A stretch of DNA of 57,324 nt, counting the filler, from Malassezia furfur (taxonomy: Eukaryota), in the NCBI GenBank assembly GCA_052055015.1. It is 3 parts of 3 records of this genome, joined end to end, with 100 filler letters (N's around TTAATTAATTAA, not from the genome) between each part and the next. Parts side by side here need not be neighbours in the genome. Positions count along the whole stretch, not along the records: positions 19,287 to 38,338 come from JBQJIT010000197.1; positions 38,439 to 57,324 come from JBQJIT010000199.1; 1 more part is not named here. One strand, given 5' to 3'. The notes beneath the pieces were generated by a model. The model made no database searches. It was not told the DNA's origin and saw only the letters and a list, made by a program, of their open reading frames with translations. Position 1 is the stretch's first letter. Every line of letters starts with the position of its first letter. The translations under genes and the position numbers were made by a program. Of this stretch, positions 1 to 57,324 are shown piece by piece.

Positions 1-1484
1 GAGGCGCCCGGCGCCGACGAAGCCGACGTAGGCGCTGCCGCCGAGCTCGCCGGGGCGTTGCTGCTCGCGGGCGGCGCACCAGCCGAGCTCGCCGGAGGGC
101 GGTTGCTCGCAGGCGCCGCCGGCGACGATGCAGCGGGCGTCGCAGGGCCCACCGGAACAGGCACAACGTGGCTGGGGCCCACCGACGAAGCCGAAACCGA
201 AGTCACGCCAGGCGCGGCATCTGCACCAACGTACGAGCAGCCGCTCGTCGACGCCGAACGTCCACTCAGCTTGTCCTGGATGAACGAAAACACAGGAACA
301 CTGCCCGAGATCTGCGTGCTGCGGTGCGTCCATTCAGGGTTCTGGTACGTGACAAAGTCGATGTTTGCATCGTTGCTGCACCACGCTTGAACAGTGCCAA
401 GCACGTCGTTGTACGGCGCAGCTTCGTCCGAAATCGCATGGTACACATACATGGGAACGTGCGGCACCTCCTTGCGCGACGTACCCTGCGTGTTCTGGCG
501 CGCAACGTCGCGGTAGGCCGGCGACGAGAGAAGGTCACTGGCAGCACGCTTGCTGAACAGGTTCGACAGCAGGTCGCGCTTCACATACTTGCTCCCAAGG
601 ACGTTTACGTTCGCAAACTTGCTCAGGACATCGGGGATCGCGTTGCGGCGAGCATAGTTCAGCATCTCCTGCCCGTCGTTCGTGAGAATCGAGTCGGCAG
701 CCGAGCGCAGGTCGTCGTAGACGTCCACCAGGCCGGCAATGGCCGACACAGCGTAGCCTGCAGCAGGGGTACCGTCCGTGTTGACAATCAGCGAGGTCAC
801 GTTGGGAATCGAACCACCAAAGGCCCAGCCGACAACGTTCAGCTCCGGCGCGTACGAGTCCTTCAGCGCAGCAGCCCAGCTGATGGCCTGCGCACCGCCC
901 GAGTAGCCGAAACCAGCCACCGACGCATTCTTGCTCAGAGCAAGCTTGTCAAAGCCAAGTGTGGCACGGACCGAGTCGAGCGTGATGTAACCACCCGCAC
1001 GGCCAGCAGCAAAAGCGTTCATGGGACCCTCGCTGTCCGGCACAGTGACGATGTAGCCGGCCTCGAGGTAGGGAAGCAGCAAGGCCTCGTCAACGACAAA
1101 GTTGGGGCTGCCCTGGGAACCAGAGGCCAGACCATAGCTAGGAGCAGTCCAGACCGCGTTCGAGTCTTGCGCCTCGCCGGCCACAACAAGCTTGTTCTTC
1201 AGCACGTTGCTGGGAACAAGCACCGTAGTCACCGAGTGTTGCGGCTCATCGGGGCTGTTCTGGTTGGTGCGGTAGAGAATCTGATAGGCCTCCTTCAGGC
1301 TCTTGCCAAAGTTGGCCGAGTCAATGTCGATGGAGCGCCAGGCCAGAATGTCACCCGCATGCGCAGTCTGCCAATCACCCGTAGGCTGGTAGAAACTATC
1401 ACTGTCCGGGGTCGCAACGGCCGCAGCGGCGGTGATTGCCGCGCACCAAAGGGCACCAAAGCGTGCTAGGCGCATTCCAACCAT
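1..1484 (-). CDS. Secreted lipase, LIP family (copy 1; 3' part runs off the window)
   Basis: Near-identical to the 5' part of ORF 2681-5881 (offset 4397). ATG at 1484, signal peptide, GYSGG nucleophile motif. The Pro/Ala/Ser linker has 42 extra nt. Confidence 0.9.
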   Translation of the reverse strand, partial: MVGMRLARFGALWCAAITAAAAVATPDSDSFYQPTGDWQTAHAGDILAWRSIDIDSANFGKSLKEAYQILYRTNQNSPDEPQHSVTTVLVPSNVLKNKLVVAGEAQDSNAVWTAPSYGLASGSQGSPNFVVDEALLLPYLEAGYIVTVPDSEGPMNAFAAGRAGGYITLDSVRATLGFDKLALSKNASVAGFGYSGGAQAISWAAALKDSYAPELNVVGWAFGGSIPNVTSLIVNTDGTPAAGYAVSAIAGLVDVYDDLRSAADSILTNDGQEMLNYARRNAIPDVLSKFANVNVLGSKYVKRDLLSNLFSKRAASDLLSSPAYRDVARQNTQGTSRKEVPHVPMYVYHAISDEAAPYNDVLGTVQAWCSNDANIDFVTYQNPEWTHRSTQISGSVPVFSFIQDKLSGRSASTSGCSYVGADAAPGVTSVSASSVGPSHVVPVPVGPATPAASSPAAPASNRPPASSAGAPPASSNAPASSAAAPTSASSAPGA

Positions 1485-2116
1485 CGGTGCGGTGCGCTAG
1501 ATTGAGACATTTGTGCTTGTACTTATATTAGATACCCTCAAAGATCTGATGTACCACTTCGCACGAAAGAGGAGATGCGTAGTCCCTTGCCTCGTGTTCA
1601 TTTGCCATTTCCCATTTTGGAATGGTTATCTTCCGTATCGGCCAGTTGGACCAATGTTGCACCATCGTACCTGGGGCCCGAAGCATCAGCACATCATTCA
1701 CCCACCTGCGCAGAAGGTTTGAGTTTATTGGACATTTTCCACCTGTCGAACAAGAGGAACCGTGCATTGCGCAGAACCTTGTTTGCATGACGTTTCATAA
1801 GCATGCGCAAGAATAACCGTCGCAGTAAAAAAACGACGTTTGCTGCCCTTTGAGTGGTCAGAAAGAAGACTGGCTCCCATCTTTCCCTATCTATCTGGGG
1901 GGACCACGTTCTGCACATGCATATGAGTGCTATGAGTACAAATCGATACTGGCTCCCCGATGCTGCACTGATAGTCCCGCGGTCTCCTTTTGAAACACTG
2001 CGCACCCGGCGTTGCCACTCGGTGCTTGTGTATCAAGAAATGATGATGATAGAAAGATATCGCTAAGCATAGAGAACTCTTTTGGACGCAACCAACGCTA
2101 CAGATTGTAGGTTCAA

Positions 2117-2154
2117 TTGCATGCGAAAGTTGCACGCGAAAGTTGCATGCGAAG
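2117..2154. repeat. Short tandem repeat, ~3 x 13 nt (TTGCAYGCGAAAG)
   Basis: ttgcatgcgaaag-ttgcacgcgaaag-ttgcatgcgaag read directly. Confidence 0.6.
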
Positions 2155-2680
2155 ATCTATAAGCCGGAGTAAATTGGTCTTGTATGTAGAACGGCGTCTT
2201 GTATCCTTCCTTCCTGTCTTTTCATTTGGATAGAAAACCAACATGGCATGTTCTCTGCCTTACCTCTACATCGGCGTCTTTGACGATCACTGAACCCCAC
2301 TTTCTCCACAACCTGTTTCCTCTCCGTTGAGAAAAATCCGCCCATTTCTCCACATCACGATTTCTGTGAATCTAGGTACACCTTTAATACCTAATTCTGG
2401 ACTCGTTGCACATTCGATTCGTGTGCCTATTTTCCATACCTGTCATCCATATCCACATTGACGTCAGCGCCAGGAACGATGTAGTAATCACATCCAAGTA
2501 TTCTCGTCCATGAGCTTTCAACAGAATTTGACAAGTCGTCCTACATAAGTACGAAAGAAATGAAACGAACCAGAGGGGATGATACACGCATGCATTAAGT
2601 GTGCGTGATCGATTCAACAGATTCAACAATGGAGTTCACAAGAAAGTGATCTGGCCGGGATGCGCGCTAGTTTCTCGCAT

Positions 2681-5600
2681 TTAGAGCCCCGCGCGGAACC
2701 AACGACCAGGAATGAAGTCGCGGCGTGCCCTAGAGTTGTCCGAGTCCGAAGACGAAGACGCGTCGCCAGTAGAGCTGGCCTGCGAGCTGCTCGAGTCCGA
2801 AGACTCGGACGACTCCGAGGACTCCGAGGACTCCGACGAGCTCGAGCTAGAGCTGCTCGAATCAGACGACTCCGACGAGCTGCTCGAATCGGTCGAGGTC
2901 GGCGAGCTCGAGCTGTTGGAGCTGCTGGAGCTGCTCGACTCAGTCGATGTCGGAGAGCTGCTCGACGAGCTAGACCTCGAGCTGCTCGAGTCAGATGTCG
3001 ATGAAGGGGCGCTGCTTGAGTCAGACGTTGAAGCGGCGGCCGACGCAGCGTCCGTCGAATCCGACGAAGCCGACGAAGCCGACGAAGCCGACGAAGCCGA
3101 CGAAGCCGACGAAGCCGACGACTCAGACGACTCAGACGAGAGCGACGAAGCCACGGACGAAGTCGGGACGCTATCCGAGGAAGCAATCGAAGAAGCCGAC
3201 GACGACAGAGCCGACGACGCAGATGACGACGACGCAGACGACTCGGACGAGAGCGACGAGGCAACCGACGAACTCGGCACGTTGTCCGAAGATGCGATCG
3301 ACGAGATCGACGACGACTCAGCAGACGAGGCCGACGACGACGAGGCCGCCGACTCAGAGGAAAGCGACGAGGCCACCGACGACGTAGGCACGCTTTGCGA
3401 AGAGGCAATCGACGAGGCCGACGACGACAACGCCGACGACGCCGAGGCCGACGAAGCCGACGACTCAGACGAAAGAGAGGAAGCCACCGACGAGGTAGGC
3501 ACGCTCTGCGAAGAAGCGATCGAAGAGATCGACGAGGAGAGAGCAGACGAGGCCGAGGACGACGAGGCGGCGGACTCAGACGAGAGAGAAGAAGCCACCG
3601 ACGAGGTCGGGACGTCCTTCGAGGAAGCAATCGACGAGATCGACGAAGAGAGCGCAGAGGAAGCCGAAGACGACGATGCCGCCGACTCAGATGAAAGCGA
3701 TGAAGCCACCGACGAGGTCGGGACGCCCTCCGAGGAAGCAATCGACGAGATCGACGAAGAAAGAGCGGAAGAGGCCGACGCCGACGAGGCCGAAGACTCC
3801 GACGCAAGAGACGAAGCGACCGACGACGTCGGGATACCCTTCGACGAAGCGATCGACGAGATCGACGACGAAAGCGCAGCCGACGACTTCGAAGCCTCCG
3901 ACGACAGCGACGACAGAACCGACGAAGTCGGAACACCCTTCGACGACGCAATTGACGAAACCGAAGACGACAGCGCCGACGACACCGACGCCTGAGACGA
4001 CAGCGACGAAGCAATGACAGGCGGCGCCACACCCTTCGACGAGGCAATCGACGAAACGGACGAGGCAAACGCCGACGACGACGACGACAGCGCAGAAATC
4101 GCCGACGATGCCACCGAGGAAAGCGGGATGCTCTTCGACGATGCCACCGATGCCACCGACGAAAGGATCGAAGCCGACTTCGATGCCTCCGACGCGCTCG
4201 AAGCGGCAGCCGATGGCACCGGAATACCCTTCGACGACGCGACTGAGGCCAGCGAAGACGACACCGACGCAGCCGACTTGGACGCCTCCGAAGCCACCGA
4301 AGAGGCCACCACAGGGGCAGACACACCCTTCGACGACGCCGCAGAGACAATGCTAGAGATTACCGCACTGGGAGCGAGCGAGCTCTGCGCAAGCGACGAG
4401 GCGACCGACACCGCCGCCGAGCTACCGGGCGAAGCAGGCGAGGCGCCCGGCGCCGACGAAGCCGACGTAGGCGCTGCCGCCGAGCTCGCCGGGGGCTTGT
4501 TGCTCGAGGGAGGCGCACCTGCCGAAGCAGCGGGCGTCGCAGGGCCCACCGGAACAGGCACAACGTGGCTGGGGCCCACCGACGAAGCCGAAACCGAAGT
4601 CGCGCCAGGCTCAGTGTCCACACCAATATACGAGCAGCCGCTCGCCGACGCCGAACGTCCACTCAGCTTGTCCTGGATGAACGAAAACACAGGAACACTG
4701 CCCGAGATCTGCGCGCTGCGGTGCGTCCATTCAGGGTTCTGGTAGGTAACAAAGTCAATGTTGGCATCGTTGCTGCACCACGCGCGAACAGTGCCAAGCA
4801 CGTCGTTGTACGGCGCAGCTTCGTCCGAAATCGCATGGTACACATACATGGGAACGTGCGGCACCTCCTTGCGCGACGTACCCTGCGTGTTCTGGCGCGC
4901 AACGTCGCGGTAGGCCGGCGACGAGAGAAGGTCACTGGCAGCACGCTTGCTGAACAGGTTCGACAGCAGGTCGCGCTTCACATACTTGCTCCCAAGGACG
5001 TTTACGTTCGCAAACTTGCTCAGGACATCGGGGATCGCGTTGCGGCGAGCATAGTTCAGCATCTCCTGCCCGTCGTTCGTAAGAATCGAGTCGGCAGCCG
5101 AGCGCAGGTCGCCGTAGACGTCCACCAGGCCGGCAATGGCCGACACGGCGTAGCCTGCAGCAGGGGTACCGTCCGTGTTGACAATCAGCGAGGTCACGTT
5201 GGGGATCGAACCACCAAAGGCCCAGCCGACAACGTTCAGCTCCGGCGCGTACGAGTCCTTCAGCGCAGCAGCCCAGCTGATGGCCTGCGCACCGCCCGAG
5301 TAACCGAAACCGGCCACCGATGCATTCTTGCTCAGAGCAAGCTTGTCAAAGCTGAGCGTGGCACGGACCGAGTCGAGTGTGATGTAACCACCCGCACGGC
5401 CAGCAGCAAAGGCGTTCATGGGACCCTCGCTGTCCGGCACAGTGACGATGTAGCCGGCCTCGAGGTAGGGAAGCAGCAAGGCCTCGTCAACGACAAAGTT
5501 GGGGCTGCCCTGGGAACCAGAGGCCAGACCATAGCTAGGAGCAGTCCAGGCCGCGTTCGAGTCTTGCGCCTCGCCGGCTACAACAAGCTTGTTCTTCAGC

Positions 5601-5881
5601 ACGTTGCAGGGAACGAGCACCGTAGTCACCGAGTGTTGCGGCTCATCGGGGCTGTTCTGGTTGGTGCGGTAGAGAATCTGGTAGGCCTCCTTCAGGCTCT
5701 TGCCAAAGTTGGCCGAGTCAATGTCGATGGAGCGCCAGGCCAGAATGTCACCCGCATGCGCAGTCTGCCAATCACCCGTAGGCTGGTAGAAACTATCACT
5801 GTCCGGGGTCGCAACGGCCGCAGCGGCGGTGATTGCCGCGCACCAAAGGGCACCAAAGCGTGCTAGACGCATTCCAACCAT
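2681..5881 (-). CDS. Secreted lipase, LIP family (copy 2), with ~600-aa Ser/Ala-rich repetitive C-terminal extension
   Basis: 1066-aa ORF with signal peptide, YQILYRT, VTVPDSEGP, GYSGGAQ and YHAISDE motifs of fungal secretory lipases, followed by a Ser-rich tail. Confidence 0.92.
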   Translation of the reverse strand: MVGMRLARFGALWCAAITAAAAVATPDSDSFYQPTGDWQTAHAGDILAWRSIDIDSANFGKSLKEAYQILYRTNQNSPDEPQHSVTTVLVPCNVLKNKLVVAGEAQDSNAAWTAPSYGLASGSQGSPNFVVDEALLLPYLEAGYIVTVPDSEGPMNAFAAGRAGGYITLDSVRATLSFDKLALSKNASVAGFGYSGGAQAISWAAALKDSYAPELNVVGWAFGGSIPNVTSLIVNTDGTPAAGYAVSAIAGLVDVYGDLRSAADSILTNDGQEMLNYARRNAIPDVLSKFANVNVLGSKYVKRDLLSNLFSKRAASDLLSSPAYRDVARQNTQGTSRKEVPHVPMYVYHAISDEAAPYNDVLGTVRAWCSNDANIDFVTYQNPEWTHRSAQISGSVPVFSFIQDKLSGRSASASGCSYIGVDTEPGATSVSASSVGPSHVVPVPVGPATPAASAGAPPSSNKPPASSAAAPTSASSAPGASPASPGSSAAVSVASSLAQSSLAPSAVISSIVSAASSKGVSAPVVASSVASEASKSAASVSSSLASVASSKGIPVPSAAASSASEASKSASILSSVASVASSKSIPLSSVASSAISALSSSSSAFASSVSSIASSKGVAPPVIASSLSSQASVSSALSSSVSSIASSKGVPTSSVLSSLSSEASKSSAALSSSISSIASSKGIPTSSVASSLASESSASSASASSALSSSISSIASSEGVPTSSVASSLSSESAASSSSASSALSSSISSIASSKDVPTSSVASSLSSESAASSSSASSALSSSISSIASSQSVPTSSVASSLSSESSASSASASSALSSSASSIASSQSVPTSSVASSLSSESAASSSSASSAESSSISSIASSDNVPSSSVASSLSSESSASSSSASSALSSSASSIASSDSVPTSSVASSLSSESSESSASSASSASSASSASSASSDSTDAASAAASTSDSSSAPSSTSDSSSSRSSSSSSSPTSTESSSSSSSNSSSSPTSTDSSSSSESSDSSSSSSSSSESSESSESSESSDSSSSQASSTGDASSSSDSDNSRARRDFIPGRWFRAGL
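3061..3120. repeat. Coding 9-nt microsatellite (CCGACGAAG)~6, encoding (SAS)n in the lipase tail
   Basis: Read directly. Confidence 0.85.
3121..3900. repeat. Coding minisatellite, 111-nt (37-aa) period, at least 7 units
   Basis: Anchor GA(A/G)GCNAC recurs at 3147, 3258, 3369, 3480, 3591, 3702 and 3813. Unit is approximately SSSISSIASSxxVPTSSVASSLSSESxASSSSASSAL; degenerate units continue to ~4350. Confidence 0.9.
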
Positions 5882-6550
5882 CGGTCCGGTATATTGAGAT
5901 TTGAGACATTTGTGCCCGTACTTATATTGGACGCCCTCAAAAGATCTGATGCGAACAATTCGCGCGAAAGGGGTGAGGAGTCCCTTGCCCCGTGTTCATT
6001 CGCTCCTACCCATTTAGGAATAATCATCTTCGGCAATCTGCCGTCGGGGAGCAGCGTTACACGGTAAATCTCCATCTCAACTAAAGCGCATCATCGATCC
6101 ACCTGCACAGATGAGTTGCGTTCATTGGGTCTTTTTCCTTGGTCACCATCGGGAAGCGTGCGCTGCGCAGAATCTTGTTTTGCACTTATTTTCATAAGTG
6201 TATATGAAAATAACCGCAAAAGCACAAAAATGAAGTTGGCTGTTGTCTGAGTGGTCAAAAGAGCTAGCTCATCTACCTATATCGGGTGTAGCCTCGTTGT
6301 GTATCTGAATCGACGAAAGCCTGCTGCCGATCCTATGCACGAACAACGCCACATTAATATCCCCCGTGCAGATCTGCGCAGCAAAACGTGGACTCTCCCA
6401 CGTTTCGACCAATACACGTGATTGACCCCGCCCGCTGCCTTTCGATGTGCCGTTTGGGGAAGTGACGGCGAAGGCTATTGGAGTCTGCCCTCAGTCGATT
6501 CTTGCCAGAGCCAGCACGTATTTGGTGTTGATTATCACACAAGCTTTGTT

Positions 6551-7810
6551 ATGGAGCCTGAGGGAGATGATCTGGAGTGCAAGTCGGTAGATAGCGCTCC
6601 GGCCGATCAGGATATTCCCGATGAAGGTCTCCTAGCGTGGTTACAGGTTTTCGGAGCATTTCTCAACTTTTTCAACACATGGGGTGTCATCAACGCATTC
6701 GGTACATTTCAAGCATATTATCAAACGAGGTTTCCTGATGTAAGTGCTTCTACGATCTCATGGATTGGATCGATTGATGCCTTCATCCTGATGGGCTTCG
6801 GGATCATTTCGGGGCCTTTGCTGGACCTAGGCTATTTCCGGGCCTTACAGCTCACTGGCTCGGTGCTTGTGCTGCTCGGCATCTTTATGACAAGTATCGC
6901 GTCGGAATTCTGGCAAGTGATGCTCGCCCAGGGTCTGTGCTTTGGGTTCGGGTGCGGATGTTTGTATACCCCAAGCCTTGCCATCATTTCCACCTACTTT
7001 TCCAAAAAGCGAAGCATTGCCATTGGAATTGTTACGAGCGGTAGTGGATTTGGGTCGGTGGTGTACTCGATTGTCTTTTATCGGCTACAACCGCGTTTAG
7101 GCGAAGCACAAGCGTTCCGAATCATTGGGTACATCGCTCTGGGCACATTGCTCGTCTCGGTGGCTTTGCTACGCCCCCGAATCACTCCCACTGTACGACG
7201 CTCCTTTTTTGCGGCGGCAGCGTTCAAGGAGCCCGCTTTTGCTTGGTTTACGGCTGCTGTGTTTTTTGGTTACATGGGGCTATATGTACCGATCGACTAT
7301 GTGTCGTCTTTTGCGGGTAACAAGCTGCAAGCAAGCAAAGATATGACGTTTTACATGGTCCCTATTCTTAATGCTGGCAGCATTGTGGGTCGGATCGTTC
7401 CAAACTATCTTGCCGACCGCATGGGCCCGATTAATGTGCTGATACCCTTTACGTTCGCATGCGGAATACTTGCCTTCGGATGGTTAGGCGTTCACTCCGT
7501 GGCGGGACTGATTGTCTTTTCGGTACTGTACGGGTTTTGTTCGGGAACCTATGTATCGCTTCCGCCTGCTGCTGTCGCACGCCTCACGGCCGATCTGCAC
7601 CATGTGGGTTCCCGCATGGGGACGTGTTTCCTATTTGCTGCCCTGGGTATTTTGATTGGGAGCCCTGTGGCTGGGCAGTTGGTGACCACTGACCCGCCCG
7701 TGTATTGGAAGGCCGAAGTTTTCTGCGGAGTGATTGTTTTCACTGCCCTTACTTGCACGGTTTGTGCAAGGATTGCCAATGTTGGTGCACGAATCAAAGC
7801 TACTACCTAA
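6551..7810 (+). CDS. MFS transporter, monocarboxylate porter (Mch4/Mch5-like) family
   Basis: PDEGLLAWLQV...FNTWG..NAFG.FQ.YY motif, ~12 hydrophobic segments, ATG at 6551, intronless. Confidence 0.9.
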   Translation: MEPEGDDLECKSVDSAPADQDIPDEGLLAWLQVFGAFLNFFNTWGVINAFGTFQAYYQTRFPDVSASTISWIGSIDAFILMGFGIISGPLLDLGYFRALQLTGSVLVLLGIFMTSIASEFWQVMLAQGLCFGFGCGCLYTPSLAIISTYFSKKRSIAIGIVTSGSGFGSVVYSIVFYRLQPRLGEAQAFRIIGYIALGTLLVSVALLRPRITPTVRRSFFAAAAFKEPAFAWFTAAVFFGYMGLYVPIDYVSSFAGNKLQASKDMTFYMVPILNAGSIVGRIVPNYLADRMGPINVLIPFTFACGILAFGWLGVHSVAGLIVFSVLYGFCSGTYVSLPPAAVARLTADLHHVGSRMGTCFLFAALGILIGSPVAGQLVTTDPPVYWKAEVFCGVIVFTALTCTVCARIANVGARIKATT

Positions 7811-8093
7811 TCTTTGAACCTACTGTACATTTCTCCTAGATAGACTTGCGCTTTACGGTGAATATACCCATTATCCTGGTTACCGGTCTGATACGATTTG
7901 CGCCCATTCCTGCAATCTATGGGGTTTTGGAAAGGCATAGATAGTGCTTATCTAGACGCCACATGGCCAATTAATTCATTTTCCTGGCGCCTCCACTTCT
8001 ACGTACATCAAATTGGAAATCTCGAGACTCGGTTAGTGATTAGTGACTCGATTAAGCCTTCGTGTTTCCCATTACACAAGCGGCAGGCCCACT

Positions 8094-9416
8094 ATGGAGC
8101 TAGAGACAGACCGAAGGGACATGGTCTATCGAGAGGATCCAAACGACGATAAACTTGAGCCTTCTGTGACTAGCGAGGAGTCTGATTCAATCGTTATCTC
8201 TCCTGACGATGAGTCGATACCCGATGGCGGTTTCACTGCGTGGCTTCAGGTCTTGGGAGCGTTCTTTATGTATTTTAACACATGGGGAGTGGTTAATTCC
8301 TTCGGCGTGTATCAGACGTATTACGAAAACAATCTGCTTGCCTCGGAGGGCTCATCACGAATCTCCTGGATCGGCTCAGTGCAGGGTTTCTTGCTCATGG
8401 TTTCTGGGACTCTCACTGGGCCCTTGTTCGACTTGGGCTACTATCGTCATCTTCTTGTCGTTGGTACCATCTTGAGCGTGCTCGGTATCATGATGACTAG
8501 CATCTGCAAGAAATACTGGCAAGTCATGCTCGCACAGGCAGTATGTGTCGGCAATGGCAATGGATGTATGTTTGTCCCCTGCGTTGGGATTACAACAACC
8601 TACTTCTCCAAGAAGCGTGCGCTAGCTATTGGCATTGGTGCCAGTGGAAGCAGCCTTGGCGCCGTGATCTACTCTATTGTGTTCCATCGGCTGGTGGGAC
8701 CCACGGGATTCGGTAATGCAACGCGCGTCATCGGCTACATGATGCTCGGGATGCTCTCTATTACAACAGCCGTGATGCGTACTCGGGTTGCTCCTACGCA
8801 TAAGCGTGCATTCCTTGCCCTCAGTGCGTTCAAGGAACCACCCTATGCCTTCTTCTCCCTCGCAATTTTCCTTGGGTTCATGGGTCTCTATGTTCCTTTC
8901 TACTACATCTCTTCGTATGGTATTGACAAGATTGGCATGAGCGACAACCTGGGGTTCTACCTGGTCCCTATTTTGAATGCGGGCAGCATTTTTGGTCGCC
9001 TGTTCCCCAACTACATCGCCGACGTAATTGGGTCGTTGAACGTCATGACGATCTTTACGTTTGCTTGTCTGGTGCTTGCGTTCGCATGGATCGGAATTAA
9101 AAACTCTGCTGGGATCATTGTGTTTGCTGTCCTTTATGGCTTGTGCTCAGGAACGTATGTTTCGCTTCCTCCCGCAGCCATCTCTTCGTTGACCAAAGAC
9201 ATGCACCATGTCGGCTCACGGCTCGGTACGTGCTTCATTGGAGGTGGCATTGGGATCCTTGTGGGCAACCCCATTGCCGGTGCGTTGGTGAATACCGAAG
9301 AAAAAAGCTTTTGGAAAGCGCAAGTCTTTTGCGCCGTGCTTGTCTTTGCCACTGTGGTATCTCTGGCCCTTGCCCGTATTTCCAAAACCGGCCTTGTTCT
9401 GAATGTCAAGGCGTAA
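8094..9416 (+). CDS. MFS transporter, monocarboxylate porter (Mch4/Mch5-like) family, tandem paralog
   Basis: PDGGFTAWLQV...FNTWG..NSFGVYQTYY motif; colinear with the upstream paralog. Confidence 0.9.
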   Translation: MELETDRRDMVYREDPNDDKLEPSVTSEESDSIVISPDDESIPDGGFTAWLQVLGAFFMYFNTWGVVNSFGVYQTYYENNLLASEGSSRISWIGSVQGFLLMVSGTLTGPLFDLGYYRHLLVVGTILSVLGIMMTSICKKYWQVMLAQAVCVGNGNGCMFVPCVGITTTYFSKKRALAIGIGASGSSLGAVIYSIVFHRLVGPTGFGNATRVIGYMMLGMLSITTAVMRTRVAPTHKRAFLALSAFKEPPYAFFSLAIFLGFMGLYVPFYYISSYGIDKIGMSDNLGFYLVPILNAGSIFGRLFPNYIADVIGSLNVMTIFTFACLVLAFAWIGIKNSAGIIVFAVLYGLCSGTYVSLPPAAISSLTKDMHHVGSRLGTCFIGGGIGILVGNPIAGALVNTEEKSFWKAQVFCAVLVFATVVSLALARISKTGLVLNVKA

Positions 9417-10018
9417 AACATCCTTACATCGGCCAGCAAGGTGCACGCCGAGACGAATCCTGCACCCTCATCAAGAGAAACGAATTTCATGGACTCATAT
9501 TCAGTAATTATACCACGTAAGCGTTATAATGCATGCTGTGACTCATAAAACACATGCTCAGCTTGAACCATCTGCGTCGGAACAGAATACATAGCTCTGC
9601 GAAGAGAGGAACCGGTAGAAAGCGTACAACCTGACGAAGAGTTTGTTTGCATTTGGCATCTATTCCCGTTCGCATGTCGTGTGCCTAGTAAGCCTGAGCC
9701 TGTTTCGAGGCTGCCACCCCCTAGAAGCACCTGTCCCGTGCGTCCCTGAATTTTTTGGGAGGGCGTAGATTCCCTCCGCCCCCGCTAAGGGCCAGTGCAT
9801 AAACCAGCATAAGACGCAATGTGATTGGCCCGATCTTCGTGCACGCAGTACCTAAAATAGGCTACCAGTTTACGATTTGCCAGGGTGCACCATGTAACTG
9901 GTCCAAACGCCGTACCCAGTGTCACGTTCTGGCCAACTTTGCCGAGAGCGTCCCTAGTGTAGCCAACGATGGCAGATCCACGTATCTGATTCAAATGGTG
10001 GCACTGCCAAGTCTCGGC

Positions 10019-10026
10019 TATAAAAA
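10019..10026 (+). promoter_or_regulatory. Putative TATA box of THI4
   Basis: TATAAAAA ~50 nt upstream of the ATG at 10068. Confidence 0.5.
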
Positions 10027-10067
10027 GGACCGGGATCACTAGCGCCTCTCCGTAGACACACAGCAAC

Positions 10068-11114
<1,047 letters not shown>

Positions 11115-11868
11115 ATTTTCACCAAGCGCTCATATCCCAACAAGTACAGTTCTCGGTTTCCCTTCTTCATCAGTGTTCTATTAAACAAAACTCGTAACAA
11201 TTGGCATCTCCTTAGGAACAACGAAGCTTACACGCTCTAGCTTCCCTTACTTCGCAGCTCTTGATCATTATAAACCAGGATGGGGCCGATAGAACCCTTC
11301 AATCTTCAGAGGGGACCACTGACAAACTCTTCATGAAATTGCTCTCCATATACGTTTTATTGCACCATCGTGCTATAAGACGTGGGGAAGACATCTGGCT
11401 GTTGCAATGTCTGCACGAGATGGGCAGCTGATACATTAGCATGCATTACGCAAGATTGCGAACGTGCTCGAGTGTATCAGCTTATGTCACCATATGCCCT
11501 CTGATGATAAGCCAAGGAGATTGATCGAGTGCAGGCCTTATCAAATGGACTGCGCACCTGCTGCGCGGGCTGCGAAGGGACTCTGTACTCCGGACGGGTT
11601 AAACGCGCAGCATCGAAATCATTGGTCAGGTTTGACGCGCTGAATTTAACGCAATCTAGGGAATTAAACTCAAATGGTTGACGGACAGCGTGATTTACAT
11701 GTGAGGAATGGATCCCTTTGCACCCGGTAAGGGATAGGCGCTATCAGTTGATATGCGTAGTGCGGCTAAGCTATCAAAAAGGATACAAGAAATCATGCTT
11801 TAAATACCGGTATTGGGAATTCTCGTACTTTACCTTCCACGGTCCAACGCCCTACTACTTCACCAAGC

Positions 11869-14328
11869 ATGGCGGACGAGAAACCAGAGCTGGGGGTGGA
11901 GGACTATTTCTACCACACCCCCGATATGCCTAGGGATGTGAGCCAGGATATCGAAACACCCCCCGCTGTTAACCCTCTCGAGGTTGCTCAAGCAAAGCAA
12001 GAGCTTCAAGAGATTGTTGATGAGCAGCTTGACGATCCCAACATGGACCACAACCTCGTTCATGATGCGGAGAAGGCCCTTGAGACGGGTGATGTAAAGC
12101 ATGAAGTCACTCTCGGTCAACTTATCGAAGAAGACTCGCCTTACATTGAGGTTCGTGCTGCGGTGAGCAACGTGGATGACCCCACCATGCCTGTCAACAC
12201 GTTCCGTGCTTGGTTTTTGGGTACGATCGTGAGCATTGTGGTGCCTGGTCTAAACCAATTTCTCTACTTCCGTTATCCTACCACGGGTATCGGTGCCTAT
12301 TGTGTTATCATTGTTATTTACCCGGTTGGCAAGTTCTTGGGGTGGGTGTTGCCGACACGAAAGTTCAAGACGCCGCTCGGAAGTTTCTCGCTGAACCCTG
12401 GCCCCTTCAACGTCAAAGAACATACGCTGATTTCGCTTATGACGATGATGTCTGCATCTTCGGCCTATGGATCGCAGATTCCCGCGGTGCAGAAGATCAC
12501 GTACAACATGTCGGATTATGGTTATGGTTATGGCATCCTTATCATTCTATCCACCCAGCTTGTTGGTCTTTCCTTCGCGAATCTCACGCGCCGGTTCCTC
12601 GTCTGGCCCGGATCAATGATTTGGCCTTCCAACCTTCCGACATGCACACTTCTGAATTCCCTGCACAATGTCCGGACTTCGGCAGGGATGAACGACTTCG
12701 GCATGTCGCGCTACAAATTCTTCTGGATTTCGGCTGGCATCTTCTTTGTGTACCAATTTTTCCCAACCTACATCTTTACGATGCTGAGTATTGGAAACTG
12801 GTTCTGCTTGATCGCGCCGAACAATGTCATTCTGAACCAAGTGCTCGGTACACAAAGTGGTCTCGGTCTCTTGCCATTCACCTTTGATTGGACGGTGATT
12901 ACTTACGCGGTTGCCCCATTGGCAACTCCTTGGTGGTCGCTGATGAACACGTTTTCCGGATTTATGATTTTCTTCGTGATTGTTTGCCCGATTGTGTATT
13001 ATTGCACGGGGTCTTGGTATGGCAAATACCTTCCGATGTTCTCCACGTCAACGTTTGATCGATTTGGTCAAGTTTACGACGTCCATCAAGTTGTGGACGA
13101 ACTTCCTGGAGGCGGCCTGGTCTTCAATCCTGACAAGTACAATGACTATTCGCTCCTTTATCTGCCTTCTGCTCTTGCTATCAGCTACATGCTGTCTTTC
13201 GCGTCCGTCACCAGTGTAATTGTGCATGTTGCACTGTTCAATGGCAAGTCGCTTTGGCGTCAATTACGCTCCGACCCTTCTACTTCTGCGGACATCCACA
13301 ACCGTTTGATGAGCAACTACAAGGAGGCGCCCTACCTCTGGTATGCGATCTTGTTTGTGGGATCCTTTTGCATGGGCGTTGGCGCTATTCATGGATGGGA
13401 TACCGGTATGAATGCAGGCCATTTCATTTTGGCGATTATTCTTGGTGCCATTTTCCTTGTACCGATCGGCGTCGTTACGGCCCTGACAAACCAGGAGGTC
13501 GGATTGAACATGATTGCAGAGCTTATCATTGGTTATCTTCATCCTGGCCACCCCATTGCCATGATGATTTTCAAGACGACCATGTATATGATTACGTCTC
13601 AAGGAATCAGCTTCATTTCTGACCAAAAGCTTGGTCATTATATGAAGATCCCGCCCAGGTCTGTATTCACCGCCCAGGTCTATGCAACCATTGTGAGTGG
13701 CTTTGTTCAACTTGCGGTGCAAATGTGGACGCTTTCAAACATCAAAGACGTTTGCACGCCTCACCAGATTGACAAGTTCAACTGCGCTTCGACCAAGGTC
13801 TTTGGTACTGCAAGCATCATTTGGGGTCTGATCGGCCCGTCCAAGACGTTCAGTTTCGGACGCCACTACCACACGCTGACTTATGCTTTCCTCTTTGGCG
13901 CACTTGCGCCCATTCCATTCTGGCTGCTCGCTAGGAGGTACCCGAACAGTATCTGGCGCTTTGTCAACATGCCTGCGCTGTTCAGTTCGACGGGCCTGAT
14001 TCCTCCGGCTACCGGCTACATGTACCTTGCTCCGACCATTATTGGGTTCTTTACGCAATATCTGTGGAAGCGCCGTGGACCTGCTTCTTGGTCCAAGTAC
14101 AACTACATCTTGTCGGCCTCACTTGCATCGGCATCGTCCATTGCTACGGTATTCATCTTTTTCACTCTGCAATATCCCAATGGTCCCAACAACGACTTCC
14201 TGGAGAATGGTTGGTGGGGCAACACGGCTTGGCAGAACACAGCGGATGCCAATCTAGTTCCTTACATTCAACTGCCCGACGGTGTTGCATTCACAGGAAC
14301 GCCGCGAGAATTGGGCCAGATGGCGTAA
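11869..14328 (+). CDS. Oligopeptide transporter, OPT family (copy 1)
   Basis: 819 aa; EDSPYIEVRAAV, NPGPFNVKEH and DQKLGHYMKIPPR signatures. Confidence 0.95.
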   Translation: MADEKPELGVEDYFYHTPDMPRDVSQDIETPPAVNPLEVAQAKQELQEIVDEQLDDPNMDHNLVHDAEKALETGDVKHEVTLGQLIEEDSPYIEVRAAVSNVDDPTMPVNTFRAWFLGTIVSIVVPGLNQFLYFRYPTTGIGAYCVIIVIYPVGKFLGWVLPTRKFKTPLGSFSLNPGPFNVKEHTLISLMTMMSASSAYGSQIPAVQKITYNMSDYGYGYGILIILSTQLVGLSFANLTRRFLVWPGSMIWPSNLPTCTLLNSLHNVRTSAGMNDFGMSRYKFFWISAGIFFVYQFFPTYIFTMLSIGNWFCLIAPNNVILNQVLGTQSGLGLLPFTFDWTVITYAVAPLATPWWSLMNTFSGFMIFFVIVCPIVYYCTGSWYGKYLPMFSTSTFDRFGQVYDVHQVVDELPGGGLVFNPDKYNDYSLLYLPSALAISYMLSFASVTSVIVHVALFNGKSLWRQLRSDPSTSADIHNRLMSNYKEAPYLWYAILFVGSFCMGVGAIHGWDTGMNAGHFILAIILGAIFLVPIGVVTALTNQEVGLNMIAELIIGYLHPGHPIAMMIFKTTMYMITSQGISFISDQKLGHYMKIPPRSVFTAQVYATIVSGFVQLAVQMWTLSNIKDVCTPHQIDKFNCASTKVFGTASIIWGLIGPSKTFSFGRHYHTLTYAFLFGALAPIPFWLLARRYPNSIWRFVNMPALFSSTGLIPPATGYMYLAPTIIGFFTQYLWKRRGPASWSKYNYILSASLASASSIATVFIFFTLQYPNGPNNDFLENGWWGNTAWQNTADANLVPYIQLPDGVAFTGTPRELGQMA

Positions 14329-14833
14329 TTGCCTGTCCTTCCTGGCATATTCTATAAGGGGTGATATGATATGGGAATATGTGTGCAAGGGAATATTCTT
14401 GGAACGACCTCGGGTTCAAGGAGTCTAATCTCGACATCTTGCGAATACATAGATGCCTGAAGAGGCTTCTTGCGTGAGCAACAAATTTTACGATTACGCC
14501 GCAATCAGCATCACCGATATGCAAACGCCCAAGGCCAATGATCCGCGCCCGCCAATCTACTATATACGCCCCGCATTTTGGTCCATTAAATGCGTGTGCC
14601 GGATTGGCGGAATTTGGCTCAGGGGCGTCAGTTCAAATCTCCTAGTGCTGCGCATATCACTCGAATGAGCAAATCGAGGGAGATATGCTGACTAATCTAT
14701 ACGACATGTTATCAGTTTGATACGATGGGGTGCATGGCTGCTATCGAAAGCTGAGGCTGCCTTGATCTTTAAAAGCCGGGAAGAATCTTTGGTTTCTGGC
14801 AAGCTACCAGCTTCATTCTTTCTCTAATTCAAC

Positions 14834-17287
14834 ATGGCGGACGAGAAAGCAGAGCTCGCAGGGGATGAGTACTTTTACCATCCGCCCGCCGTGGAGGAGG
14901 CCGCCGAGCAGGTCACCCCTGCCGACCTCAACCAGCACGAGATCGCGCAAGCCGAGCATGAGCTTGGGGATATCGTGGATGACCGCATCGATGACCCCAA
15001 CATGGACGCCGACCTTGTCCATGATGCAGAGAAGGCGCTTGAGACGGGCGATGTGAAGCACGAGGTGACCCTGGGTCATCTCATTGAAGAGGACTCGCCG
15101 TATGTGGAAGTCCGTGCTGCCGTCAGCAATGTGGACGATCCCTCGATGCCTGTCAACACGTTCCGTGCATGGTTCCTGGGAACTATTGCCGTGATTGTCG
15201 TTCCTGGTCTGAACCAATTCCTGTACCTGCGTTACCCCAGTACGACCGTGTCGGGCTACTGTGTTATCATCTTCGTGTACCCCATGGGTACGTTCCTGGC
15301 ATGAACTCTTCCCAAGTACACTTTCAAGACTCGCCTCGGTAATTTCTCGTTAAACCCGGGTCCCTTCAATGTCAAGGAACATTCACTGATTTCGATCATG
15401 GCGCTCATGTCGTATCAATCCGCGTACGCTGCCGGTATCCCTGCCGTGCAAAGGTTCACGCTCGGTGTCGGTGACTACGGCTTTGGCTACGGTGTTCTCT
15501 TGATCCTCAGCACGCAGCTTCTGGGTCTTGCCTTTGCGTCGTTCTGCCGTCGCTTCCTGGTTTGGCCGTCTACGATGATTTGGCCTAACAATTTGCCGAA
15601 AGCGACGCTTCTTAACTCGCTGCACAATGTCAAGACCACGGATGGAGTGAACTTTACAGGGATGTCGCGCTACAAATTCTTCTGGATTGTATTCACGGTG
15701 CTCTTCTTCTACCAGTTCTTCCCGACGTACATCTTTACGCTGCTGAGTATCGGTAACTGGTTCTGTATCGCGGCGCCGAACAATGTCATTCTGAACCAGA
15801 TGCTCGGCACGCAGAGTGGTCTCAGTCTGCTGCCTTTGACCTTTGACTGGACGGTGATTGCCTATGTGGTGGACCCCTTGGCGACGCCGTGGTGGTCGCT
15901 GGCCAATCTTCTCGGTGGTTTCATCGTTTTCTTTGTCATTGCGTGCCCCTTCGTTTACTACTATACCGATTCGTGGTATGGAAAGTATCTGCCCATGTTC
16001 TCGACTTCGTCCTTTGATCGATTTGGGCAGTCTTACGAGGTCAGCCAGGTGGTCGACAAACTTCCGGGTGGTGGTATGGTGTTCAATGCGGACAAGTACA
16101 ACAACTACTCGCTTATTTACCTTCCGTCTGCCCTGACGATTAGCTACATGCTTTCGTTTGCATCGGTCACGGGCGTGTTGGTCCATGTGGGTTTGTTCCA
16201 CGGCAAGTCGCTGTACCGCCAACTGCGTACCTCGCCGATGGCGGCGACGGACATTCACAACCGCCTGATGAGCAACTACAAAGAAGCGCCCTACTTGTGG
16301 TACTTCGTCTTGTTCGTGGCAGCCTTTGCCATGGGCGTTGGTGGTATCCATGGATGGGAGACGGGTATGAATGCGGGCCACTTTGTCCTCGCGATTGTGA
16401 TCGGTGCTGTGTTCATGATTCCAATTGGTGTCATCATGGCGCTGTCGAACATGGAAGTCGGTCTGAACATGATTTCGGAGCTGATTATTGGTTACATGAA
16501 CCCTGGTCACCCCATTGGCATGATGATCTTCAAGACGACCATGTACATGATCACCTACCAAGGCATTCAATTCATCCAGGACCAGAAGCTTGCGCACTAC
16601 ATGAAGGTGCCGCCGCGTTCGGTGTTCATGGCGCAGGTTTACGCCACTGCGGTCGGTGGTGTTGTGCAGCTGGCTGTGCAGACGTGGGCCTTCTCCAACA
16701 TTAACGAAATCTGCACTGCTCACCAAATTGACAAGTTCAACTGTGCTTCGTACAAGGTGTTTGGTACGGCCAGTATCATTTGGGGTCTGATTGGACCGGC
16801 CAAGTCGTTCAGCGTTGGCCGCCACTACGCCCACCTGATGTACGGCTTCCTGTTCGGTGCGGTGGCCCCTATCCCCATCTGGCTGCTCGCCAAGAAATAC
16901 CCCAAGAGCCTCTGGCGTATGGTCAACATGCCCGTTATCTTCACTGGTACTGGTAACATTCCCCCCGCGACTGGTGTCAACTACCTTCCTGCCATTCTCA
17001 TTGGCTTCTTCACGCAATTCATCTGGAAGCGCAGGCACTCGCTTTCGTGGTCCAAGTACAACTATATTCTGTCGGCTGCGCTCAACGCCGCCTCGGCAGT
17101 TGCTACGGTGTTCATCTTCTTCACGCTGCAATACCCCAATGGTCCCAACGAGGACTTCCTCAACAATGGCTGGTGGGGCAACTCGGCGTGGCAGAACACG
17201 GCGGACTACAATGGTACCGCGTACATTCAGCTCCCTGATGGGCAGGCGTTCACTGGCACGCCTTTGGAACTCGGCCAAACTGCATAA
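14834..17287 (+). pseudogene. OPT family transporter (copy 2) interrupted by one in-frame TGA (15302-15304) at a Trp codon position; status uncertain
   Basis: Colinear with copy 1: GKFLGWVLPTRKFKT versus GTFLA*TLPKYTFKT. Frame is unchanged across the stop and all OPT motifs are intact. Confidence 0.8.
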
Positions 17288-17564
17288 TGGGAAAAAAGAT
17301 CAAGGAAACAATTTCATTTCACATGATTATGTAGGACGGGTGTCTAGTAATGGACAAAACGTTTCGCAACGCATTAAGTTAGGCCTATCTTTGGGTATCC
17401 ACGCGGTGTCTAGGATCGACGTGTCATGCAGGAGCGCCAAGCCAACGAGCGCGCGCGCTCCGCACGACCCAGGGTCCAATTACTTAAGCACGCATAGGGC
17501 TCACTTGGGTCGCCAAGGCCGAGGTTGGGGTGCCGATCCGCGTAGACAGTGACACGACGACACG

Positions 17565-19186
17565 ATGGGCGAGGCGGCCCAGTCGTTCTTTACGGCGGGT
17601 TTCCCGTGTTATTTGGAGCCGCTACCGATTCTCAGCTATGCCGTGGTGCCTGCCGGTGACGAAGAGACGAGCGATTCGGAAGACGAGCTGAGTGCCGGAC
17701 AGGGCATGCGACTCCAGCCCGAGCTGACGTCGTGCGACGCCCAGCCGTGGCCTGTGATTGCGCGCGAGCTGCAGACCGAGTCGTTCCAGCATGCGGTCGC
17801 GTGCTGGGCCAAGATCTTTGTGCTGCTGGACGCAGCGGACCCCGATACGCACTTTTCGGCGCTGCGCCGCTTCTTTGACGCGCGGCTGCCGGCGACAGAC
17901 GAGGGCGGGCGCAGCTCGCCTGTGGACGAGCGGGTGCTGTCGGCATCGCCGACGAATGAGCGCGATGCGTTCGGGAGCGGTGTGGAGCGGCGCAGCTCGT
18001 TTGTCGCGCCGCACCGCTTCTCGCGGCGGATGCAGTGGACGCGGCGTCCGTCGCTGCCCGCGGGCGGCAGTGCGCGGTCGCCCGAGGCGTCGGTCCCGCC
18101 GCTGCCGCGCTCGTTGTTTGGCACGGCACGCCGCGGCTCGCGGCGTGCGGCCGCGTCTGAGACGGGCACGTCGACCGAGATGTACGATCTGTGGGTCGCC
18201 CCCCCAGACGACGACCACGCGCGGTGTGTGCCGTTCAGTGTGCGTTTGGACTTGCATAGTGTGCATTTGGCGCCGCCGCCGCCCGGTGTGCGGCGCAAGC
18301 GCGGCGGCTCCACGCTCGTGTTTACGCGGATCGGCGGCGAGGAGGGCGAGGGGTCGACGAGCACGCCGAGCCACGACGAGGCGCCCGTGGTGGAGGCGCC
18401 TGCGCCGAGCGGCCCGCGGCGCTCGTTTGTGAACCGCATGCTCGACCGCCATCTGCGCCGCGGGAGCCACACGCAGGCGCCCGGCTCGACACCCCCTCGC
18501 GAGTGGATGCGCCCTGGCAGCGAGCCGCTCGATCCGTACGCGCCCGAGAACGCCGAGGCGGTCGACTCGGACGACGAGTTGGACCGGCGCGATGCGGAGC
18601 GTGCGTGGCCGTTCGGTGCGCGGCGTGGCTCGGGCGGGAGCCATGCGGCGCGCGCGACGCCGACCGCGGCGGTGCACAGCGAGCTCGGCCGGCTCGAGGA
18701 AGACTCGCTGTGGGAGTCCGGGGGCGAGTGGTCGTCGACGCGGCGCGGCGCGACGCCCGCGCTCGACGACGATGTGCCCGACGTCGCGGACGGCGAGGAC
18801 CTGCTGTCGCTGCTGCGTGCCGGCTCGGCGTGTGTGCTGCAGCCTGGCGCGCAGCAGCACGAGCCCGCGTGGAACCGGGACGTGAACGACGCGCTGCCTG
18901 CGGTGCTGTCGTGTGCGATGGCACAGGCGTTTGGGTGGGAAGGCATTCTGCATCTGTGCTACGGCCCGGGGAGTCTGTGTGCGCAGGAGCAGATGTATGC
19001 CCCCCTCGGCCGGGCGGCCGACCTGGACTCGCACCTGCGCCAGAAGTTTGACGCGGTGCTGTCGTGGCGGAGCAACGTGACGCAGGGCGCGGGCGTCGAC
19101 GAGGCGCCGCCGCCCGCCGCGGACGTGCAGGCGCTCTCGCTGCAGTCCGCCGACGAGGCCGCGTCGTTTGCGACGGGCGTCTCGGC
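17565..19186 (+). CDS. Hypothetical protein, truncated by contig end
   Basis: Open frame of >540 codons from ATG with GC3-rich codon use; family not recognised. Confidence 0.7.
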
Positions 19187-19286
19187 NNNNNNNNNNNNNN
19201 NNNNNNNNNNNNNNNNNNNNNNNNNNNNNNTTAATTAATTAANNNNNNNNNNNNNNNNNNNNNNNNNNNNNNNNNNNNNNNNNNNN
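19187..19286. other. Artificial contig linker (N44-TTAATTAATTAA-N44)
   Basis: Six-frame stop spacer between N runs. Confidence 0.97.
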
Positions 19287-22200
19287 TGATGCCCATCGCC
19301 GCGTGCATGCGCACGGGGCTCGGCGACTTGGTCGCGACGGTCAGCGGGTACACGAGCGCCTGCGGGTGCGCCGTGCCGACGTCCGCGAGCAGGTGGTGGA
19401 TGAGGCGGCGCACGCGCGGCGACGGCGCCGAGATGCGCGCGATCATCTGCGGGATCACCTCGAGCCACGTGTCCACCGACACGCACGCAAAGCCCTGGCG
19501 CACCGCGTCGGCGATGTGCTCGAGGTGCCCAAACTTGAACCAGAGCGTGAGCAGGCGCAGCGTGTCCTGCAGCGAGTTGCCGCTCGCGAGCGCGATCGAG
19601 CGGAAGAAGCCGTGCACGCTCGGCACGATGCTCGCCGCGACCTCGTGGAAGGGGATCGCCTCGCCGCGCCGCTCGTGGTGCGTGATGACGTCAAAGTTGG
19701 ACAGCGCCCAGGCGTGCCACGCCTTGTACCAGTCGCGGTCGAGCTCGGTGGCGCGCTTGTACGAGTGGATCACGTCGCAGTTGTCGTCGCTCACCCACTC
19801 GTCGTTGAGCGCGACCTGCCACTCGCCGAGCTTGAAGTAGCACCGCGCGAGCAGCCGCGCAAACTCGGCGAGGCGCGGCGACGCACGCAGGTCGGGCAGC
19901 ACGAGGTTCTCGTGCTCGTCGACGGTCGCCATGCCGAGGTCCTCGGCGAGGTTCGCGGTGAAGTCGCGCAGGTAGCTCAGCGACTCGCCCTTGGCGCCGT
20001 ACGCCCACATGAACTTGAGGTGCGAGTAGATCACCGCGGGCGGCGCCTTGGGCCCGAGCGTCGACGCGTCCATCTGCGACGCGTTCGCGTCCGGGCCGAG
20101 CAGCGAGTTGAGCGTCTTCTCGGCGAGCACCATGCGCCCCGACTTGCGGCACAGGTTCGCAAACTTGATCCACGTCTCGGTGTCGTCCGCGGGCGTGATC
20201 ACGATGCTGCGCACCGACAAAATGCGCTGCCACACCTCCACGTCCAGCTCGCAGCCCTGCAGGCGCTTCATCCAGATCGCGCGCAGCAGCGCCTGGCGGT
20301 CTGGCTGGTCCGCGTAGTCGAGCTTGTACGCGAGCGCCTCCTCGAGCTCCGAGAGCATCTGCGTGCGCACCATCAGGTCGTACGCACGCCCGTAGCTCTC
20401 GCTGATGAGCGCCGTCAGCTCGTGGTCGAGCGCGTCGCGCGCGCGCGCAATCAGCCGCTTGGTCTGCACGCGCTGCGAGCGGTGCACGGCGAGCACCGCG
20501 CGGTAGAAGCTGCGCTCGGACGAGTCGGGGCGCATCGCCGCAATGAACTCGTCCATCATGTCCCACTGCCCGAACGACCACGCGGCGGCGGCCGCGAGCG
20601 GCGCCATCTTGCGCCGCCCGTCGGCGTTCGCGAGCGGCCACTTCTCCTGGACGAGCTCGGTGAGGTGCTCCCACTCGCCGAGTGCGTGCAGGCAGCGCAT
20701 CTGCCCAAACACCGTCTCGAGGTTCTCGGGGTGCTCCTTGGCGCGGCGGTCGTACGCGGCGAGCGCCTCCTCCCAGCGGTGCAGCTTCTCGTACCATTCC
20801 TCGTGGTGCGTGATGTGCATGTGCTCGCGCGCGTACGTCAGCGCGCCGAACGCCGCGTCGGACTGCTGCAGCTTCGTGTTGATGTCGATCAGCAGCTCGA
20901 CGATCTGTGGCGAGGCGTCCGCCATGAACTCGGCCTCCTTGTAGTGCAGTGCCTTGGCGTACGAGTGGAACTTGTACGCGCGGTCGCCGAGCAGCCGGAT
21001 CGAGATCGGCAGCGCCTTGTCGTCGTGCTCCATGAACTCGGTCAGGTTCAGCAGCGCGTGCACCACCTGGTCGGGGATGTCGGGCGCGTCGAGCGCCACC
21101 TCGATCGCGCGCACAAGCGACTCCTGGTAGCTGTCGTACAGCTCCACCCAGCACGACACAAAGCCCGCGTTGAACAGCTCGAGCGCCAGCGGGTGGTACA
21201 CCTCGGCGAGCGAGCGGCACGCGCGCAGCGCATGCGACGGCGACTCGCGCAAAAACTCGACGGCCATGCGCCGCAGCCACTCGCGCCAGTCCTGCGCCGT
21301 GGAGATCCGCGACGTGTCCCACGCGGCCTTGAGGTGCGCCTGGTTCACCGCCATCTTGGACGCCTCGGCGAGCGGCGCCTCCTCGGTCTTGTCGGCCGAC
21401 AGCATGCTCGGCGGCAGCAGGTCGAGCGGCGGCGTCTCGCCCGCAAGGATCTTGGTGATTACCTGCTGGTACCGCGGGTGCACGATGCGCTGCTGCACCG
21501 TCGTCTTGTGCACCACGGCGATGAACGTGGCGTACGTCGGGCCCAGCAGCACCGCGAGCGCCGTGAGCGTGTCCATCGCGGGCGTGCGCAGCTCGGTCGC
21601 GGGCGACTGCAGCACGCGCAGCAGCGGGTGGATCACGCGCGACACCTGGTCGCCCAAATTCACCTTGCGCGAGAGCTGCCCCACGGTGAGGATCGCCGCG
21701 CGGCGCACGGGCAGCGGCGCGTCGGCGCGCTCGTACAGCGTGACGATCACGGGCAGGACGAGGTGCATGTACTCCTCGAGGTTCGCGCCGAACACGTTGA
21801 GCGCCTGCAGCATGCGCAGCACCATCGGCTGGCGCTTCGGCGTGACCTCGCCGCCGAGCGTCTGCAGCAGGTTGGGCAGCAGCTGCGGCAGGTACGCCTT
21901 GAACTCGCCCTCGAGCGCGCGCGCAATCGCCTCCATCAGCGCGACGATCGTCAGCTGGATGTTCGCGTTCGGGTCCCAGTCCTCCTGCACGAGCGCAAAG
22001 ATGTCGCCGAGGTAGTTGCGCACGTGCTGCTTGATGATCGAGATGAGGATCGCGAGCTGCTGGTAGTAGAACTCGCTCAGCCCGCCGCCGCACGTGCGGA
22101 TCACCTTGAGGAACACGGGCACGATCTGCGGCAGAAACGCGACGCACTTCAGCCCCTGCGTCTTGAACATGTACATGATCGCCTCGATCGCCGCGTGGTG

Positions 22201-24808
22201 GTGCGCCGACAGCGCGGGGTCGTTCAGGATGGTGATCAGCGCCTCGATCGCCACGTTCTGGTAGTACTCGTCCGTGCTCGTGCCGATCATCGTCGCGAGC
22301 TCAAACAGATCCGTCGTGCCCGCCGGGCCGCCCGCGGACGTCGCCGAGACCGTGTTCGACTCGAGCCCGTTCTCGAGCAGCTTGTGCCGGTACGGGTCGA
22401 GCGCGCCGAGGATGCCGAGCACGCGGATCGTCTCGCGGCGCACGGGCGGCGCCTGCTCCGTCTTGAGGATCTTGACCATCGAGCCGAGCAGCGTGGGGTA
22501 CGCCAGGTACGGGTTCATCACGTACCCCGTGTTGCTCGCGATGCGCCCGAGCGTCTTGAGCGCCGCGTCGCGCTTGGCCAGCGACGAGTGCACCGGCACG
22601 CTCGAGAGCTGCGTCACGGTGAGCGACACGAGCTCGTCGAGGTGCGGCTTGAGCTCCTCGCCGCCGACGCGCGCGAGCTCGCCGAGGCACTCGAGCACCC
22701 GCGCCGACACGCCGGGGTGCGGGTCGTTGGCCTTCGGCAGGAGCACCTCGAGGATCGTCAGCGCGTAGCTCTTCACGAGGCGCTGCGACGCCTTGACCAC
22801 GCCGGTGAGCAGCTTGGCGATCTCCTCCTTGTGCCGGCTCGCCGTCGAGTACTCCAGGCCGGTGAGCAGCTGGATGAGCACCTTGCGCAGCGACGGCATG
22901 ACGTAGGCGGGGTTGTGCTTCGCGAGGCGGCCGAGGATGCCGATCGCCACCTCGCGCACCGCAAACTCCTCGTCGTTTAGCGCGATAAAGATGGAGCGGA
23001 TGTACTCGGTCTGCGCGAGGTGCCGGTCAAAGTGCTCGTCCAGCACACTCAGCACCGTGTACCGCAGCTCCGCGTCGGGGTCCGCGATCGCAACCGTGAT
23101 GAGCTTGTCGAGCACGTCGTTGAACACCTCGATCGCGTGCATGCTCGTCTGGTAGCAGATCGGGTCGTTGACAAACATGTGCGCGCACGTCACCGCCGCG
23201 GCCTTGCGCACCTCCTTCGACTCGAGCTCGAGGTACGGCAGCGTCGCGTCGCGCACAAACTCGTTCAGGATGTGCCCGCTGAAGTCGAACGAGCCCAGCG
23301 TCTGCAGCGCAACGGTGAGCAGCTCGGCGCCCTTCGCGTCCGGCGCATTGTTGATCACAAACGGCTGCACCGGCGTCCGCCGCGGGAGCGGCGCACCGAG
23401 CGGCCGGTACGGCACGCCGATCAGGATGTGCGACAGCATGTGCAGCAGGCGCTCCTGCACGATCGGCAGCAGCGTCGGGATCGCCTGCACGATCTGCTCG
23501 AGCGCAGACACCAGCGCGGTGCTCAGCCCGCACGCAAACATCATGTCGAGCATGTCGTGCACGTCGCGCTCCACCACGTCGCCGACCGCCGCGACGAGGT
23601 GCCCGATGCAGAAGAACGTCGGCGCCTCGGGCGGCGCATTCTTCTTGCCCTTCATCTGCAGCGACTCGCGCGCGGCCTGCATGATCGGCTCCACGAACGG
23701 CGCCATCTTGGGGCCCATCGCGGTCGACACCAGGCCGATCGCCTCGAGCGTGTCGCTGTACGCCTCCTTCGTCGACTGGTTCCGCTCGCGCCCGAGCTGC
23801 TCAATGAGCGCATGCATCACCGGGCCGAGGTACTCGTCGGCAAAGTACTGCGGGTCGTACGCGGCGAGCACCGGGATCAGGTTCGTCACCGTGCGCTTGA
23901 TCAGCGGGTCGCGGTGCCGGTGCAGGCGCAGAATCAGCTCGCACGTTCGGTGCAGCCGCGTGCGCATAAACGTCTTCGAGTGGCGCAGCAGCTTGAGGAT
24001 CGCCAGCAGGCTGCCGTGGATCGTGTCGACCGAGGCGTCCTTGAGGCCCTGCTCGGCCTCGTCGTAGATCGTCTCGTACGCCTGCGTACCCATCTGCTTC
24101 TCGCGCTTCGAGATGATCTGGAAACACGCGCCGAGCGCCTCCGCGGCCGCCTCGCGCACCGCGACTTTCGGGTCGCGCAGCGCGACCCAGATGTGGTCAA
24201 TCACACGTCCGACGTAGGCATGGAACAGGTACGGCACGTTGCGCGCGATCTCTTTGATGATCAGCACCGCCGCATACCGCCCGTTCTCGTTGCGGTCGCC
24301 CTGCAGGAAGTCGAGCGCACGCAGCACCTCGAACTCGATAAACTGGTCGCCCAGCGAGTGCCCACCGTGCTTCGACACGCGGCCCAGCACCTTGGCCGCG
24401 GCAATCATCACCTGCGGGTCATTGCACGGCAGGTTCGGCTTGAGATATTGGTAGAAGCGGTACAGCCGTGCGCTGTTGTCCTCGCTCTCGAGCCCAATAA
24501 AGTTCTCGATCGCGGTGATGCCCCCGAGCTTGCTCGCGGTCTGCACGCTGTGGGTGAGCTCGATGATGCGGCGGTTCAGCTCATTGTTGAATGCCTGGAG
24601 CCGCTCGCCCTTGAGCTCCGAGGTCATGTACGACGCAAAGCTCCCGAGCTCCTTGCCCGCCTTCGCACGCGTGTCCTTGTCGCTGGGTGAGCCGTCGTGT
24701 GACGTACCGGCTCTTGAGCTCTGTGAAGATCCGCGACAATGTCTCGGACGGCTGCATCGACTGTGACACGACAGACGGTGAGCTCGTGATCGACATGGGG
24801 GAGATCAT
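19287..24808 (-). CDS. TOR1: TOR kinase (HEAT repeats and FAT domain; FRB and kinase lost at contig end); 25-nt intron 24683-24707
   Basis: Motifs LRESPSHALRAC, YAKALHYKE, LQDTLRLLTLWF and HPQALVYPLTVA. Intron GTACGT..CTCAC.CCAG joins ELKSR/DKDTR in frame. Start ATG is 24808 or 24796. Confidence 0.95.
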
Positions 24809-25368
24809 CTCGGTATCCCGCGCGGCTTCCTCGCCGCGTCGCAATCGCCCCCGGGCCGCGCTCGTCGACGGTACTGGCTCGAGCGTACCGCGTAATCCCC
24901 GGGCATGTTGCCGGGCACCACTAGGCCCCCCCGCCTGCTCGCTGACAAAGCGATGCCCGCGGCGCGTGGCGTGCCGCGTCAGGGGCTAGAGGGGGTTTTT
25001 TAGTTTTCTTCGCGTGCCACGGCCGCTTCGCGTGCGACCATCACCTGTCGCGCAGTTCGCTCCCAGTAGCCTACCAACCTGTCCGCCTCTACGAAGCGCG
25101 TGAACGACTGCTTGCAGCGCACCTCGTGTGCGCGTCGTCAGTGTGTCAGGCCCACACGGCTGGGCATCCTCCTGTTTATTCATCACACCGTCCGATCCCA
25201 TGGACGACTGGCTGAGGGAAATGCAGGACAGATTGATTGCGGAGCCACATTACACATTACGTCGCCGCTGATCGGTGCTGCGGCGTAAGGTTGGCGCCGC
25301 ACATCTTCCCCCGTAGCCGCTGCCCGTAGCGCCCACGCCCCTCCACGTACGCCTCCACTTTCCCCACG

Positions 25369-27744
25369 ATGAGTAGCCCGCTGGTGTTTGCCTCTGAGCT
25401 CGCGGGACACACGGGCGACGTGCGTGCGCTCGCGTCGCACCGCACGCCGGACGGCATCACGCTGCTGCTCTCCGGCTCGCGCGACCAGACCGCGCGCCTG
25501 TGGATCCGGCGCACGGACGGGTCGTTCGAGAGCGTCGTCATCGACAACAGCGGCAACGGCTTTGTGAACGCTGTGGCGTTCTTTGAGGATATCGACGGGA
25601 AGCGTACGTGCGGAAACTGACGTCGCAGTGTACGCCCTGACAGGCGGGCAGGACGCGCTCATTAATGCGTACCTCGTGTCGATCAGCGGCAACGGCCACG
25701 TCAAGGTGTCGGGCTCGCCGCGGTTCACGCTCGTGGGCCACGCGGACAACGTGAGCACGATCGGCGTGTACGGCAGCGAGTACATCGTGAGCGGGTCGTG
25801 GGACGCGACCGTCAAGGTGTGGAAGCACTGGGAGTGCGTCGAGACCTACACCAAGCACGAGCTGGCGGTGTGGAGTGTGCTGCCGATCGACGCCAACCGC
25901 TTCGTGTCGGCGTCCGCGGACAAGGGCGTATACCTATGGGCGATCGAGAAGCCGCGCGAGCTGCTCGCGGCGTACACGGGCGCGACGCAGCCCGTGCGTG
26001 GCCTCGCACAGCTCTCCTCGTCGGCGCTCGCGGCGTGCGGCAACGACGCACAGATTCGCGTCTACCCCCTCGACGCCCAGGGCGACGTGCCGCCGCAGGC
26101 GAGCATGGGCGGGCAAACGAGCTTTGTGTACGCGCTCGCCGCGCTCGGGCAGGATACGCTCGTGAGCAGCGGCGAGGACCACACGCTCCGGGTGTGGCAG
26201 CGCGGCGTGTTGGCCCAGGTCATTACGCTGCCGGCCATCTCGTTGTGGTGCGTGTGTGCGCTGCCGAACGGCGACGTGGCGTGCGGCACAAGCGACGGGC
26301 AGGTGCGCATCTTCACGCCGGACGCCGCACAGACGTCCGCGGAGCGCATCGCCGCGTTCGAGGCGTCGGTCGCCGCGCAGGTGCTGGCGGCCGCCGAGAT
26401 CGACGCGGACGTGCCGAGCGGCGAGCGCACGCTGCTCGACCAGCCGGGCACGCACGAGGGCGCGACGTGCGTCGTGCACGACGGCAGTCGCCGCGAGGTG
26501 TACCGCTACAGCACGCACGCCCAGGCGTGGAAGCGCATCGGCCAGATCACCGAGGCGGCCGGCGCGTCGCAGAAGAAGATGCACAACGGCCAGGCGTACG
26601 ACTACGTGTTTGACGTCGACGTCGAGGACGGCGCGCCGCCGCTCAAGCTGCCGTACAACGCGAACGAGAACCCGTACGAGGCCGCCCAGCGCTTCCTCAG
26701 TACGTACGAACTGCCGGCTACCTACCTCGACCAGGTCGTGCAGTTCCTTGAGAAGAACACACAGGCGGTCGGCCTCGCGCCGCCGCCGGCCGCCGCCGAC
26801 CCGTACACGGGCGCGTCGCGGTACACGCCGGCGCAGACGTCCACGGCACCCGCCGCGCCGCTCGACCCCTTTACCGGGGCCGGGGGGCTGACGAGCGCTG
26901 CGCGTTCGCTGCAGGTGCTGCCACACCAGCAGTACCTCGCGTTCGGCCAGGCGAACGTCGGTGCAGCGCGCGCCAAGATTGCCGAGCTCGCGGGCGCAGA
27001 TGCGCCGCTGTCGGACGCGCAGGCCGCGGCGCTCGATGCGCTCGTCGACGCGCTGCAGACCGGTGCGCCGGCGCGCATCGATGTGGTGAGTGCGCTGCTG
27101 TCCACGTGGCCCCTTGCGAAGCGCTTCCCGCTGCTCGACCTGCTGCGCGTCGCGGCGGGCAAGCCGAGCGCGGCGCCGTTTGCGACGTTTGCCACCGACG
27201 CGCTCGTCGGCGCCGACTGGGACGGCCTCGCGACGCAGGCCGACCGCAAGGCCGCCGAGACGAATGCGATGCTGGCGCTGCGCACGCTCGCCAACGGCTT
27301 CGTGGCGCCGCGCGGCGCCGAGGCCGTCGGCGACATGGCGCTCGAGACGCTCGCCACGCTGCAGCAGCCGCCGTGGGACGTGCTGAACAAAAACGCGCGT
27401 ATTGCGCTCGCGACGATTGCGCTCAACTTTTCCGTGCTGGCGGTGCGCGCGACGTCGTTTGCGCAGGGCGAGCTGCTGCTCGCGCTGATCACAGAGGTAC
27501 GTCGCCCACACTCACCCAGCTCCTTGCCTCGGACAGCGACAGCGAGACGGCGTACCGCGCGCTGATGGCCCTCGGAAACCTTGTACGTTGTTCTGCCTAA
27601 CATTAGCTCTACTCTTCCGCAGGCAGCGCGTTGAGCGCTGCATCACGCCGCACCGCCCTCGACCTCGCGCAGGCCTGGGCGACGCGCGCGCCCGAGGCGC
27701 GTGTGACGACAGTGTGTGCGGACCTTGCGCAGCTGCAGCCCTAG
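25369..27744 (+). CDS. DOA1: Doa1/Ufd3/PLAA ubiquitin homeostasis protein (WD40-PFU-PUL); introns 25604-25628 (25 nt), 27497-27519 (23 nt), 27583-27606 (24 nt)
   Basis: GHTGDVR and SGSWDATVKVW WD repeats; YDYVFDVDVEDGAPPLKLPYN PFU motif. Splicing restores DSETAYRALMALGNL. Confidence 0.92.
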
Positions 27745-28844
27745 AGGGGGCGGCCGTAGTCGTCGATATGCAGCCGTGCCTGCCGCACGCGCCAACACAG
27801 GCACAGCACGAGCAGGATGGCCTGCAGCGTGCCGGCAGCAATGTACGCCAGCAGCGATGTCCAGTCGGGGCCCTCGCGCGACGCCAGCGCATACACGAAC
27901 AGCACCATGCCGGGCACCTGCAGCATCATCGTCGGAATGCTCAGGCTGCGCACGAGCCGCGCACGTGCCGTGTGCACAATCTGCGGCAGGTACTGCAGCA
28001 CGGCGAGCACCGTGCCGGTGATCCCCAGGAAGCGCGCCCAGTGCCGGATGTAGCGGTGGTGCGCGTGCATCGCGAGCAGCGCCGTGGTCACCACCGCACA
28101 AAACACCCAGAAGCCCGCGGTGATCCACGCGAGCGTCGTGCCCAGGTGCCATTCCTGCACGGTGCCCGCCTTGCCCGTGATCTCTTCCTGCTCGCCGGGC
28201 AGGTAGTACACCTCGAGGATGCGCCGCATCGCGCGGGGGATGTTGCGGTACGTCGTGTGGTCGCGTGCAGCATGCGTCTCGTGCGGGCGGATGTCGACGT
28301 CGGGCGACACCGCTCTATAGCTCTGGTTGAAGTGCGAGTGGATCTCTTCCAGGTCACTCTCAGACGCCGACGACTCTTGCCCATCGTCCGCCTCGGCGGG
28401 CGGACGCAGGCGCTCAGTCTCGTGCGGCGCACCCTGCTGGCGGCGCACGCGCCGCGCGCGGCGCAGCGGCGAGTCGTCCACGACGTAGTACAGCAGGAAA
28501 AGCACAAAGCTGCGTTAGTCACACCGCACGTACATGGCCGTGAACATGAACCACTGCAGCGACACCTGCAGAATGCCCATCATATGCTCCAAGCAGCTCA
28601 GGCCACTCAGCTTCGCGCAGCACCGCACAATCGGCCACTGCAGCACAATCACATTGAACATGGCACACGCGCTCGACGTCGCGCCCAGGAACAGAAACCA
28701 AGGCGAAAGACCCACGGACGAACGCGAGAGACGAATGCGCATTGCCTGGGGGATGTACGAAAGCACCACACCCACGCACACCACGGCTGCAGCCGCAAAC
28801 GCGGGGCCGTTGTGCGGCAAATCGCACTGGTCCTTTCTCCACAT
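27741..28844 (-). CDS. PQ-loop repeat membrane protein; 24-nt intron 28510-28533
   Basis: SYIPQ and QYLPQ motifs with hydrophobic helices. Intron GTACGT..CTAAC.GCAG removes an in-frame TAA. Confidence 0.85.
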
Positions 28845-28945
28845 GGTCCGCGGGGCGAAACCCTGGAGGAACGGCGCCCGCGCCAAGGTGCCCTCCACCG
28901 CGGTCGCACCAAAAAAAAAGTTTCTGCTCGCTTGCCCCGACGCCA

Positions 28946-29416
28946 ATGCCGCCGCGTCACGCCGCTCGCGAGGGCAAGGCGCCCAAGCGCGCGCCTGGTC
29001 CTGGAAAGCAGCCAAAAAAGTTTACCGAAGACCAGGGCATGGCGCACCTGCTTGCCCTCAGCCAGCACGCCGTCGACAAAACCGACACCGAATACCAGCA
29101 CCGCGTCGACCGCACCCATGCCGCGCTCGCTCAGCGCAAAGAGTCGGAAAAGGAGCGCCGAAAGAAGAAGATGGAGGCCAGACAGTCGCGCGAGACGCCC
29201 ACACGCGCCTCTATGCTCGCGCTTCTGCGTGAGAAGCGCCGGCAAAAATCCCGCGAACGCAAGAGCCACCGCCGGCACCGCGACGAGGACGCCGCCGACG
29301 CCGACGCGCCAGCCGACGCCGATGCATCGGCCCCCGCGGACGGGCCGCGCCCGATCCTCAAGTCGCCCACGGCGCGCCGCGACGCTGCACCAAAGAAGCG
29401 CGTTTCGTTCCACTAA
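28946..29416 (+). CDS. Small basic protein, possibly nucleolar or ribosome-biogenesis (Loc1-like)
   Basis: K/R-rich coiled-coil-like ORF ending KKRVSFH; family assignment is weak. Confidence 0.6.
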   Translation: MPPRHAAREGKAPKRAPGPGKQPKKFTEDQGMAHLLALSQHAVDKTDTEYQHRVDRTHAALAQRKESEKERRKKKMEARQSRETPTRASMLALLREKRRQKSRERKSHRRHRDEDAADADAPADADASAPADGPRPILKSPTARRDAAPKKRVSFH

Positions 29417-30482
29417 CTCCTATTGGCCAACTGCTTGTTCGCATTGGAAAAGTCGCGCACGATGATCTCGCACTTGACCGTGTCGCACAGCTTCTTGGAT
29501 GCTTGCTTGATGGCCGGCGGGAACAGCGTAAGGCCCGCGGCGCGCTCCACGCTTTCGACTGGGTCAGCTGTGCGCGCAACCTACCGTCCGTCTCGAAGCT
29601 GCGCAGCGGCGCCGAATCCGGAATCATGCTGTTTGGCACCACAAACGCGCCAAGCGCCATGGGCGCGCCGCCCAGGCCGGCCTTGGCGATCAGCGAGCCG
29701 CTCTCACCCGCCTTGAGGCCCGTGCCCAGGATCACCTTGGCAAAGTGCGTCGGCACCGACACACTGGGCGGCGAGCCAATCACCTCGTACGACACCCGCC
29801 ATTTGCCGTCGGACGTCTGACGCGGCAGGTACAACGGGATGGTGAACACGTAAAGGTCATCAAACTTGCTCGTGAGGCGGCGCACAAAGTCTTCCGTGTG
29901 CGCCCAGTAGTCGCGGTTCATACCTGCGCCCACCTGCGGCGCAATGTTGCTTAGCAGGAACGTTTCGTTCATCGCCGCCTGGCTCGACTTGACGTCGGCC
30001 GCCGGCACCATATGCCCACGATCGTAACCCGAGCGGAAGTAGGCCGCGTTGGTCGAGCGGAACAGCTCGGGGATGCGCATGTCTTCGGTAAAGAACGAGT
30101 TGGCACGGTTCGCCCCGTCCGGCCCAGGCTTGCGCTGGATCGACGCAGCGGTGAGGTGCTCGGCCGTCCAGTTAGGGTGTCGCAGACGACGGTCGTAAGA
30201 CGACACATAGCCCTGGTGCTGCAGGAGCTGGTCCACGGGGCCTGGGTTGCCCGACAGCGCCAGCGCATCCGATAGGGGCGCCACGACGGCAGCGGTCGGT
30301 ACAGCGCCAGGTACGGCGGCCGGCGCTGTGGCCGGCGCGGGCGTGGGGGCGACCGCACCCGCAGGAACGGTCGTCGTGGGCACAGCGCTCGGCTTGGCGC
30401 TCGAGCGCTGCGCGAAATATGCCACGCTCCCCCCCAGCACCGCACCGCCAGCAAAGAGGCCCACCTGCGCTGCCACGCTCAT
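29413..30482 (-). CDS. NUC1: Mitochondrial endonuclease G; 26-nt intron 29559-29584
   Basis: YDRGHMVPAAD active site, TFLLSNIAPQ and VPTHFAKV. Splicing restores VESVERAAGLTLF. Confidence 0.92.
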
Positions 30483-30577
30483 GACGTTTCGTGCCAAGAA
30501 GGGTCCACGTGGGATCACGTGGAGCACTGCCGAGATCTTCGGCGTGCGCAGTTTCTTCCCCACCCAATTCTTCCAAG

Positions 30578-31998
30578 ATGACCGTCAAGGAGCAGATCGA
30601 GCAAATCCAACAACGTCTCGGCAACCTGGGTGACACGGTGAAGTCCACGGCGTCGTCGGCGGGCCATGCTGTGGCCACGGCGACCTCGCGTAAGCACGTC
30701 TCGTCTGAAGAGGTGATGACGCTCGAGAGCGACTACAGCGCGCACAAGTACGTCGCGTTCGCACTGACCCCAGCTACCACCCGCTGCCTGTCGTGTTCGA
30801 CCGTGCGTATGGCGCGCGCGTCTGGGACCCCGAGGGCAACGAGTACCTCGACTTCCTCTCGGCGTACTCCGCGGTGAACCACGGCCACTGCCACCCGGCA
30901 GTGGTCGGCACGCTCATTGCGCAGGCGCAGCGCCTGACACTCTCGTCGCGTGCCTTCTACAACTCCATGTTCGGCCAGTTTGCCAAGAAGATCACCGAAA
31001 TGTTCGGTTTCGACATGGTGCTGCCCATGAACACGGGTGCGGAGGCGGTCGAGACCGCCATGAAGCTCGCGCGCAAGTGGGCCTACGTCAAGAAGGGCGT
31101 TCCGGAGGACAAGGCGCGCATCTTCAGCGCCTCGGGCAACTTCCACGGCCGCACGTTTGGTGTGATCAGTATGAGCACCGACCCCGACAGTCGCACCGGC
31201 TTTGGTCCGTTCCTGGAGCGTGTCGGTCCGGTGGTGGGCGACATCAAGATTCGCTACGACAATGTCGAGGACATTGAGCGTGCGCTTGAGAAGTACGGCA
31301 AGGAGACCGCCGCGGTGCTTCTCGAGCCCATCCAGGGTGAGGCCGGCATTGTGGTGCCGTCGCCCGAATACTTCCCGCGTGTGGCGGAGCTGTGCAAGAA
31401 GCACAATGTGCTCCTCATCATCGACGAGATCCAGACGGGTCTCGGTCGCACGGGTAAGATGCTGTGCTACGAGCACTACGGCGTGCGCCCTGACATTGTC
31501 ACGCTCGGCAAGGCCCTCAGCGCAGGTGTGTACCCTGTCAGCGCTGTGCTTGCCGACAAGGATGTGATGCTCTGCATCAAGGCCGGCGAGCACGGTAGCA
31601 CGTACGGTGGCAACCCGCTGGGTAGCGCCGTGGCCATGACGGCACTGGACGTGCTTGTCGACGAAAAGCTGCCTGAGCGCGCCGAGCGCCTCGGCAAGCA
31701 GTTCCGCGAGGGTCTCTCCAAGATCCAGAACCCTCTTCTTTCGACTGTGCGCGGTATGGGTCTGCTCAACGCCATCGTTATTGATGAGACGAAGAGCACC
31801 AAGAAGCGCACGGCCTGGGACCTGTGCCTTCTGCTCAAGACCAAGGGCCTTCTCGCGAAGCCCACTCACCAAAACATCATCCGTCTTGCCCCTCCGCTAG
31901 TCATCACCGAGGAGGAGCTCGAGCGCGGCCTGAAGGCGATCGAGGAGGCGCTCAACGAGCTCGACACCGTCGAGGTCATTCCGGGGGCCGAGCACTAG
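30578..31998 (+). CDS. CAR2: Ornithine aminotransferase; 26-nt intron 30748-30773
   Basis: Splicing restores [36 protein letters not shown] and [10 protein letters not shown] motifs. Confidence 0.95.
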
Positions 31999-32050
31999 AT
32001 AGGTTTTTAGTCATCATATCTCCAGAGGGACCTGAGCTTACCTGTTGCCC

Positions 32051-32868
32051 ATGACATCGGACGCGAACGAGAAGGCGAACGGCGCACCGGCACAGCCGGA
32101 GACGGCGAAGGAAGAGCGGAAAGACATCGATCCTTCTACGGGACGCTCGGTGCCCTACAAAAAGGCCAACCAACCTTTCCTTGTACACCAGCGTTATCTC
32201 GCCAAGCAGGCACGCAAGGAGGAGCTCAAGAAGGCGCGCGCCGAGGGGCGGACACTGCCGCCGTCGGAGCTGGACGACTACGATGATGATGCGCCGATTG
32301 CTCGTTTCTTCGGGATTACGTTTCTGGTCGCGTTCATCGCGATCGGTATTGCGGTGCTGAGCGGCCTCTTTTTCGCCGACGACGCACTGTGGGGTTATCG
32401 CGGGAAATGGACCAACTGGCGCACCTACATTCCGGTACGTGGGCACCTATCTGACCCCAGGCGGAGCAGCATGTGTTTACCCCCGACCGACTGATGGTGT
32501 TCAACGGCGACGACGACTCGCTTCCCGTCTTGGTGCGTGCCTTGCAACTGACTCCGCAGCTCTCTATCAAGGGCGATGTGTTTGACGTAAGCGCCGGTCG
32601 GATGCATTACCGGAAGGGCAGCCCGTACCACAACCTCGCGGGCCGTGATGCGTCGCGCGCATTTGTCACGGGCTGCTTTGCGACGCACCTGACGCACGAC
32701 CTGCGTGGGCTGAGTCGCCAAGAACTGGACGCGCTCGACAACTGGCACAAATTCTTCAAGGAGCACCACACCTACTACAAGGTGGGCCGCGCGCGTCTTC
32801 CGCCCATCGACCCAGCCTCGCCGGTCCCAGAGCCGTGCATGACGAGTCGTGGACAAAAGCCTGCGTAG
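32051..32868 (+). CDS. Cytochrome b5-like heme/steroid-binding (MAPR family) membrane protein; introns 32435-32460 (26 nt) and 32533-32559 (27 nt)
   Basis: One TM segment, then LSIKGDVFDVS and AGRDASRAFVTGCF. Confidence 0.85.
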
Positions 32869-32934
32869 ATGATAGGGTATAAGACTATGTCACTAGAGGG
32901 TCAGTATGCTGTCACAATGGAGGGGAGAGGGAGA

Positions 32935-33032
32935 GGTATTCAGAGAAGTGCCCGGATACAGAATTGGGTTTCGGGCCTTTTCGCCAGCGGCTGAGCCGTA
33001 CGCAGACCGTCGTGAAAGGTCTCATCCTACAA
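32935..33032 (-). ncRNA. Box C/D snoRNA, snR73-like (LSU rRNA guide)
   Basis: AGGATGA box C, CTGA box D, GTA/TAC terminal stem. Guide TCACGACGGTCT is complementary to conserved LSU AGACCGTCGTGA (rRNA sequence from memory). Confidence 0.75.
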
Positions 33033-33106
33033 GGGGGATTGGGGGGAGACACTTACATGTCTGTTGGTCAGCCCTGTTTCACACAGTTACGAGGGAGAAA
33101 GACTCA

Positions 33107-33215
33107 TAATTCAGCCTTAAAGCATCCTCAGTTTGGTGAAGGGGTTGCAGCCCCAACACACTCGGACGGTAATTTCCAGCAATCGACAAAGTCGATCGAT
33201 AGGTAATCCTCGAAC
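33107..33215 (-). ncRNA. Box C/D snoRNA, snR77-like (SSU rRNA guide)
   Basis: AGGATTA box C-like, CCGA D', CTGA box D. Guide GCTGGAAATTACCG matches SSU CGGTAATTCCAGC with one bulged nt. Confidence 0.65.
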
Positions 33216-33300
33216 CGAGAGGAGTAGACACTTACAAGTAGAAGACCATGGCGCGCACGAGCAAGCTGTGGTGTCAGCATTGCACGGCAAAAGGGAAGGA

Positions 33301-33380
33301 CAGTTCAGGCAACGAAAGTTATCGCGAATAGACACGAGGTCACCGCGAGACTCTAGTTTGTGTGTTGAAACATCCTGATT
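33301..33380 (-). ncRNA. Box C/D snoRNA, snR78-like (LSU rRNA guide)
   Basis: AGGATGT box C-like, CTGA box D. Guide CAAACTAGAGTC is complementary to LSU GACTCTAGTTTG. Possible second guide TAACTTTCGTT matches SSU AACGAAAGTTA. Confidence 0.7.
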
Positions 33381-33534
33381 GTCCGGGCGGTGTTCGCACG
33401 AACCTTGTCGCTAGTGACGGCAGAAGAAAACCCCTGCGCGGCGCCTCGCGGGCAGGTGGGAAAAAAATTCTTCGGCCGACGCCGGAAGTTTGACGGTTGC
33501 GCGCTCGGTCTGCAGGCCGCACTCTGCGATCGTC

Positions 33535-34161
33535 ATGGCGGCTGAGGACGTGAAGTCGAAGAAGGCTGCTTCGGCAGACTCTCCTAAGAAGGACAAGAAG
33601 GAAAAGAAGGAGAAGAAGGAGAAGAAGGAAAAGAAGGAAAAGAAGGAGGTGTTCGTCGAGGACACGGACGGGGACGTGACAATGACCGAGGTCGCGGAAG
33701 AAGACGACGGCGAGCCGGATCCCGCGCTGCTCAGTCCGATTGCCCACCCGCTTGCCGAGAAGCACCTGACCAAGAAGGTGTTCAAGACGATCAAGAAGGC
33801 ATCCAAGTCGCGCGGCCACGTTAAGCGCGGCGTCAAGGAGGTGGTCAAGAGCCTGCGCAAGGGCGAAAACGGCGTGGTGATTTTGGCCGGCGACATCTCC
33901 CCGGTGGACATCATGTCGCACATCCCTGGCCTGTGTGAGGACACGAACAACCCCTACGTGTACGTGGCGTCGAAGGACCAGCTCGGGAACGCATCCAGCA
34001 CCAAGCGCCCGACCAGCTGCGTAATGATTGTCCCCGGCGGCGGCAAAAAGGCGATCGAGAAGGGCGAGACCAAGGTGAAGGAGAACTACCAGGAGGAGTA
34101 CTCGTACCTGCACAAGGAGGCCGCCCGTCTGGTCCAGGACATGCTTTTGACGATGGGGTAG
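33535..34161 (+). CDS. NHP2: H/ACA snoRNP subunit Nhp2 (L7Ae family) with N-terminal KKE repeats
   Basis: PIAHPLA, VKRGVKEVVKSLRKGE, LAGDISPVDIMSHIP and STKRPTSCVMI motifs. Confidence 0.92.
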   Translation: MAAEDVKSKKAASADSPKKDKKEKKEKKEKKEKKEKKEVFVEDTDGDVTMTEVAEEDDGEPDPALLSPIAHPLAEKHLTKKVFKTIKKASKSRGHVKRGVKEVVKSLRKGENGVVILAGDISPVDIMSHIPGLCEDTNNPYVYVASKDQLGNASSTKRPTSCVMIVPGGGKKAIEKGETKVKENYQEEYSYLHKEAARLVQDMLLTMG

Positions 34162-34191
34162 ACGTCTCGTGTACTATAGTGAACTTCCTGT

Positions 34192-35392
34192 CTACTTTTG
34201 CAAGCCGAGCAACGTGCGAACCTCGCGCACGGTTTGGGCAGCGCGCTGGCTTGCCTTGGTGCGGCCGAGCTCGGCGACTTCGTCGAGGTAGCCCGGTTCG
34301 TTCACCAGCTTGGCATACTCAGTCTGGAACGGCCGTAGCGCCTCGACGATGCTCTCCGTGAGCACCTCTTTAAGCTGGGCGCCCGAGCCGCCCGTGACAT
34401 CTTGGAGCACGGCCGCGACGCTGGCGGGGTCGGGATCGCCTTGTACGCCGACGAGGCGCTCACGCACGGTGCCGCCACCAAATGCCGCGAGGATCGAGAT
34501 AAGGTTGCTCATACCTGGCCGGCGCTCGGGTTCGTAGGTGATGCTTCGTTCGCTATCGGTCACAGCCCGCCGGACCTTGGCGCGGATTTCCTCCGGGGAG
34601 TCGGTCACGAGGATGCGAGAGTTGGCATCGGGTGCCGACTTGGACATCTTTTGCTCCGGATTGCGCAGGGAGAGGATGCGCTTCGTGGGGGTGAGCATGT
34701 ATTCCGGCTGCCGAAAGTAGCGCTTCTTGACCGCGTTGTTGAACTGGTGTGCAATGTCGCGCGTGAGCTCGAGGTGTTGTGTCTGATCCTCGCCGACCGG
34801 GACATGCGTGCCGTGGTAAATGAGGATATCGGCCGCCTGAAGCACCGGATAGGAGAAGAGGCCGAGCTGCAGCTGTGCCTCGTTCACCTTGTCGCTGTCC
34901 TGCACGGTCGCGAGTTTCGACTTCCAAGTTGTCATACGCTCGAGCCGCCCAAACGACGTGACGCAGGAGAGGAACCACATGAGCTGCGTGTGCTCCGGCA
35001 CCTCGTCCTGGTGGAACAGCGTGCATCGATGCGGGTCGATGCCGGTCGCGACCAGGGCGGCCATCATGTTACGCCGGTCCTGGTAAAGCCGCGTGGGGTC
35101 CTGCGGTACAGTAAGGGCATGCAGATCGGCTAGGAAAAAGAAGAGCTCGTCGTCTGGCGCGGCCGTGTTCTGCAAATCCACCCAGCTCTTGAGCGCTCCA
35201 AGGTAATTGCCGATCTGCGTGAGTGGGCATGCGACGTACGTGCGGAATGCCCGTCGGCTGAATGCCGGACACGATCACGCGGCGTGCCTTGCCGCTCGGT
35301 GCCCTGGCCGCCTGCGCCACGGCCGTGGCCAACGTGCGCGCCTGGCCCAGCGGCGCACGGTGCCGGCGGCCCAAGCTCAACGCCCAACGCAT
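34192..35392 (-). CDS. MSW1: Mitochondrial tryptophanyl-tRNA synthetase; 25-nt intron 35215-35239
   Basis: Splicing restores SGIQPTGIPH/IGNYLGA (HIGH motif); KMSKS, YPVLQAADIL and VPVGEDQ motifs; Arg-rich presequence. Confidence 0.93.
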
Positions 35393-35453
35393 GTGGAGGC
35401 AAAAGGTAGAACGAGCGTCGTGGCTCGTTTCGCGACTATGCACTATCATACAA

Positions 35454-36668
35454 TCAAGTCATCCGAACCTTGTTCGCGGCCGTTTCGTTCTGGGTCGCCG
35501 GCGTGGGCGGCGCTTCAATTGCGCGCGCTTTTGGCTGGGTACTTGCGCTCGGGCGGCTGTTCATGTCGACGACTTCGACATACGGCGACGGGAAATAGCC
35601 CATGCTGCCGTCGCGCTTGCGGCCCGTCCACCACATTCCCTCTTCTTTGGTATCCGGGTTGACCTTGGAGATCACTGCGACAATATCTCCCGGGTTCAGG
35701 CTCAACTCCATCGGGTTGGTGGCTTTGTATTCCCAGCGCGCGACAGCAAACGGCAGCTTGCTCGGATCGATCGCGCCGCCCTGCGCGTCCATGAGCTGCT
35801 TGAGGTTCATACCGGACTCGGACGCCTCTTTGGCGAGGCGCGCGCGTTCGGCCTCCTGCCGCGCGGTGATCACCTTGACGAGCTTGCCCATGAGGTAGGG
35901 CAGGCCAATCACCGCCAAGAAAAAGACAAACAGGGGCCGCTTGTTCGGTTTCGAGGCAGTCGCGCGACCGCCGCCATGGTTGCGGAAGTTGCGGAACTCG
36001 TCCGCGTCGATGCCCACGGGCCGCCGTCCGGTCATGCGCAGCAGCAGGTTTTTGGCATGGCGCCACAGCGCGAAGATGCTGAGCACTTGGCCGAGGTAGT
36101 TGCGCAGGTATGCAAACTGATCCGCGACTCCGACCATCGCAAAGAAGGATGAGTGCGTTGCCATAAATGTCGACTCGAGCATCTGGGCAAAACCGCCAAA
36201 CGCCGACACAATCGACGAGATCAGCTCAAATGTCGCCTGCGTGCCGCTCTCCATACGCTGGGTCAGCGACGGATCGCCAGGTTGGCCCATTCCGCCGTAG
36301 CCCATGCCGCCGTAGCCGCCCATGCCGCCATACCCCATACCACCGTAGCCGCCGTACCCCATACCGTAACCGCCCATGCCACCGTAGCCCATACCGCCGT
36401 ATGCGCCCATGCGATTGTATGGTGACGTGTAACTCGATCCATAGCCGCCGTAGCCGCCGTATCCCGAGCCGTAGCCTGCGCCGTAGCCGCCCATGTTGGA
36501 GCGGTAGGCGCTGTTGAGGGCCGAACCGTGGGGATCCGCGGCACCGGACGTTAGCGACGACGGGCGCTCGGGTACGGGAGGTGCCGCATCTGCACTAGTG
36601 CTGGGTGCACTGGACGGACCTGCATCGGTCCCCCCCGAGACCTCCCATGGCTTGGGAGGTGCAGGCAT
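35454..36668 (-). CDS. PEX13: Peroxin 13
   Basis: PPKPWE start, YG-rich region, FAQMLESTFMATHSSFFAM, C-terminal SH3 (WW.G....G..GYFP..YV). Confidence 0.93.
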   Translation of the reverse strand: MPAPPKPWEVSGGTDAGPSSAPSTSADAAPPVPERPSSLTSGAADPHGSALNSAYRSNMGGYGAGYGSGYGGYGGYGSSYTSPYNRMGAYGGMGYGGMGGYGMGYGGYGGMGYGGMGGYGGMGYGGMGQPGDPSLTQRMESGTQATFELISSIVSAFGGFAQMLESTFMATHSSFFAMVGVADQFAYLRNYLGQVLSIFALWRHAKNLLLRMTGRRPVGIDADEFRNFRNHGGGRATASKPNKRPLFVFFLAVIGLPYLMGKLVKVITARQEAERARLAKEASESGMNLKQLMDAQGGAIDPSKLPFAVARWEYKATNPMELSLNPGDIVAVISKVNPDTKEEGMWWTGRKRDGSMGYFPSPYVEVVDMNSRPSASTQPKARAIEAPPTPATQNETAANKVRMT

Positions 36669-36953
36669 GGCGAAAAGCACAATCCGGTCAGACACAAGCC
36701 GGGGGCGCGAAACCAAGGGGGCCACGTGGCCGACGGCGAACACGCCCCCGGGGTCGCGCTTTTTTTTTTTGGGCCGCCCTGGGTGGCGGCGGCGGCAGCA
36801 ATCAGCGTGTCGTGAGGCATGCCGCGGTGCAGCCCAAAGCGCTACATAGTCCCATCCCACTTCGTTCAGAGGCAACGCCTTTCATTTTCGTACACCACCG
36901 GATGTATGTAGCTACAAAGAATCACACATCATCCGGACCATGCGTGCGGCATT

Positions 36954-37663
36954 TTACTTCTGCCGGGACACAATCGCCTGGAGGCGGATGTTGTCCTCAA
37001 CACGGCCGTGGTTGTTCACGTACTTGAGGTAGCAGCCGTCCTTCATGATACGGTTGCTCTGGCGCGCCTCCATGTAGTCCTCACGGCTCATGTCCGTGAA
37101 GCCCCACTTCTTGGAGACAATGATCTTCTGGCGACCCGCGAACTTGTAACGCGAGCGGCGGAGGGCCTCGATGGCCACCGCGCGGTTCGCGTCACGGGTA
37201 CGGATCGACAGGAGCACCTGACCAATGTCCACACGGGCGACAAGACCGTAGGGCTTACCGAAGGCACCACGCATACCCGTCTGGAGACGGTCGGCACCAG
37301 CGCACGAAAGCATCTTGTTGATGCGGATGACGTGGTAGGGGTGCACACGCACACGCAGGTGGAACGAGTCCTTACCGGTGGTCTTGGTCATGTACTTGTT
37401 GGCACAGATACGCGAAGCCTCGAGAGCCTCCGACGTGATCTGCTGGTGCTCGTCACACACCAAGTGCACACAGAAGGGGAAGTCGTCCACGGAAGCCTTC
37501 TTGCGGCCCAGGTCGTAGATGCGGATCTTGGGGTCCGGCACACCACGGTTGTAGCGCGACTTGGGCTGCACAGGGGTTAGCGTCTGTTCTCCCACACGTC
37601 GCAAATACGTACGTAAGGCTTGTTCTTGCAGTAGCGGTAGCAACGTGCAGGGCGGCGTCCCAT
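36954..37663 (-). CDS. RPL10: 60S ribosomal protein uL16; 47-nt intron 37566-37612; 5'UTR intron 37664-37709
   Basis: Spliced N-terminus [59 protein letters not shown] motif. Confidence 0.96.
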
Positions 37664-37914
37664 CTGCGCGTGTTAGGATCGGGTCCACGGCGAACGCCAC
37701 CGTACGTACCTTGACTTCTGGCTCAGACGAGGGAGGGAGGAAACGGCGAGCGGCGGACGGCCGAGGGATCACGCACCGTTTCGCACGCCACATACAGTTC
37801 TTTGTAAAAACCACGTGAGCCGCCGCGCCACGGCCTCCACTTCCCCACGCGGGCCTGGGACACGCCAAGCCACGCGAGCTCTGCGCCGGGGCCTCCCAAA
37901 GATCGCGTGCATGC

Positions 37915-38338
37915 ATGGCGGTGCCGACGGACTCGCGCGGCGAGCGCGCCGCGACCGAGTCGCCGGACCAAGCGTCCCCGTCGTTTGATGGGTGCGACGC
38001 GGCCGCACCGCAGGCCACGGCGCCCTTCCTCACCAACGTCGAGAACCATCTCGGGCGCGTCACGCTCACGGCGCCGGACAACATGCGCCGGCGCCGGGGG
38101 CGCGACAGGCGGCAGGCGACCGACGCACGCCCGCCGCGCCTGCTCGTTTCGCAGCCGGGGCGCGCCGGCACGTCCGATCTGCACCGACTCGCGCGCGAGG
38201 CGCACATCCCCGCACGCCGCCCCGGGCCCTCTGCATCGCACACCACACGCACCCGCACGCGCGCACACCCACCAGGGCGCAGCGCCGCGCCGCGCGGCTC
38301 GGCCGCACGGCGTTCTGCGCGTGCAGAGGCGCCCCCAG
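37915..38338 (+). CDS. Possible 5' part of a hypothetical protein, truncated by contig end
   Basis: ATG-initiated open frame divergent from RPL10; no recognisable motif. Confidence 0.35.
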
Positions 38339-38438
38339 NNNNNNNNNNNNNNNNNNNNNNNNNNNNNNNNNNNNNNNNNNNNTTAATTAATTAANNNNNN
38401 NNNNNNNNNNNNNNNNNNNNNNNNNNNNNNNNNNNNNN
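38339..38438. other. Artificial contig linker (N44-TTAATTAATTAA-N44)
   Basis: Same spacer as 19187-19286. Confidence 0.97.
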
Positions 38439-38493
38439 TCCTAATCCTAATCCTAATCCTAATCCTAATCCTAATCCTAATCCTAATCCTAAT
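38439..38493 (-). repeat. Telomeric repeat (CCTAAT)9, i.e. (TTAGGA)n on the G-rich strand
   Basis: Perfect hexamer array at a contig start with the C-rich strand 5', followed by AT-rich sequence. Confidence 0.9.
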
Positions 38494-38934
38494 GAAGGTA
38501 TACGACTAAGTCTCTTCATATAGTCCCCTGATGCTCTTCTTGCATCATATTGCTTTAATCAATACATGTTTCAGGAACATATTCAACGCAGTGTTTTTTA
38601 CCCTTAGTGATGACGATGTTTTTGCTTAATTAAACCTTCACCCAATTTTTTTTTTTTTTTTTTTTTTTACTTTGAATGCTACTTTGAATGCTTTCTCTTG
38701 TTCCTAGGATGATATACTCAATGGTAATTACATGTAAGTGTATGAAGGGTCAGTTTGAAGGATTGAATCGGACTTTCAATACGCAACTCCACATCTGGTC
38801 CAACGTTGGCTTTCGCCAGTCTGTTAAATTAAATTGGCCCATTTTGAACAACCGGACGATGTGGAGTGATCAATGGACCTGCGAAAATGCATACATACTA
38901 AGACAACGACATTTCATGGAGTCGACTAATCGGG

Positions 38935-40743
38935 CTACATGTCTTTACACACGGTCGACGTAGCAATAATACCTTCCACAGTCTTGGCGATTGACAGAAT
39001 TTTTTCTTCCTGGAATCGTCGACCAACCATTTGTATACCGATAGGCATCCCCTCGTATTTCTCGGGCAAATCTGCATGAGCGTAGTACACATACACGCTT
39101 CATATACGGCCTTATCCATCTCACTGTTAAATTCACTTCGTTGCTCTTGAGGTAAAGCCTCTGCTGTCGCTAGAGGCATTGAAATACTGGTATATTGTAG
39201 CACATTCACGACAGCCGTATACCCTGGGTTAGAAGATTACGAACCGAGATAATTTGGACCACCACGGTCCCAGCTAACAGCTGCTGTGTTAGGCATTAGG
39301 AGAGCGTCCATAGATCTTTTGGCCTCAGTAACATTTGCTGTCGCATTCCATGCATGATCATATTCTCTCGTGTAGGCGACGCGATCGGCACTCATTTTCC
39401 AGACCTCTTCTGCACTCACGACCTTCCTGTCCCCCCGTGCTTTGCCCATAATTTCGGCCACTTCGTCAATGAGTGGCTCTCCTGATTCCTCGCAAAGTGA
39501 ATGAATTGCATTGCCGCCGCACTGCGTCATCGTCGACATCTGCATTAATACAGATCAACTCACCCATAGGTCGTTAGCTCTTTGATGTGAAGGGGGTTTG
39601 AACATAATCACTTCGTGACCGGCTTGACGAAGGGCATTCGCAATTTGTTCCAATGCGTTGCGAATTGGTGGTTGAGGAGACACATACCCATCATCAAGGA
39701 GTAGTCCAAAAACAAGTCGACTCGGTGCCTTGTAGGGCCTCCAAGGAAGCTCCACAACCTCGGGATCTATTTCCCACAACTTGGAATCCAACGCGATCTT
39801 GGTGAAAAGCTCCAGGCAAGCAAGAGTATTTCCCATTGGTCCTATCACCGATGGAATAGACAGTTGTCCGACGATCTGCGTTAGCATGAAATTTAGATCA
39901 TACCGTTCTTCGCTTTCCGCGGGGAGAGAAACGGCCCGGAGAGGCTTTCAATCCCCAAATACCATTAAGACTAGATGGAATACGAACAGAACCACCTGTA
40001 TAAGTGCTTCACATACCAATGTCTGTACCAACCCCCAGTAATGCTCCACGTTGCGCGAGCAGAGAACCTTCCCCCCCTGAGGAGCCACCAGCCGAACAGC
40101 ATCGATTGTATGGATTGCAGGTCCGTCCAATAATGTAGTTTACAGTTTCGATTGACTGCATAAGCCATGGACGTACCATTACGCTGGTTGGGACATTGGT
40201 TTTTACATGGAAAACTGCACCAGATGCTCGAAGAACTGGGACAATACCATCTTCGTCTTCCTTTTTTGCAGGACCATCGAGCCAGGCAACAAATCCAACA
40301 GACGTTTCATACCCTTCGACAAAAAATTGATCCTTCAAGGAAATGGGAACACCGTGAAGAGGGCCAATAGTCTTTCCCGTCCGTTGGAGGTGCTCATCCA
40401 GACGGTCAGCCTCGTTTAATGCAGATTCAAGCATAAATTCACACAAACAATTTGTCTAAATTAGTATTGTACTCACCAGCTGATGGGCAATCGCAGCACG
40501 GTGAGCGAATGACTCTGTCACCTTTCGTGAAGTAAGCTGTCCCGATGCAATGGCTGCGGCTAGAGGTTCAAGATCCATATCAGTTATACGCCGTTCCTCC
40601 TCACTGAGCTGACTGGCGACGTATTTGATGACATTAGGCAGGCTTTCAATGTTAGGTACATTCGTTAAGTGCCATTTCTTCGGTATCGCCTTCAGCACAC
40701 TTGCCCGTTTCACATTGGCGTGTAGCTCCCATTCTTTGCTCAT
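38935..40743 (-). CDS. Amidase-signature family enzyme (acetamidase/FAAH-like), 549 aa, 8 exons
   Basis: Introns 40456-40476, 40156-40176, 39996-40016, 39876-39903, 39540-39563, 39224-39244, 39072-39094. The spliced 1650-nt CDS has GPLHGVPISLKD, GGSSGGEG, GTDIGGSVRIP and GMPIGIQMVGRRFQEE. Confidence 0.9.
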
Positions 40744-40996
40744 GTTTGGGTCCATGCAATGGCTGCAAATTGAGATTTGTCTACATAGACTTGGTATCAA
40801 TAACCTTCAGCTGTTTAAAGACATCTCTACTTTTTATCAATAACATTTACTCCGACTCGGCATACAAGATAAGCTAACAATCACCATAGCTCTCGTTCTT
40901 GAAATAATTATTACATTAGATAAGCGGTGCTTCTCCGTGTAGGCTCTCGGACGGATTCACAATAACATATGCATTTGAGGCGCCGGGAACTAACGG

Positions 40997-42016
40997 TTAA
41001 GAACTAACCATTCTGAGTGGCTGAACGACAAGGCGGAACTTTCCTTGCTTGTCTGCCCGCATCCCTGCTTTCCGTTCCGCATTCAGCTCTGCAGTCCTCT
41101 GAGCCACAATTCGCTGTTTGTAGGCGTCAATTTCTTCTTGTCTCGTTTTAGCCGATGTTTCCGCTGGAGCAACTTTTTTAGACCCCGAAATCCTGAAAAT
41201 CCCGTGCAAAATACCCCTTGACCTTAGTTCAGGCACATCTGGAATATCAGAACCGTTAATTCGTAGTCCAATTTCCACGGGCGGTGCACCCAAATAGCTT
41301 CTGTCGCCAGGGAAAAATCCAGTGAGCCGCTGGTTCCCACATGCAACGAAAACATCCAGATTTCGAGGCATAAAAAAGTTGTGCTGATAGGTCTCGACGA
41401 GAGCAAGTACATCAGGTATATAGTCGTACTCTTTATAACGAAGAGACCACTTCGTAGATAAGTTACGTCCGTATACCGCGCCGATCGAGGCCATTAGTCC
41501 AAGAGCCGGGCTCGCCACCCAATAATCAACAGCTCGGAGAGCTCCTGCAACGCGCAAATTCAAGAGAAAGCGATCCCAGTCGACAGCACTCACATCGTGA
41601 TCGACCATTACTGGCCCCGGGTAACGCCGCTCAAAACCCCTGCCGATTCGACTTGAGTGTAATCCGGGGAGATAAAATGGTTTGAATGATGAATACGTGG
41701 GGCCTGCGACATTTTGTGGGGGAGCTGGACGTCGGAATGAAGCAGGAATCTCGTCCAAGGGCCTTCCGGGTTCGACATCTCTCGATGCGCGCATGTGCCC
41801 CATGAATGACCTTGAAGGAAGTACCGGTGGTGCAAATTTGTCCCGCTCAGTCGGAGACCAGTCCGGGCTGATGGGTACGAGGATAGATGGGCAACCTTTG
41901 ATCATACCTGAGGCGTGTTTTCCGTTTGTTTGATTGGTAGCTGCCTGTGTGACAGGCTTTGGCGATATTACCTCACCATCTAGGTGCTGAGTACTTTTGG
42001 TGGAACTATCCGCCAT
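40997..42016 (-). CDS. Hypothetical protein, 339 aa
   Basis: ATG-initiated long ORF in ~50% GC sequence; no function recognised. Confidence 0.75.
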   Translation of the reverse strand: MADSSTKSTQHLDGEVISPKPVTQAATNQTNGKHASGMIKGCPSILVPISPDWSPTERDKFAPPVLPSRSFMGHMRASRDVEPGRPLDEIPASFRRPAPPQNVAGPTYSSFKPFYLPGLHSSRIGRGFERRYPGPVMVDHDVSAVDWDRFLLNLRVAGALRAVDYWVASPALGLMASIGAVYGRNLSTKWSLRYKEYDYIPDVLALVETYQHNFFMPRNLDVFVACGNQRLTGFFPGDRSYLGAPPVEIGLRINGSDIPDVPELRSRGILHGIFRISGSKKVAPAETSAKTRQEEIDAYKQRIVAQRTAELNAERKAGMRADKQGKFRLVVQPLRMVSS

Positions 42017-42615
42017 GAATGTAACTATTGGAGTTACCCGCCTTCCGTCTGCTCACCCCCCACGAGTTCAAATGATAGAAGAGCGCATGATCTCTTATTG
42101 ATTAACCAGTGATATGTCGTTTGCGAAATCACGCAACACGCAATGGAGCATCGGCCAAGACTTAAAACTTAGGTGTGCACAGACAATGTAGTTCGGTTGA
42201 TTTCAGACGCTAAATTTAGGCATCGGCCTGGACCAGTGTCAGGCTCCACTTGCACAGTCAACAGAGAATTGCCATTCCTGAGCGAGGGCTCGGTTTTTAT
42301 GATGCCCAATAATCTGCGCGCGAGTGTGGGTCACATGTAAGCATTTGTCATCGCCGATCCTTTTGCTATACATATGATATCATATATCTCTGTTCTCCGC
42401 GCGCAGCTGCAGAACCAATCGCGACTGACGCCATTCCGACGACCGACGAAATTGATACGTATTTCTCGCGCGGCAACCCTAGCGTGTTTATTCGTAAAAC
42501 CCATACCCGTGGTCAAATTTGGTAGTCAAAGCAGATTCCTGCCCTCATAGGCCAGAAGTGCAAGCCAAGAGTCTTGGCGCTCTTGGGAATCAGAATCGCC
42601 CGTTGACAAGCCACC

Positions 42616-44593
42616 ATGTCGAATACCCACACTGGTGAGAATGTCGATCCAACGGCGAATGGTGCAGGCGAAACCATTGAGGTGCCTGGCACCCCAGAAA
42701 TGACGGTTGCTGACACGGGCAACGGTAACCTCGAGGTTCTGGAAGCGTCGCAGGGGCCGCCCAAGAGGGTGCCGAAGCCAACGAAGATTGATCTGCCTCC
42801 TTCGCAAGCCCAGGACGGCACTAATGCATCGGACAGGCCTCCGACCCCTAACTACACGTATGCAGAAGACCCCCAGGGACATCTGAATCCAATTTATGAG
42901 GGCAGCGGGCCGGGTTATGAGCCTGAGCCGAAAATGCGCCGAGAGAAGCGTCCCGACGGCAAGATTGAGCTGTCCGGTCGGATGGCTCCGAAGGTTGTCG
43001 GGTTTGACTGGCCAACCTGGAAGAAGTGGATGATTTTGTGTGTCGTTTTCATGGTGCAAGTCAGCATGAACTTCAACACTTCTGTGTACCCCAACGCGGT
43101 TGCGCTCATCCCTGAGGACGAGCGTTTCCGCGGTGTTAGTGAGCAGGGTGCTCGTGTGGGTCAGATGATTTTCCTGGTCGCCTATGCGTTCGGATCTGAG
43201 GTACGTGCTTATTCTGTGAAGAACAGGTGTATTAACACAATTAGCTTTGGGCGCCTTGGAGTGAGGAGCTCGGCCGCTGGCCTGTCATGCAGCTCTCACT
43301 GTTCCTTGTGAACTGCACGCAAGTGTGGGCAGGCTTTGCGCCCAACTTTGAGAATCTCATCGCAGCCCGTTTCTTCGGTGGTCTCTTCACGGCCGGTGGC
43401 AGTGTCACGCTCGGCATTGTTGCTGACTTGTTCGACGTCGATGACCAACAATATGCTATTGCTTTCATTGTACTGTCGTCCGTGGCTGGTACTTCCGTGG
43501 GCCCGCTCATTGGTGGCTTTATCTCGGGTGGTGTCAAGAGCGAAAAGAAGTACCTTACGGCTCTCTACTGGATCTTCTGGGTCCAGCTTATCTTTGGTGT
43601 TGTCACGCAGCTGGTCCACATGTTTGTTGTGCCTGAGACACGTGAGACGATCCTGTTGGACCGCGAGGCGAAGCGGCGCCGCAAGGCCGGTGAGACCAAC
43701 GTGTATGGTCCGAATGAGCTGGAGCACCACCGGTTCAGTCCGAAGAAGATTCTGATTACTTGGCTGCGTCCATTTGACATGCTTGTTCGTGAGCCCATCG
43801 TGCTCTCTCTTTCGCTGCTCAGTGGTGTAAGTCTTGGACTTTTTGGCGCGATACTAACTGTCAGTTCTCGGATGCGCTCATTTTCGTGTTCTCTGAGTCG
43901 TTCGAGACTGTGTTTGCCAAGTGGAACTTCACCACCATTGAGACTGGTCTTGCGTTCATCCCGATTAACCTCGGATACGTCTTTGGGTTCTTCTCCTTCT
44001 TCCCTACGATCCGGAACCAGCGCAGGATCCGCAAGGAATCGCCTGATGTTCTTACGCCGGAGATCCGTCTATGGTGGCTGCTGTGGACGGCGCCGCTGGA
44101 GCCCCTTGGCCTGTTTGGTTTCGCATGGACTTCCCTGGGTCCGCCTTACACCCACTGGATTGCGCCGATGATTTTCGAGGTTCTGATTGCAATTGCCAAC
44201 TATGCCATTTACATGGCCACGATTGACTATATGGTTGCTGCCTATGGTCCGTACTCTGCTTCGGCTACGGGTGGTAATGCGCTTGCCCGTGATTTCCTTG
44301 CTGGTATTTCTGCGATGTACTCGGTCCCTATGTACACCCAGATTGGCTCCAACGAGCATCTGCAGTCTGCCTGGGCGACCACTATCTTGGCCATTCTCGC
44401 CATCGTTGTTGTGCTTCCCGTGTTCCTTTTCTACTGGAAGGGTGAGCTGATTCGTTCTCGTTCTCCGTTCGCTCAAGACATCATGAAGGCGCGCAAGACG
44501 GACGACCCTGTGCTTGTGGAACCGCCGGAGCAGATGGACGAGGAGAAAATGATTCACCACCACAAGCACAATCAACAAGGAGACCATGAATAA
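42616..44593 (+). CDS. MFS transporter, DHA1 family; introns 43201-43244 (44 nt) and 43827-43864 (38 nt)
   Basis: WPTWKKW, LWAPWSEELGRWP, PETRETILL and YSASATGGN motifs; splicing joins three ORFs in frame. Confidence 0.9.
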
Positions 44594-45475
44594 TTGTTGA
44601 CAAACCGTTACTGAGTTTGCTCCCGATGGTCCGCACAGCATTAAAAATGCAAACCTGTCAAGGATACCAGGTTCTCTCTACTTGCATAATGAAATATATG
44701 GGGAATTTTTAGTCTCGTATAGATGGCAACAGAGTGTTCCTTTATTGGTCTGTGATTTAACTTGCTCCTTGTGTTGGCTCGCATCTTGTCGCGTATGAGG
44801 CCATGTATGCGTATCGAGCGAACAACAGTGCCATCATAATGACTAAAGTAAATGTAGACGAAATTACCCAAATTCAACCAATTTATCCGTAATGCGTGCA
44901 TAGGGGTGACAGACAAACACGGGTGGTGTGACTGCATGCTCTGGACCTTGCAAGGTTCAGTCGAAATGGACATGTAAATGGTACCTACACGTCACAGCAA
45001 CCCTCTTAAGTGTCTAAATTTTAGGTAGTAATCTAAACCGCATTTACTGGGCGAAGGCATAAACAGCCGTAAACAGATATGTGGGTCATGTTCTAACGTT
45101 TCGTGTCGGTCAGATGAACAAAGACCGGTAGCATGGCCTACCTAATCTGGGTCGATTTAGAGCATCAGCCTCTTTCACCTAGCCGGCAAACCAGGTACCT
45201 CCGCGGAGCAGACCTTGTCCAACCACTTTAATTAATGCATGGGCATGAGATTTGCAATGACGACATATGTGCCTGGGGGCGGCCTTCTCTAGCGAATACC
45301 TGGTAGAGCAGTCTCAGCCCCAAGGGCTGACCGCGAGGCAATCCTCCACACAGAACATGTGAAAAAGGACAATATCCCGTAGCCCCGCAATTTAAAACTG
45401 CCCTAATAGAGTGGCGATTGGCCTCGATCGTGTGTCTTCTGTCTAGGCGGAACCTTTGCCCGGCACTCTCCCGCC

Positions 45476-46514
45476 ATGTCTTCCAAATATGATGAGCGGC
45501 CCAGACCATATGCAGATGGCTGGAAATTTAAGGATCCTTCCGAGATGACCTATGCCCAGCGGCAGATCATCAAGAGGCAGATGTTGAACCCAAGTCCCAA
45601 AGAATACGATTATCCAAAGCCACAAGGCAAAGTCCCTGTCTTTCTGGAGCGGGACCAACACTTGCGCATCTTTCCCTTCGTGGTGCTTCCCATCGCAACG
45701 CGGTGGTTGTATATGTGGCTGACCGGGTGGACGGCTCATCCTGTGGCGGTCTATGTGCTGACCGTCGTGTTCAATGCAACATTTGTCAGACATTACTTCC
45801 AGCGACTGCGTGAATACACTCAGACCTACGGGTTCCTGGATGGCAATGTCGCTCGCGATGCGATTCCCGAATCGATGACCGGAAAACTCTATAAGGAAAT
45901 GATGACGGGTCTATTGGGCCGGCCTCTCATGGTCATGATGCTTGCGTATGATCGGCATGCTATGTCCAGGCTGGACTGGTGGCTCCCGCTGCAGATTGGT
46001 TTCTTCACTCTGATCGCCGACTTTGTCTATTACTGGGTGCATCGGGCGACGCACGAGGTTGCTGAGTTGTGGCACTTCCATCGGCGCCACCATACGACCA
46101 AACACCCCACCTCCTACCTTCTCGCCTTTGCAGACGAGCCGCAAGAAATCTTTGACGCGTTTGGCACACCCATTTTGGCCTATATGTTCTACCCGATCCA
46201 TTTCGATGCGCTGTACATCTGGGCCATGTACTTCCTGACGATTGAAATCATGGGCCACTCAGGGATCCGCATGTATTACCCTGCAGTGCTGGTACGTACG
46301 GTGTGACACTGACCGCGCACAGACCTCGAGTATTTTGCGCCCATTTGGTTGTGAAATTGTGATTGAGGATCACGACCTGCACCACCGGCACGGATGGCGT
46401 GAGAGCTACAACTACGGCAAGCAGTCGCTTCTGTGGGACGCATTATTCGGCACGAATGGCGATCGTTTCGAGACGCGCGTCGACAACATCGACTGGGACC
46501 ACCGCGTCAAGTAA
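45476..46514 (+). CDS. Fatty acid hydroxylase / sterol desaturase superfamily protein; 31-nt intron 46292-46322
   Basis: His boxes HRATH, HRRHH and HDLHH; NYG...LWDALFGT motif. Confidence 0.88.
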
Positions 46515-47037
46515 GGCCTGCGCTTGGCGCACGAGAGGCCGTGCCCCCACCAGGAGCAGGAGCACCTGTTTGGCCGGCCGCTGACCAATGGGATCGGCCG
46601 AGCCACACACGTGGCAGCCTGATGGTAGGGGCACAGCTCTGGCGATGGGCATATGCGCGCTCCCCCCTTTTCTAGCTCGCTGCCGCACTGGGCGGTCATG
46701 GGCTCTGCTGACTGTACATTGAAGCAAATCATGTCGACGGAAATTCTTGTAGATGATGAATAAAGCACGTGTGTATACTCTAATAAGTGTGTCGGTCTTC
46801 ATCAAGATCTACGTATACTGCTCTCATTGGCTCGAAGGAAGTGAGGGGTTGCCGACAGGAAACCACTCAGCGTCGTTCGAGCTTGGAGACGCGCGCCGGC
46901 ATGCAGGAACTATGCCTGCGAGGTTTTCTGTACTCCCTATCGCGCGTGGGCTAATGCGGTGGCAGGCACGGTCGGCCGCACATTAGTACGGCCAGGCCCC
47001 GACGTTTGTCTCTGTCCCAGCTACTGCGCGACTCGCC

Positions 47038-48585
47038 ATGAAATTGTCCTCGGTGGTTGTGAGTAGCACTGTCGTGCTTGCCTCCGCATTCTCTGTGTCT
47101 GCCCACGTCGGCCGTGGCTTTGCGGTGCCCGAGCCGAATGCGATCTTGCAGACGCGTTCGGGTCATGCGCATGGCCGTCGCTCCCGTATGATGGCGCGCG
47201 CCAACCCGTCGACGGACGCCGAGATGGCGAAGATCGAGGATGCATCGCAGGAATGCAAGCCGTATGGTCTCTCGAACAGTGCCGAGCTCGCGAAAGCATA
47301 CCCCAAGGCTGGTCAGATTGCCGACATTGTCGTTGGCGACGACGAAGGCGGCCGCCTGTTTGAGGAGCTGCTCACCTCCAAGGCCATCCCCAATATCCAG
47401 CCCAAGGAGGGCGTGCAGGACCACATGGGCATCAGCGATCAGGCGTCGAGCTCGTACAACATGGACCAGGACCCCGACTGCTGGTGGACCGCGACCGGCT
47501 GCACCAAGCCCAAGGGCAAGAAGTACGAGGAGGACATTACCTCGTGCCCCGAGCCGCGCACCTGGGGCTTGACGTTTGACGACGGTCCGAACTGCTCGCA
47601 CAATGCCTTCTACGACTACCTGCAGCAGAACAAGCTCAAGGCTACGCTGTTTTACATCGGCACGAACGTGATTGACTGGCCGCTACAGGCGCAGCGCGGC
47701 CTCACCGATGGCCACGACATTTGCGTGCACACCTGGTCGCATCACTACATGACCACGCTGACCAACGCGCAGGTGTTCTCGGAGCTGTACTACACCATGC
47801 GCATTATCAAGGACGTGACTGGCGTGACGCCGCGCTGCTGGCGCCCGCCGTTTGGTGATGTGGACAACCGTGTGCGTGCGATTGCCTCTTTCCTGGGTCT
47901 CCGCACGATCATCTGGGACAATGACACGGACGACTGGAACGTGCAGCCTAGCGGCAGCGAGACGACGCAGCAAATCGACCAGAACTACCAGAACATTATC
48001 AAGCAGGGCAACAACGGCACCACCGACGACCACGGTGTTATTGTGCTGACCCACGAGTTGACGAACAGCACCATGGGCGAGTTTATTCGCCAATACCCCG
48101 CAATCAAGAAAGCGTACGACCACGTTGTCCCGTTGTCGGCTTGCTTCAACGCGACGTCGCCCTACGCCGAGGACAAGCCGACCTACACGACCTTCTCGGA
48201 GTTTGTTGGCGGCAACATCGACGCGCAGGGTCTTCCGGATGCGAACAGTATGACGGTCAATGTCAAGTCGAAGATGGACATCCAGTCGCAAAAGAACCAG
48301 ACTTCGGCCGGTGGTTTCTCGCCCACGTCGATCAAGCAGGCTGCGAACGGCGGTAGCTCGAGCTCGGGCTCGTCGAACTCGTCGTCCAGCGCCGCGGCGA
48401 GCAGCAGCGGCAGCGGCAGCAGCAGCAGCAGCGGCAGCAGCAGCAGCAGCGGCAGCGATGGCGACTCTGCGAGCAACACGCAGAACAAGGGCACCGACGG
48501 TCACAACGGTGCATTCTCGAAGGCGAGCGTGTCGATTGCTTCGTTGGCCGCTTCGGCCGCGCTCTCTTTCCTGTTGTACCTGTAA
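47038..48585 (+). CDS. Chitin deacetylase (CE4), predicted GPI-anchored, copy 1
   Basis: Signal peptide, TFDDGP, HTWSH, RPPFG, Ser-rich linker, hydrophobic C-terminus. Confidence 0.93.
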   Translation: MKLSSVVVSSTVVLASAFSVSAHVGRGFAVPEPNAILQTRSGHAHGRRSRMMARANPSTDAEMAKIEDASQECKPYGLSNSAELAKAYPKAGQIADIVVGDDEGGRLFEELLTSKAIPNIQPKEGVQDHMGISDQASSSYNMDQDPDCWWTATGCTKPKGKKYEEDITSCPEPRTWGLTFDDGPNCSHNAFYDYLQQNKLKATLFYIGTNVIDWPLQAQRGLTDGHDICVHTWSHHYMTTLTNAQVFSELYYTMRIIKDVTGVTPRCWRPPFGDVDNRVRAIASFLGLRTIIWDNDTDDWNVQPSGSETTQQIDQNYQNIIKQGNNGTTDDHGVIVLTHELTNSTMGEFIRQYPAIKKAYDHVVPLSACFNATSPYAEDKPTYTTFSEFVGGNIDAQGLPDANSMTVNVKSKMDIQSQKNQTSAGGFSPTSIKQAANGGSSSSGSSNSSSSAAASSSGSGSSSSSGSSSSSGSDGDSASNTQNKGTDGHNGAFSKASVSIASLAASAALSFLLYL

Positions 48586-49313
48586 AGGACAACCGAGCAG
48601 CCTCCATCGCAAGACGACCTGTGTATTTTCCCCGGCAGCTTATTTGGAAAGGAGGGTGACTGCGGGCCGGTCACGACCATCCTGCTTTAACGCTCTTTAT
48701 GCTATTTTACAGTGCAAACTGGGAGTTTCACCAGGATTGCGGCCATGTCTATGATCTTGGACCCTTTCGATAGAGACCACGAGTAAGCTAGCCATGTTCT
48801 TTGGATCATCGAAGCATCGGGCGCGAACGAACCAGGCATCGAGCTGAGGGGGCCGCCGCACGTGCCACGCGACGTTGGGGCTGGTGGGGCGAGGGTGCGG
48901 CGCGTGCCACAGTGCGTGCCAGTGCGGCGCGTGTCGGGTGTTGCGCGCGGCGGAGGGCGGAGCTAGTGCGTCGGAAAATCCCTTGCCCTGACATAAGCAT
49001 GACCCCGAGTGGACTACCGATCACCTCCACTACCCCGCGCCAAGGACGCGCGCGCGCTCATCGTCGCCGCCAAGCGACACTGCCACAGTCGATTTTAGTA
49101 AAAAGTGGATAGAGAAGTGACATTTGTGCACAATGACGTTCTATACGATCGCGACCGCGCCAGTCATCGCGTTCCAATTCCGATCGCCGGGCCAACAGTG
49201 TCGTGTGAAGCTGCAGGGCGCACGGTGGGCATCTACAACATAGCGAACTTTGTTCCCACATTAGTCGAGCCTTTCGTCCCATCCTCCCACATCGACCTTG
49301 CTCTCTTGGCACC

Positions 49314-50762
49314 ATGCAGTTGAGCACGAAGTTCGTTCTTTCTCTCCTTGTGGCCGCATCGACGGCCTCGGCCAGGATCATGCAGGTCATTCCTGGTGAG
49401 CTCGAGGCGCGCAACGTCGCTGAGCCGGCGCGCCCCACGAACCGTGTGGTTCGCGGGCACGCGTTCAGTCGCCGTGCGGGCGCGACGAACGCCGCCGAGT
49501 ACGCCCAGATCACGGACCCTGCGCAAGAGTGCACGGCGTACGGTGACGACCAGGTCACACAAATGCAGCAGCAAAAGGACTTCCCCACCGTGAGTCAGAT
49601 TGCCAGCATTGTCGACGGCGACGACGAGGCCAACTCGCTGTGGTCCGACATCCAAAAGTCGGGCATCATTCCCTCGAGCGTCAACGTGAAGCCGCAGCAG
49701 GGCAGCGACCACATGGGTATCAACATGGGCAGCTACAACTCGCAGCAGGACCCTGACTGCTGGTGGTCGGCGAACCAATGTGTGACGCCCAAGCACGATG
49801 GTCTGCCGAGCGACCTGGCGTCGTGCCCCGAGCCGGATACGTGGGGTCTGACGTTCGATGATGGCCCCAACTGCACGCACAACTCGTTCTACGATTTCCT
49901 GTCGCAGAACAGCCTGAAGGCCACCATGTTCTACATTGGCTCGAACGTCGTCAACTGGCCCTACCAGGCGCAGCGCGGTGTGGTGGATGGCCACGACATC
50001 TGTGTCCACACCTGGTCGCACCGCTACATGACCACGCTGGAGAGCGACCAGGTGTTTGCCGAGCTGTACTACACCGCCAAGGTCATTAAGCAGATTACGG
50101 GTGTGACGCCGACGTGCTGGCGTCCCCCGTACGGTGACGTGGACGACCGTGTGCGCGCGATTGCGTACGGTCTGGGCATGCGCACGATTCTCTGGGAGGA
50201 CGACACGGACGACTGGAAGATTCTGCCGGAGCCCAACGGTATGCCCACCTCGCAGATCGACCAGAACTACCAGAGCATCATTGACAAGGCGAGCTCCGAG
50301 AGCCCCATTGTCCTTACGCACGAGATCAATGCGCACACCATGAAGGAGTTCCAGAAGATGTACCCCAAGATCAAGGACGCGTACAAGAACGTGGTGCCTC
50401 TGACCGCCTGCCAGAACGTCACGAAGCCCTACCCCGACAGCGACATCACCTACCCTGCGTTTAGCGACTTTGTTGGTGGCAAGGTCAACGCGTCGGGTCT
50501 CCCGAGCGGCGACTCGATCAAGGTGGATGCCTCGGCCAAGTACCAGCCGTCGAACCTGAACGACACCAAGGTGGGCTACGGTCACCCGCAGTCTGGCTCG
50601 AGCTCGAGCTCGAGCTCGAGCTCGGGTTCGAGCTCCAAGTCGGACAGCTCGAGCTCCGGCGGCTCGGACAGCAAGAGCGGCGCTGCGAGCCTCGTTGCCT
50701 CGCAGGCCTCGTTTGCTGCTCTGAGCGGCGCGGCGCTCCTCTCCCTGCTTGCTCTGCTGTAA
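49314..50762 (+). CDS. Chitin deacetylase (CE4), predicted GPI-anchored, copy 2
   Basis: TFDDGP, HTWSH, RPPYG; same architecture as copy 1. Confidence 0.93.
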   Translation: MQLSTKFVLSLLVAASTASARIMQVIPGELEARNVAEPARPTNRVVRGHAFSRRAGATNAAEYAQITDPAQECTAYGDDQVTQMQQQKDFPTVSQIASIVDGDDEANSLWSDIQKSGIIPSSVNVKPQQGSDHMGINMGSYNSQQDPDCWWSANQCVTPKHDGLPSDLASCPEPDTWGLTFDDGPNCTHNSFYDFLSQNSLKATMFYIGSNVVNWPYQAQRGVVDGHDICVHTWSHRYMTTLESDQVFAELYYTAKVIKQITGVTPTCWRPPYGDVDDRVRAIAYGLGMRTILWEDDTDDWKILPEPNGMPTSQIDQNYQSIIDKASSESPIVLTHEINAHTMKEFQKMYPKIKDAYKNVVPLTACQNVTKPYPDSDITYPAFSDFVGGKVNASGLPSGDSIKVDASAKYQPSNLNDTKVGYGHPQSGSSSSSSSSSGSSSKSDSSSSGGSDSKSGAASLVASQASFAALSGAALLSLLALL

Positions 50763-51311
50763 ATTGAGTGTACAGACGGCAAACAATTTTGCCCACATTT
50801 ATATACACTTCTAATGCCATCTCTTTTCCTATAGCAAGTGCGTTTTTGTCGATAGCGTGCACTTTGTGCTTGTCTTGCCTTGCTAGCCTGGTCAGCGTGC
50901 GTCTTCGTATGGCTTCCACGAGGTAGACGCGCGGTAGTCGCGTGGAAATCACGTGGCGAGCGCGTGAACGCTTCCTCGCGTCGGCGCGTGCCTTGATCAC
51001 TAAACAGGCGGTCGCTGATGCCCGTCGGACCAATGGCGTATTTTTTTTTTTTCGATGCGGATGTCGCAAGGCCGGAATTTGTTCAACGAGAAACTAGCCT
51101 GCCGTGCCTGATGCGCCTATTGCGCTGCTAATCCAATCGTGCGCGCAGGTGATTTCAGGCGACAGTGCCCTGCGTCGTTGAGATGCGGGAATTCGTTCGC
51201 GGATTCTGGTGGGCTCAAAAGGCGCTGGCAATCTGAAGTATAAAACAGCGCAACAAGCCGGGACTCGTGCGCAACGTCCGGGTCCGTTTTGAGATACCCT
51301 TTCCCCTCCCC

Positions 51312-52787
51312 ATGCAGCTCTACCTTCCCCTCTCCCTTGCCGCGCTAGCTTCCGTGGCTAGCGCTTCGATCCTTCATGTAATTCCGGGTACTTTCCAGCC
51401 GCGCAGTGAACATGTGCCCACCCGGTCGCACTCCCTCATCCGCCGTGCACACCCCAGCACGGCAGCGCAGTTTGCCTCCCTGAACAACCCCCAGCAGGAG
51501 TGCAAGCCGTACGGCATTGATGCTCTGACAGCAATGCAGCAGCAGAAAGAATTTCCAGAGGACTGGAAGGTTGCGCACATCATTGATAATGACACGGATG
51601 CACAGCAGATCTGGAAGGAGATCCAGGACTCGGGCATCATCCCCTCAGATGTCCAGGTCAAGACGGCAGACAACAGCACGGGCGCCTTTATGGGCGTCAA
51701 ACAGTCCGGCTATGATGACAACTCGGACCCTGACTGCTGGTGGACTTCGACTGGCTGCATGACCCCCAAGCACAAGGGTCTCGACATGGACTTGTCCACC
51801 TGCCCCGAGCCCGATACATGGGGCCTTTCGTTTGACGACGGTCCGAACTGCACGCATAATGCGTTCTACGACTTCCTATCGCAGAACAACCTGAAGGCTA
51901 CTATGTTCTACATCGGCAGCAACGTCTTGGACAACCCGCTGCAGGCGCAGCGCGGGATTGTGGATGGCCACGACATTTGTGTCCACACCTGGTCGCACCA
52001 CTATACCACGACGCTCACCAACGAAGAGGTCTTCGCCGAGCTGTACTACACGGCGAAAGTGATCAAGAAGGTTGTGGGTGTGACACCGACGTGCTGGCGT
52101 GCGCCGTACGGTGACGTGGATGACCGTGTGCGTGCGATTGCCTCTGGCCTGGGTCTGCGTACGATTCTCTGGGAAGAGGACACGAACGACTGGGATATTG
52201 TTCCCTCTGGCTCGGACAGCACGCAGCAGATCGATCAGAACTACGAGAACATCTTCAACAAGGCGGGCTCCGAGAGCCCGATTGTGCTGACGCACGAGCT
52301 GGTCCTGCAGACTATGGAGGAGTTCCAGAAGATGTACCCGCAACTGAAGAAGGCGTACAAGAATGTGGTGCCTCTCTCGGCATGCCAGAATGTCACGCAG
52401 GTGTACCCCGACAGCAACATTTCGTACCCCACCTTTTCTGAATTTGTGGGCGGCAACGTCAATGCCTCGGGCCTTCCTGACGGGAACACCATCCAGGTGG
52501 ATTCCTCCGCAAAATTCTCGCCCAAGAGTCTCAACAACACGCAGATTGGCTTTGGCCACCCTCAGTCCGCAGTGGCCGCGAGCAAGTCGAGCTCTGCGGG
52601 CAGCTCGAGCTCGCAGAGCAAGAACGCATCCTCGAGCCAGTCGTCGAGCAAAGCGAAGAGCGCCGGCTCCAAGTCGAGCGACCAGAACAAGAATGCTGAG
52701 AGTGGTGCGAAGGGGTTGATGGTCTCGCTGCCGCTTACTACTGTGGTGGCTGCTACCGCGGCGTTCGCCTTGCTGGCCCTGTCGTAA
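51312..52787 (+). CDS. Chitin deacetylase (CE4), predicted GPI-anchored, copy 3
   Basis: SFDDGP, HTWSH, RAPYG; ATG 51312; TATAAAA at ~51239. Confidence 0.93.
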   Translation: MQLYLPLSLAALASVASASILHVIPGTFQPRSEHVPTRSHSLIRRAHPSTAAQFASLNNPQQECKPYGIDALTAMQQQKEFPEDWKVAHIIDNDTDAQQIWKEIQDSGIIPSDVQVKTADNSTGAFMGVKQSGYDDNSDPDCWWTSTGCMTPKHKGLDMDLSTCPEPDTWGLSFDDGPNCTHNAFYDFLSQNNLKATMFYIGSNVLDNPLQAQRGIVDGHDICVHTWSHHYTTTLTNEEVFAELYYTAKVIKKVVGVTPTCWRAPYGDVDDRVRAIASGLGLRTILWEEDTNDWDIVPSGSDSTQQIDQNYENIFNKAGSESPIVLTHELVLQTMEEFQKMYPQLKKAYKNVVPLSACQNVTQVYPDSNISYPTFSEFVGGNVNASGLPDGNTIQVDSSAKFSPKSLNNTQIGFGHPQSAVAASKSSSAGSSSSQSKNASSSQSSSKAKSAGSKSSDQNKNAESGAKGLMVSLPLTTVVAATAAFALLALS

Positions 52788-53100
52788 TCCGACTCCCATC
52801 GTTGACGTAATTTCCCAATAGACAATCTATATTGACGCACCCCTGGCCAGGTACGCAGCGACTTTCTCGCGTGTGTGACCCAATTGTCAATGCACTTTTC
52901 TGCTGACTCAGAGCGCAGGTCCGGATTCGTGGCGATCCCCCCCTTCTGATTGGCGGACGCTTGCCCATCAGGTCGGGCATGCCAGACACAGCCTCATTGA
53001 CTGGCACGCGCGAATTTTTTTCGGGAATTAAACTGCGGGAATTATCCTTTAAGAACAGGGGAAGGGTTTGAGTCGTGTGTTTTTATCCCGAACTTGTACG

Positions 53101-54525
53101 ATGCAGTTCCGTACGGCTCTTGCAGTGCTGGTTGCGGCGTCTTATGCTTCTGCAGGCATTCTTCGCGTTATTCCGGGTGAGGTTGAGAGGCGTTCGATGC
53201 ACAAGTCGAACGCCAACCACCCTCGCGCGCTGAGCCGCCGTGCCCCGACGAACGAGGTCGACGAGGCCAGCATCACAGACCCGTCGCAGGAATGCACTGC
53301 CTACAGTGTTTCTGCCCTTGAGAAGTCGAAGAGTGGCTATCCGACTATCTGGCAGATTGCTTCGATCGTGCAGGGCGATGACGAGGCCAACAGTGTGTGG
53401 CAGGACATCCAGAACTCCAACATCATTCCCTCCGATGTGCAAGTGAAACAGGAGCAGGGTACCGAGCATATGGGCGTTAGCTCGTCTGGGTACGACACGT
53501 CTTCGGACCCCGACTGCTGGTGGACGGCCAAGAACTGTGTGCAGCCGAAGCACCAGGGTCTCGACATGGATCTCACTAGCTGCCCCGAGCCCAACACGTG
53601 GGGCCTGACGTTTGACGACGGTCCGAACTGCACACACAATGCGTTCTACGACTTCCTGTCGCAGAACAACTTGAAGGCTACCATGTTCTACATCGGTAGC
53701 AATGTGATGGACTGGCCTTACCAGGCGCAGCGCGGCATCGTCGACGGCCACGACATTTGCGTCCACACCTGGTCGCACCACTACACCACGACGCTCACCA
53801 ACGAGCAGGTGTTTGCTGAGCTGTACTACACGGCCAAGGCCATCAAGCAGGTGGTCGGTGTGACGCCGACGTGCTGGCGTCCCCCGTACGGTGACGTGGA
53901 CGACCGTGTGCGCGCGATTGCGTACGGTCTGGGTCTCCGTACGATCCTCTGGGAAGAGGACACGGACGACTGGAACATTATCCCTGCCGGCACGAAGAGC
54001 ACGCAGCAGATCGACCAGAACTACGAGAACATCTTCAACAAGGCGGGCTCCGAGAGCCCGATTGTGCTGACGCACGAGATTGTGTTGCAGACCATGGAGG
54101 AGTTCCAGAAGATGTACCCGCAACTGAAGAAGGCGTACAAGAATGTGGTGCCCCTGACTGCATGCCAGAACGTGACGAAGCCGTACCCGGACAGCGACAT
54201 TAGCTACCCCACCTTCTCGGACTTTGTGGGCGGCAACGTCAACGCTTCGGGTCTGCCCGATGGCTCGAGCATCTCGGTGCAGTCCAACGTTACCTTTGAG
54301 CCCAAGAACTTGAACGACACGCAGATCGGCTATGGTCACCCGATGTCGGCGGAGGCAGCGCAGAAGTCGTCGAGCAGCTCGAGCTCGGGCAAGTCGAGCT
54401 CGGGTTCGTCGTCGAGCACGGGCAAGTCGAGCTCGAGTGACAACAAGAACGGTGCTAGTGTGCTTTCGATTTCCTCTGCCGCACTCGTCGGCGCCACTCT
54501 TTTGTCTTCGCTGATGCTCCTCTAA
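53101..54525 (+). CDS. Chitin deacetylase (CE4), predicted GPI-anchored, copy 4
   Basis: TFDDGP, HTWSH, RPPYG; ATG 53101. Confidence 0.93.
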   Translation: MQFRTALAVLVAASYASAGILRVIPGEVERRSMHKSNANHPRALSRRAPTNEVDEASITDPSQECTAYSVSALEKSKSGYPTIWQIASIVQGDDEANSVWQDIQNSNIIPSDVQVKQEQGTEHMGVSSSGYDTSSDPDCWWTAKNCVQPKHQGLDMDLTSCPEPNTWGLTFDDGPNCTHNAFYDFLSQNNLKATMFYIGSNVMDWPYQAQRGIVDGHDICVHTWSHHYTTTLTNEQVFAELYYTAKAIKQVVGVTPTCWRPPYGDVDDRVRAIAYGLGLRTILWEEDTDDWNIIPAGTKSTQQIDQNYENIFNKAGSESPIVLTHEIVLQTMEEFQKMYPQLKKAYKNVVPLTACQNVTKPYPDSDISYPTFSDFVGGNVNASGLPDGSSISVQSNVTFEPKNLNDTQIGYGHPMSAEAAQKSSSSSSSGKSSSGSSSSTGKSSSSDNKNGASVLSISSAALVGATLLSSLMLL

Positions 54526-54611
54526 GTACACCTTGTATTTTCGAGCGTATTCTCCTTGTATATCGTATTTGATAGCTACAAGACTATTTCATCTTCTTAT
54601 TACTTGGCCGC

Positions 54612-55457
54612 TCACAAAGTCACCGTACCCTGAATCACCAGGCTGCAATGCCCTGTAATCCAGATGCTCTTGTCTGATTCAGTGACGATACCAATGTCCG
54701 CCTCGCGCTTGAGGATGGTCCCCTGACGCACCGTATACGACGGCGGCGCAAGCTGGCTCCCCGTGAGCCATTTTGCGAGACCTCCGTTCAAACTGCCCGT
54801 CGCCGGATCTTCACCGTTCGACACGACAGGGGCGATCGCTCGCACCTCGTAGTCGGCCGGTCCGTTTTGGCTATGCGGCCCAACGAGCCCCACAAACGCG
54901 TTATCGAGGGCAGGAAGGTCAGGGCGGACCGAAAGTACCGTCTCTGCACTGTCCAGCAAGATTCCCATGAAGCCCGGTCCGTTGTCCACCCAGTTCGAGG
55001 CCACGACACGGGACTTGTCCACGCCGAGCGCCTTGAGGACCTTTTCGAGGATTGCATCGTCAATCGCGCCACTGCGTAACAATTCGGGTGCTTGGAATCC
55101 CAGCTGGGCATCGTCACGGCGCAGTTTCACGAGTCCGATGCCACACTCTTGCGTAATGTACTCCGGTGACGAGGGTTGCCCACCCCGGGCAAGCCACGCA
55201 TAGGCGCTACCCAATGTGGGGTGGCCCGCGAATGGCAGTTCCTTCCCATCCGGCATGAATATGCGGAGTCGGTAATCTGCTCCTTTCTGGGTCGGCTTCA
55301 TGAGGAACGTCGTTTCAGACAGGTTGGTCCATCGCGCGAACGACTGCATCTGCGCATCGGACAGGCCATCAGCATCGTGCACCACAGCGACCGGGTTCCC
55401 CAACGTCGGGGTTTTGGAAAAGACGTCCACCTGCGAGAACGGGCGCGACTGCGTCAT
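54612..55457 (-). CDS. PhzF-family (phenazine biosynthesis-like) isomerase
   Basis: VDVF....GNPVAVV, NLSETTF, ELPFAGHPTLG and EDPATGS motifs; intronless. Confidence 0.9.
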   Translation of the reverse strand: MTQSRPFSQVDVFSKTPTLGNPVAVVHDADGLSDAQMQSFARWTNLSETTFLMKPTQKGADYRLRIFMPDGKELPFAGHPTLGSAYAWLARGGQPSSPEYITQECGIGLVKLRRDDAQLGFQAPELLRSGAIDDAILEKVLKALGVDKSRVVASNWVDNGPGFMGILLDSAETVLSVRPDLPALDNAFVGLVGPHSQNGPADYEVRAIAPVVSNGEDPATGSLNGGLAKWLTGSQLAPPSYTVRQGTILKREADIGIVTESDKSIWITGHCSLVIQGTVTL

Positions 55458-55848
55458 TTCTTGCGCTATCGAACTAAACGGTGCTCGGCCAACCACGCGG
55501 CAAACTTCAACCTCTGCGCTAGATGCTCGTGAGGTATTTCTGCACGGACCGCCTGTGGACTGACTCGAGCATCGATTTCCACGTGGTTTCTTACTCGCCA
55601 TATCATTGGTCGGGCGTCTTTGTCGCATCGACCAAGGCCAGCATACTCCTTGTCGATTGGGTCTACTGCGCCAAAGTTACTCTGAGCCCCGCATCAGGGG
55701 AACAAGAGCCTATGCGTTATTGATTTGGTTGATTCAAGGACTAGTCTTGAGGACCAGAAAGCTGACCCTCGTTACTTTAACGGGTATCTATTGATAACTG
55801 CCTTGTGCCCACCCTCTCTGCTAGTCCCTTCCACTGGGAGTTCCCAGC

Positions 55849-57183
55849 ATGTCCGTCCCTGATATTCCTGGGACCAAGCTGCCTGAGGGGCAGCAATTGA
55901 TGTTTCTTCGTGACCATGTGCGTGAGCTTTGTCGACTCAACACGATCAAGTACGTATGTCTCGCGGGCTCTTTCTAACCCGTGAGGTTCCCCGGAGCCCA
56001 GCCCATTTCGTTCAACAAGCAGTCGCTGGATACTCTCTTGACGGAAGAGTGCGTGTCGATGTCCTAACGGTGCAGTTTCTGGGTGTGCGAGAAGTCCGAT
56101 GGCCAGCGCGTGCTTGTGCTGATTGTCGTCCCGCCTGCTACGGGCCAGCAAGAAGTCTTTTTGATTGACCGCAAGAACAACTACTACCAAGTTCACAACC
56201 TCTCTTTCCCCCACCACAACCCTGCCTCGCCGGAAGCTGTCGCTTTTGGGGGCCAGCGCACGAACACGCTCGTCGATGGCGAGCTGGTCATCGATACGAT
56301 TTCGCCCGAGCAGACCAAATTGCGGCTTCTTTTGTTCGATTGCCTCGTGATTGACGGCGAGAATGTGACGCGCAAGCCGTTCGGGCGGAGGTATGCGCGG
56401 CTGAACAGTCACCTGTACCCCCCGTACCACTCCTATATGAAGAAGAACGCGATGGCGCAGGTCATGGCACCGTTTGAAGTGAAGATCAAGCGCATGGATC
56501 TCGCGTACGGGATCGAGAAGGTGCTTCTGGACGGGCAGAAGCACCTGCAGCACAAGAGCGACGGTCTGATCTTTACGAGCTTCCCCAGCGGGTACACGTG
56601 TGGAACGGATCCCAAGATCCTCAAGTGGAAGCCGCCGCAGGACAACACGATCGACTTCAAGGTCGAGCTGCGCTTCCCCCCCGATCTGGAAGATGACCCG
56701 AGCGGTGCTACGCCGGACTACCGTGCCAAGCCCTTTATCAAGCTGATGCAGCACTCGCACGGCCACCAGCATGAACTGTTTGATTATCTCGAGATGAGTG
56801 ATGAGGAATGGGAGCGGTGGAAGCAGTCGGGCGAGCAGCTCGACGACCGGATCGTCGAGTGTGCCTGGCGTCCTCGGGAAGAGGGTTCCGAGCGGTTCGA
56901 GTGGCATATTTTCCGCATTCGTGACGACAAGCAGCATGCCAACCACAAGTCGACCGTGAAACGCATCTTGGAAAGCATCAAGGACGGTGTAGAGGAGCAG
57001 GAGCTGATTGACCTGGCGCCGGCCATCCGTGCCGCATGGAAGACGCCCGAGCGGGAAAAGTTCCGCGAGACGATCAACCACTCCCGGAACAAGGGCAAGA
57101 ATGTCTGTCCCTTTATTCGCGGGGGCGGCGGTCCTGGCCCCCCCATGCGGCGCGGGGGGATGCCCGGCATCAACCGCCGGTGA
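55849..57183 (+). CDS. CEG1: mRNA capping guanylyltransferase; introns 55950-55985 (36 nt) and 56049-56075 (27 nt)
   Basis: Splicing restores KFPGAQPISF and EDFWVCEKSDG (KxDG); TLVDGELV, HKSDGLIF, LKWKP and IRDDK motifs. Confidence 0.93.
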
Positions 57184-57250
57184 GGCCGCCTCGTGTACGT
57201 GTATTGGGTCTGGCCGTGCTGGGCCGTACATAGACCGACTGTATTGTTAT

Positions 57251-57324
57251 CTATTTCTTCTTGCCGCGCTTGTTCTTCTTCTTCTTCTTTTGCGAGGAGG
57301 AGGATGGGGTTGGGTTGGCCTGGG
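57251..57324 (-). CDS. 3' end of an unidentified gene (…SSSSQKKKKKNKRGKKK*)
   Basis: AAG-rich open frame ending in TAG, convergent with CEG1. Confidence 0.5.
   Translation of the reverse strand, partial: QANPTPSSSSQKKKKKNKRGKKK

Follow-up and report, generated by a model that had tools for sequence, protein, structure and literature searches.

The introns in a 57,324-nt stretch of Malassezia DNA (the window) are very probably ordinary U2-type GT-AG introns that have been compacted to near the smallest workable size in a Malassezia close to M. furfur. Each intron would retain three signals: a 5' hexamer, which is mostly GTACGT, a CTNAY branch motif and the first usable AG downstream, with no space for a polypyrimidine tract. 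Here, the distance from the branch to the 3' end would be held at 6–10 nt, and two lower bounds would apply: approximately 15 nt ahead of the branch A and a 5-nt tail behind it. Together with the branch A itself, these bounds would result in a minimum length of 21 nt. They probably reflect steric constraints on a spliceosome that is largely conventional, and are no evidence of a new one.

The introns and their support

The window comprises three contigs joined end to end and, as judged by homologue comparison, its source is a Malassezia close to M. furfur: the CEG1 product shares 92% identity with that of M. furfur, and the amidase shares 75% with that of M. psittaci. Gene models were built independently from Pfam-mapped ORF fragments and junction sequences. 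This led to 24 introns, all GT..AG, of which 18 form a tiny class of 21–28 nt, and this is the same set that had been counted in an earlier note on this DNA. The remaining six form a longer class. Intron lengths have a mean of 28.3 and a median of 25.5 nt, and GC content ranges from 0.29 to 0.65. Ten introns have a length that is a multiple of 3 and two of these, MAPR intron 2 and amidase intron 2, are stop-free if retained. When the introns are removed, a single ATG-to-stop ORF results in all 11 complete genes modelled, and TOR, which is truncated at the contig end, has an open frame once the phase is corrected. The architecture had been described as window-wide; it extends over two of the three contigs and not to the first, where no intron was detected in its eight genes. 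The span assigned to it, 24683..56075, begins exactly with the TOR intron and ends exactly with the 27-nt CEG1 intron.

The comparison DNA consisted of the syntenic, Malassezia-like metagenome loci L004, L006 and L009, with L007 used for DOA1 intron 2. The putative branch A was called from the motif, as the A of the 3'-most YTNAY, and its position is given from the 5' end (nt) and from the 3' end (negative numbers). The introns of the second contig are as follows:

24683..24707, minus: TOR intron, 25 nt; donor GTACGT; CTCAC, A at nt 20 (-6). L006 has a continuous orthologue that matches the junction as spliced; in L004, this site holds an intron of 27 nt.
25604..25628, plus: DOA1 intron 1, 25 nt; CTGAC, A at nt 17 (-9). 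Continuous ORFs without the intron in L004, L006 and L009; the spliced protein aligns across the junction with 10 homologues.
27497..27519, plus: DOA1 intron 2, 23 nt; CTCAC, A at nt 18 (-6). Same-site introns in L004 (25 nt), L006 and L007 (both 27 nt); protein aligns with 10 homologues.
27583..27606, plus: DOA1 intron 3, 24 nt; CTAAC, A at nt 18 (-7); retention gives an in-frame stop. L004 has a 24-nt intron at the same site; protein aligns with 10 homologues.
28510..28533, minus: PQ-loop gene intron, 24 nt; CTAAC, A at nt 19 (-6). L004 and L009 lack the intron, with zero extra bases and a matching peptide.
29559..29584, minus: NUC1 (EndoG-like nuclease) intron, 26 nt; donor GTAGGT; CTGAC, A at nt 21 (-6). 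L004, L006 and L009 lack it; their continuous ORFs equal the spliced junction.
30748..30773, plus: CAR2 (ornithine aminotransferase) intron, 26 nt; CTGAC, A at nt 20 (-7). Absent from L006 and L009; L004 has a 26-nt intron at the same site.
32435..32460, plus: MAPR (cytochrome b5-like) intron 1, 26 nt; CTGAC, A at nt 20 (-7). Absent from L006 and L009; 28-nt intron in L004.
32533..32559, plus: MAPR intron 2, 27 nt; donor GTGCGT; CTGAC, A at nt 19 (-9). Absent from L006 and L009; 24-nt intron in L004.
35215..35239, minus: MSW1 (mitochondrial Trp-tRNA synthetase-like) intron, 25 nt; CTCAC, A at nt 20 (-6). Absent from L006; same-site introns in L004 (24 nt) and L009 (37 nt).
37566..37612, minus: RPL10 (uL16) intron, longer class, 47 nt; CTAAC, A at -12. 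Same-site introns in L004 (44 nt), L006 (61 nt) and L009 (62 nt).
37664..37709, minus: putative RPL10 5'UTR intron, longer class, 46 nt, abutting the ATG; CTAAC, A at -10. L004, L006 and L009 have GTACGT...CTAAC...AG elements at or just upstream of the ATG.

The introns of the third contig are:

40456..40476, minus: amidase intron 1, 21 nt; donor GTGAGT; CTAAT, A at nt 16 (-6). Unspliced, it is a 7-codon insertion relative to three homologues; spliced, the alignment is gapless.
40156..40176, minus: amidase intron 2, 21 nt; CTTAT, A at nt 16 (-6).
39996..40016, minus: amidase intron 3, 21 nt; donor GTATGT; CTTAT, A at nt 16 (-6).
39876..39903, minus: amidase intron 4, 28 nt; donor GTATGA; CTAAC, A at nt 23 (-6). 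It separates HSPs by a frame shift; the alignment is gapless once spliced.
39540..39563, minus: amidase intron 5, 24 nt; donor GTGAGT; TTAAT, A at nt 19 (-6).
39224..39244, minus: amidase intron 6, 21 nt; donor GTTCGT; CTAAC, A at nt 16 (-6).
39072..39094, minus: amidase intron 7, 23 nt; donor GTATGT; CTCAT, A at nt 18 (-6).
43201..43244, plus: MFS transporter intron 1, longer class, 44 nt; TTAAC, A at -10; ORF logic only.
43827..43864, plus: MFS transporter intron 2, longer class, 38 nt; donor GTAAGT; CTAAC within TACTAAC, A at -8; ORF logic only.
46292..46322, plus: fatty-acid hydroxylase (FAH) intron, longer class, 31 nt; CTGAC, A at -11; ORF logic only.
55950..55985, plus: CEG1 (mRNA guanylyltransferase) intron 1, longer class, 36 nt; CTAAC, A at -9.
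56049..56075, plus: CEG1 intron 2, 27 nt; donor GTGCGT; CTAAC, A at nt 19 (-9).

Homology supports all 18 tiny junctions, either through orthologous DNA or through alignment of the spliced protein. On the second contig, each of the 10 tiny introns is confirmed in one of these ways, and for eight of them at least one orthologue is intron-less, its continuous ORF being the predicted spliced sequence. The remaining two, DOA1 introns 2 and 3, have same-site introns in other species in addition to the 10-homologue alignment. On the third contig, the amidase protein aligns without gaps to its homologues across all seven junctions once spliced, and the spliced CEG1 protein is gapless across both junctions relative to its counterparts from M. 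furfur, M. pachydermatis and Ustilago. At the level of sequence and homology, the tiny introns of the window are confirmed as real and have the features of U2-type GT-AG spliceosomal introns.

Splice signals and the position of the putative branch A

The donor is GTRNGT in 16 of the 18 tiny introns, in agreement with the earlier note, in which most donors were GTRNGT-like; the two exceptions have the hexamers GTATGA and GTTCGT. The commonest donor, GTACGT, is found in 14 of the 24 introns. All 24 introns have a YTNAY motif no more than 14 nt from the 3' end, and this 3'-proximal motif is CTAAC in nine, CTGAC in six, CTCAC in three and another form in six. The fungal branch consensus is CTRAY and that of yeast is TACTAAC. 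As controls, 2,960 other GT..AG segments of 21–28 nt were taken from both strands of the window; only 134 of these (4.5%) have a YTNAY with its A at -6 to -9, versus 18/18 real tiny introns. In the tiny class, the gap between motif and AG is just 3–6 nt and no metazoan-type polypyrimidine tract was found, which bears out the earlier description of a fused branch-acceptor element that lacks such a tract. A polypyrimidine tract is dispensable in budding yeast as well.

The A of the motif is probably the branch point. In the 18 tiny introns it is found at -6 in 12, -7 in three and -9 in three, consistent with the claim that it is usually the sixth nucleotide from the 3' end. Counted from the 5' end, it is at nt 16 in four, nt 17 in one, nt 18 in three, nt 19 in four, nt 20 in four, nt 21 in one and nt 23 in one. 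The four introns with the A at nt 16 are the four 21-mers and none of the 18 has it earlier, as had been stated. When L004, a sister Malassezia-like species, is considered, a different distribution is seen: its 11 tiny introns (23–28 nt) are equally small, but six of them have the A at -7, three at -8 and one each at -6 and -10. Across orthologous introns, the A drifts between -6 and -10. Thus, -6 is a lower bound and not a fixed design. Intron length is more closely correlated with the 5' distance (r = 0.86 in the window and 0.81 in L004) than with the 3' distance (r = 0.50 and 0.45, respectively). In L009, where the introns at shared sites are 37–81 nt, the motif A is still at -6 to -14.

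Possible size limits and the splicing machinery

The bound of 16 nt to the branch A fits all 29 tiny introns from two species, with minima of 16 in the window and 17 in L004, where the A is also never closer to the 3' end than -6. This agrees with the earlier claim, but as a floor it is not established, as both the 21-nt and 16-nt bounds come from four 21-mers that all belong to one subtelomeric amidase gene. The -6 and 16-nt floors could be the sampling extremes of a small set, with genome-wide lengths continuing below 21 nt, and this we consider possible although somewhat unlikely. The set is small, 18 tiny introns in the window and 11 in L004, and gene annotation in other species was set to accept introns as short as 15–20 nt in M. 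restricta and 10 nt in M. sympodialis. A candidate 19-nt motif match is also present in intergenic DNA, at 46769-46787. In the coding regions of the window, L004, L006 and L009, however, no motif match shorter than 21 nt was found. Further, the positions pile up at the minimum, with 12/18 at -6 and zero at -5 or -4. With the 21-mers set aside, eight of the other 14 tiny introns have the A at -6, versus the 2.9 expected if it were free to lie anywhere from nt 16 to -6 (P = 0.003). A too-close AG is also skipped in one natural case: in MAPR intron 1 of L004, an AG ending 4 nt past the A of CTGAC is passed over and the frame-preserving AG 3 nt downstream is used. The 3' site may be chosen as the first usable AG past the branch.

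The earlier note suggested that the splicing system itself is convergently streamlined. On this reading, U1 and U2 would not be co-bound on 21–28 nt, assembly would be sequential or non-canonical, and U2AF, SF1, SF3b or the snRNAs would be reduced or altered. This is improbable. It draws on geometry only, as the 21-mers leave approximately 4 nt between the hexamer and a 7-nt branch match and 3 nt between that match and the AG. Further, a C at donor position +4 mismatches the canonical 5' end of U1, and the prevalence of GTACGT (14/24) could hint at a co-evolved U1; snRNA genes were looked for in the window and related loci and none were found. Against this reading, introns of 31–47 nt with identical signals are present in the same genes and those of the congener L009 are 37–81 nt at shared sites, so that one machinery evidently handles both sizes. 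In addition, Stentor, whose introns are 15–16 nt, is reported to keep all snRNAs and most spliceosomal proteins (PMC9505925), and myxozoans, with median lengths of 22–27 bp, to keep the branch-binding region of U2 and U2AF1/2 (PMC13644364).

The third alternative, that CTNAY is a protein-binding or acceptor-context signal while the true branch nucleotide is elsewhere or variable, is very unlikely: more than one YTNAY does occur in some introns (upstream copies at nt 9 of amidase intron 5, nt 17 of amidase intron 4 and nt 11 of MFS3-1, and in the NHP2 intron of L004 a full TACTAAC whose A is nt 11) and the 18–21-nt introns of the Bigelowiella nucleomorph are spliced well without a discernible branch A (PMC6009652), but the motif fits the fungal and yeast consensus, is present in every intron of the window (24/24) and persists in orthologous introns that have otherwise diverged.

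Relation to other short introns and significance

Compact introns have precedent in the genus. The curated annotation of M. sympodialis is reported to contain 5,350 introns, which average 30 bp and of which 99% are supported by RNA-seq (Zhu et al. 2017, PMC5389616, Table 2), the median in M. restricta is given as 30 bp (M. restricta and M. arunalokei papers, PMC6473144 and PMC9241646) and a review speaks of 'very short introns' in Malassezia (PMC7426719). The window values, a mean of 28.3 and a median of 25.5 nt, are similar. As far as they were searched, what these accounts give on introns is lengths only, and branch position, the pile-up at -6 and the 21/16-nt bound do not figure there; the main text of PMC5389616 does not contain the word 'branch'. 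Very short introns are therefore an already published trait of the genus, while their internal layout, that is, branch position and length floor, seems to be new.

The likeness to heterotrich ciliates that had been drawn, a branch A six nucleotides from the end, agrees with Stentor coeruleus, where most introns are described as yielding a 10–11-nt lariat and a 5-nt tail (PMC9505925). In that species and in Fabrea salina (PMC9004412), as in the window, introns are reported to be GT-AG with a conserved branch A, a 5-nt tail and no polypyrimidine tract, the tail being shared by 12/18 tiny introns of the window and 1/11 in L004. The differences are that the ciliate lariat loop is 10–11 nt versus at least 16 nt in the window, and that ciliate introns are approximately 76% A+U and a near-uniform 15–16 nt, whereas those of the window have a GC of 0.29–0.65, are 21–28 nt with a tail to 47, and place the A at -7 or -9 as well. 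Myxozoans and dicyemids (PMC13644364) are similar in their median of 22–27 bp, an absent or minimal polypyrimidine tract and a putative branch A near the AG. Their signals are described as weak, however, with two to three loosely conserved As that lie farther from the AG as length grows, whereas the introns studied here have a strong CTNAY held 6–10 nt from the 3' end. The Bigelowiella natans nucleomorph has efficiently removed introns of a similar minimum (18–21 nt), but these have only GT-AG and no discernible branch A, unlike the clear branch motif of Malassezia (PMC6009652).

The minimum size of an intron and the cause of that limit are an open question, studied so far in ciliates, nucleomorphs, microsporidia and myxozoans, which are hard to manipulate. 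Malassezia seems under-recognized in this regard, as the list of lineages with introns below 30 bp in a 2026 survey omits the genus (PMC13644364). Introns this small also break gene models: in the public M. psittaci amidase model, the equivalent of amidase intron 6 is read through and the model ends at another intron. As Malassezia is described as transformable (PMC7426719) and has public, RNA-seq-curated annotations, the two-sided bound on the branch can be tested directly there. A bolder proposal is put forward tentatively, and we regard it as rather doubtful: in the furfur lineage, two hard steric limits (15 nt before and 5 nt after the branch A, with a 21-nt minimum) would operate, the 3' site would simply be whichever AG comes first at a distance of 5 nt or more from the branch, splicing would do without the recognition of a polypyrimidine tract by U2AF, and U1 and the GTACGT donor may have evolved together. 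If true, a transformable fungus would become the first genetically tractable model of a spliceosome that works on minimal introns.

Gene content and intron set

The window contains two identical 100-base linkers (19187–19286 and 38339–38438), each composed of N44, TTAATTAATTAA and a second N44, and it therefore represents three contigs joined end to end. The contig ends cut TOR at 19287 and the region upstream of RPL10 at 38338. The gene map, which was derived from a Pfam scan of ORF fragments, is as follows.

Genes assigned to each contig
Contig 1 (1–19186): two secretory lipases, two MFS transporters, Thi4, two OPT transporters
Contig 2 (19287–38338): TOR (partial), DOA1, PQ-loop protein, NUC1, CAR2, cytochrome-b5-like MAPR, L7Ae-family NHP2-like protein, MSW1, PEX13, RPL10/uL16
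Contig 3 (38439–57324): amidase, DUF4646 protein, MFS transporter, fatty-acid hydroxylase, four tandem polysaccharide deacetylases, PhzF-like protein, CEG1

A telomere-like hexamer repeat, reading (TCCTAA)n on the + strand, occupies the first bases of contig 3 (38439–38494). As the intron-rich amidase gene lies approximately 0.5 kb from this repeat, it is subtelomeric. The amidase fragment shares 75% identity with M. psittaci and 61% with M. pachydermatis, and the CEG1 exon shares 92% with M. furfur; judged by sequence, the host organism is a Malassezia. An Rfam search of the window and of six syntenic Malassezia-like metagenome loci (L004–L009) found no snRNA or member of any other Rfam family.

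Introns were reconstructed from frame breaks and junction sequences. This recovered 24 GT..AG introns, 18 of which are only 21–28 nt long: seven in the amidase gene, three in DOA1, two in MAPR and one each in TOR, PQ-loop, NUC1, CAR2, MSW1 and CEG1. The result is identical to the list in an earlier note, whose range of 24683–56075 runs from the outer end of the TOR intron (24683), the first tiny one, to that of the last, in CEG1 (56075). Removal of the introns produces a single ATG-to-stop ORF in 11/11 complete genes, and the truncated TOR gene is open when spliced, with its phase corrected. Ten coding introns have a length that is a multiple of 3, and retention introduces an in-frame stop in eight of these. 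The two that are stop-free if retained are amidase intron 2 (21 nt, +7 residues) and MAPR intron 2 (27 nt, +9 residues).

No intron was detected in the genes of contig 1 (1–19186), nor, across the window, in NHP2, PEX13, DUF4646, PhzF, OPT1, the four polysaccharide deacetylases, the two lipases and two MFS genes. Tandem paralogues occupy 1–19186 (two lipases, two MFS and two OPT genes) and 46987–54522 (four polysaccharide deacetylases); none of these appears to contain an intron, unlike the single-copy housekeeping genes. Two candidate introns on contig 1 were rejected. The OPT2 candidate at 15291–15319 falls in a stretch that is colinear with the tandem paralogue OPT1, and what interrupts the ORF is an in-frame TGA (15302–15304) at the position of an OPT1 Trp codon; this TGA could be a nonsense mutation, the mark of a pseudogene or a sequencing error. 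The break in Thi4 (10254–10256) is an in-frame TAA, which separates an ATG-bearing 5′ ORF from the Thi4 domain ORF, and no surrounding GT..AG solution keeps the frame.

Homology tests of the junctions

The predicted junctions were tested by homology, using orthologous DNA or protein alignment. When the amidase is compared to three Malassezia-like homologues, gaps of 7, 7, 7, 8 and 7 codons and two frame shifts fall exactly at the seven predicted introns, and the spliced product aligns to the M. pachydermatis protein without gaps at 7/7 junctions. Spliced CEG1 is gapless across both of its junctions relative to the M. furfur, M. pachydermatis and Ustilago proteins. In addition, metagenome contigs were searched with CAR2, which yielded the six loci L004–L009 (80–84% identity). 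These fall into three species groups and have the gene order TOR-DOA1-PQ-NUC1-CAR2-MAPR-MSW1-RPL10 in common. At the window intron sites they either lack an intron and have an uninterrupted ORF that equals the predicted spliced sequence, or have an intron of their own in the same place.

Window intron sites in the syntenic loci
TOR: none in L006; 27 nt in L004
DOA1-1: absent in all three species groups
DOA1-2 and DOA1-3: same-site introns in other species; ten homologues align through the junctions
PQ-loop: absent in L004 and L009
NUC1: absent in all three species groups
CAR2: none in L006 and L009; 26 nt in L004
MAPR-1 and MAPR-2: none in L006 and L009; 28 and 24 nt, respectively, in L004
MSW1: none in L006; 24 nt in L004 and 37 nt in L009

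Orthologous DNA or spliced-protein alignment thus confirms each of the 18 tiny introns to the codon, and the intron observation of the earlier note is accurate and, by these alignments, well supported. For the longer introns, related species have the RPL10 coding intron at the same position (44, 61 and 62 nt), and in each of the three species a GTACGT...CTAAC...AG element corresponding to the putative RPL10 5′UTR intron sits at the ATG or immediately upstream of it. ORF logic was the sole basis for the two MFS introns and the fatty-acid hydroxylase intron.

The public M. psittaci amidase model (P0004) includes the equivalent of intron 6 (39224–39244) as coding sequence, which adds 7 residues, and stops at intron 7 (39072–39094). 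This seems to be an annotation error caused by the tiny introns.

Splice signals and the position of the putative branch adenosine

The donor is GTACGT in 14/24 introns, so that C at donor position +4 is the norm across the window, and GTRNGT fits 16/18 tiny introns. The +4 C of GTACGT mismatches the canonical U1 5′ end. YTNAY is present near the 3′ end of 24/24 introns (CTAAC in 9, CTGAC in 6, CTCAC in 3 and others in 6). For the real tiny introns, the A of this motif is at −6 to −9, counted from the intron 3′ end, in 18/18; for the other GT..AG segments of 21–28 nt in the window, which served as a control, it is so in 134/2,960 (4.5%), and in 8/180 of the subset with a GTNNGT donor.

A stricter pattern, GTNNGT followed by YTNAYNNAG with a total length of 17–45 nt, was applied to both strands. 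Its 22 matches comprise 11 validated sense-strand introns, 1 overlapping variant and 10 antisense or intergenic matches. Two intron-like motif stretches in intergenic DNA, both on the + strand, may be UTR introns: 33059–33086, upstream of NHP2, and 46769–46806, upstream of the first deacetylase gene, the latter including candidate variants of 19 nt (46769–46787) and 20 nt. Within coding sequence of the window, L004, L006 and L009, there were no motif matches shorter than 21 nt.

For comparison, introns were harvested from L004–L009 by script. This gave 42 rows, 10 of which were dropped (GC donors, 15-nt segments and Gly/Tyr-rich PEX13 indels), and collapsing duplicates left 21 distinct introns, to which L004 TOR-1 was added using a targeted pattern. 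The L004 species has 11 introns of 23–28 nt, which is the same size class as in the window. In L008/L009 the introns are 37–81 nt, and the motif A is still at −6 to −14. These longer introns occupy the MSW1 and RPL10 sites found in the window as well as MSW1, NHP2 and TOR sites of their own. Thus, the set-point for intron size differs between congeners. In L006/L007 the introns at the locus are nearly all lost; the harvest recovered just two there, the RPL10 intron and a DOA1 intron of 27 nt.

Intron presence and absence also vary strongly between these syntenic Malassezia-like species (L004, L006 and L009 versus window 24683–37709). Contig 2 has 11 coding introns; 8 of them also occur in L004, 2 in L006 (where DOA1-3 is unmappable) and at least 2 in L009 (where three sites are unmappable), and L004 and L009 carry MSW1, NHP2 and TOR introns that are absent from the window. 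The losses between species are base-exact.

The earlier note placed the putative branch A usually at −6. In the window, this is indeed the usual position: the A is sixth from the 3′ end in 12 of the 18 tiny introns, seventh in 3 and ninth in 3, and among the 14 that exceed 21 nt, −6 occurs in 8 relative to 2.9 expected under free placement (P = 0.003). The position is not fixed, however, as in L004 the A is at −6 in only 1/11, at −7 in 6, at −8 in 3 and at −10 in 1. Counted from the 5′ end, the A is at nt 16 in 4 of the window introns, 17 in 1, 18 in 3, 19 in 4, 20 in 4, 21 in 1 and 23 in 1; in L004 it is at nt 17 in 1, 18 in 6, 20 in 2, 21 in 1 and 22 in 1. The nt-16 introns are the four 21-mers, all from the amidase gene. 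The proposed floor at nt 16 derives from the four 21-mers of this one gene and is consistent with the 29 tiny introns of the window and L004, of which 0/29 have the A fewer than 16 nt from the 5′ end. In the two tiny-intron species, length correlates more closely with the 5′ distance (r = 0.86 and 0.81) than with the 3′ distance (r = 0.50 and 0.45).

Combined, the window and related-species data show that −6 is a lower bound of the branch–acceptor distance and not a fixed design, that this distance is short throughout the genus, and that shrinkage of the introns occurs in the 5′ spacer. In the 28-nt MAPR intron 1 of L004, an AG ending 4 nt past the A of CTGAC is skipped and the frame-keeping AG 3 nt further on is used, a natural case that hints at a minimum tail of 5 nt.

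Known features and a proposed mechanism

Very short introns are an already known trait of Malassezia. M. sympodialis has 5,350 introns with a mean of 30 bp, 99% of them supported by RNA-seq (PMC5389616), M. restricta introns have a mean of 37 and a median of 30 bp (PMC9241646), minimum intron settings were reduced to 15–20 nt for Malassezia annotation (PMC6473144), and a review refers to “very short introns” (PMC7426719). In a 2026 study of the shortest introns in animals (PMC13644364), the lineages given as exceptional for introns under 30 bp are ciliates, microsporidia and dicyemids, and Malassezia is not among them. A description of branch position or minimum lariat was not found in the accessible Malassezia literature, including PMC8476143 and PMC3560662; subscription papers or supplements may have one. 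This quantitative layout, in which the motif A lies at least 16 nt from the 5′ end and at least 6 from the 3′ end, appears to be undescribed, as does the way it drifts from species to species.

In the proposed mechanism, the 5′ site would be recognised by U1 and then U6, and CTNAY by SF1 and then U2. The 3′ site would be the first AG at least 5 nt beyond the branch A. With only 3–6 nt from motif to AG there is no polypyrimidine tract, so that U2AF tract binding cannot contribute as usual. Bounds of 15 nt before the A and 5 nt after it result in a 21-nt minimum, and both look like steric limits. Canonical A-complex geometry would require a longer distance from the 5′ splice site to the branch. 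The earlier note suggested a convergently streamlined splicing system, on the ground that U1 and U2 could hardly occupy such introns together in the canonical manner. By analogy with other tiny-intron lineages, such a spliceosome is unlikely to be needed. In Stentor, the tail is likewise 5 nt but the loop is 10–11 nt (PMC9505925); the bound of a 16-nt loop therefore does not hold universally. The tiny introns of the window are most likely conventional U2-type introns, near the smallest size that a spliceosome accepts, and their quantitative layout is easy to test genome-wide.

Follow-up and report, generated by a model that had tools for sequence, protein, structure and literature searches.

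The amidase locus near the chromosome end

The window, i.e. the whole stretch of 57,324 nt that was analysed, is a composite of three contigs, with N44-TTAATTAATTAA-N44 spacers inserted between them at 19187-19286 and 38339-38438. An array of nine TCCTAA repeats, telomere-like in sequence (complement TTAGGA), opens the third contig. This array gives 8 overlapping 12-mer matches where 0.06 were expected and has no other copy in the window. The stop codon of an amidase-signature gene (38935-38937) lies about 440 bp from it. Since the array stands at the contig start and at such a short distance, the amidase gene is the first gene inboard of the telomere-like end. The subtelomeric location claimed in the preliminary description, understood as within a few kb of the end, is thereby confirmed. 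The genus Malassezia comprises four different telomere motifs according to a paper on telomerase RNA (PMC12506658); TTAGGA is absent from the text of that paper, whose motif list sits in a figure. The first ~8 kb of the third contig (38.4-46 kb) have a GC content of 48-53% and the amidase gene one of 47.8%, well under the 58-70% of much of the remaining window. The region at 6-16 kb of the first contig is also of lower GC, like this end of the third contig. The window also carries LIP lipases and other compact genes, and most of its Pfam-positive genes are single ORFs. In the second OPT transporter gene of the window, a conserved Trp position is occupied by an in-frame TGA.

The amidase gene can be read as eight exons separated by seven short segments (Table 1). 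Each of the segments that the preliminary description had named as introns has a single occurrence in the window, at the minus-strand position given for it in Table 1. Their removal from 38935-40743 leaves 1650 nt, i.e. 549 codons and a stop, so that the intact 549-aa frame announced for this gene was recovered. Three motifs are rejoined as had been described: HQL/TNC (aa 87-92), GTDIG/GSVRIP (aa 225-235, with a split G229 codon) and YLG/YT (aa 460-464, with a split G462 codon). An alternative in-frame ATG occurs 12 nt upstream of the proposed start (40755-40753) and adds the residues MDPN; the protein may thus be of 553 aa rather than 549. If retained, introns 1, 3, 5 and 6 would introduce in-frame stops and introns 4 and 7 would cause frameshifts. 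Intron 2 keeps the frame, contains no stop and would add VRPWLMQ, hence its retained form would still be translatable.

Table 1. Features of the amidase locus, with window positions. Junctions are numbered as the introns and located by the residue of the window protein (aa). L003, L004 and L006 are loci of distant homologues and P0001, P0002 and P0067 are proteins of close relatives.
Feature	Position	Strand	Length, phase	Content and matches	Counterparts in relatives
Amidase-signature gene	38935..40743	-		start to stop codon as proposed	
Exon 1	40477..40743	-	267 nt	aa 1-89; no Pfam match alone	N-terminus aligns with homologues
Intron 1, junction 1 (aa 89)	40456..40476	-	21 nt, phase 0	GTGAGT...CTAAT-TTAG	L006 exact match; introns at same position and phase in L003 and L004
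Exon 2	40177..40455	-	279 nt	aa 90-182; K130 of SLKDQF; PF01425 positions 17-105, E 4.6e-22	
Intron 2, junction 2 (aa 182)	40156..40176	-	21 nt, phase 0	GTACGT...CTTAT-GCAG; in frame, stop-free	L006 exact match, 49-nt intron; 7-aa insert in P0002
Exon 3	40017..40155	-	139 nt	GGSSGG; PF01425 positions 107-151, E 3.4e-13	
Intron 3, junction 3 (aa 228)	39996..40016	-	21 nt, phase 1	splits G229 codon 2 residues before S231	no L006 counterpart; 7-aa insert in P0002
Exon 4	39904..39995	-	92 nt	GSVRIP; PF01425 positions 153-178, E 3.7e-06	
Intron 4, junction 4 (aa 259)	39876..39903	-	28 nt, phase 0	GTATGA...CTAAC-GCAG	L006 exact match, 58-nt intron; also 58 nt in L003; 7-aa insert in P0067
Exon 5	39564..39875	-	312 nt	PF01425 positions 181-285, E 3e-11	
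Intron 5, junction 5 (aa 363)	39540..39563	-	24 nt, phase 0	GTGAGT...TTAAT-GCAG	L006 76-nt phase-0 intron: match in pairwise alignment, within 5-residue gap in MAFFT alignment; P0067 homology stops there
Exon 6	39245..39539	-	295 nt	no Amidase Pfam match alone	aligns with homologues
Intron 6, junction 6 (aa 461)	39224..39244	-	21 nt, phase 1	GTTCGT...CTAAC-CCAG; splits G462 codon	L006 exact match, 89-nt intron in same Gly codon; 7-aa insert in P0001
Exon 7	39095..39223	-	129 nt	no Amidase Pfam match alone	aligns with homologues
Intron 7, junction 7 (aa 504)	39072..39094	-	23 nt, phase 1	GTATGT...CTCAT-GCAG	L006 exact match, 58-nt intron; P0001 model ends there
Exon 8	38935..39071	-	137 nt incl. 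stop	PF01425 positions 425-445, E 0.0035	aligns with homologues' C-termini
(TCCTAA)x9 array	38439-38492	.		contig 3 start; telomere-like	

The motifs SLK130DQF, GGS207S208GG and GGS231VRIP of the Gly/Ser-rich amidase signature are present in the spliced protein, within conserved blocks of the homologue alignment. By motif only, we take K130, S207/S208 and S231 to belong to the catalytic Lys, the cis-Ser and the nucleophile Ser of FAAH type, respectively. P0003 (516 aa), a homologue with 56% identity to the window protein, served as a stand-in; over residues 4-499 it matches the structure 6kvr_A ("Fatty acid amide hydrolase") with an E-value of 7.5e-78, and it matches mammalian FAAH at about 1e-46. 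Named database matches include "Acetamidase" and "fatty-acid amide hydrolase". The NCBIfam equivalog cut-offs were reached neither by P0003 nor by P0001, the nearest named homologue (best 191 bits vs 428). In a search with exon 2, several ascomycete acetamidases were among the best matches after P0001-P0003, at 58-59% identity; basidiomycete matches were found in Amylostereum (58%), Taiwanofungus (55%) and Cryptococcus (51%). The gene thus resembles the fungal amidase-signature hydrolases (6kvr FAAH, acetamidases) by its PF01425 exons and its Lys/Ser/Ser motifs, but P0003 and P0001 fall short of every equivalog cut-off. The predicted enzyme belongs to the amidase-signature hydrolases, and within them to the fungal acetamidase / fatty-acid-amide-hydrolase type.

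Colinearity with homologues and intron positions

Searched as separate pieces, five of the eight exons match the Amidase family (PF01425) at E<=0.0035. Exons 2, 3 and 5 each exceed the cut-off of 27 bits; the 30-aa piece of exon 4 lies just below it with 26.7 bits and the 44-aa piece of exon 8 (E 0.0035) is also under it. The matches are consecutive over junctions 2-4, from family positions 17-105 in exon 2 through 107-151 and 153-178 to 181-285 in exon 5. Exons 1, 6 and 7 are supported by homologue alignment only. An unspliced ORF at 40012-40455 reaches 135.9 bits by itself. When aligned with 13 fungal homologues (MAFFT), the spliced window protein shows no indel at any junction. Irregularities occur in three of the homologues instead: the Cryptococcus model misses 15 residues in a gap that ends exactly at junction 1, P0042 from Paracoccidioides aligns poorly around junctions 5-6, and P0001 departs at junctions 6 and 7 as described below.

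Interruptions occur at the same places in the proteins of close relatives. Among the named homologues, the nearest is the Malassezia psittaci amidase P0001, with 82% identity over exon 2 and 66% over 505 aa; in its deposited model, seven extra residues stand exactly at junction 6 and the sequence stops at junction 7. Two shorter, unnamed proteins behave likewise. P0002 starts just after junction 1 and extends to junction 4, with 7-residue inserts exactly at junctions 2 and 3, and the homology of P0067 extends from junction 3 to junction 5 with a 7-residue insert at junction 4. Altogether the inserts or ends of relatives coincide exactly with junctions 2, 3, 4, 6 and 7. P0002 and P0067 resemble direct ORF translations of the genomic DNA of related organisms. 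The four 7-residue inserts (one in P0001, two in P0002, one in P0067) would then be retained 21-nt introns. Read from the peptides alone, they can be back-translated to GTNNGN...CTNAY-N-YAG. P0003 has no insert from residue 38 to its end and its gene would be intronless if P0003 is also a plain ORF call. A metagenome scan with an alignment of P0001, P0003 and P0002 as query gave 6 loci at 30-45% identity and no close relative.

Three of the metagenome loci (L003, L004 and L006) bear introns and have agaricomycete amidases as their best matches in the homologue set, at 35-42% identity. The L006 gene model codes for 560 aa, of which 530 align with the window protein at 40% identity, and contains ten GT-AG introns of 49-89 nt. 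Five of the seven window introns have an exact counterpart in L006 in position and phase, one is ambiguous within 5 residues and one, at junction 3, is absent from it; four further L006 introns are missing from the window gene. Some L006 intron borders were picked by best alignment to the window protein, which biases them toward agreement; this choice does not affect the stops and frame changes found from one L006 HSP to the next. L003 and L006 look closely related and are thus not independent witnesses. The ascomycete-like locus L002 (~62% to Dothideomycete proteins) does not share junctions 1 and 2, its nearest intron being located after ~aa 179 in phase 1. The conservation of intron positions is therefore not universal among fungal homologues.

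Competing splice models were scored with an HMM built from 34 homologues, from which the window protein and P0001 had been left out. The 24 models comprised the proposed one, 22 other frame-preserving and stop-free GT-AG choices within +-45 nt, and one that keeps intron 2. With 597.5 bits, the proposed model ranked first among the 24, followed by one at 590.6 bits; retention of intron 2 gave 588.7 bits. The costs are small at two places, 8.8 bits for the retention of intron 2 and 6.9 bits for a 17-nt variant of intron 7. In addition, the start codon is ambiguous given the ATG at 40755. The gene model could thus be partly mis-drawn: in the main mRNA, one or more segments (the candidates being intron 2, and intron 7 in its 17-nt form) might be kept or spliced at other sites, with a locally different protein as the result. 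This is very improbable. The insert that retention would create at junction 2 is absent from 13 of 13 aligned homologues, in a conserved KTNVPTSxM/xET stretch, and at exactly this point L006 carries an intron. As for intron 7, its 17-nt variant begins with GTGTAC and scores lower, and the junction proposed instead is matched by L006 in both position and phase.

Splice signals and intron length

All seven segments have GT...AG ends. The 5' site conforms to GT[AGT]NGT in six of them, intron 4 having GTATGA. A YTNAY motif with the putative branch adenosine exactly 5 nt before the intron end is found in 7/7 segments, which defines a 9-nt module, YTNAY-N-Y-AG. The occurrence of this motif at one fixed offset in every segment indicates that the pattern is not due to chance. 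With a 5' site of 6 nt, a spacer of 6 nt and the 3' module of 9 nt, an intron of 21 nt is accounted for as 6 + 6 + 9.

The composite signal GT[AGT]NGT...YTNAY-N-Y-AG was searched for on both strands of the window and compared with 100 dinucleotide-preserving shuffles. At a total length of 21-30 nt, it was observed 14 times in the whole window vs 0.86 expected. Shorter matches (15-20 nt) amounted to 1 vs 0.48 expected, this one being of 18 nt, and longer ones (31-75 nt) to 3 vs 3.88. The 14 matches are of 21 nt (four), 23 nt (two), 24 nt (four), 25 nt (two), 26 nt and 30 nt. Six of them are amidase introns, five bridge sensible protein in other genes and the remaining three are unconvincing. 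The five bridging matches outside the amidase gene (23-26 nt) fall in genes for a Doa1-like protein, a PQ-loop protein, a Nuc1-like endonuclease and a class-I tRNA synthetase and in an unnamed gene. The candidate intron of the tRNA synthetase gene (35215-35239) splits the GIPH|IGN motif. Housekeeping genes of the window that are GC-rich have introns with the same 9-nt 3' module as the amidase gene. A nearby gene, coding for a fatty-acid hydroxylase, has a likely intron of 31 nt (46292-46322) with CTGAC and its A 10 nt from the end, showing that the fixed branch-to-3' spacing is not universal. A generic ORF-bridging intron scan was also carried out; its 174 candidates were too noisy in GC-rich DNA for a length distribution, so that it served only to single out a few of them and the composite scan took its place.

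The regularity of these signals bears on the possibility that the locus is a decaying subtelomeric pseudogene, whose stops and frameshifts would be mutations and whose GT-AG ends would be coincidental. Such decay would agree with the subtelomeric location and with a GC content that is low relative to the rest of the window, and nonsense codons do occur in this assembly, as the second OPT transporter gene illustrates. It is nevertheless extremely improbable here, because 7/7 interruptions are bounded by GT...AG and carry YTNAY at the fixed offset, and their excision yields an unbroken frame, colinear with homologues, in which the catalytic motifs are preserved. Moreover, five interruptions lie exactly where the 40%-identical L006 has longer introns, and relatives are interrupted at the same places.

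The composition and the intron density of the gene could also be explained by a recent acquisition from a foreign source, by horizontal transfer or introgression into the subtelomere. The gene does stand out by 47.8% GC against 58-70% elsewhere and by seven introns where most Pfam-positive window genes are single ORFs, and ascomycete acetamidases rank high in the exon 2 search. We consider this origin very improbable, since the introns are built like the other short introns of the window, down to the 9-nt module seen in GC-rich housekeeping genes, and a 66%-identical copy exists in M. psittaci. Basidiomycete matches are about as close as the ascomycete ones. The lower GC is common to 38.4-46 kb and to 6-16 kb of contig 1; the gene is therefore not compositionally unique.

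The reading of the seven segments as introns is supported by five independent comparative lines, namely the colinearity with Pfam and homologues, the scoring of splice models, the splice signals, the close relatives and the intron positions of L006. On these grounds the segments are very probably real spliceosomal introns. It is highly likely that the locus holds a functional, intron-rich amidase-signature gene by a chromosome end, whose pre-mRNA would contain seven U2-type GT-AG introns of 21-28 nt; the anatomy of the sequence, its colinearity with homologues and the conserved intron positions are observed, and its splicing, enzyme activity and substrate are predictions from sequence comparison. 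The organism would be a Malassezia-like basidiomycete yeast, and the gene the first one inboard of one of its chromosome ends. Each intron would consist of a GTRNGT-like hexamer at its 5' end and a rigid 3' part, the 9-nt YTNAY-N-Y-AG with the branch adenosine 5 nt before the end, separated by 6-13 nt of spacer. Splicing would yield an enzyme of 549 aa (or 553 aa) with intact Lys/Ser/Ser catalytic motifs.

Old introns, probably made short

That Malassezia introns are very short is well established. The curated annotation of M. sympodialis counts 5350 introns with a mean length of 30 bp, 99% of them supported by RNA-seq (Table 2 of PMC5389616), and the average and median intron lengths of M. 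restricta are 37.2 and 30 (Table 1 of PMC9241646). The annotators of M. restricta worked with a minimum intron length of 20, then 15, and with min_intron_len=15 in AUGUSTUS (PMC6473144). A review mentions the "very short introns" of Malassezia genes (PMC7426719). The remark of the preliminary description that Malassezia introns are known to be short agrees with these four sources, and for the same reason the novelty that it implied was overstated, very short and RNA-seq-validated Malassezia introns being already in print (PMC5389616, PMC9241646, PMC6473144, PMC7426719). The phenomenon is thus known, and the amidase gene adds a new case to it, fairly extreme and dense in introns. Its introns belong to the same group, M. 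psittaci being the source of the nearest named homologue, and share the GT-AG ends, with 21-28 nt for a published mean or median of 30. They differ from the genome-wide introns in lying at the short extreme, four of them at 21 nt, and in their density, with 7 in 1.8 kb here vs ~1.2 per gene in M. sympodialis (5350 in 4493 genes, PMC5389616).

In the Malassezia literature searched for branch-site architecture, no printed description of a fixed YTNAY-N-Y-AG module was found, and the word "branch" occurs 0 times in PMC5389616. The fixed branch-to-acceptor spacing and the probable shrinkage of at least five old introns go beyond what was found in print.

The minimal introns of ciliates and nucleomorphs are of similar size, likewise vary little in length and have canonical GT-AG ends. 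Minimal introns measure about 20-30 nt in Paramecium, 18-21 nt in the Bigelowiella nucleomorph and 15-16 nt in Stentor. The window, in contrast, is part of a fungal nuclear genome with a yeast-like branch motif of CTAAC/CTAAT type, and the resemblance is convergent at best.

The simplest reading of the intron positions is that most of the seven introns are old and that this lineage reduced them to 21-28 nt. The positions and phases of at least five coincide with those of the 49-89-nt introns of L006, which suggests that the lineage kept its introns and shrank them. These introns, at least five of seven, would be ancient, retained but shortened, which agrees with the very short introns described genome-wide for Malassezia.

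The main consequence is a practical one and concerns annotation. Unless introns down to ~20 nt are allowed in gene finders and read aligners, this gene and others like it would be mis-annotated as fragments, as truncated proteins or with spurious 7-residue inserts. The expectation that gene finders would stumble on these introns proved right for the deposited M. psittaci model, with its insert at junction 6 and its end at junction 7; this model seems to contain such annotation errors at 2 of the 7 junctions.

It had further been proposed that 21 nt may be the floor for this spliceosome. The window is compatible with this, as its composite matches span 21-30 nt and the 18-nt one is at chance level, but 57 kb cannot establish a floor. 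It is possible, though rather doubtful, that 21 nt is a hard physical minimum set by the 6-nt 5' site, a spacer of at least 6 nt and the 9-nt branch/acceptor module, and that ancestral introns of 50-90 nt were squeezed to this limit without being lost. If so, a culturable and transformable fungus would offer a model for U1/U2 recognition on an intron that barely exceeds their combined binding sites. For the lineage itself, the amidase gene suggests that at least five introns shrank rather than vanished in an otherwise intron-poor background.

Setting of the amidase gene

The window joins three contigs by spacers of the form N44-TTAATTAATTAA-N44 (19187-19286 and 38339-38438), through which no feature is to be read. 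GC content is 48-53% in the blocks 38439-46000 and 6000-16000, against 56-70% in the remainder, and the amidase gene is located inside one of these two low-GC blocks. They may represent an isochore-like subtelomeric compartment or be of foreign origin. The amidase adjoins a DUF4646 gene, and further along the same contig lie four polysaccharide deacetylase genes, all single ORFs encoding proteins of ~490-530 aa, whose tandem array represents a family that has expanded locally, close to the end of the chromosome.

On contig 1, the second secretory-lipase ORF is open over 1104 codons, much longer than the lipase domain; in the window's GC-rich regions, long but spurious open frames are frequent. 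This contig also carries two OPT oligopeptide-transporter genes in tandem. The in-frame TGA of the second falls at the position of a tryptophan conserved in its paralogue at 11770-14325 (FLGW/FLA*). It does not resemble an intron in appearance and could be a nonsense mutation, the mark of a pseudogene or a sequencing error.

Features in the three contigs, with window coordinates
Feature	Position	Strand	Remarks
Secretory-lipase ORF (LIP, PF03583)	3-1496	-	contig 1
Second secretory-lipase ORF (LIP, PF03583)	2684-5995	-	contig 1
Two tandem MFS transporter genes	6422-9413	+	contig 1
Second tandem OPT gene	14828-17284	+	TGA at 15302-15304
Likely intron	24683-24707	-	YTNAY-N-Y-AG end
Likely intron	27497-27519	+	YTNAY-N-Y-AG end
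Likely intron	28510-28533	-	YTNAY-N-Y-AG end
Likely intron	29559-29584	-	YTNAY-N-Y-AG end
Likely intron	35215-35239	-	YTNAY-N-Y-AG end
DUF4646 gene	41000-42052	-	single 351-codon ORF; DUF4646 domain at E 4.2e-15
Candidate 92-nt intron	43201-43292	+	GTACGT...CATGCAG
Likely 31-nt intron	46292-46322	+	phase 0
Four tandem polysaccharide deacetylase genes (PF01522)	46987-54522	+	

The Malassezia psittaci gene model

The deposited M. psittaci amidase model, P0001, is 514 aa long. Judged from its sequence, it appears to keep a 21-nt intron as a 7-residue insert at junction 6 of the window amidase and to stop within the next intron (junction 7), so that ~45 C-terminal residues would be missing from the model.

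Likely short introns in other genes

Outside the amidase, five segments of 23-26 nt are likely introns, and all five share the 9-nt YTNAY-N-Y-AG end module of the amidase introns. The housekeeping genes that host them are rich in GC: a Doa1-like gene (27497-27519), a PQ-loop gene (28510-28533), a Nuc1-like endonuclease (29559-29584), a class-I tRNA synthetase (35215-35239) and one unnamed gene (24683-24707); in the synthetase, the intron interrupts the motif GIPH|IGN.

Two further segments are likely or candidate introns. In the likely intron of the fatty-acid hydroxylase gene (45410-46511), a branch-like CTGAC is placed 10 nt before the 3' end, which makes it a counter-example to a fixed 5-nt branch spacing. 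The candidate intron of the MFS transporter gene at 42607-44168 connects two ORFs and, if real, would be far longer than the other introns.
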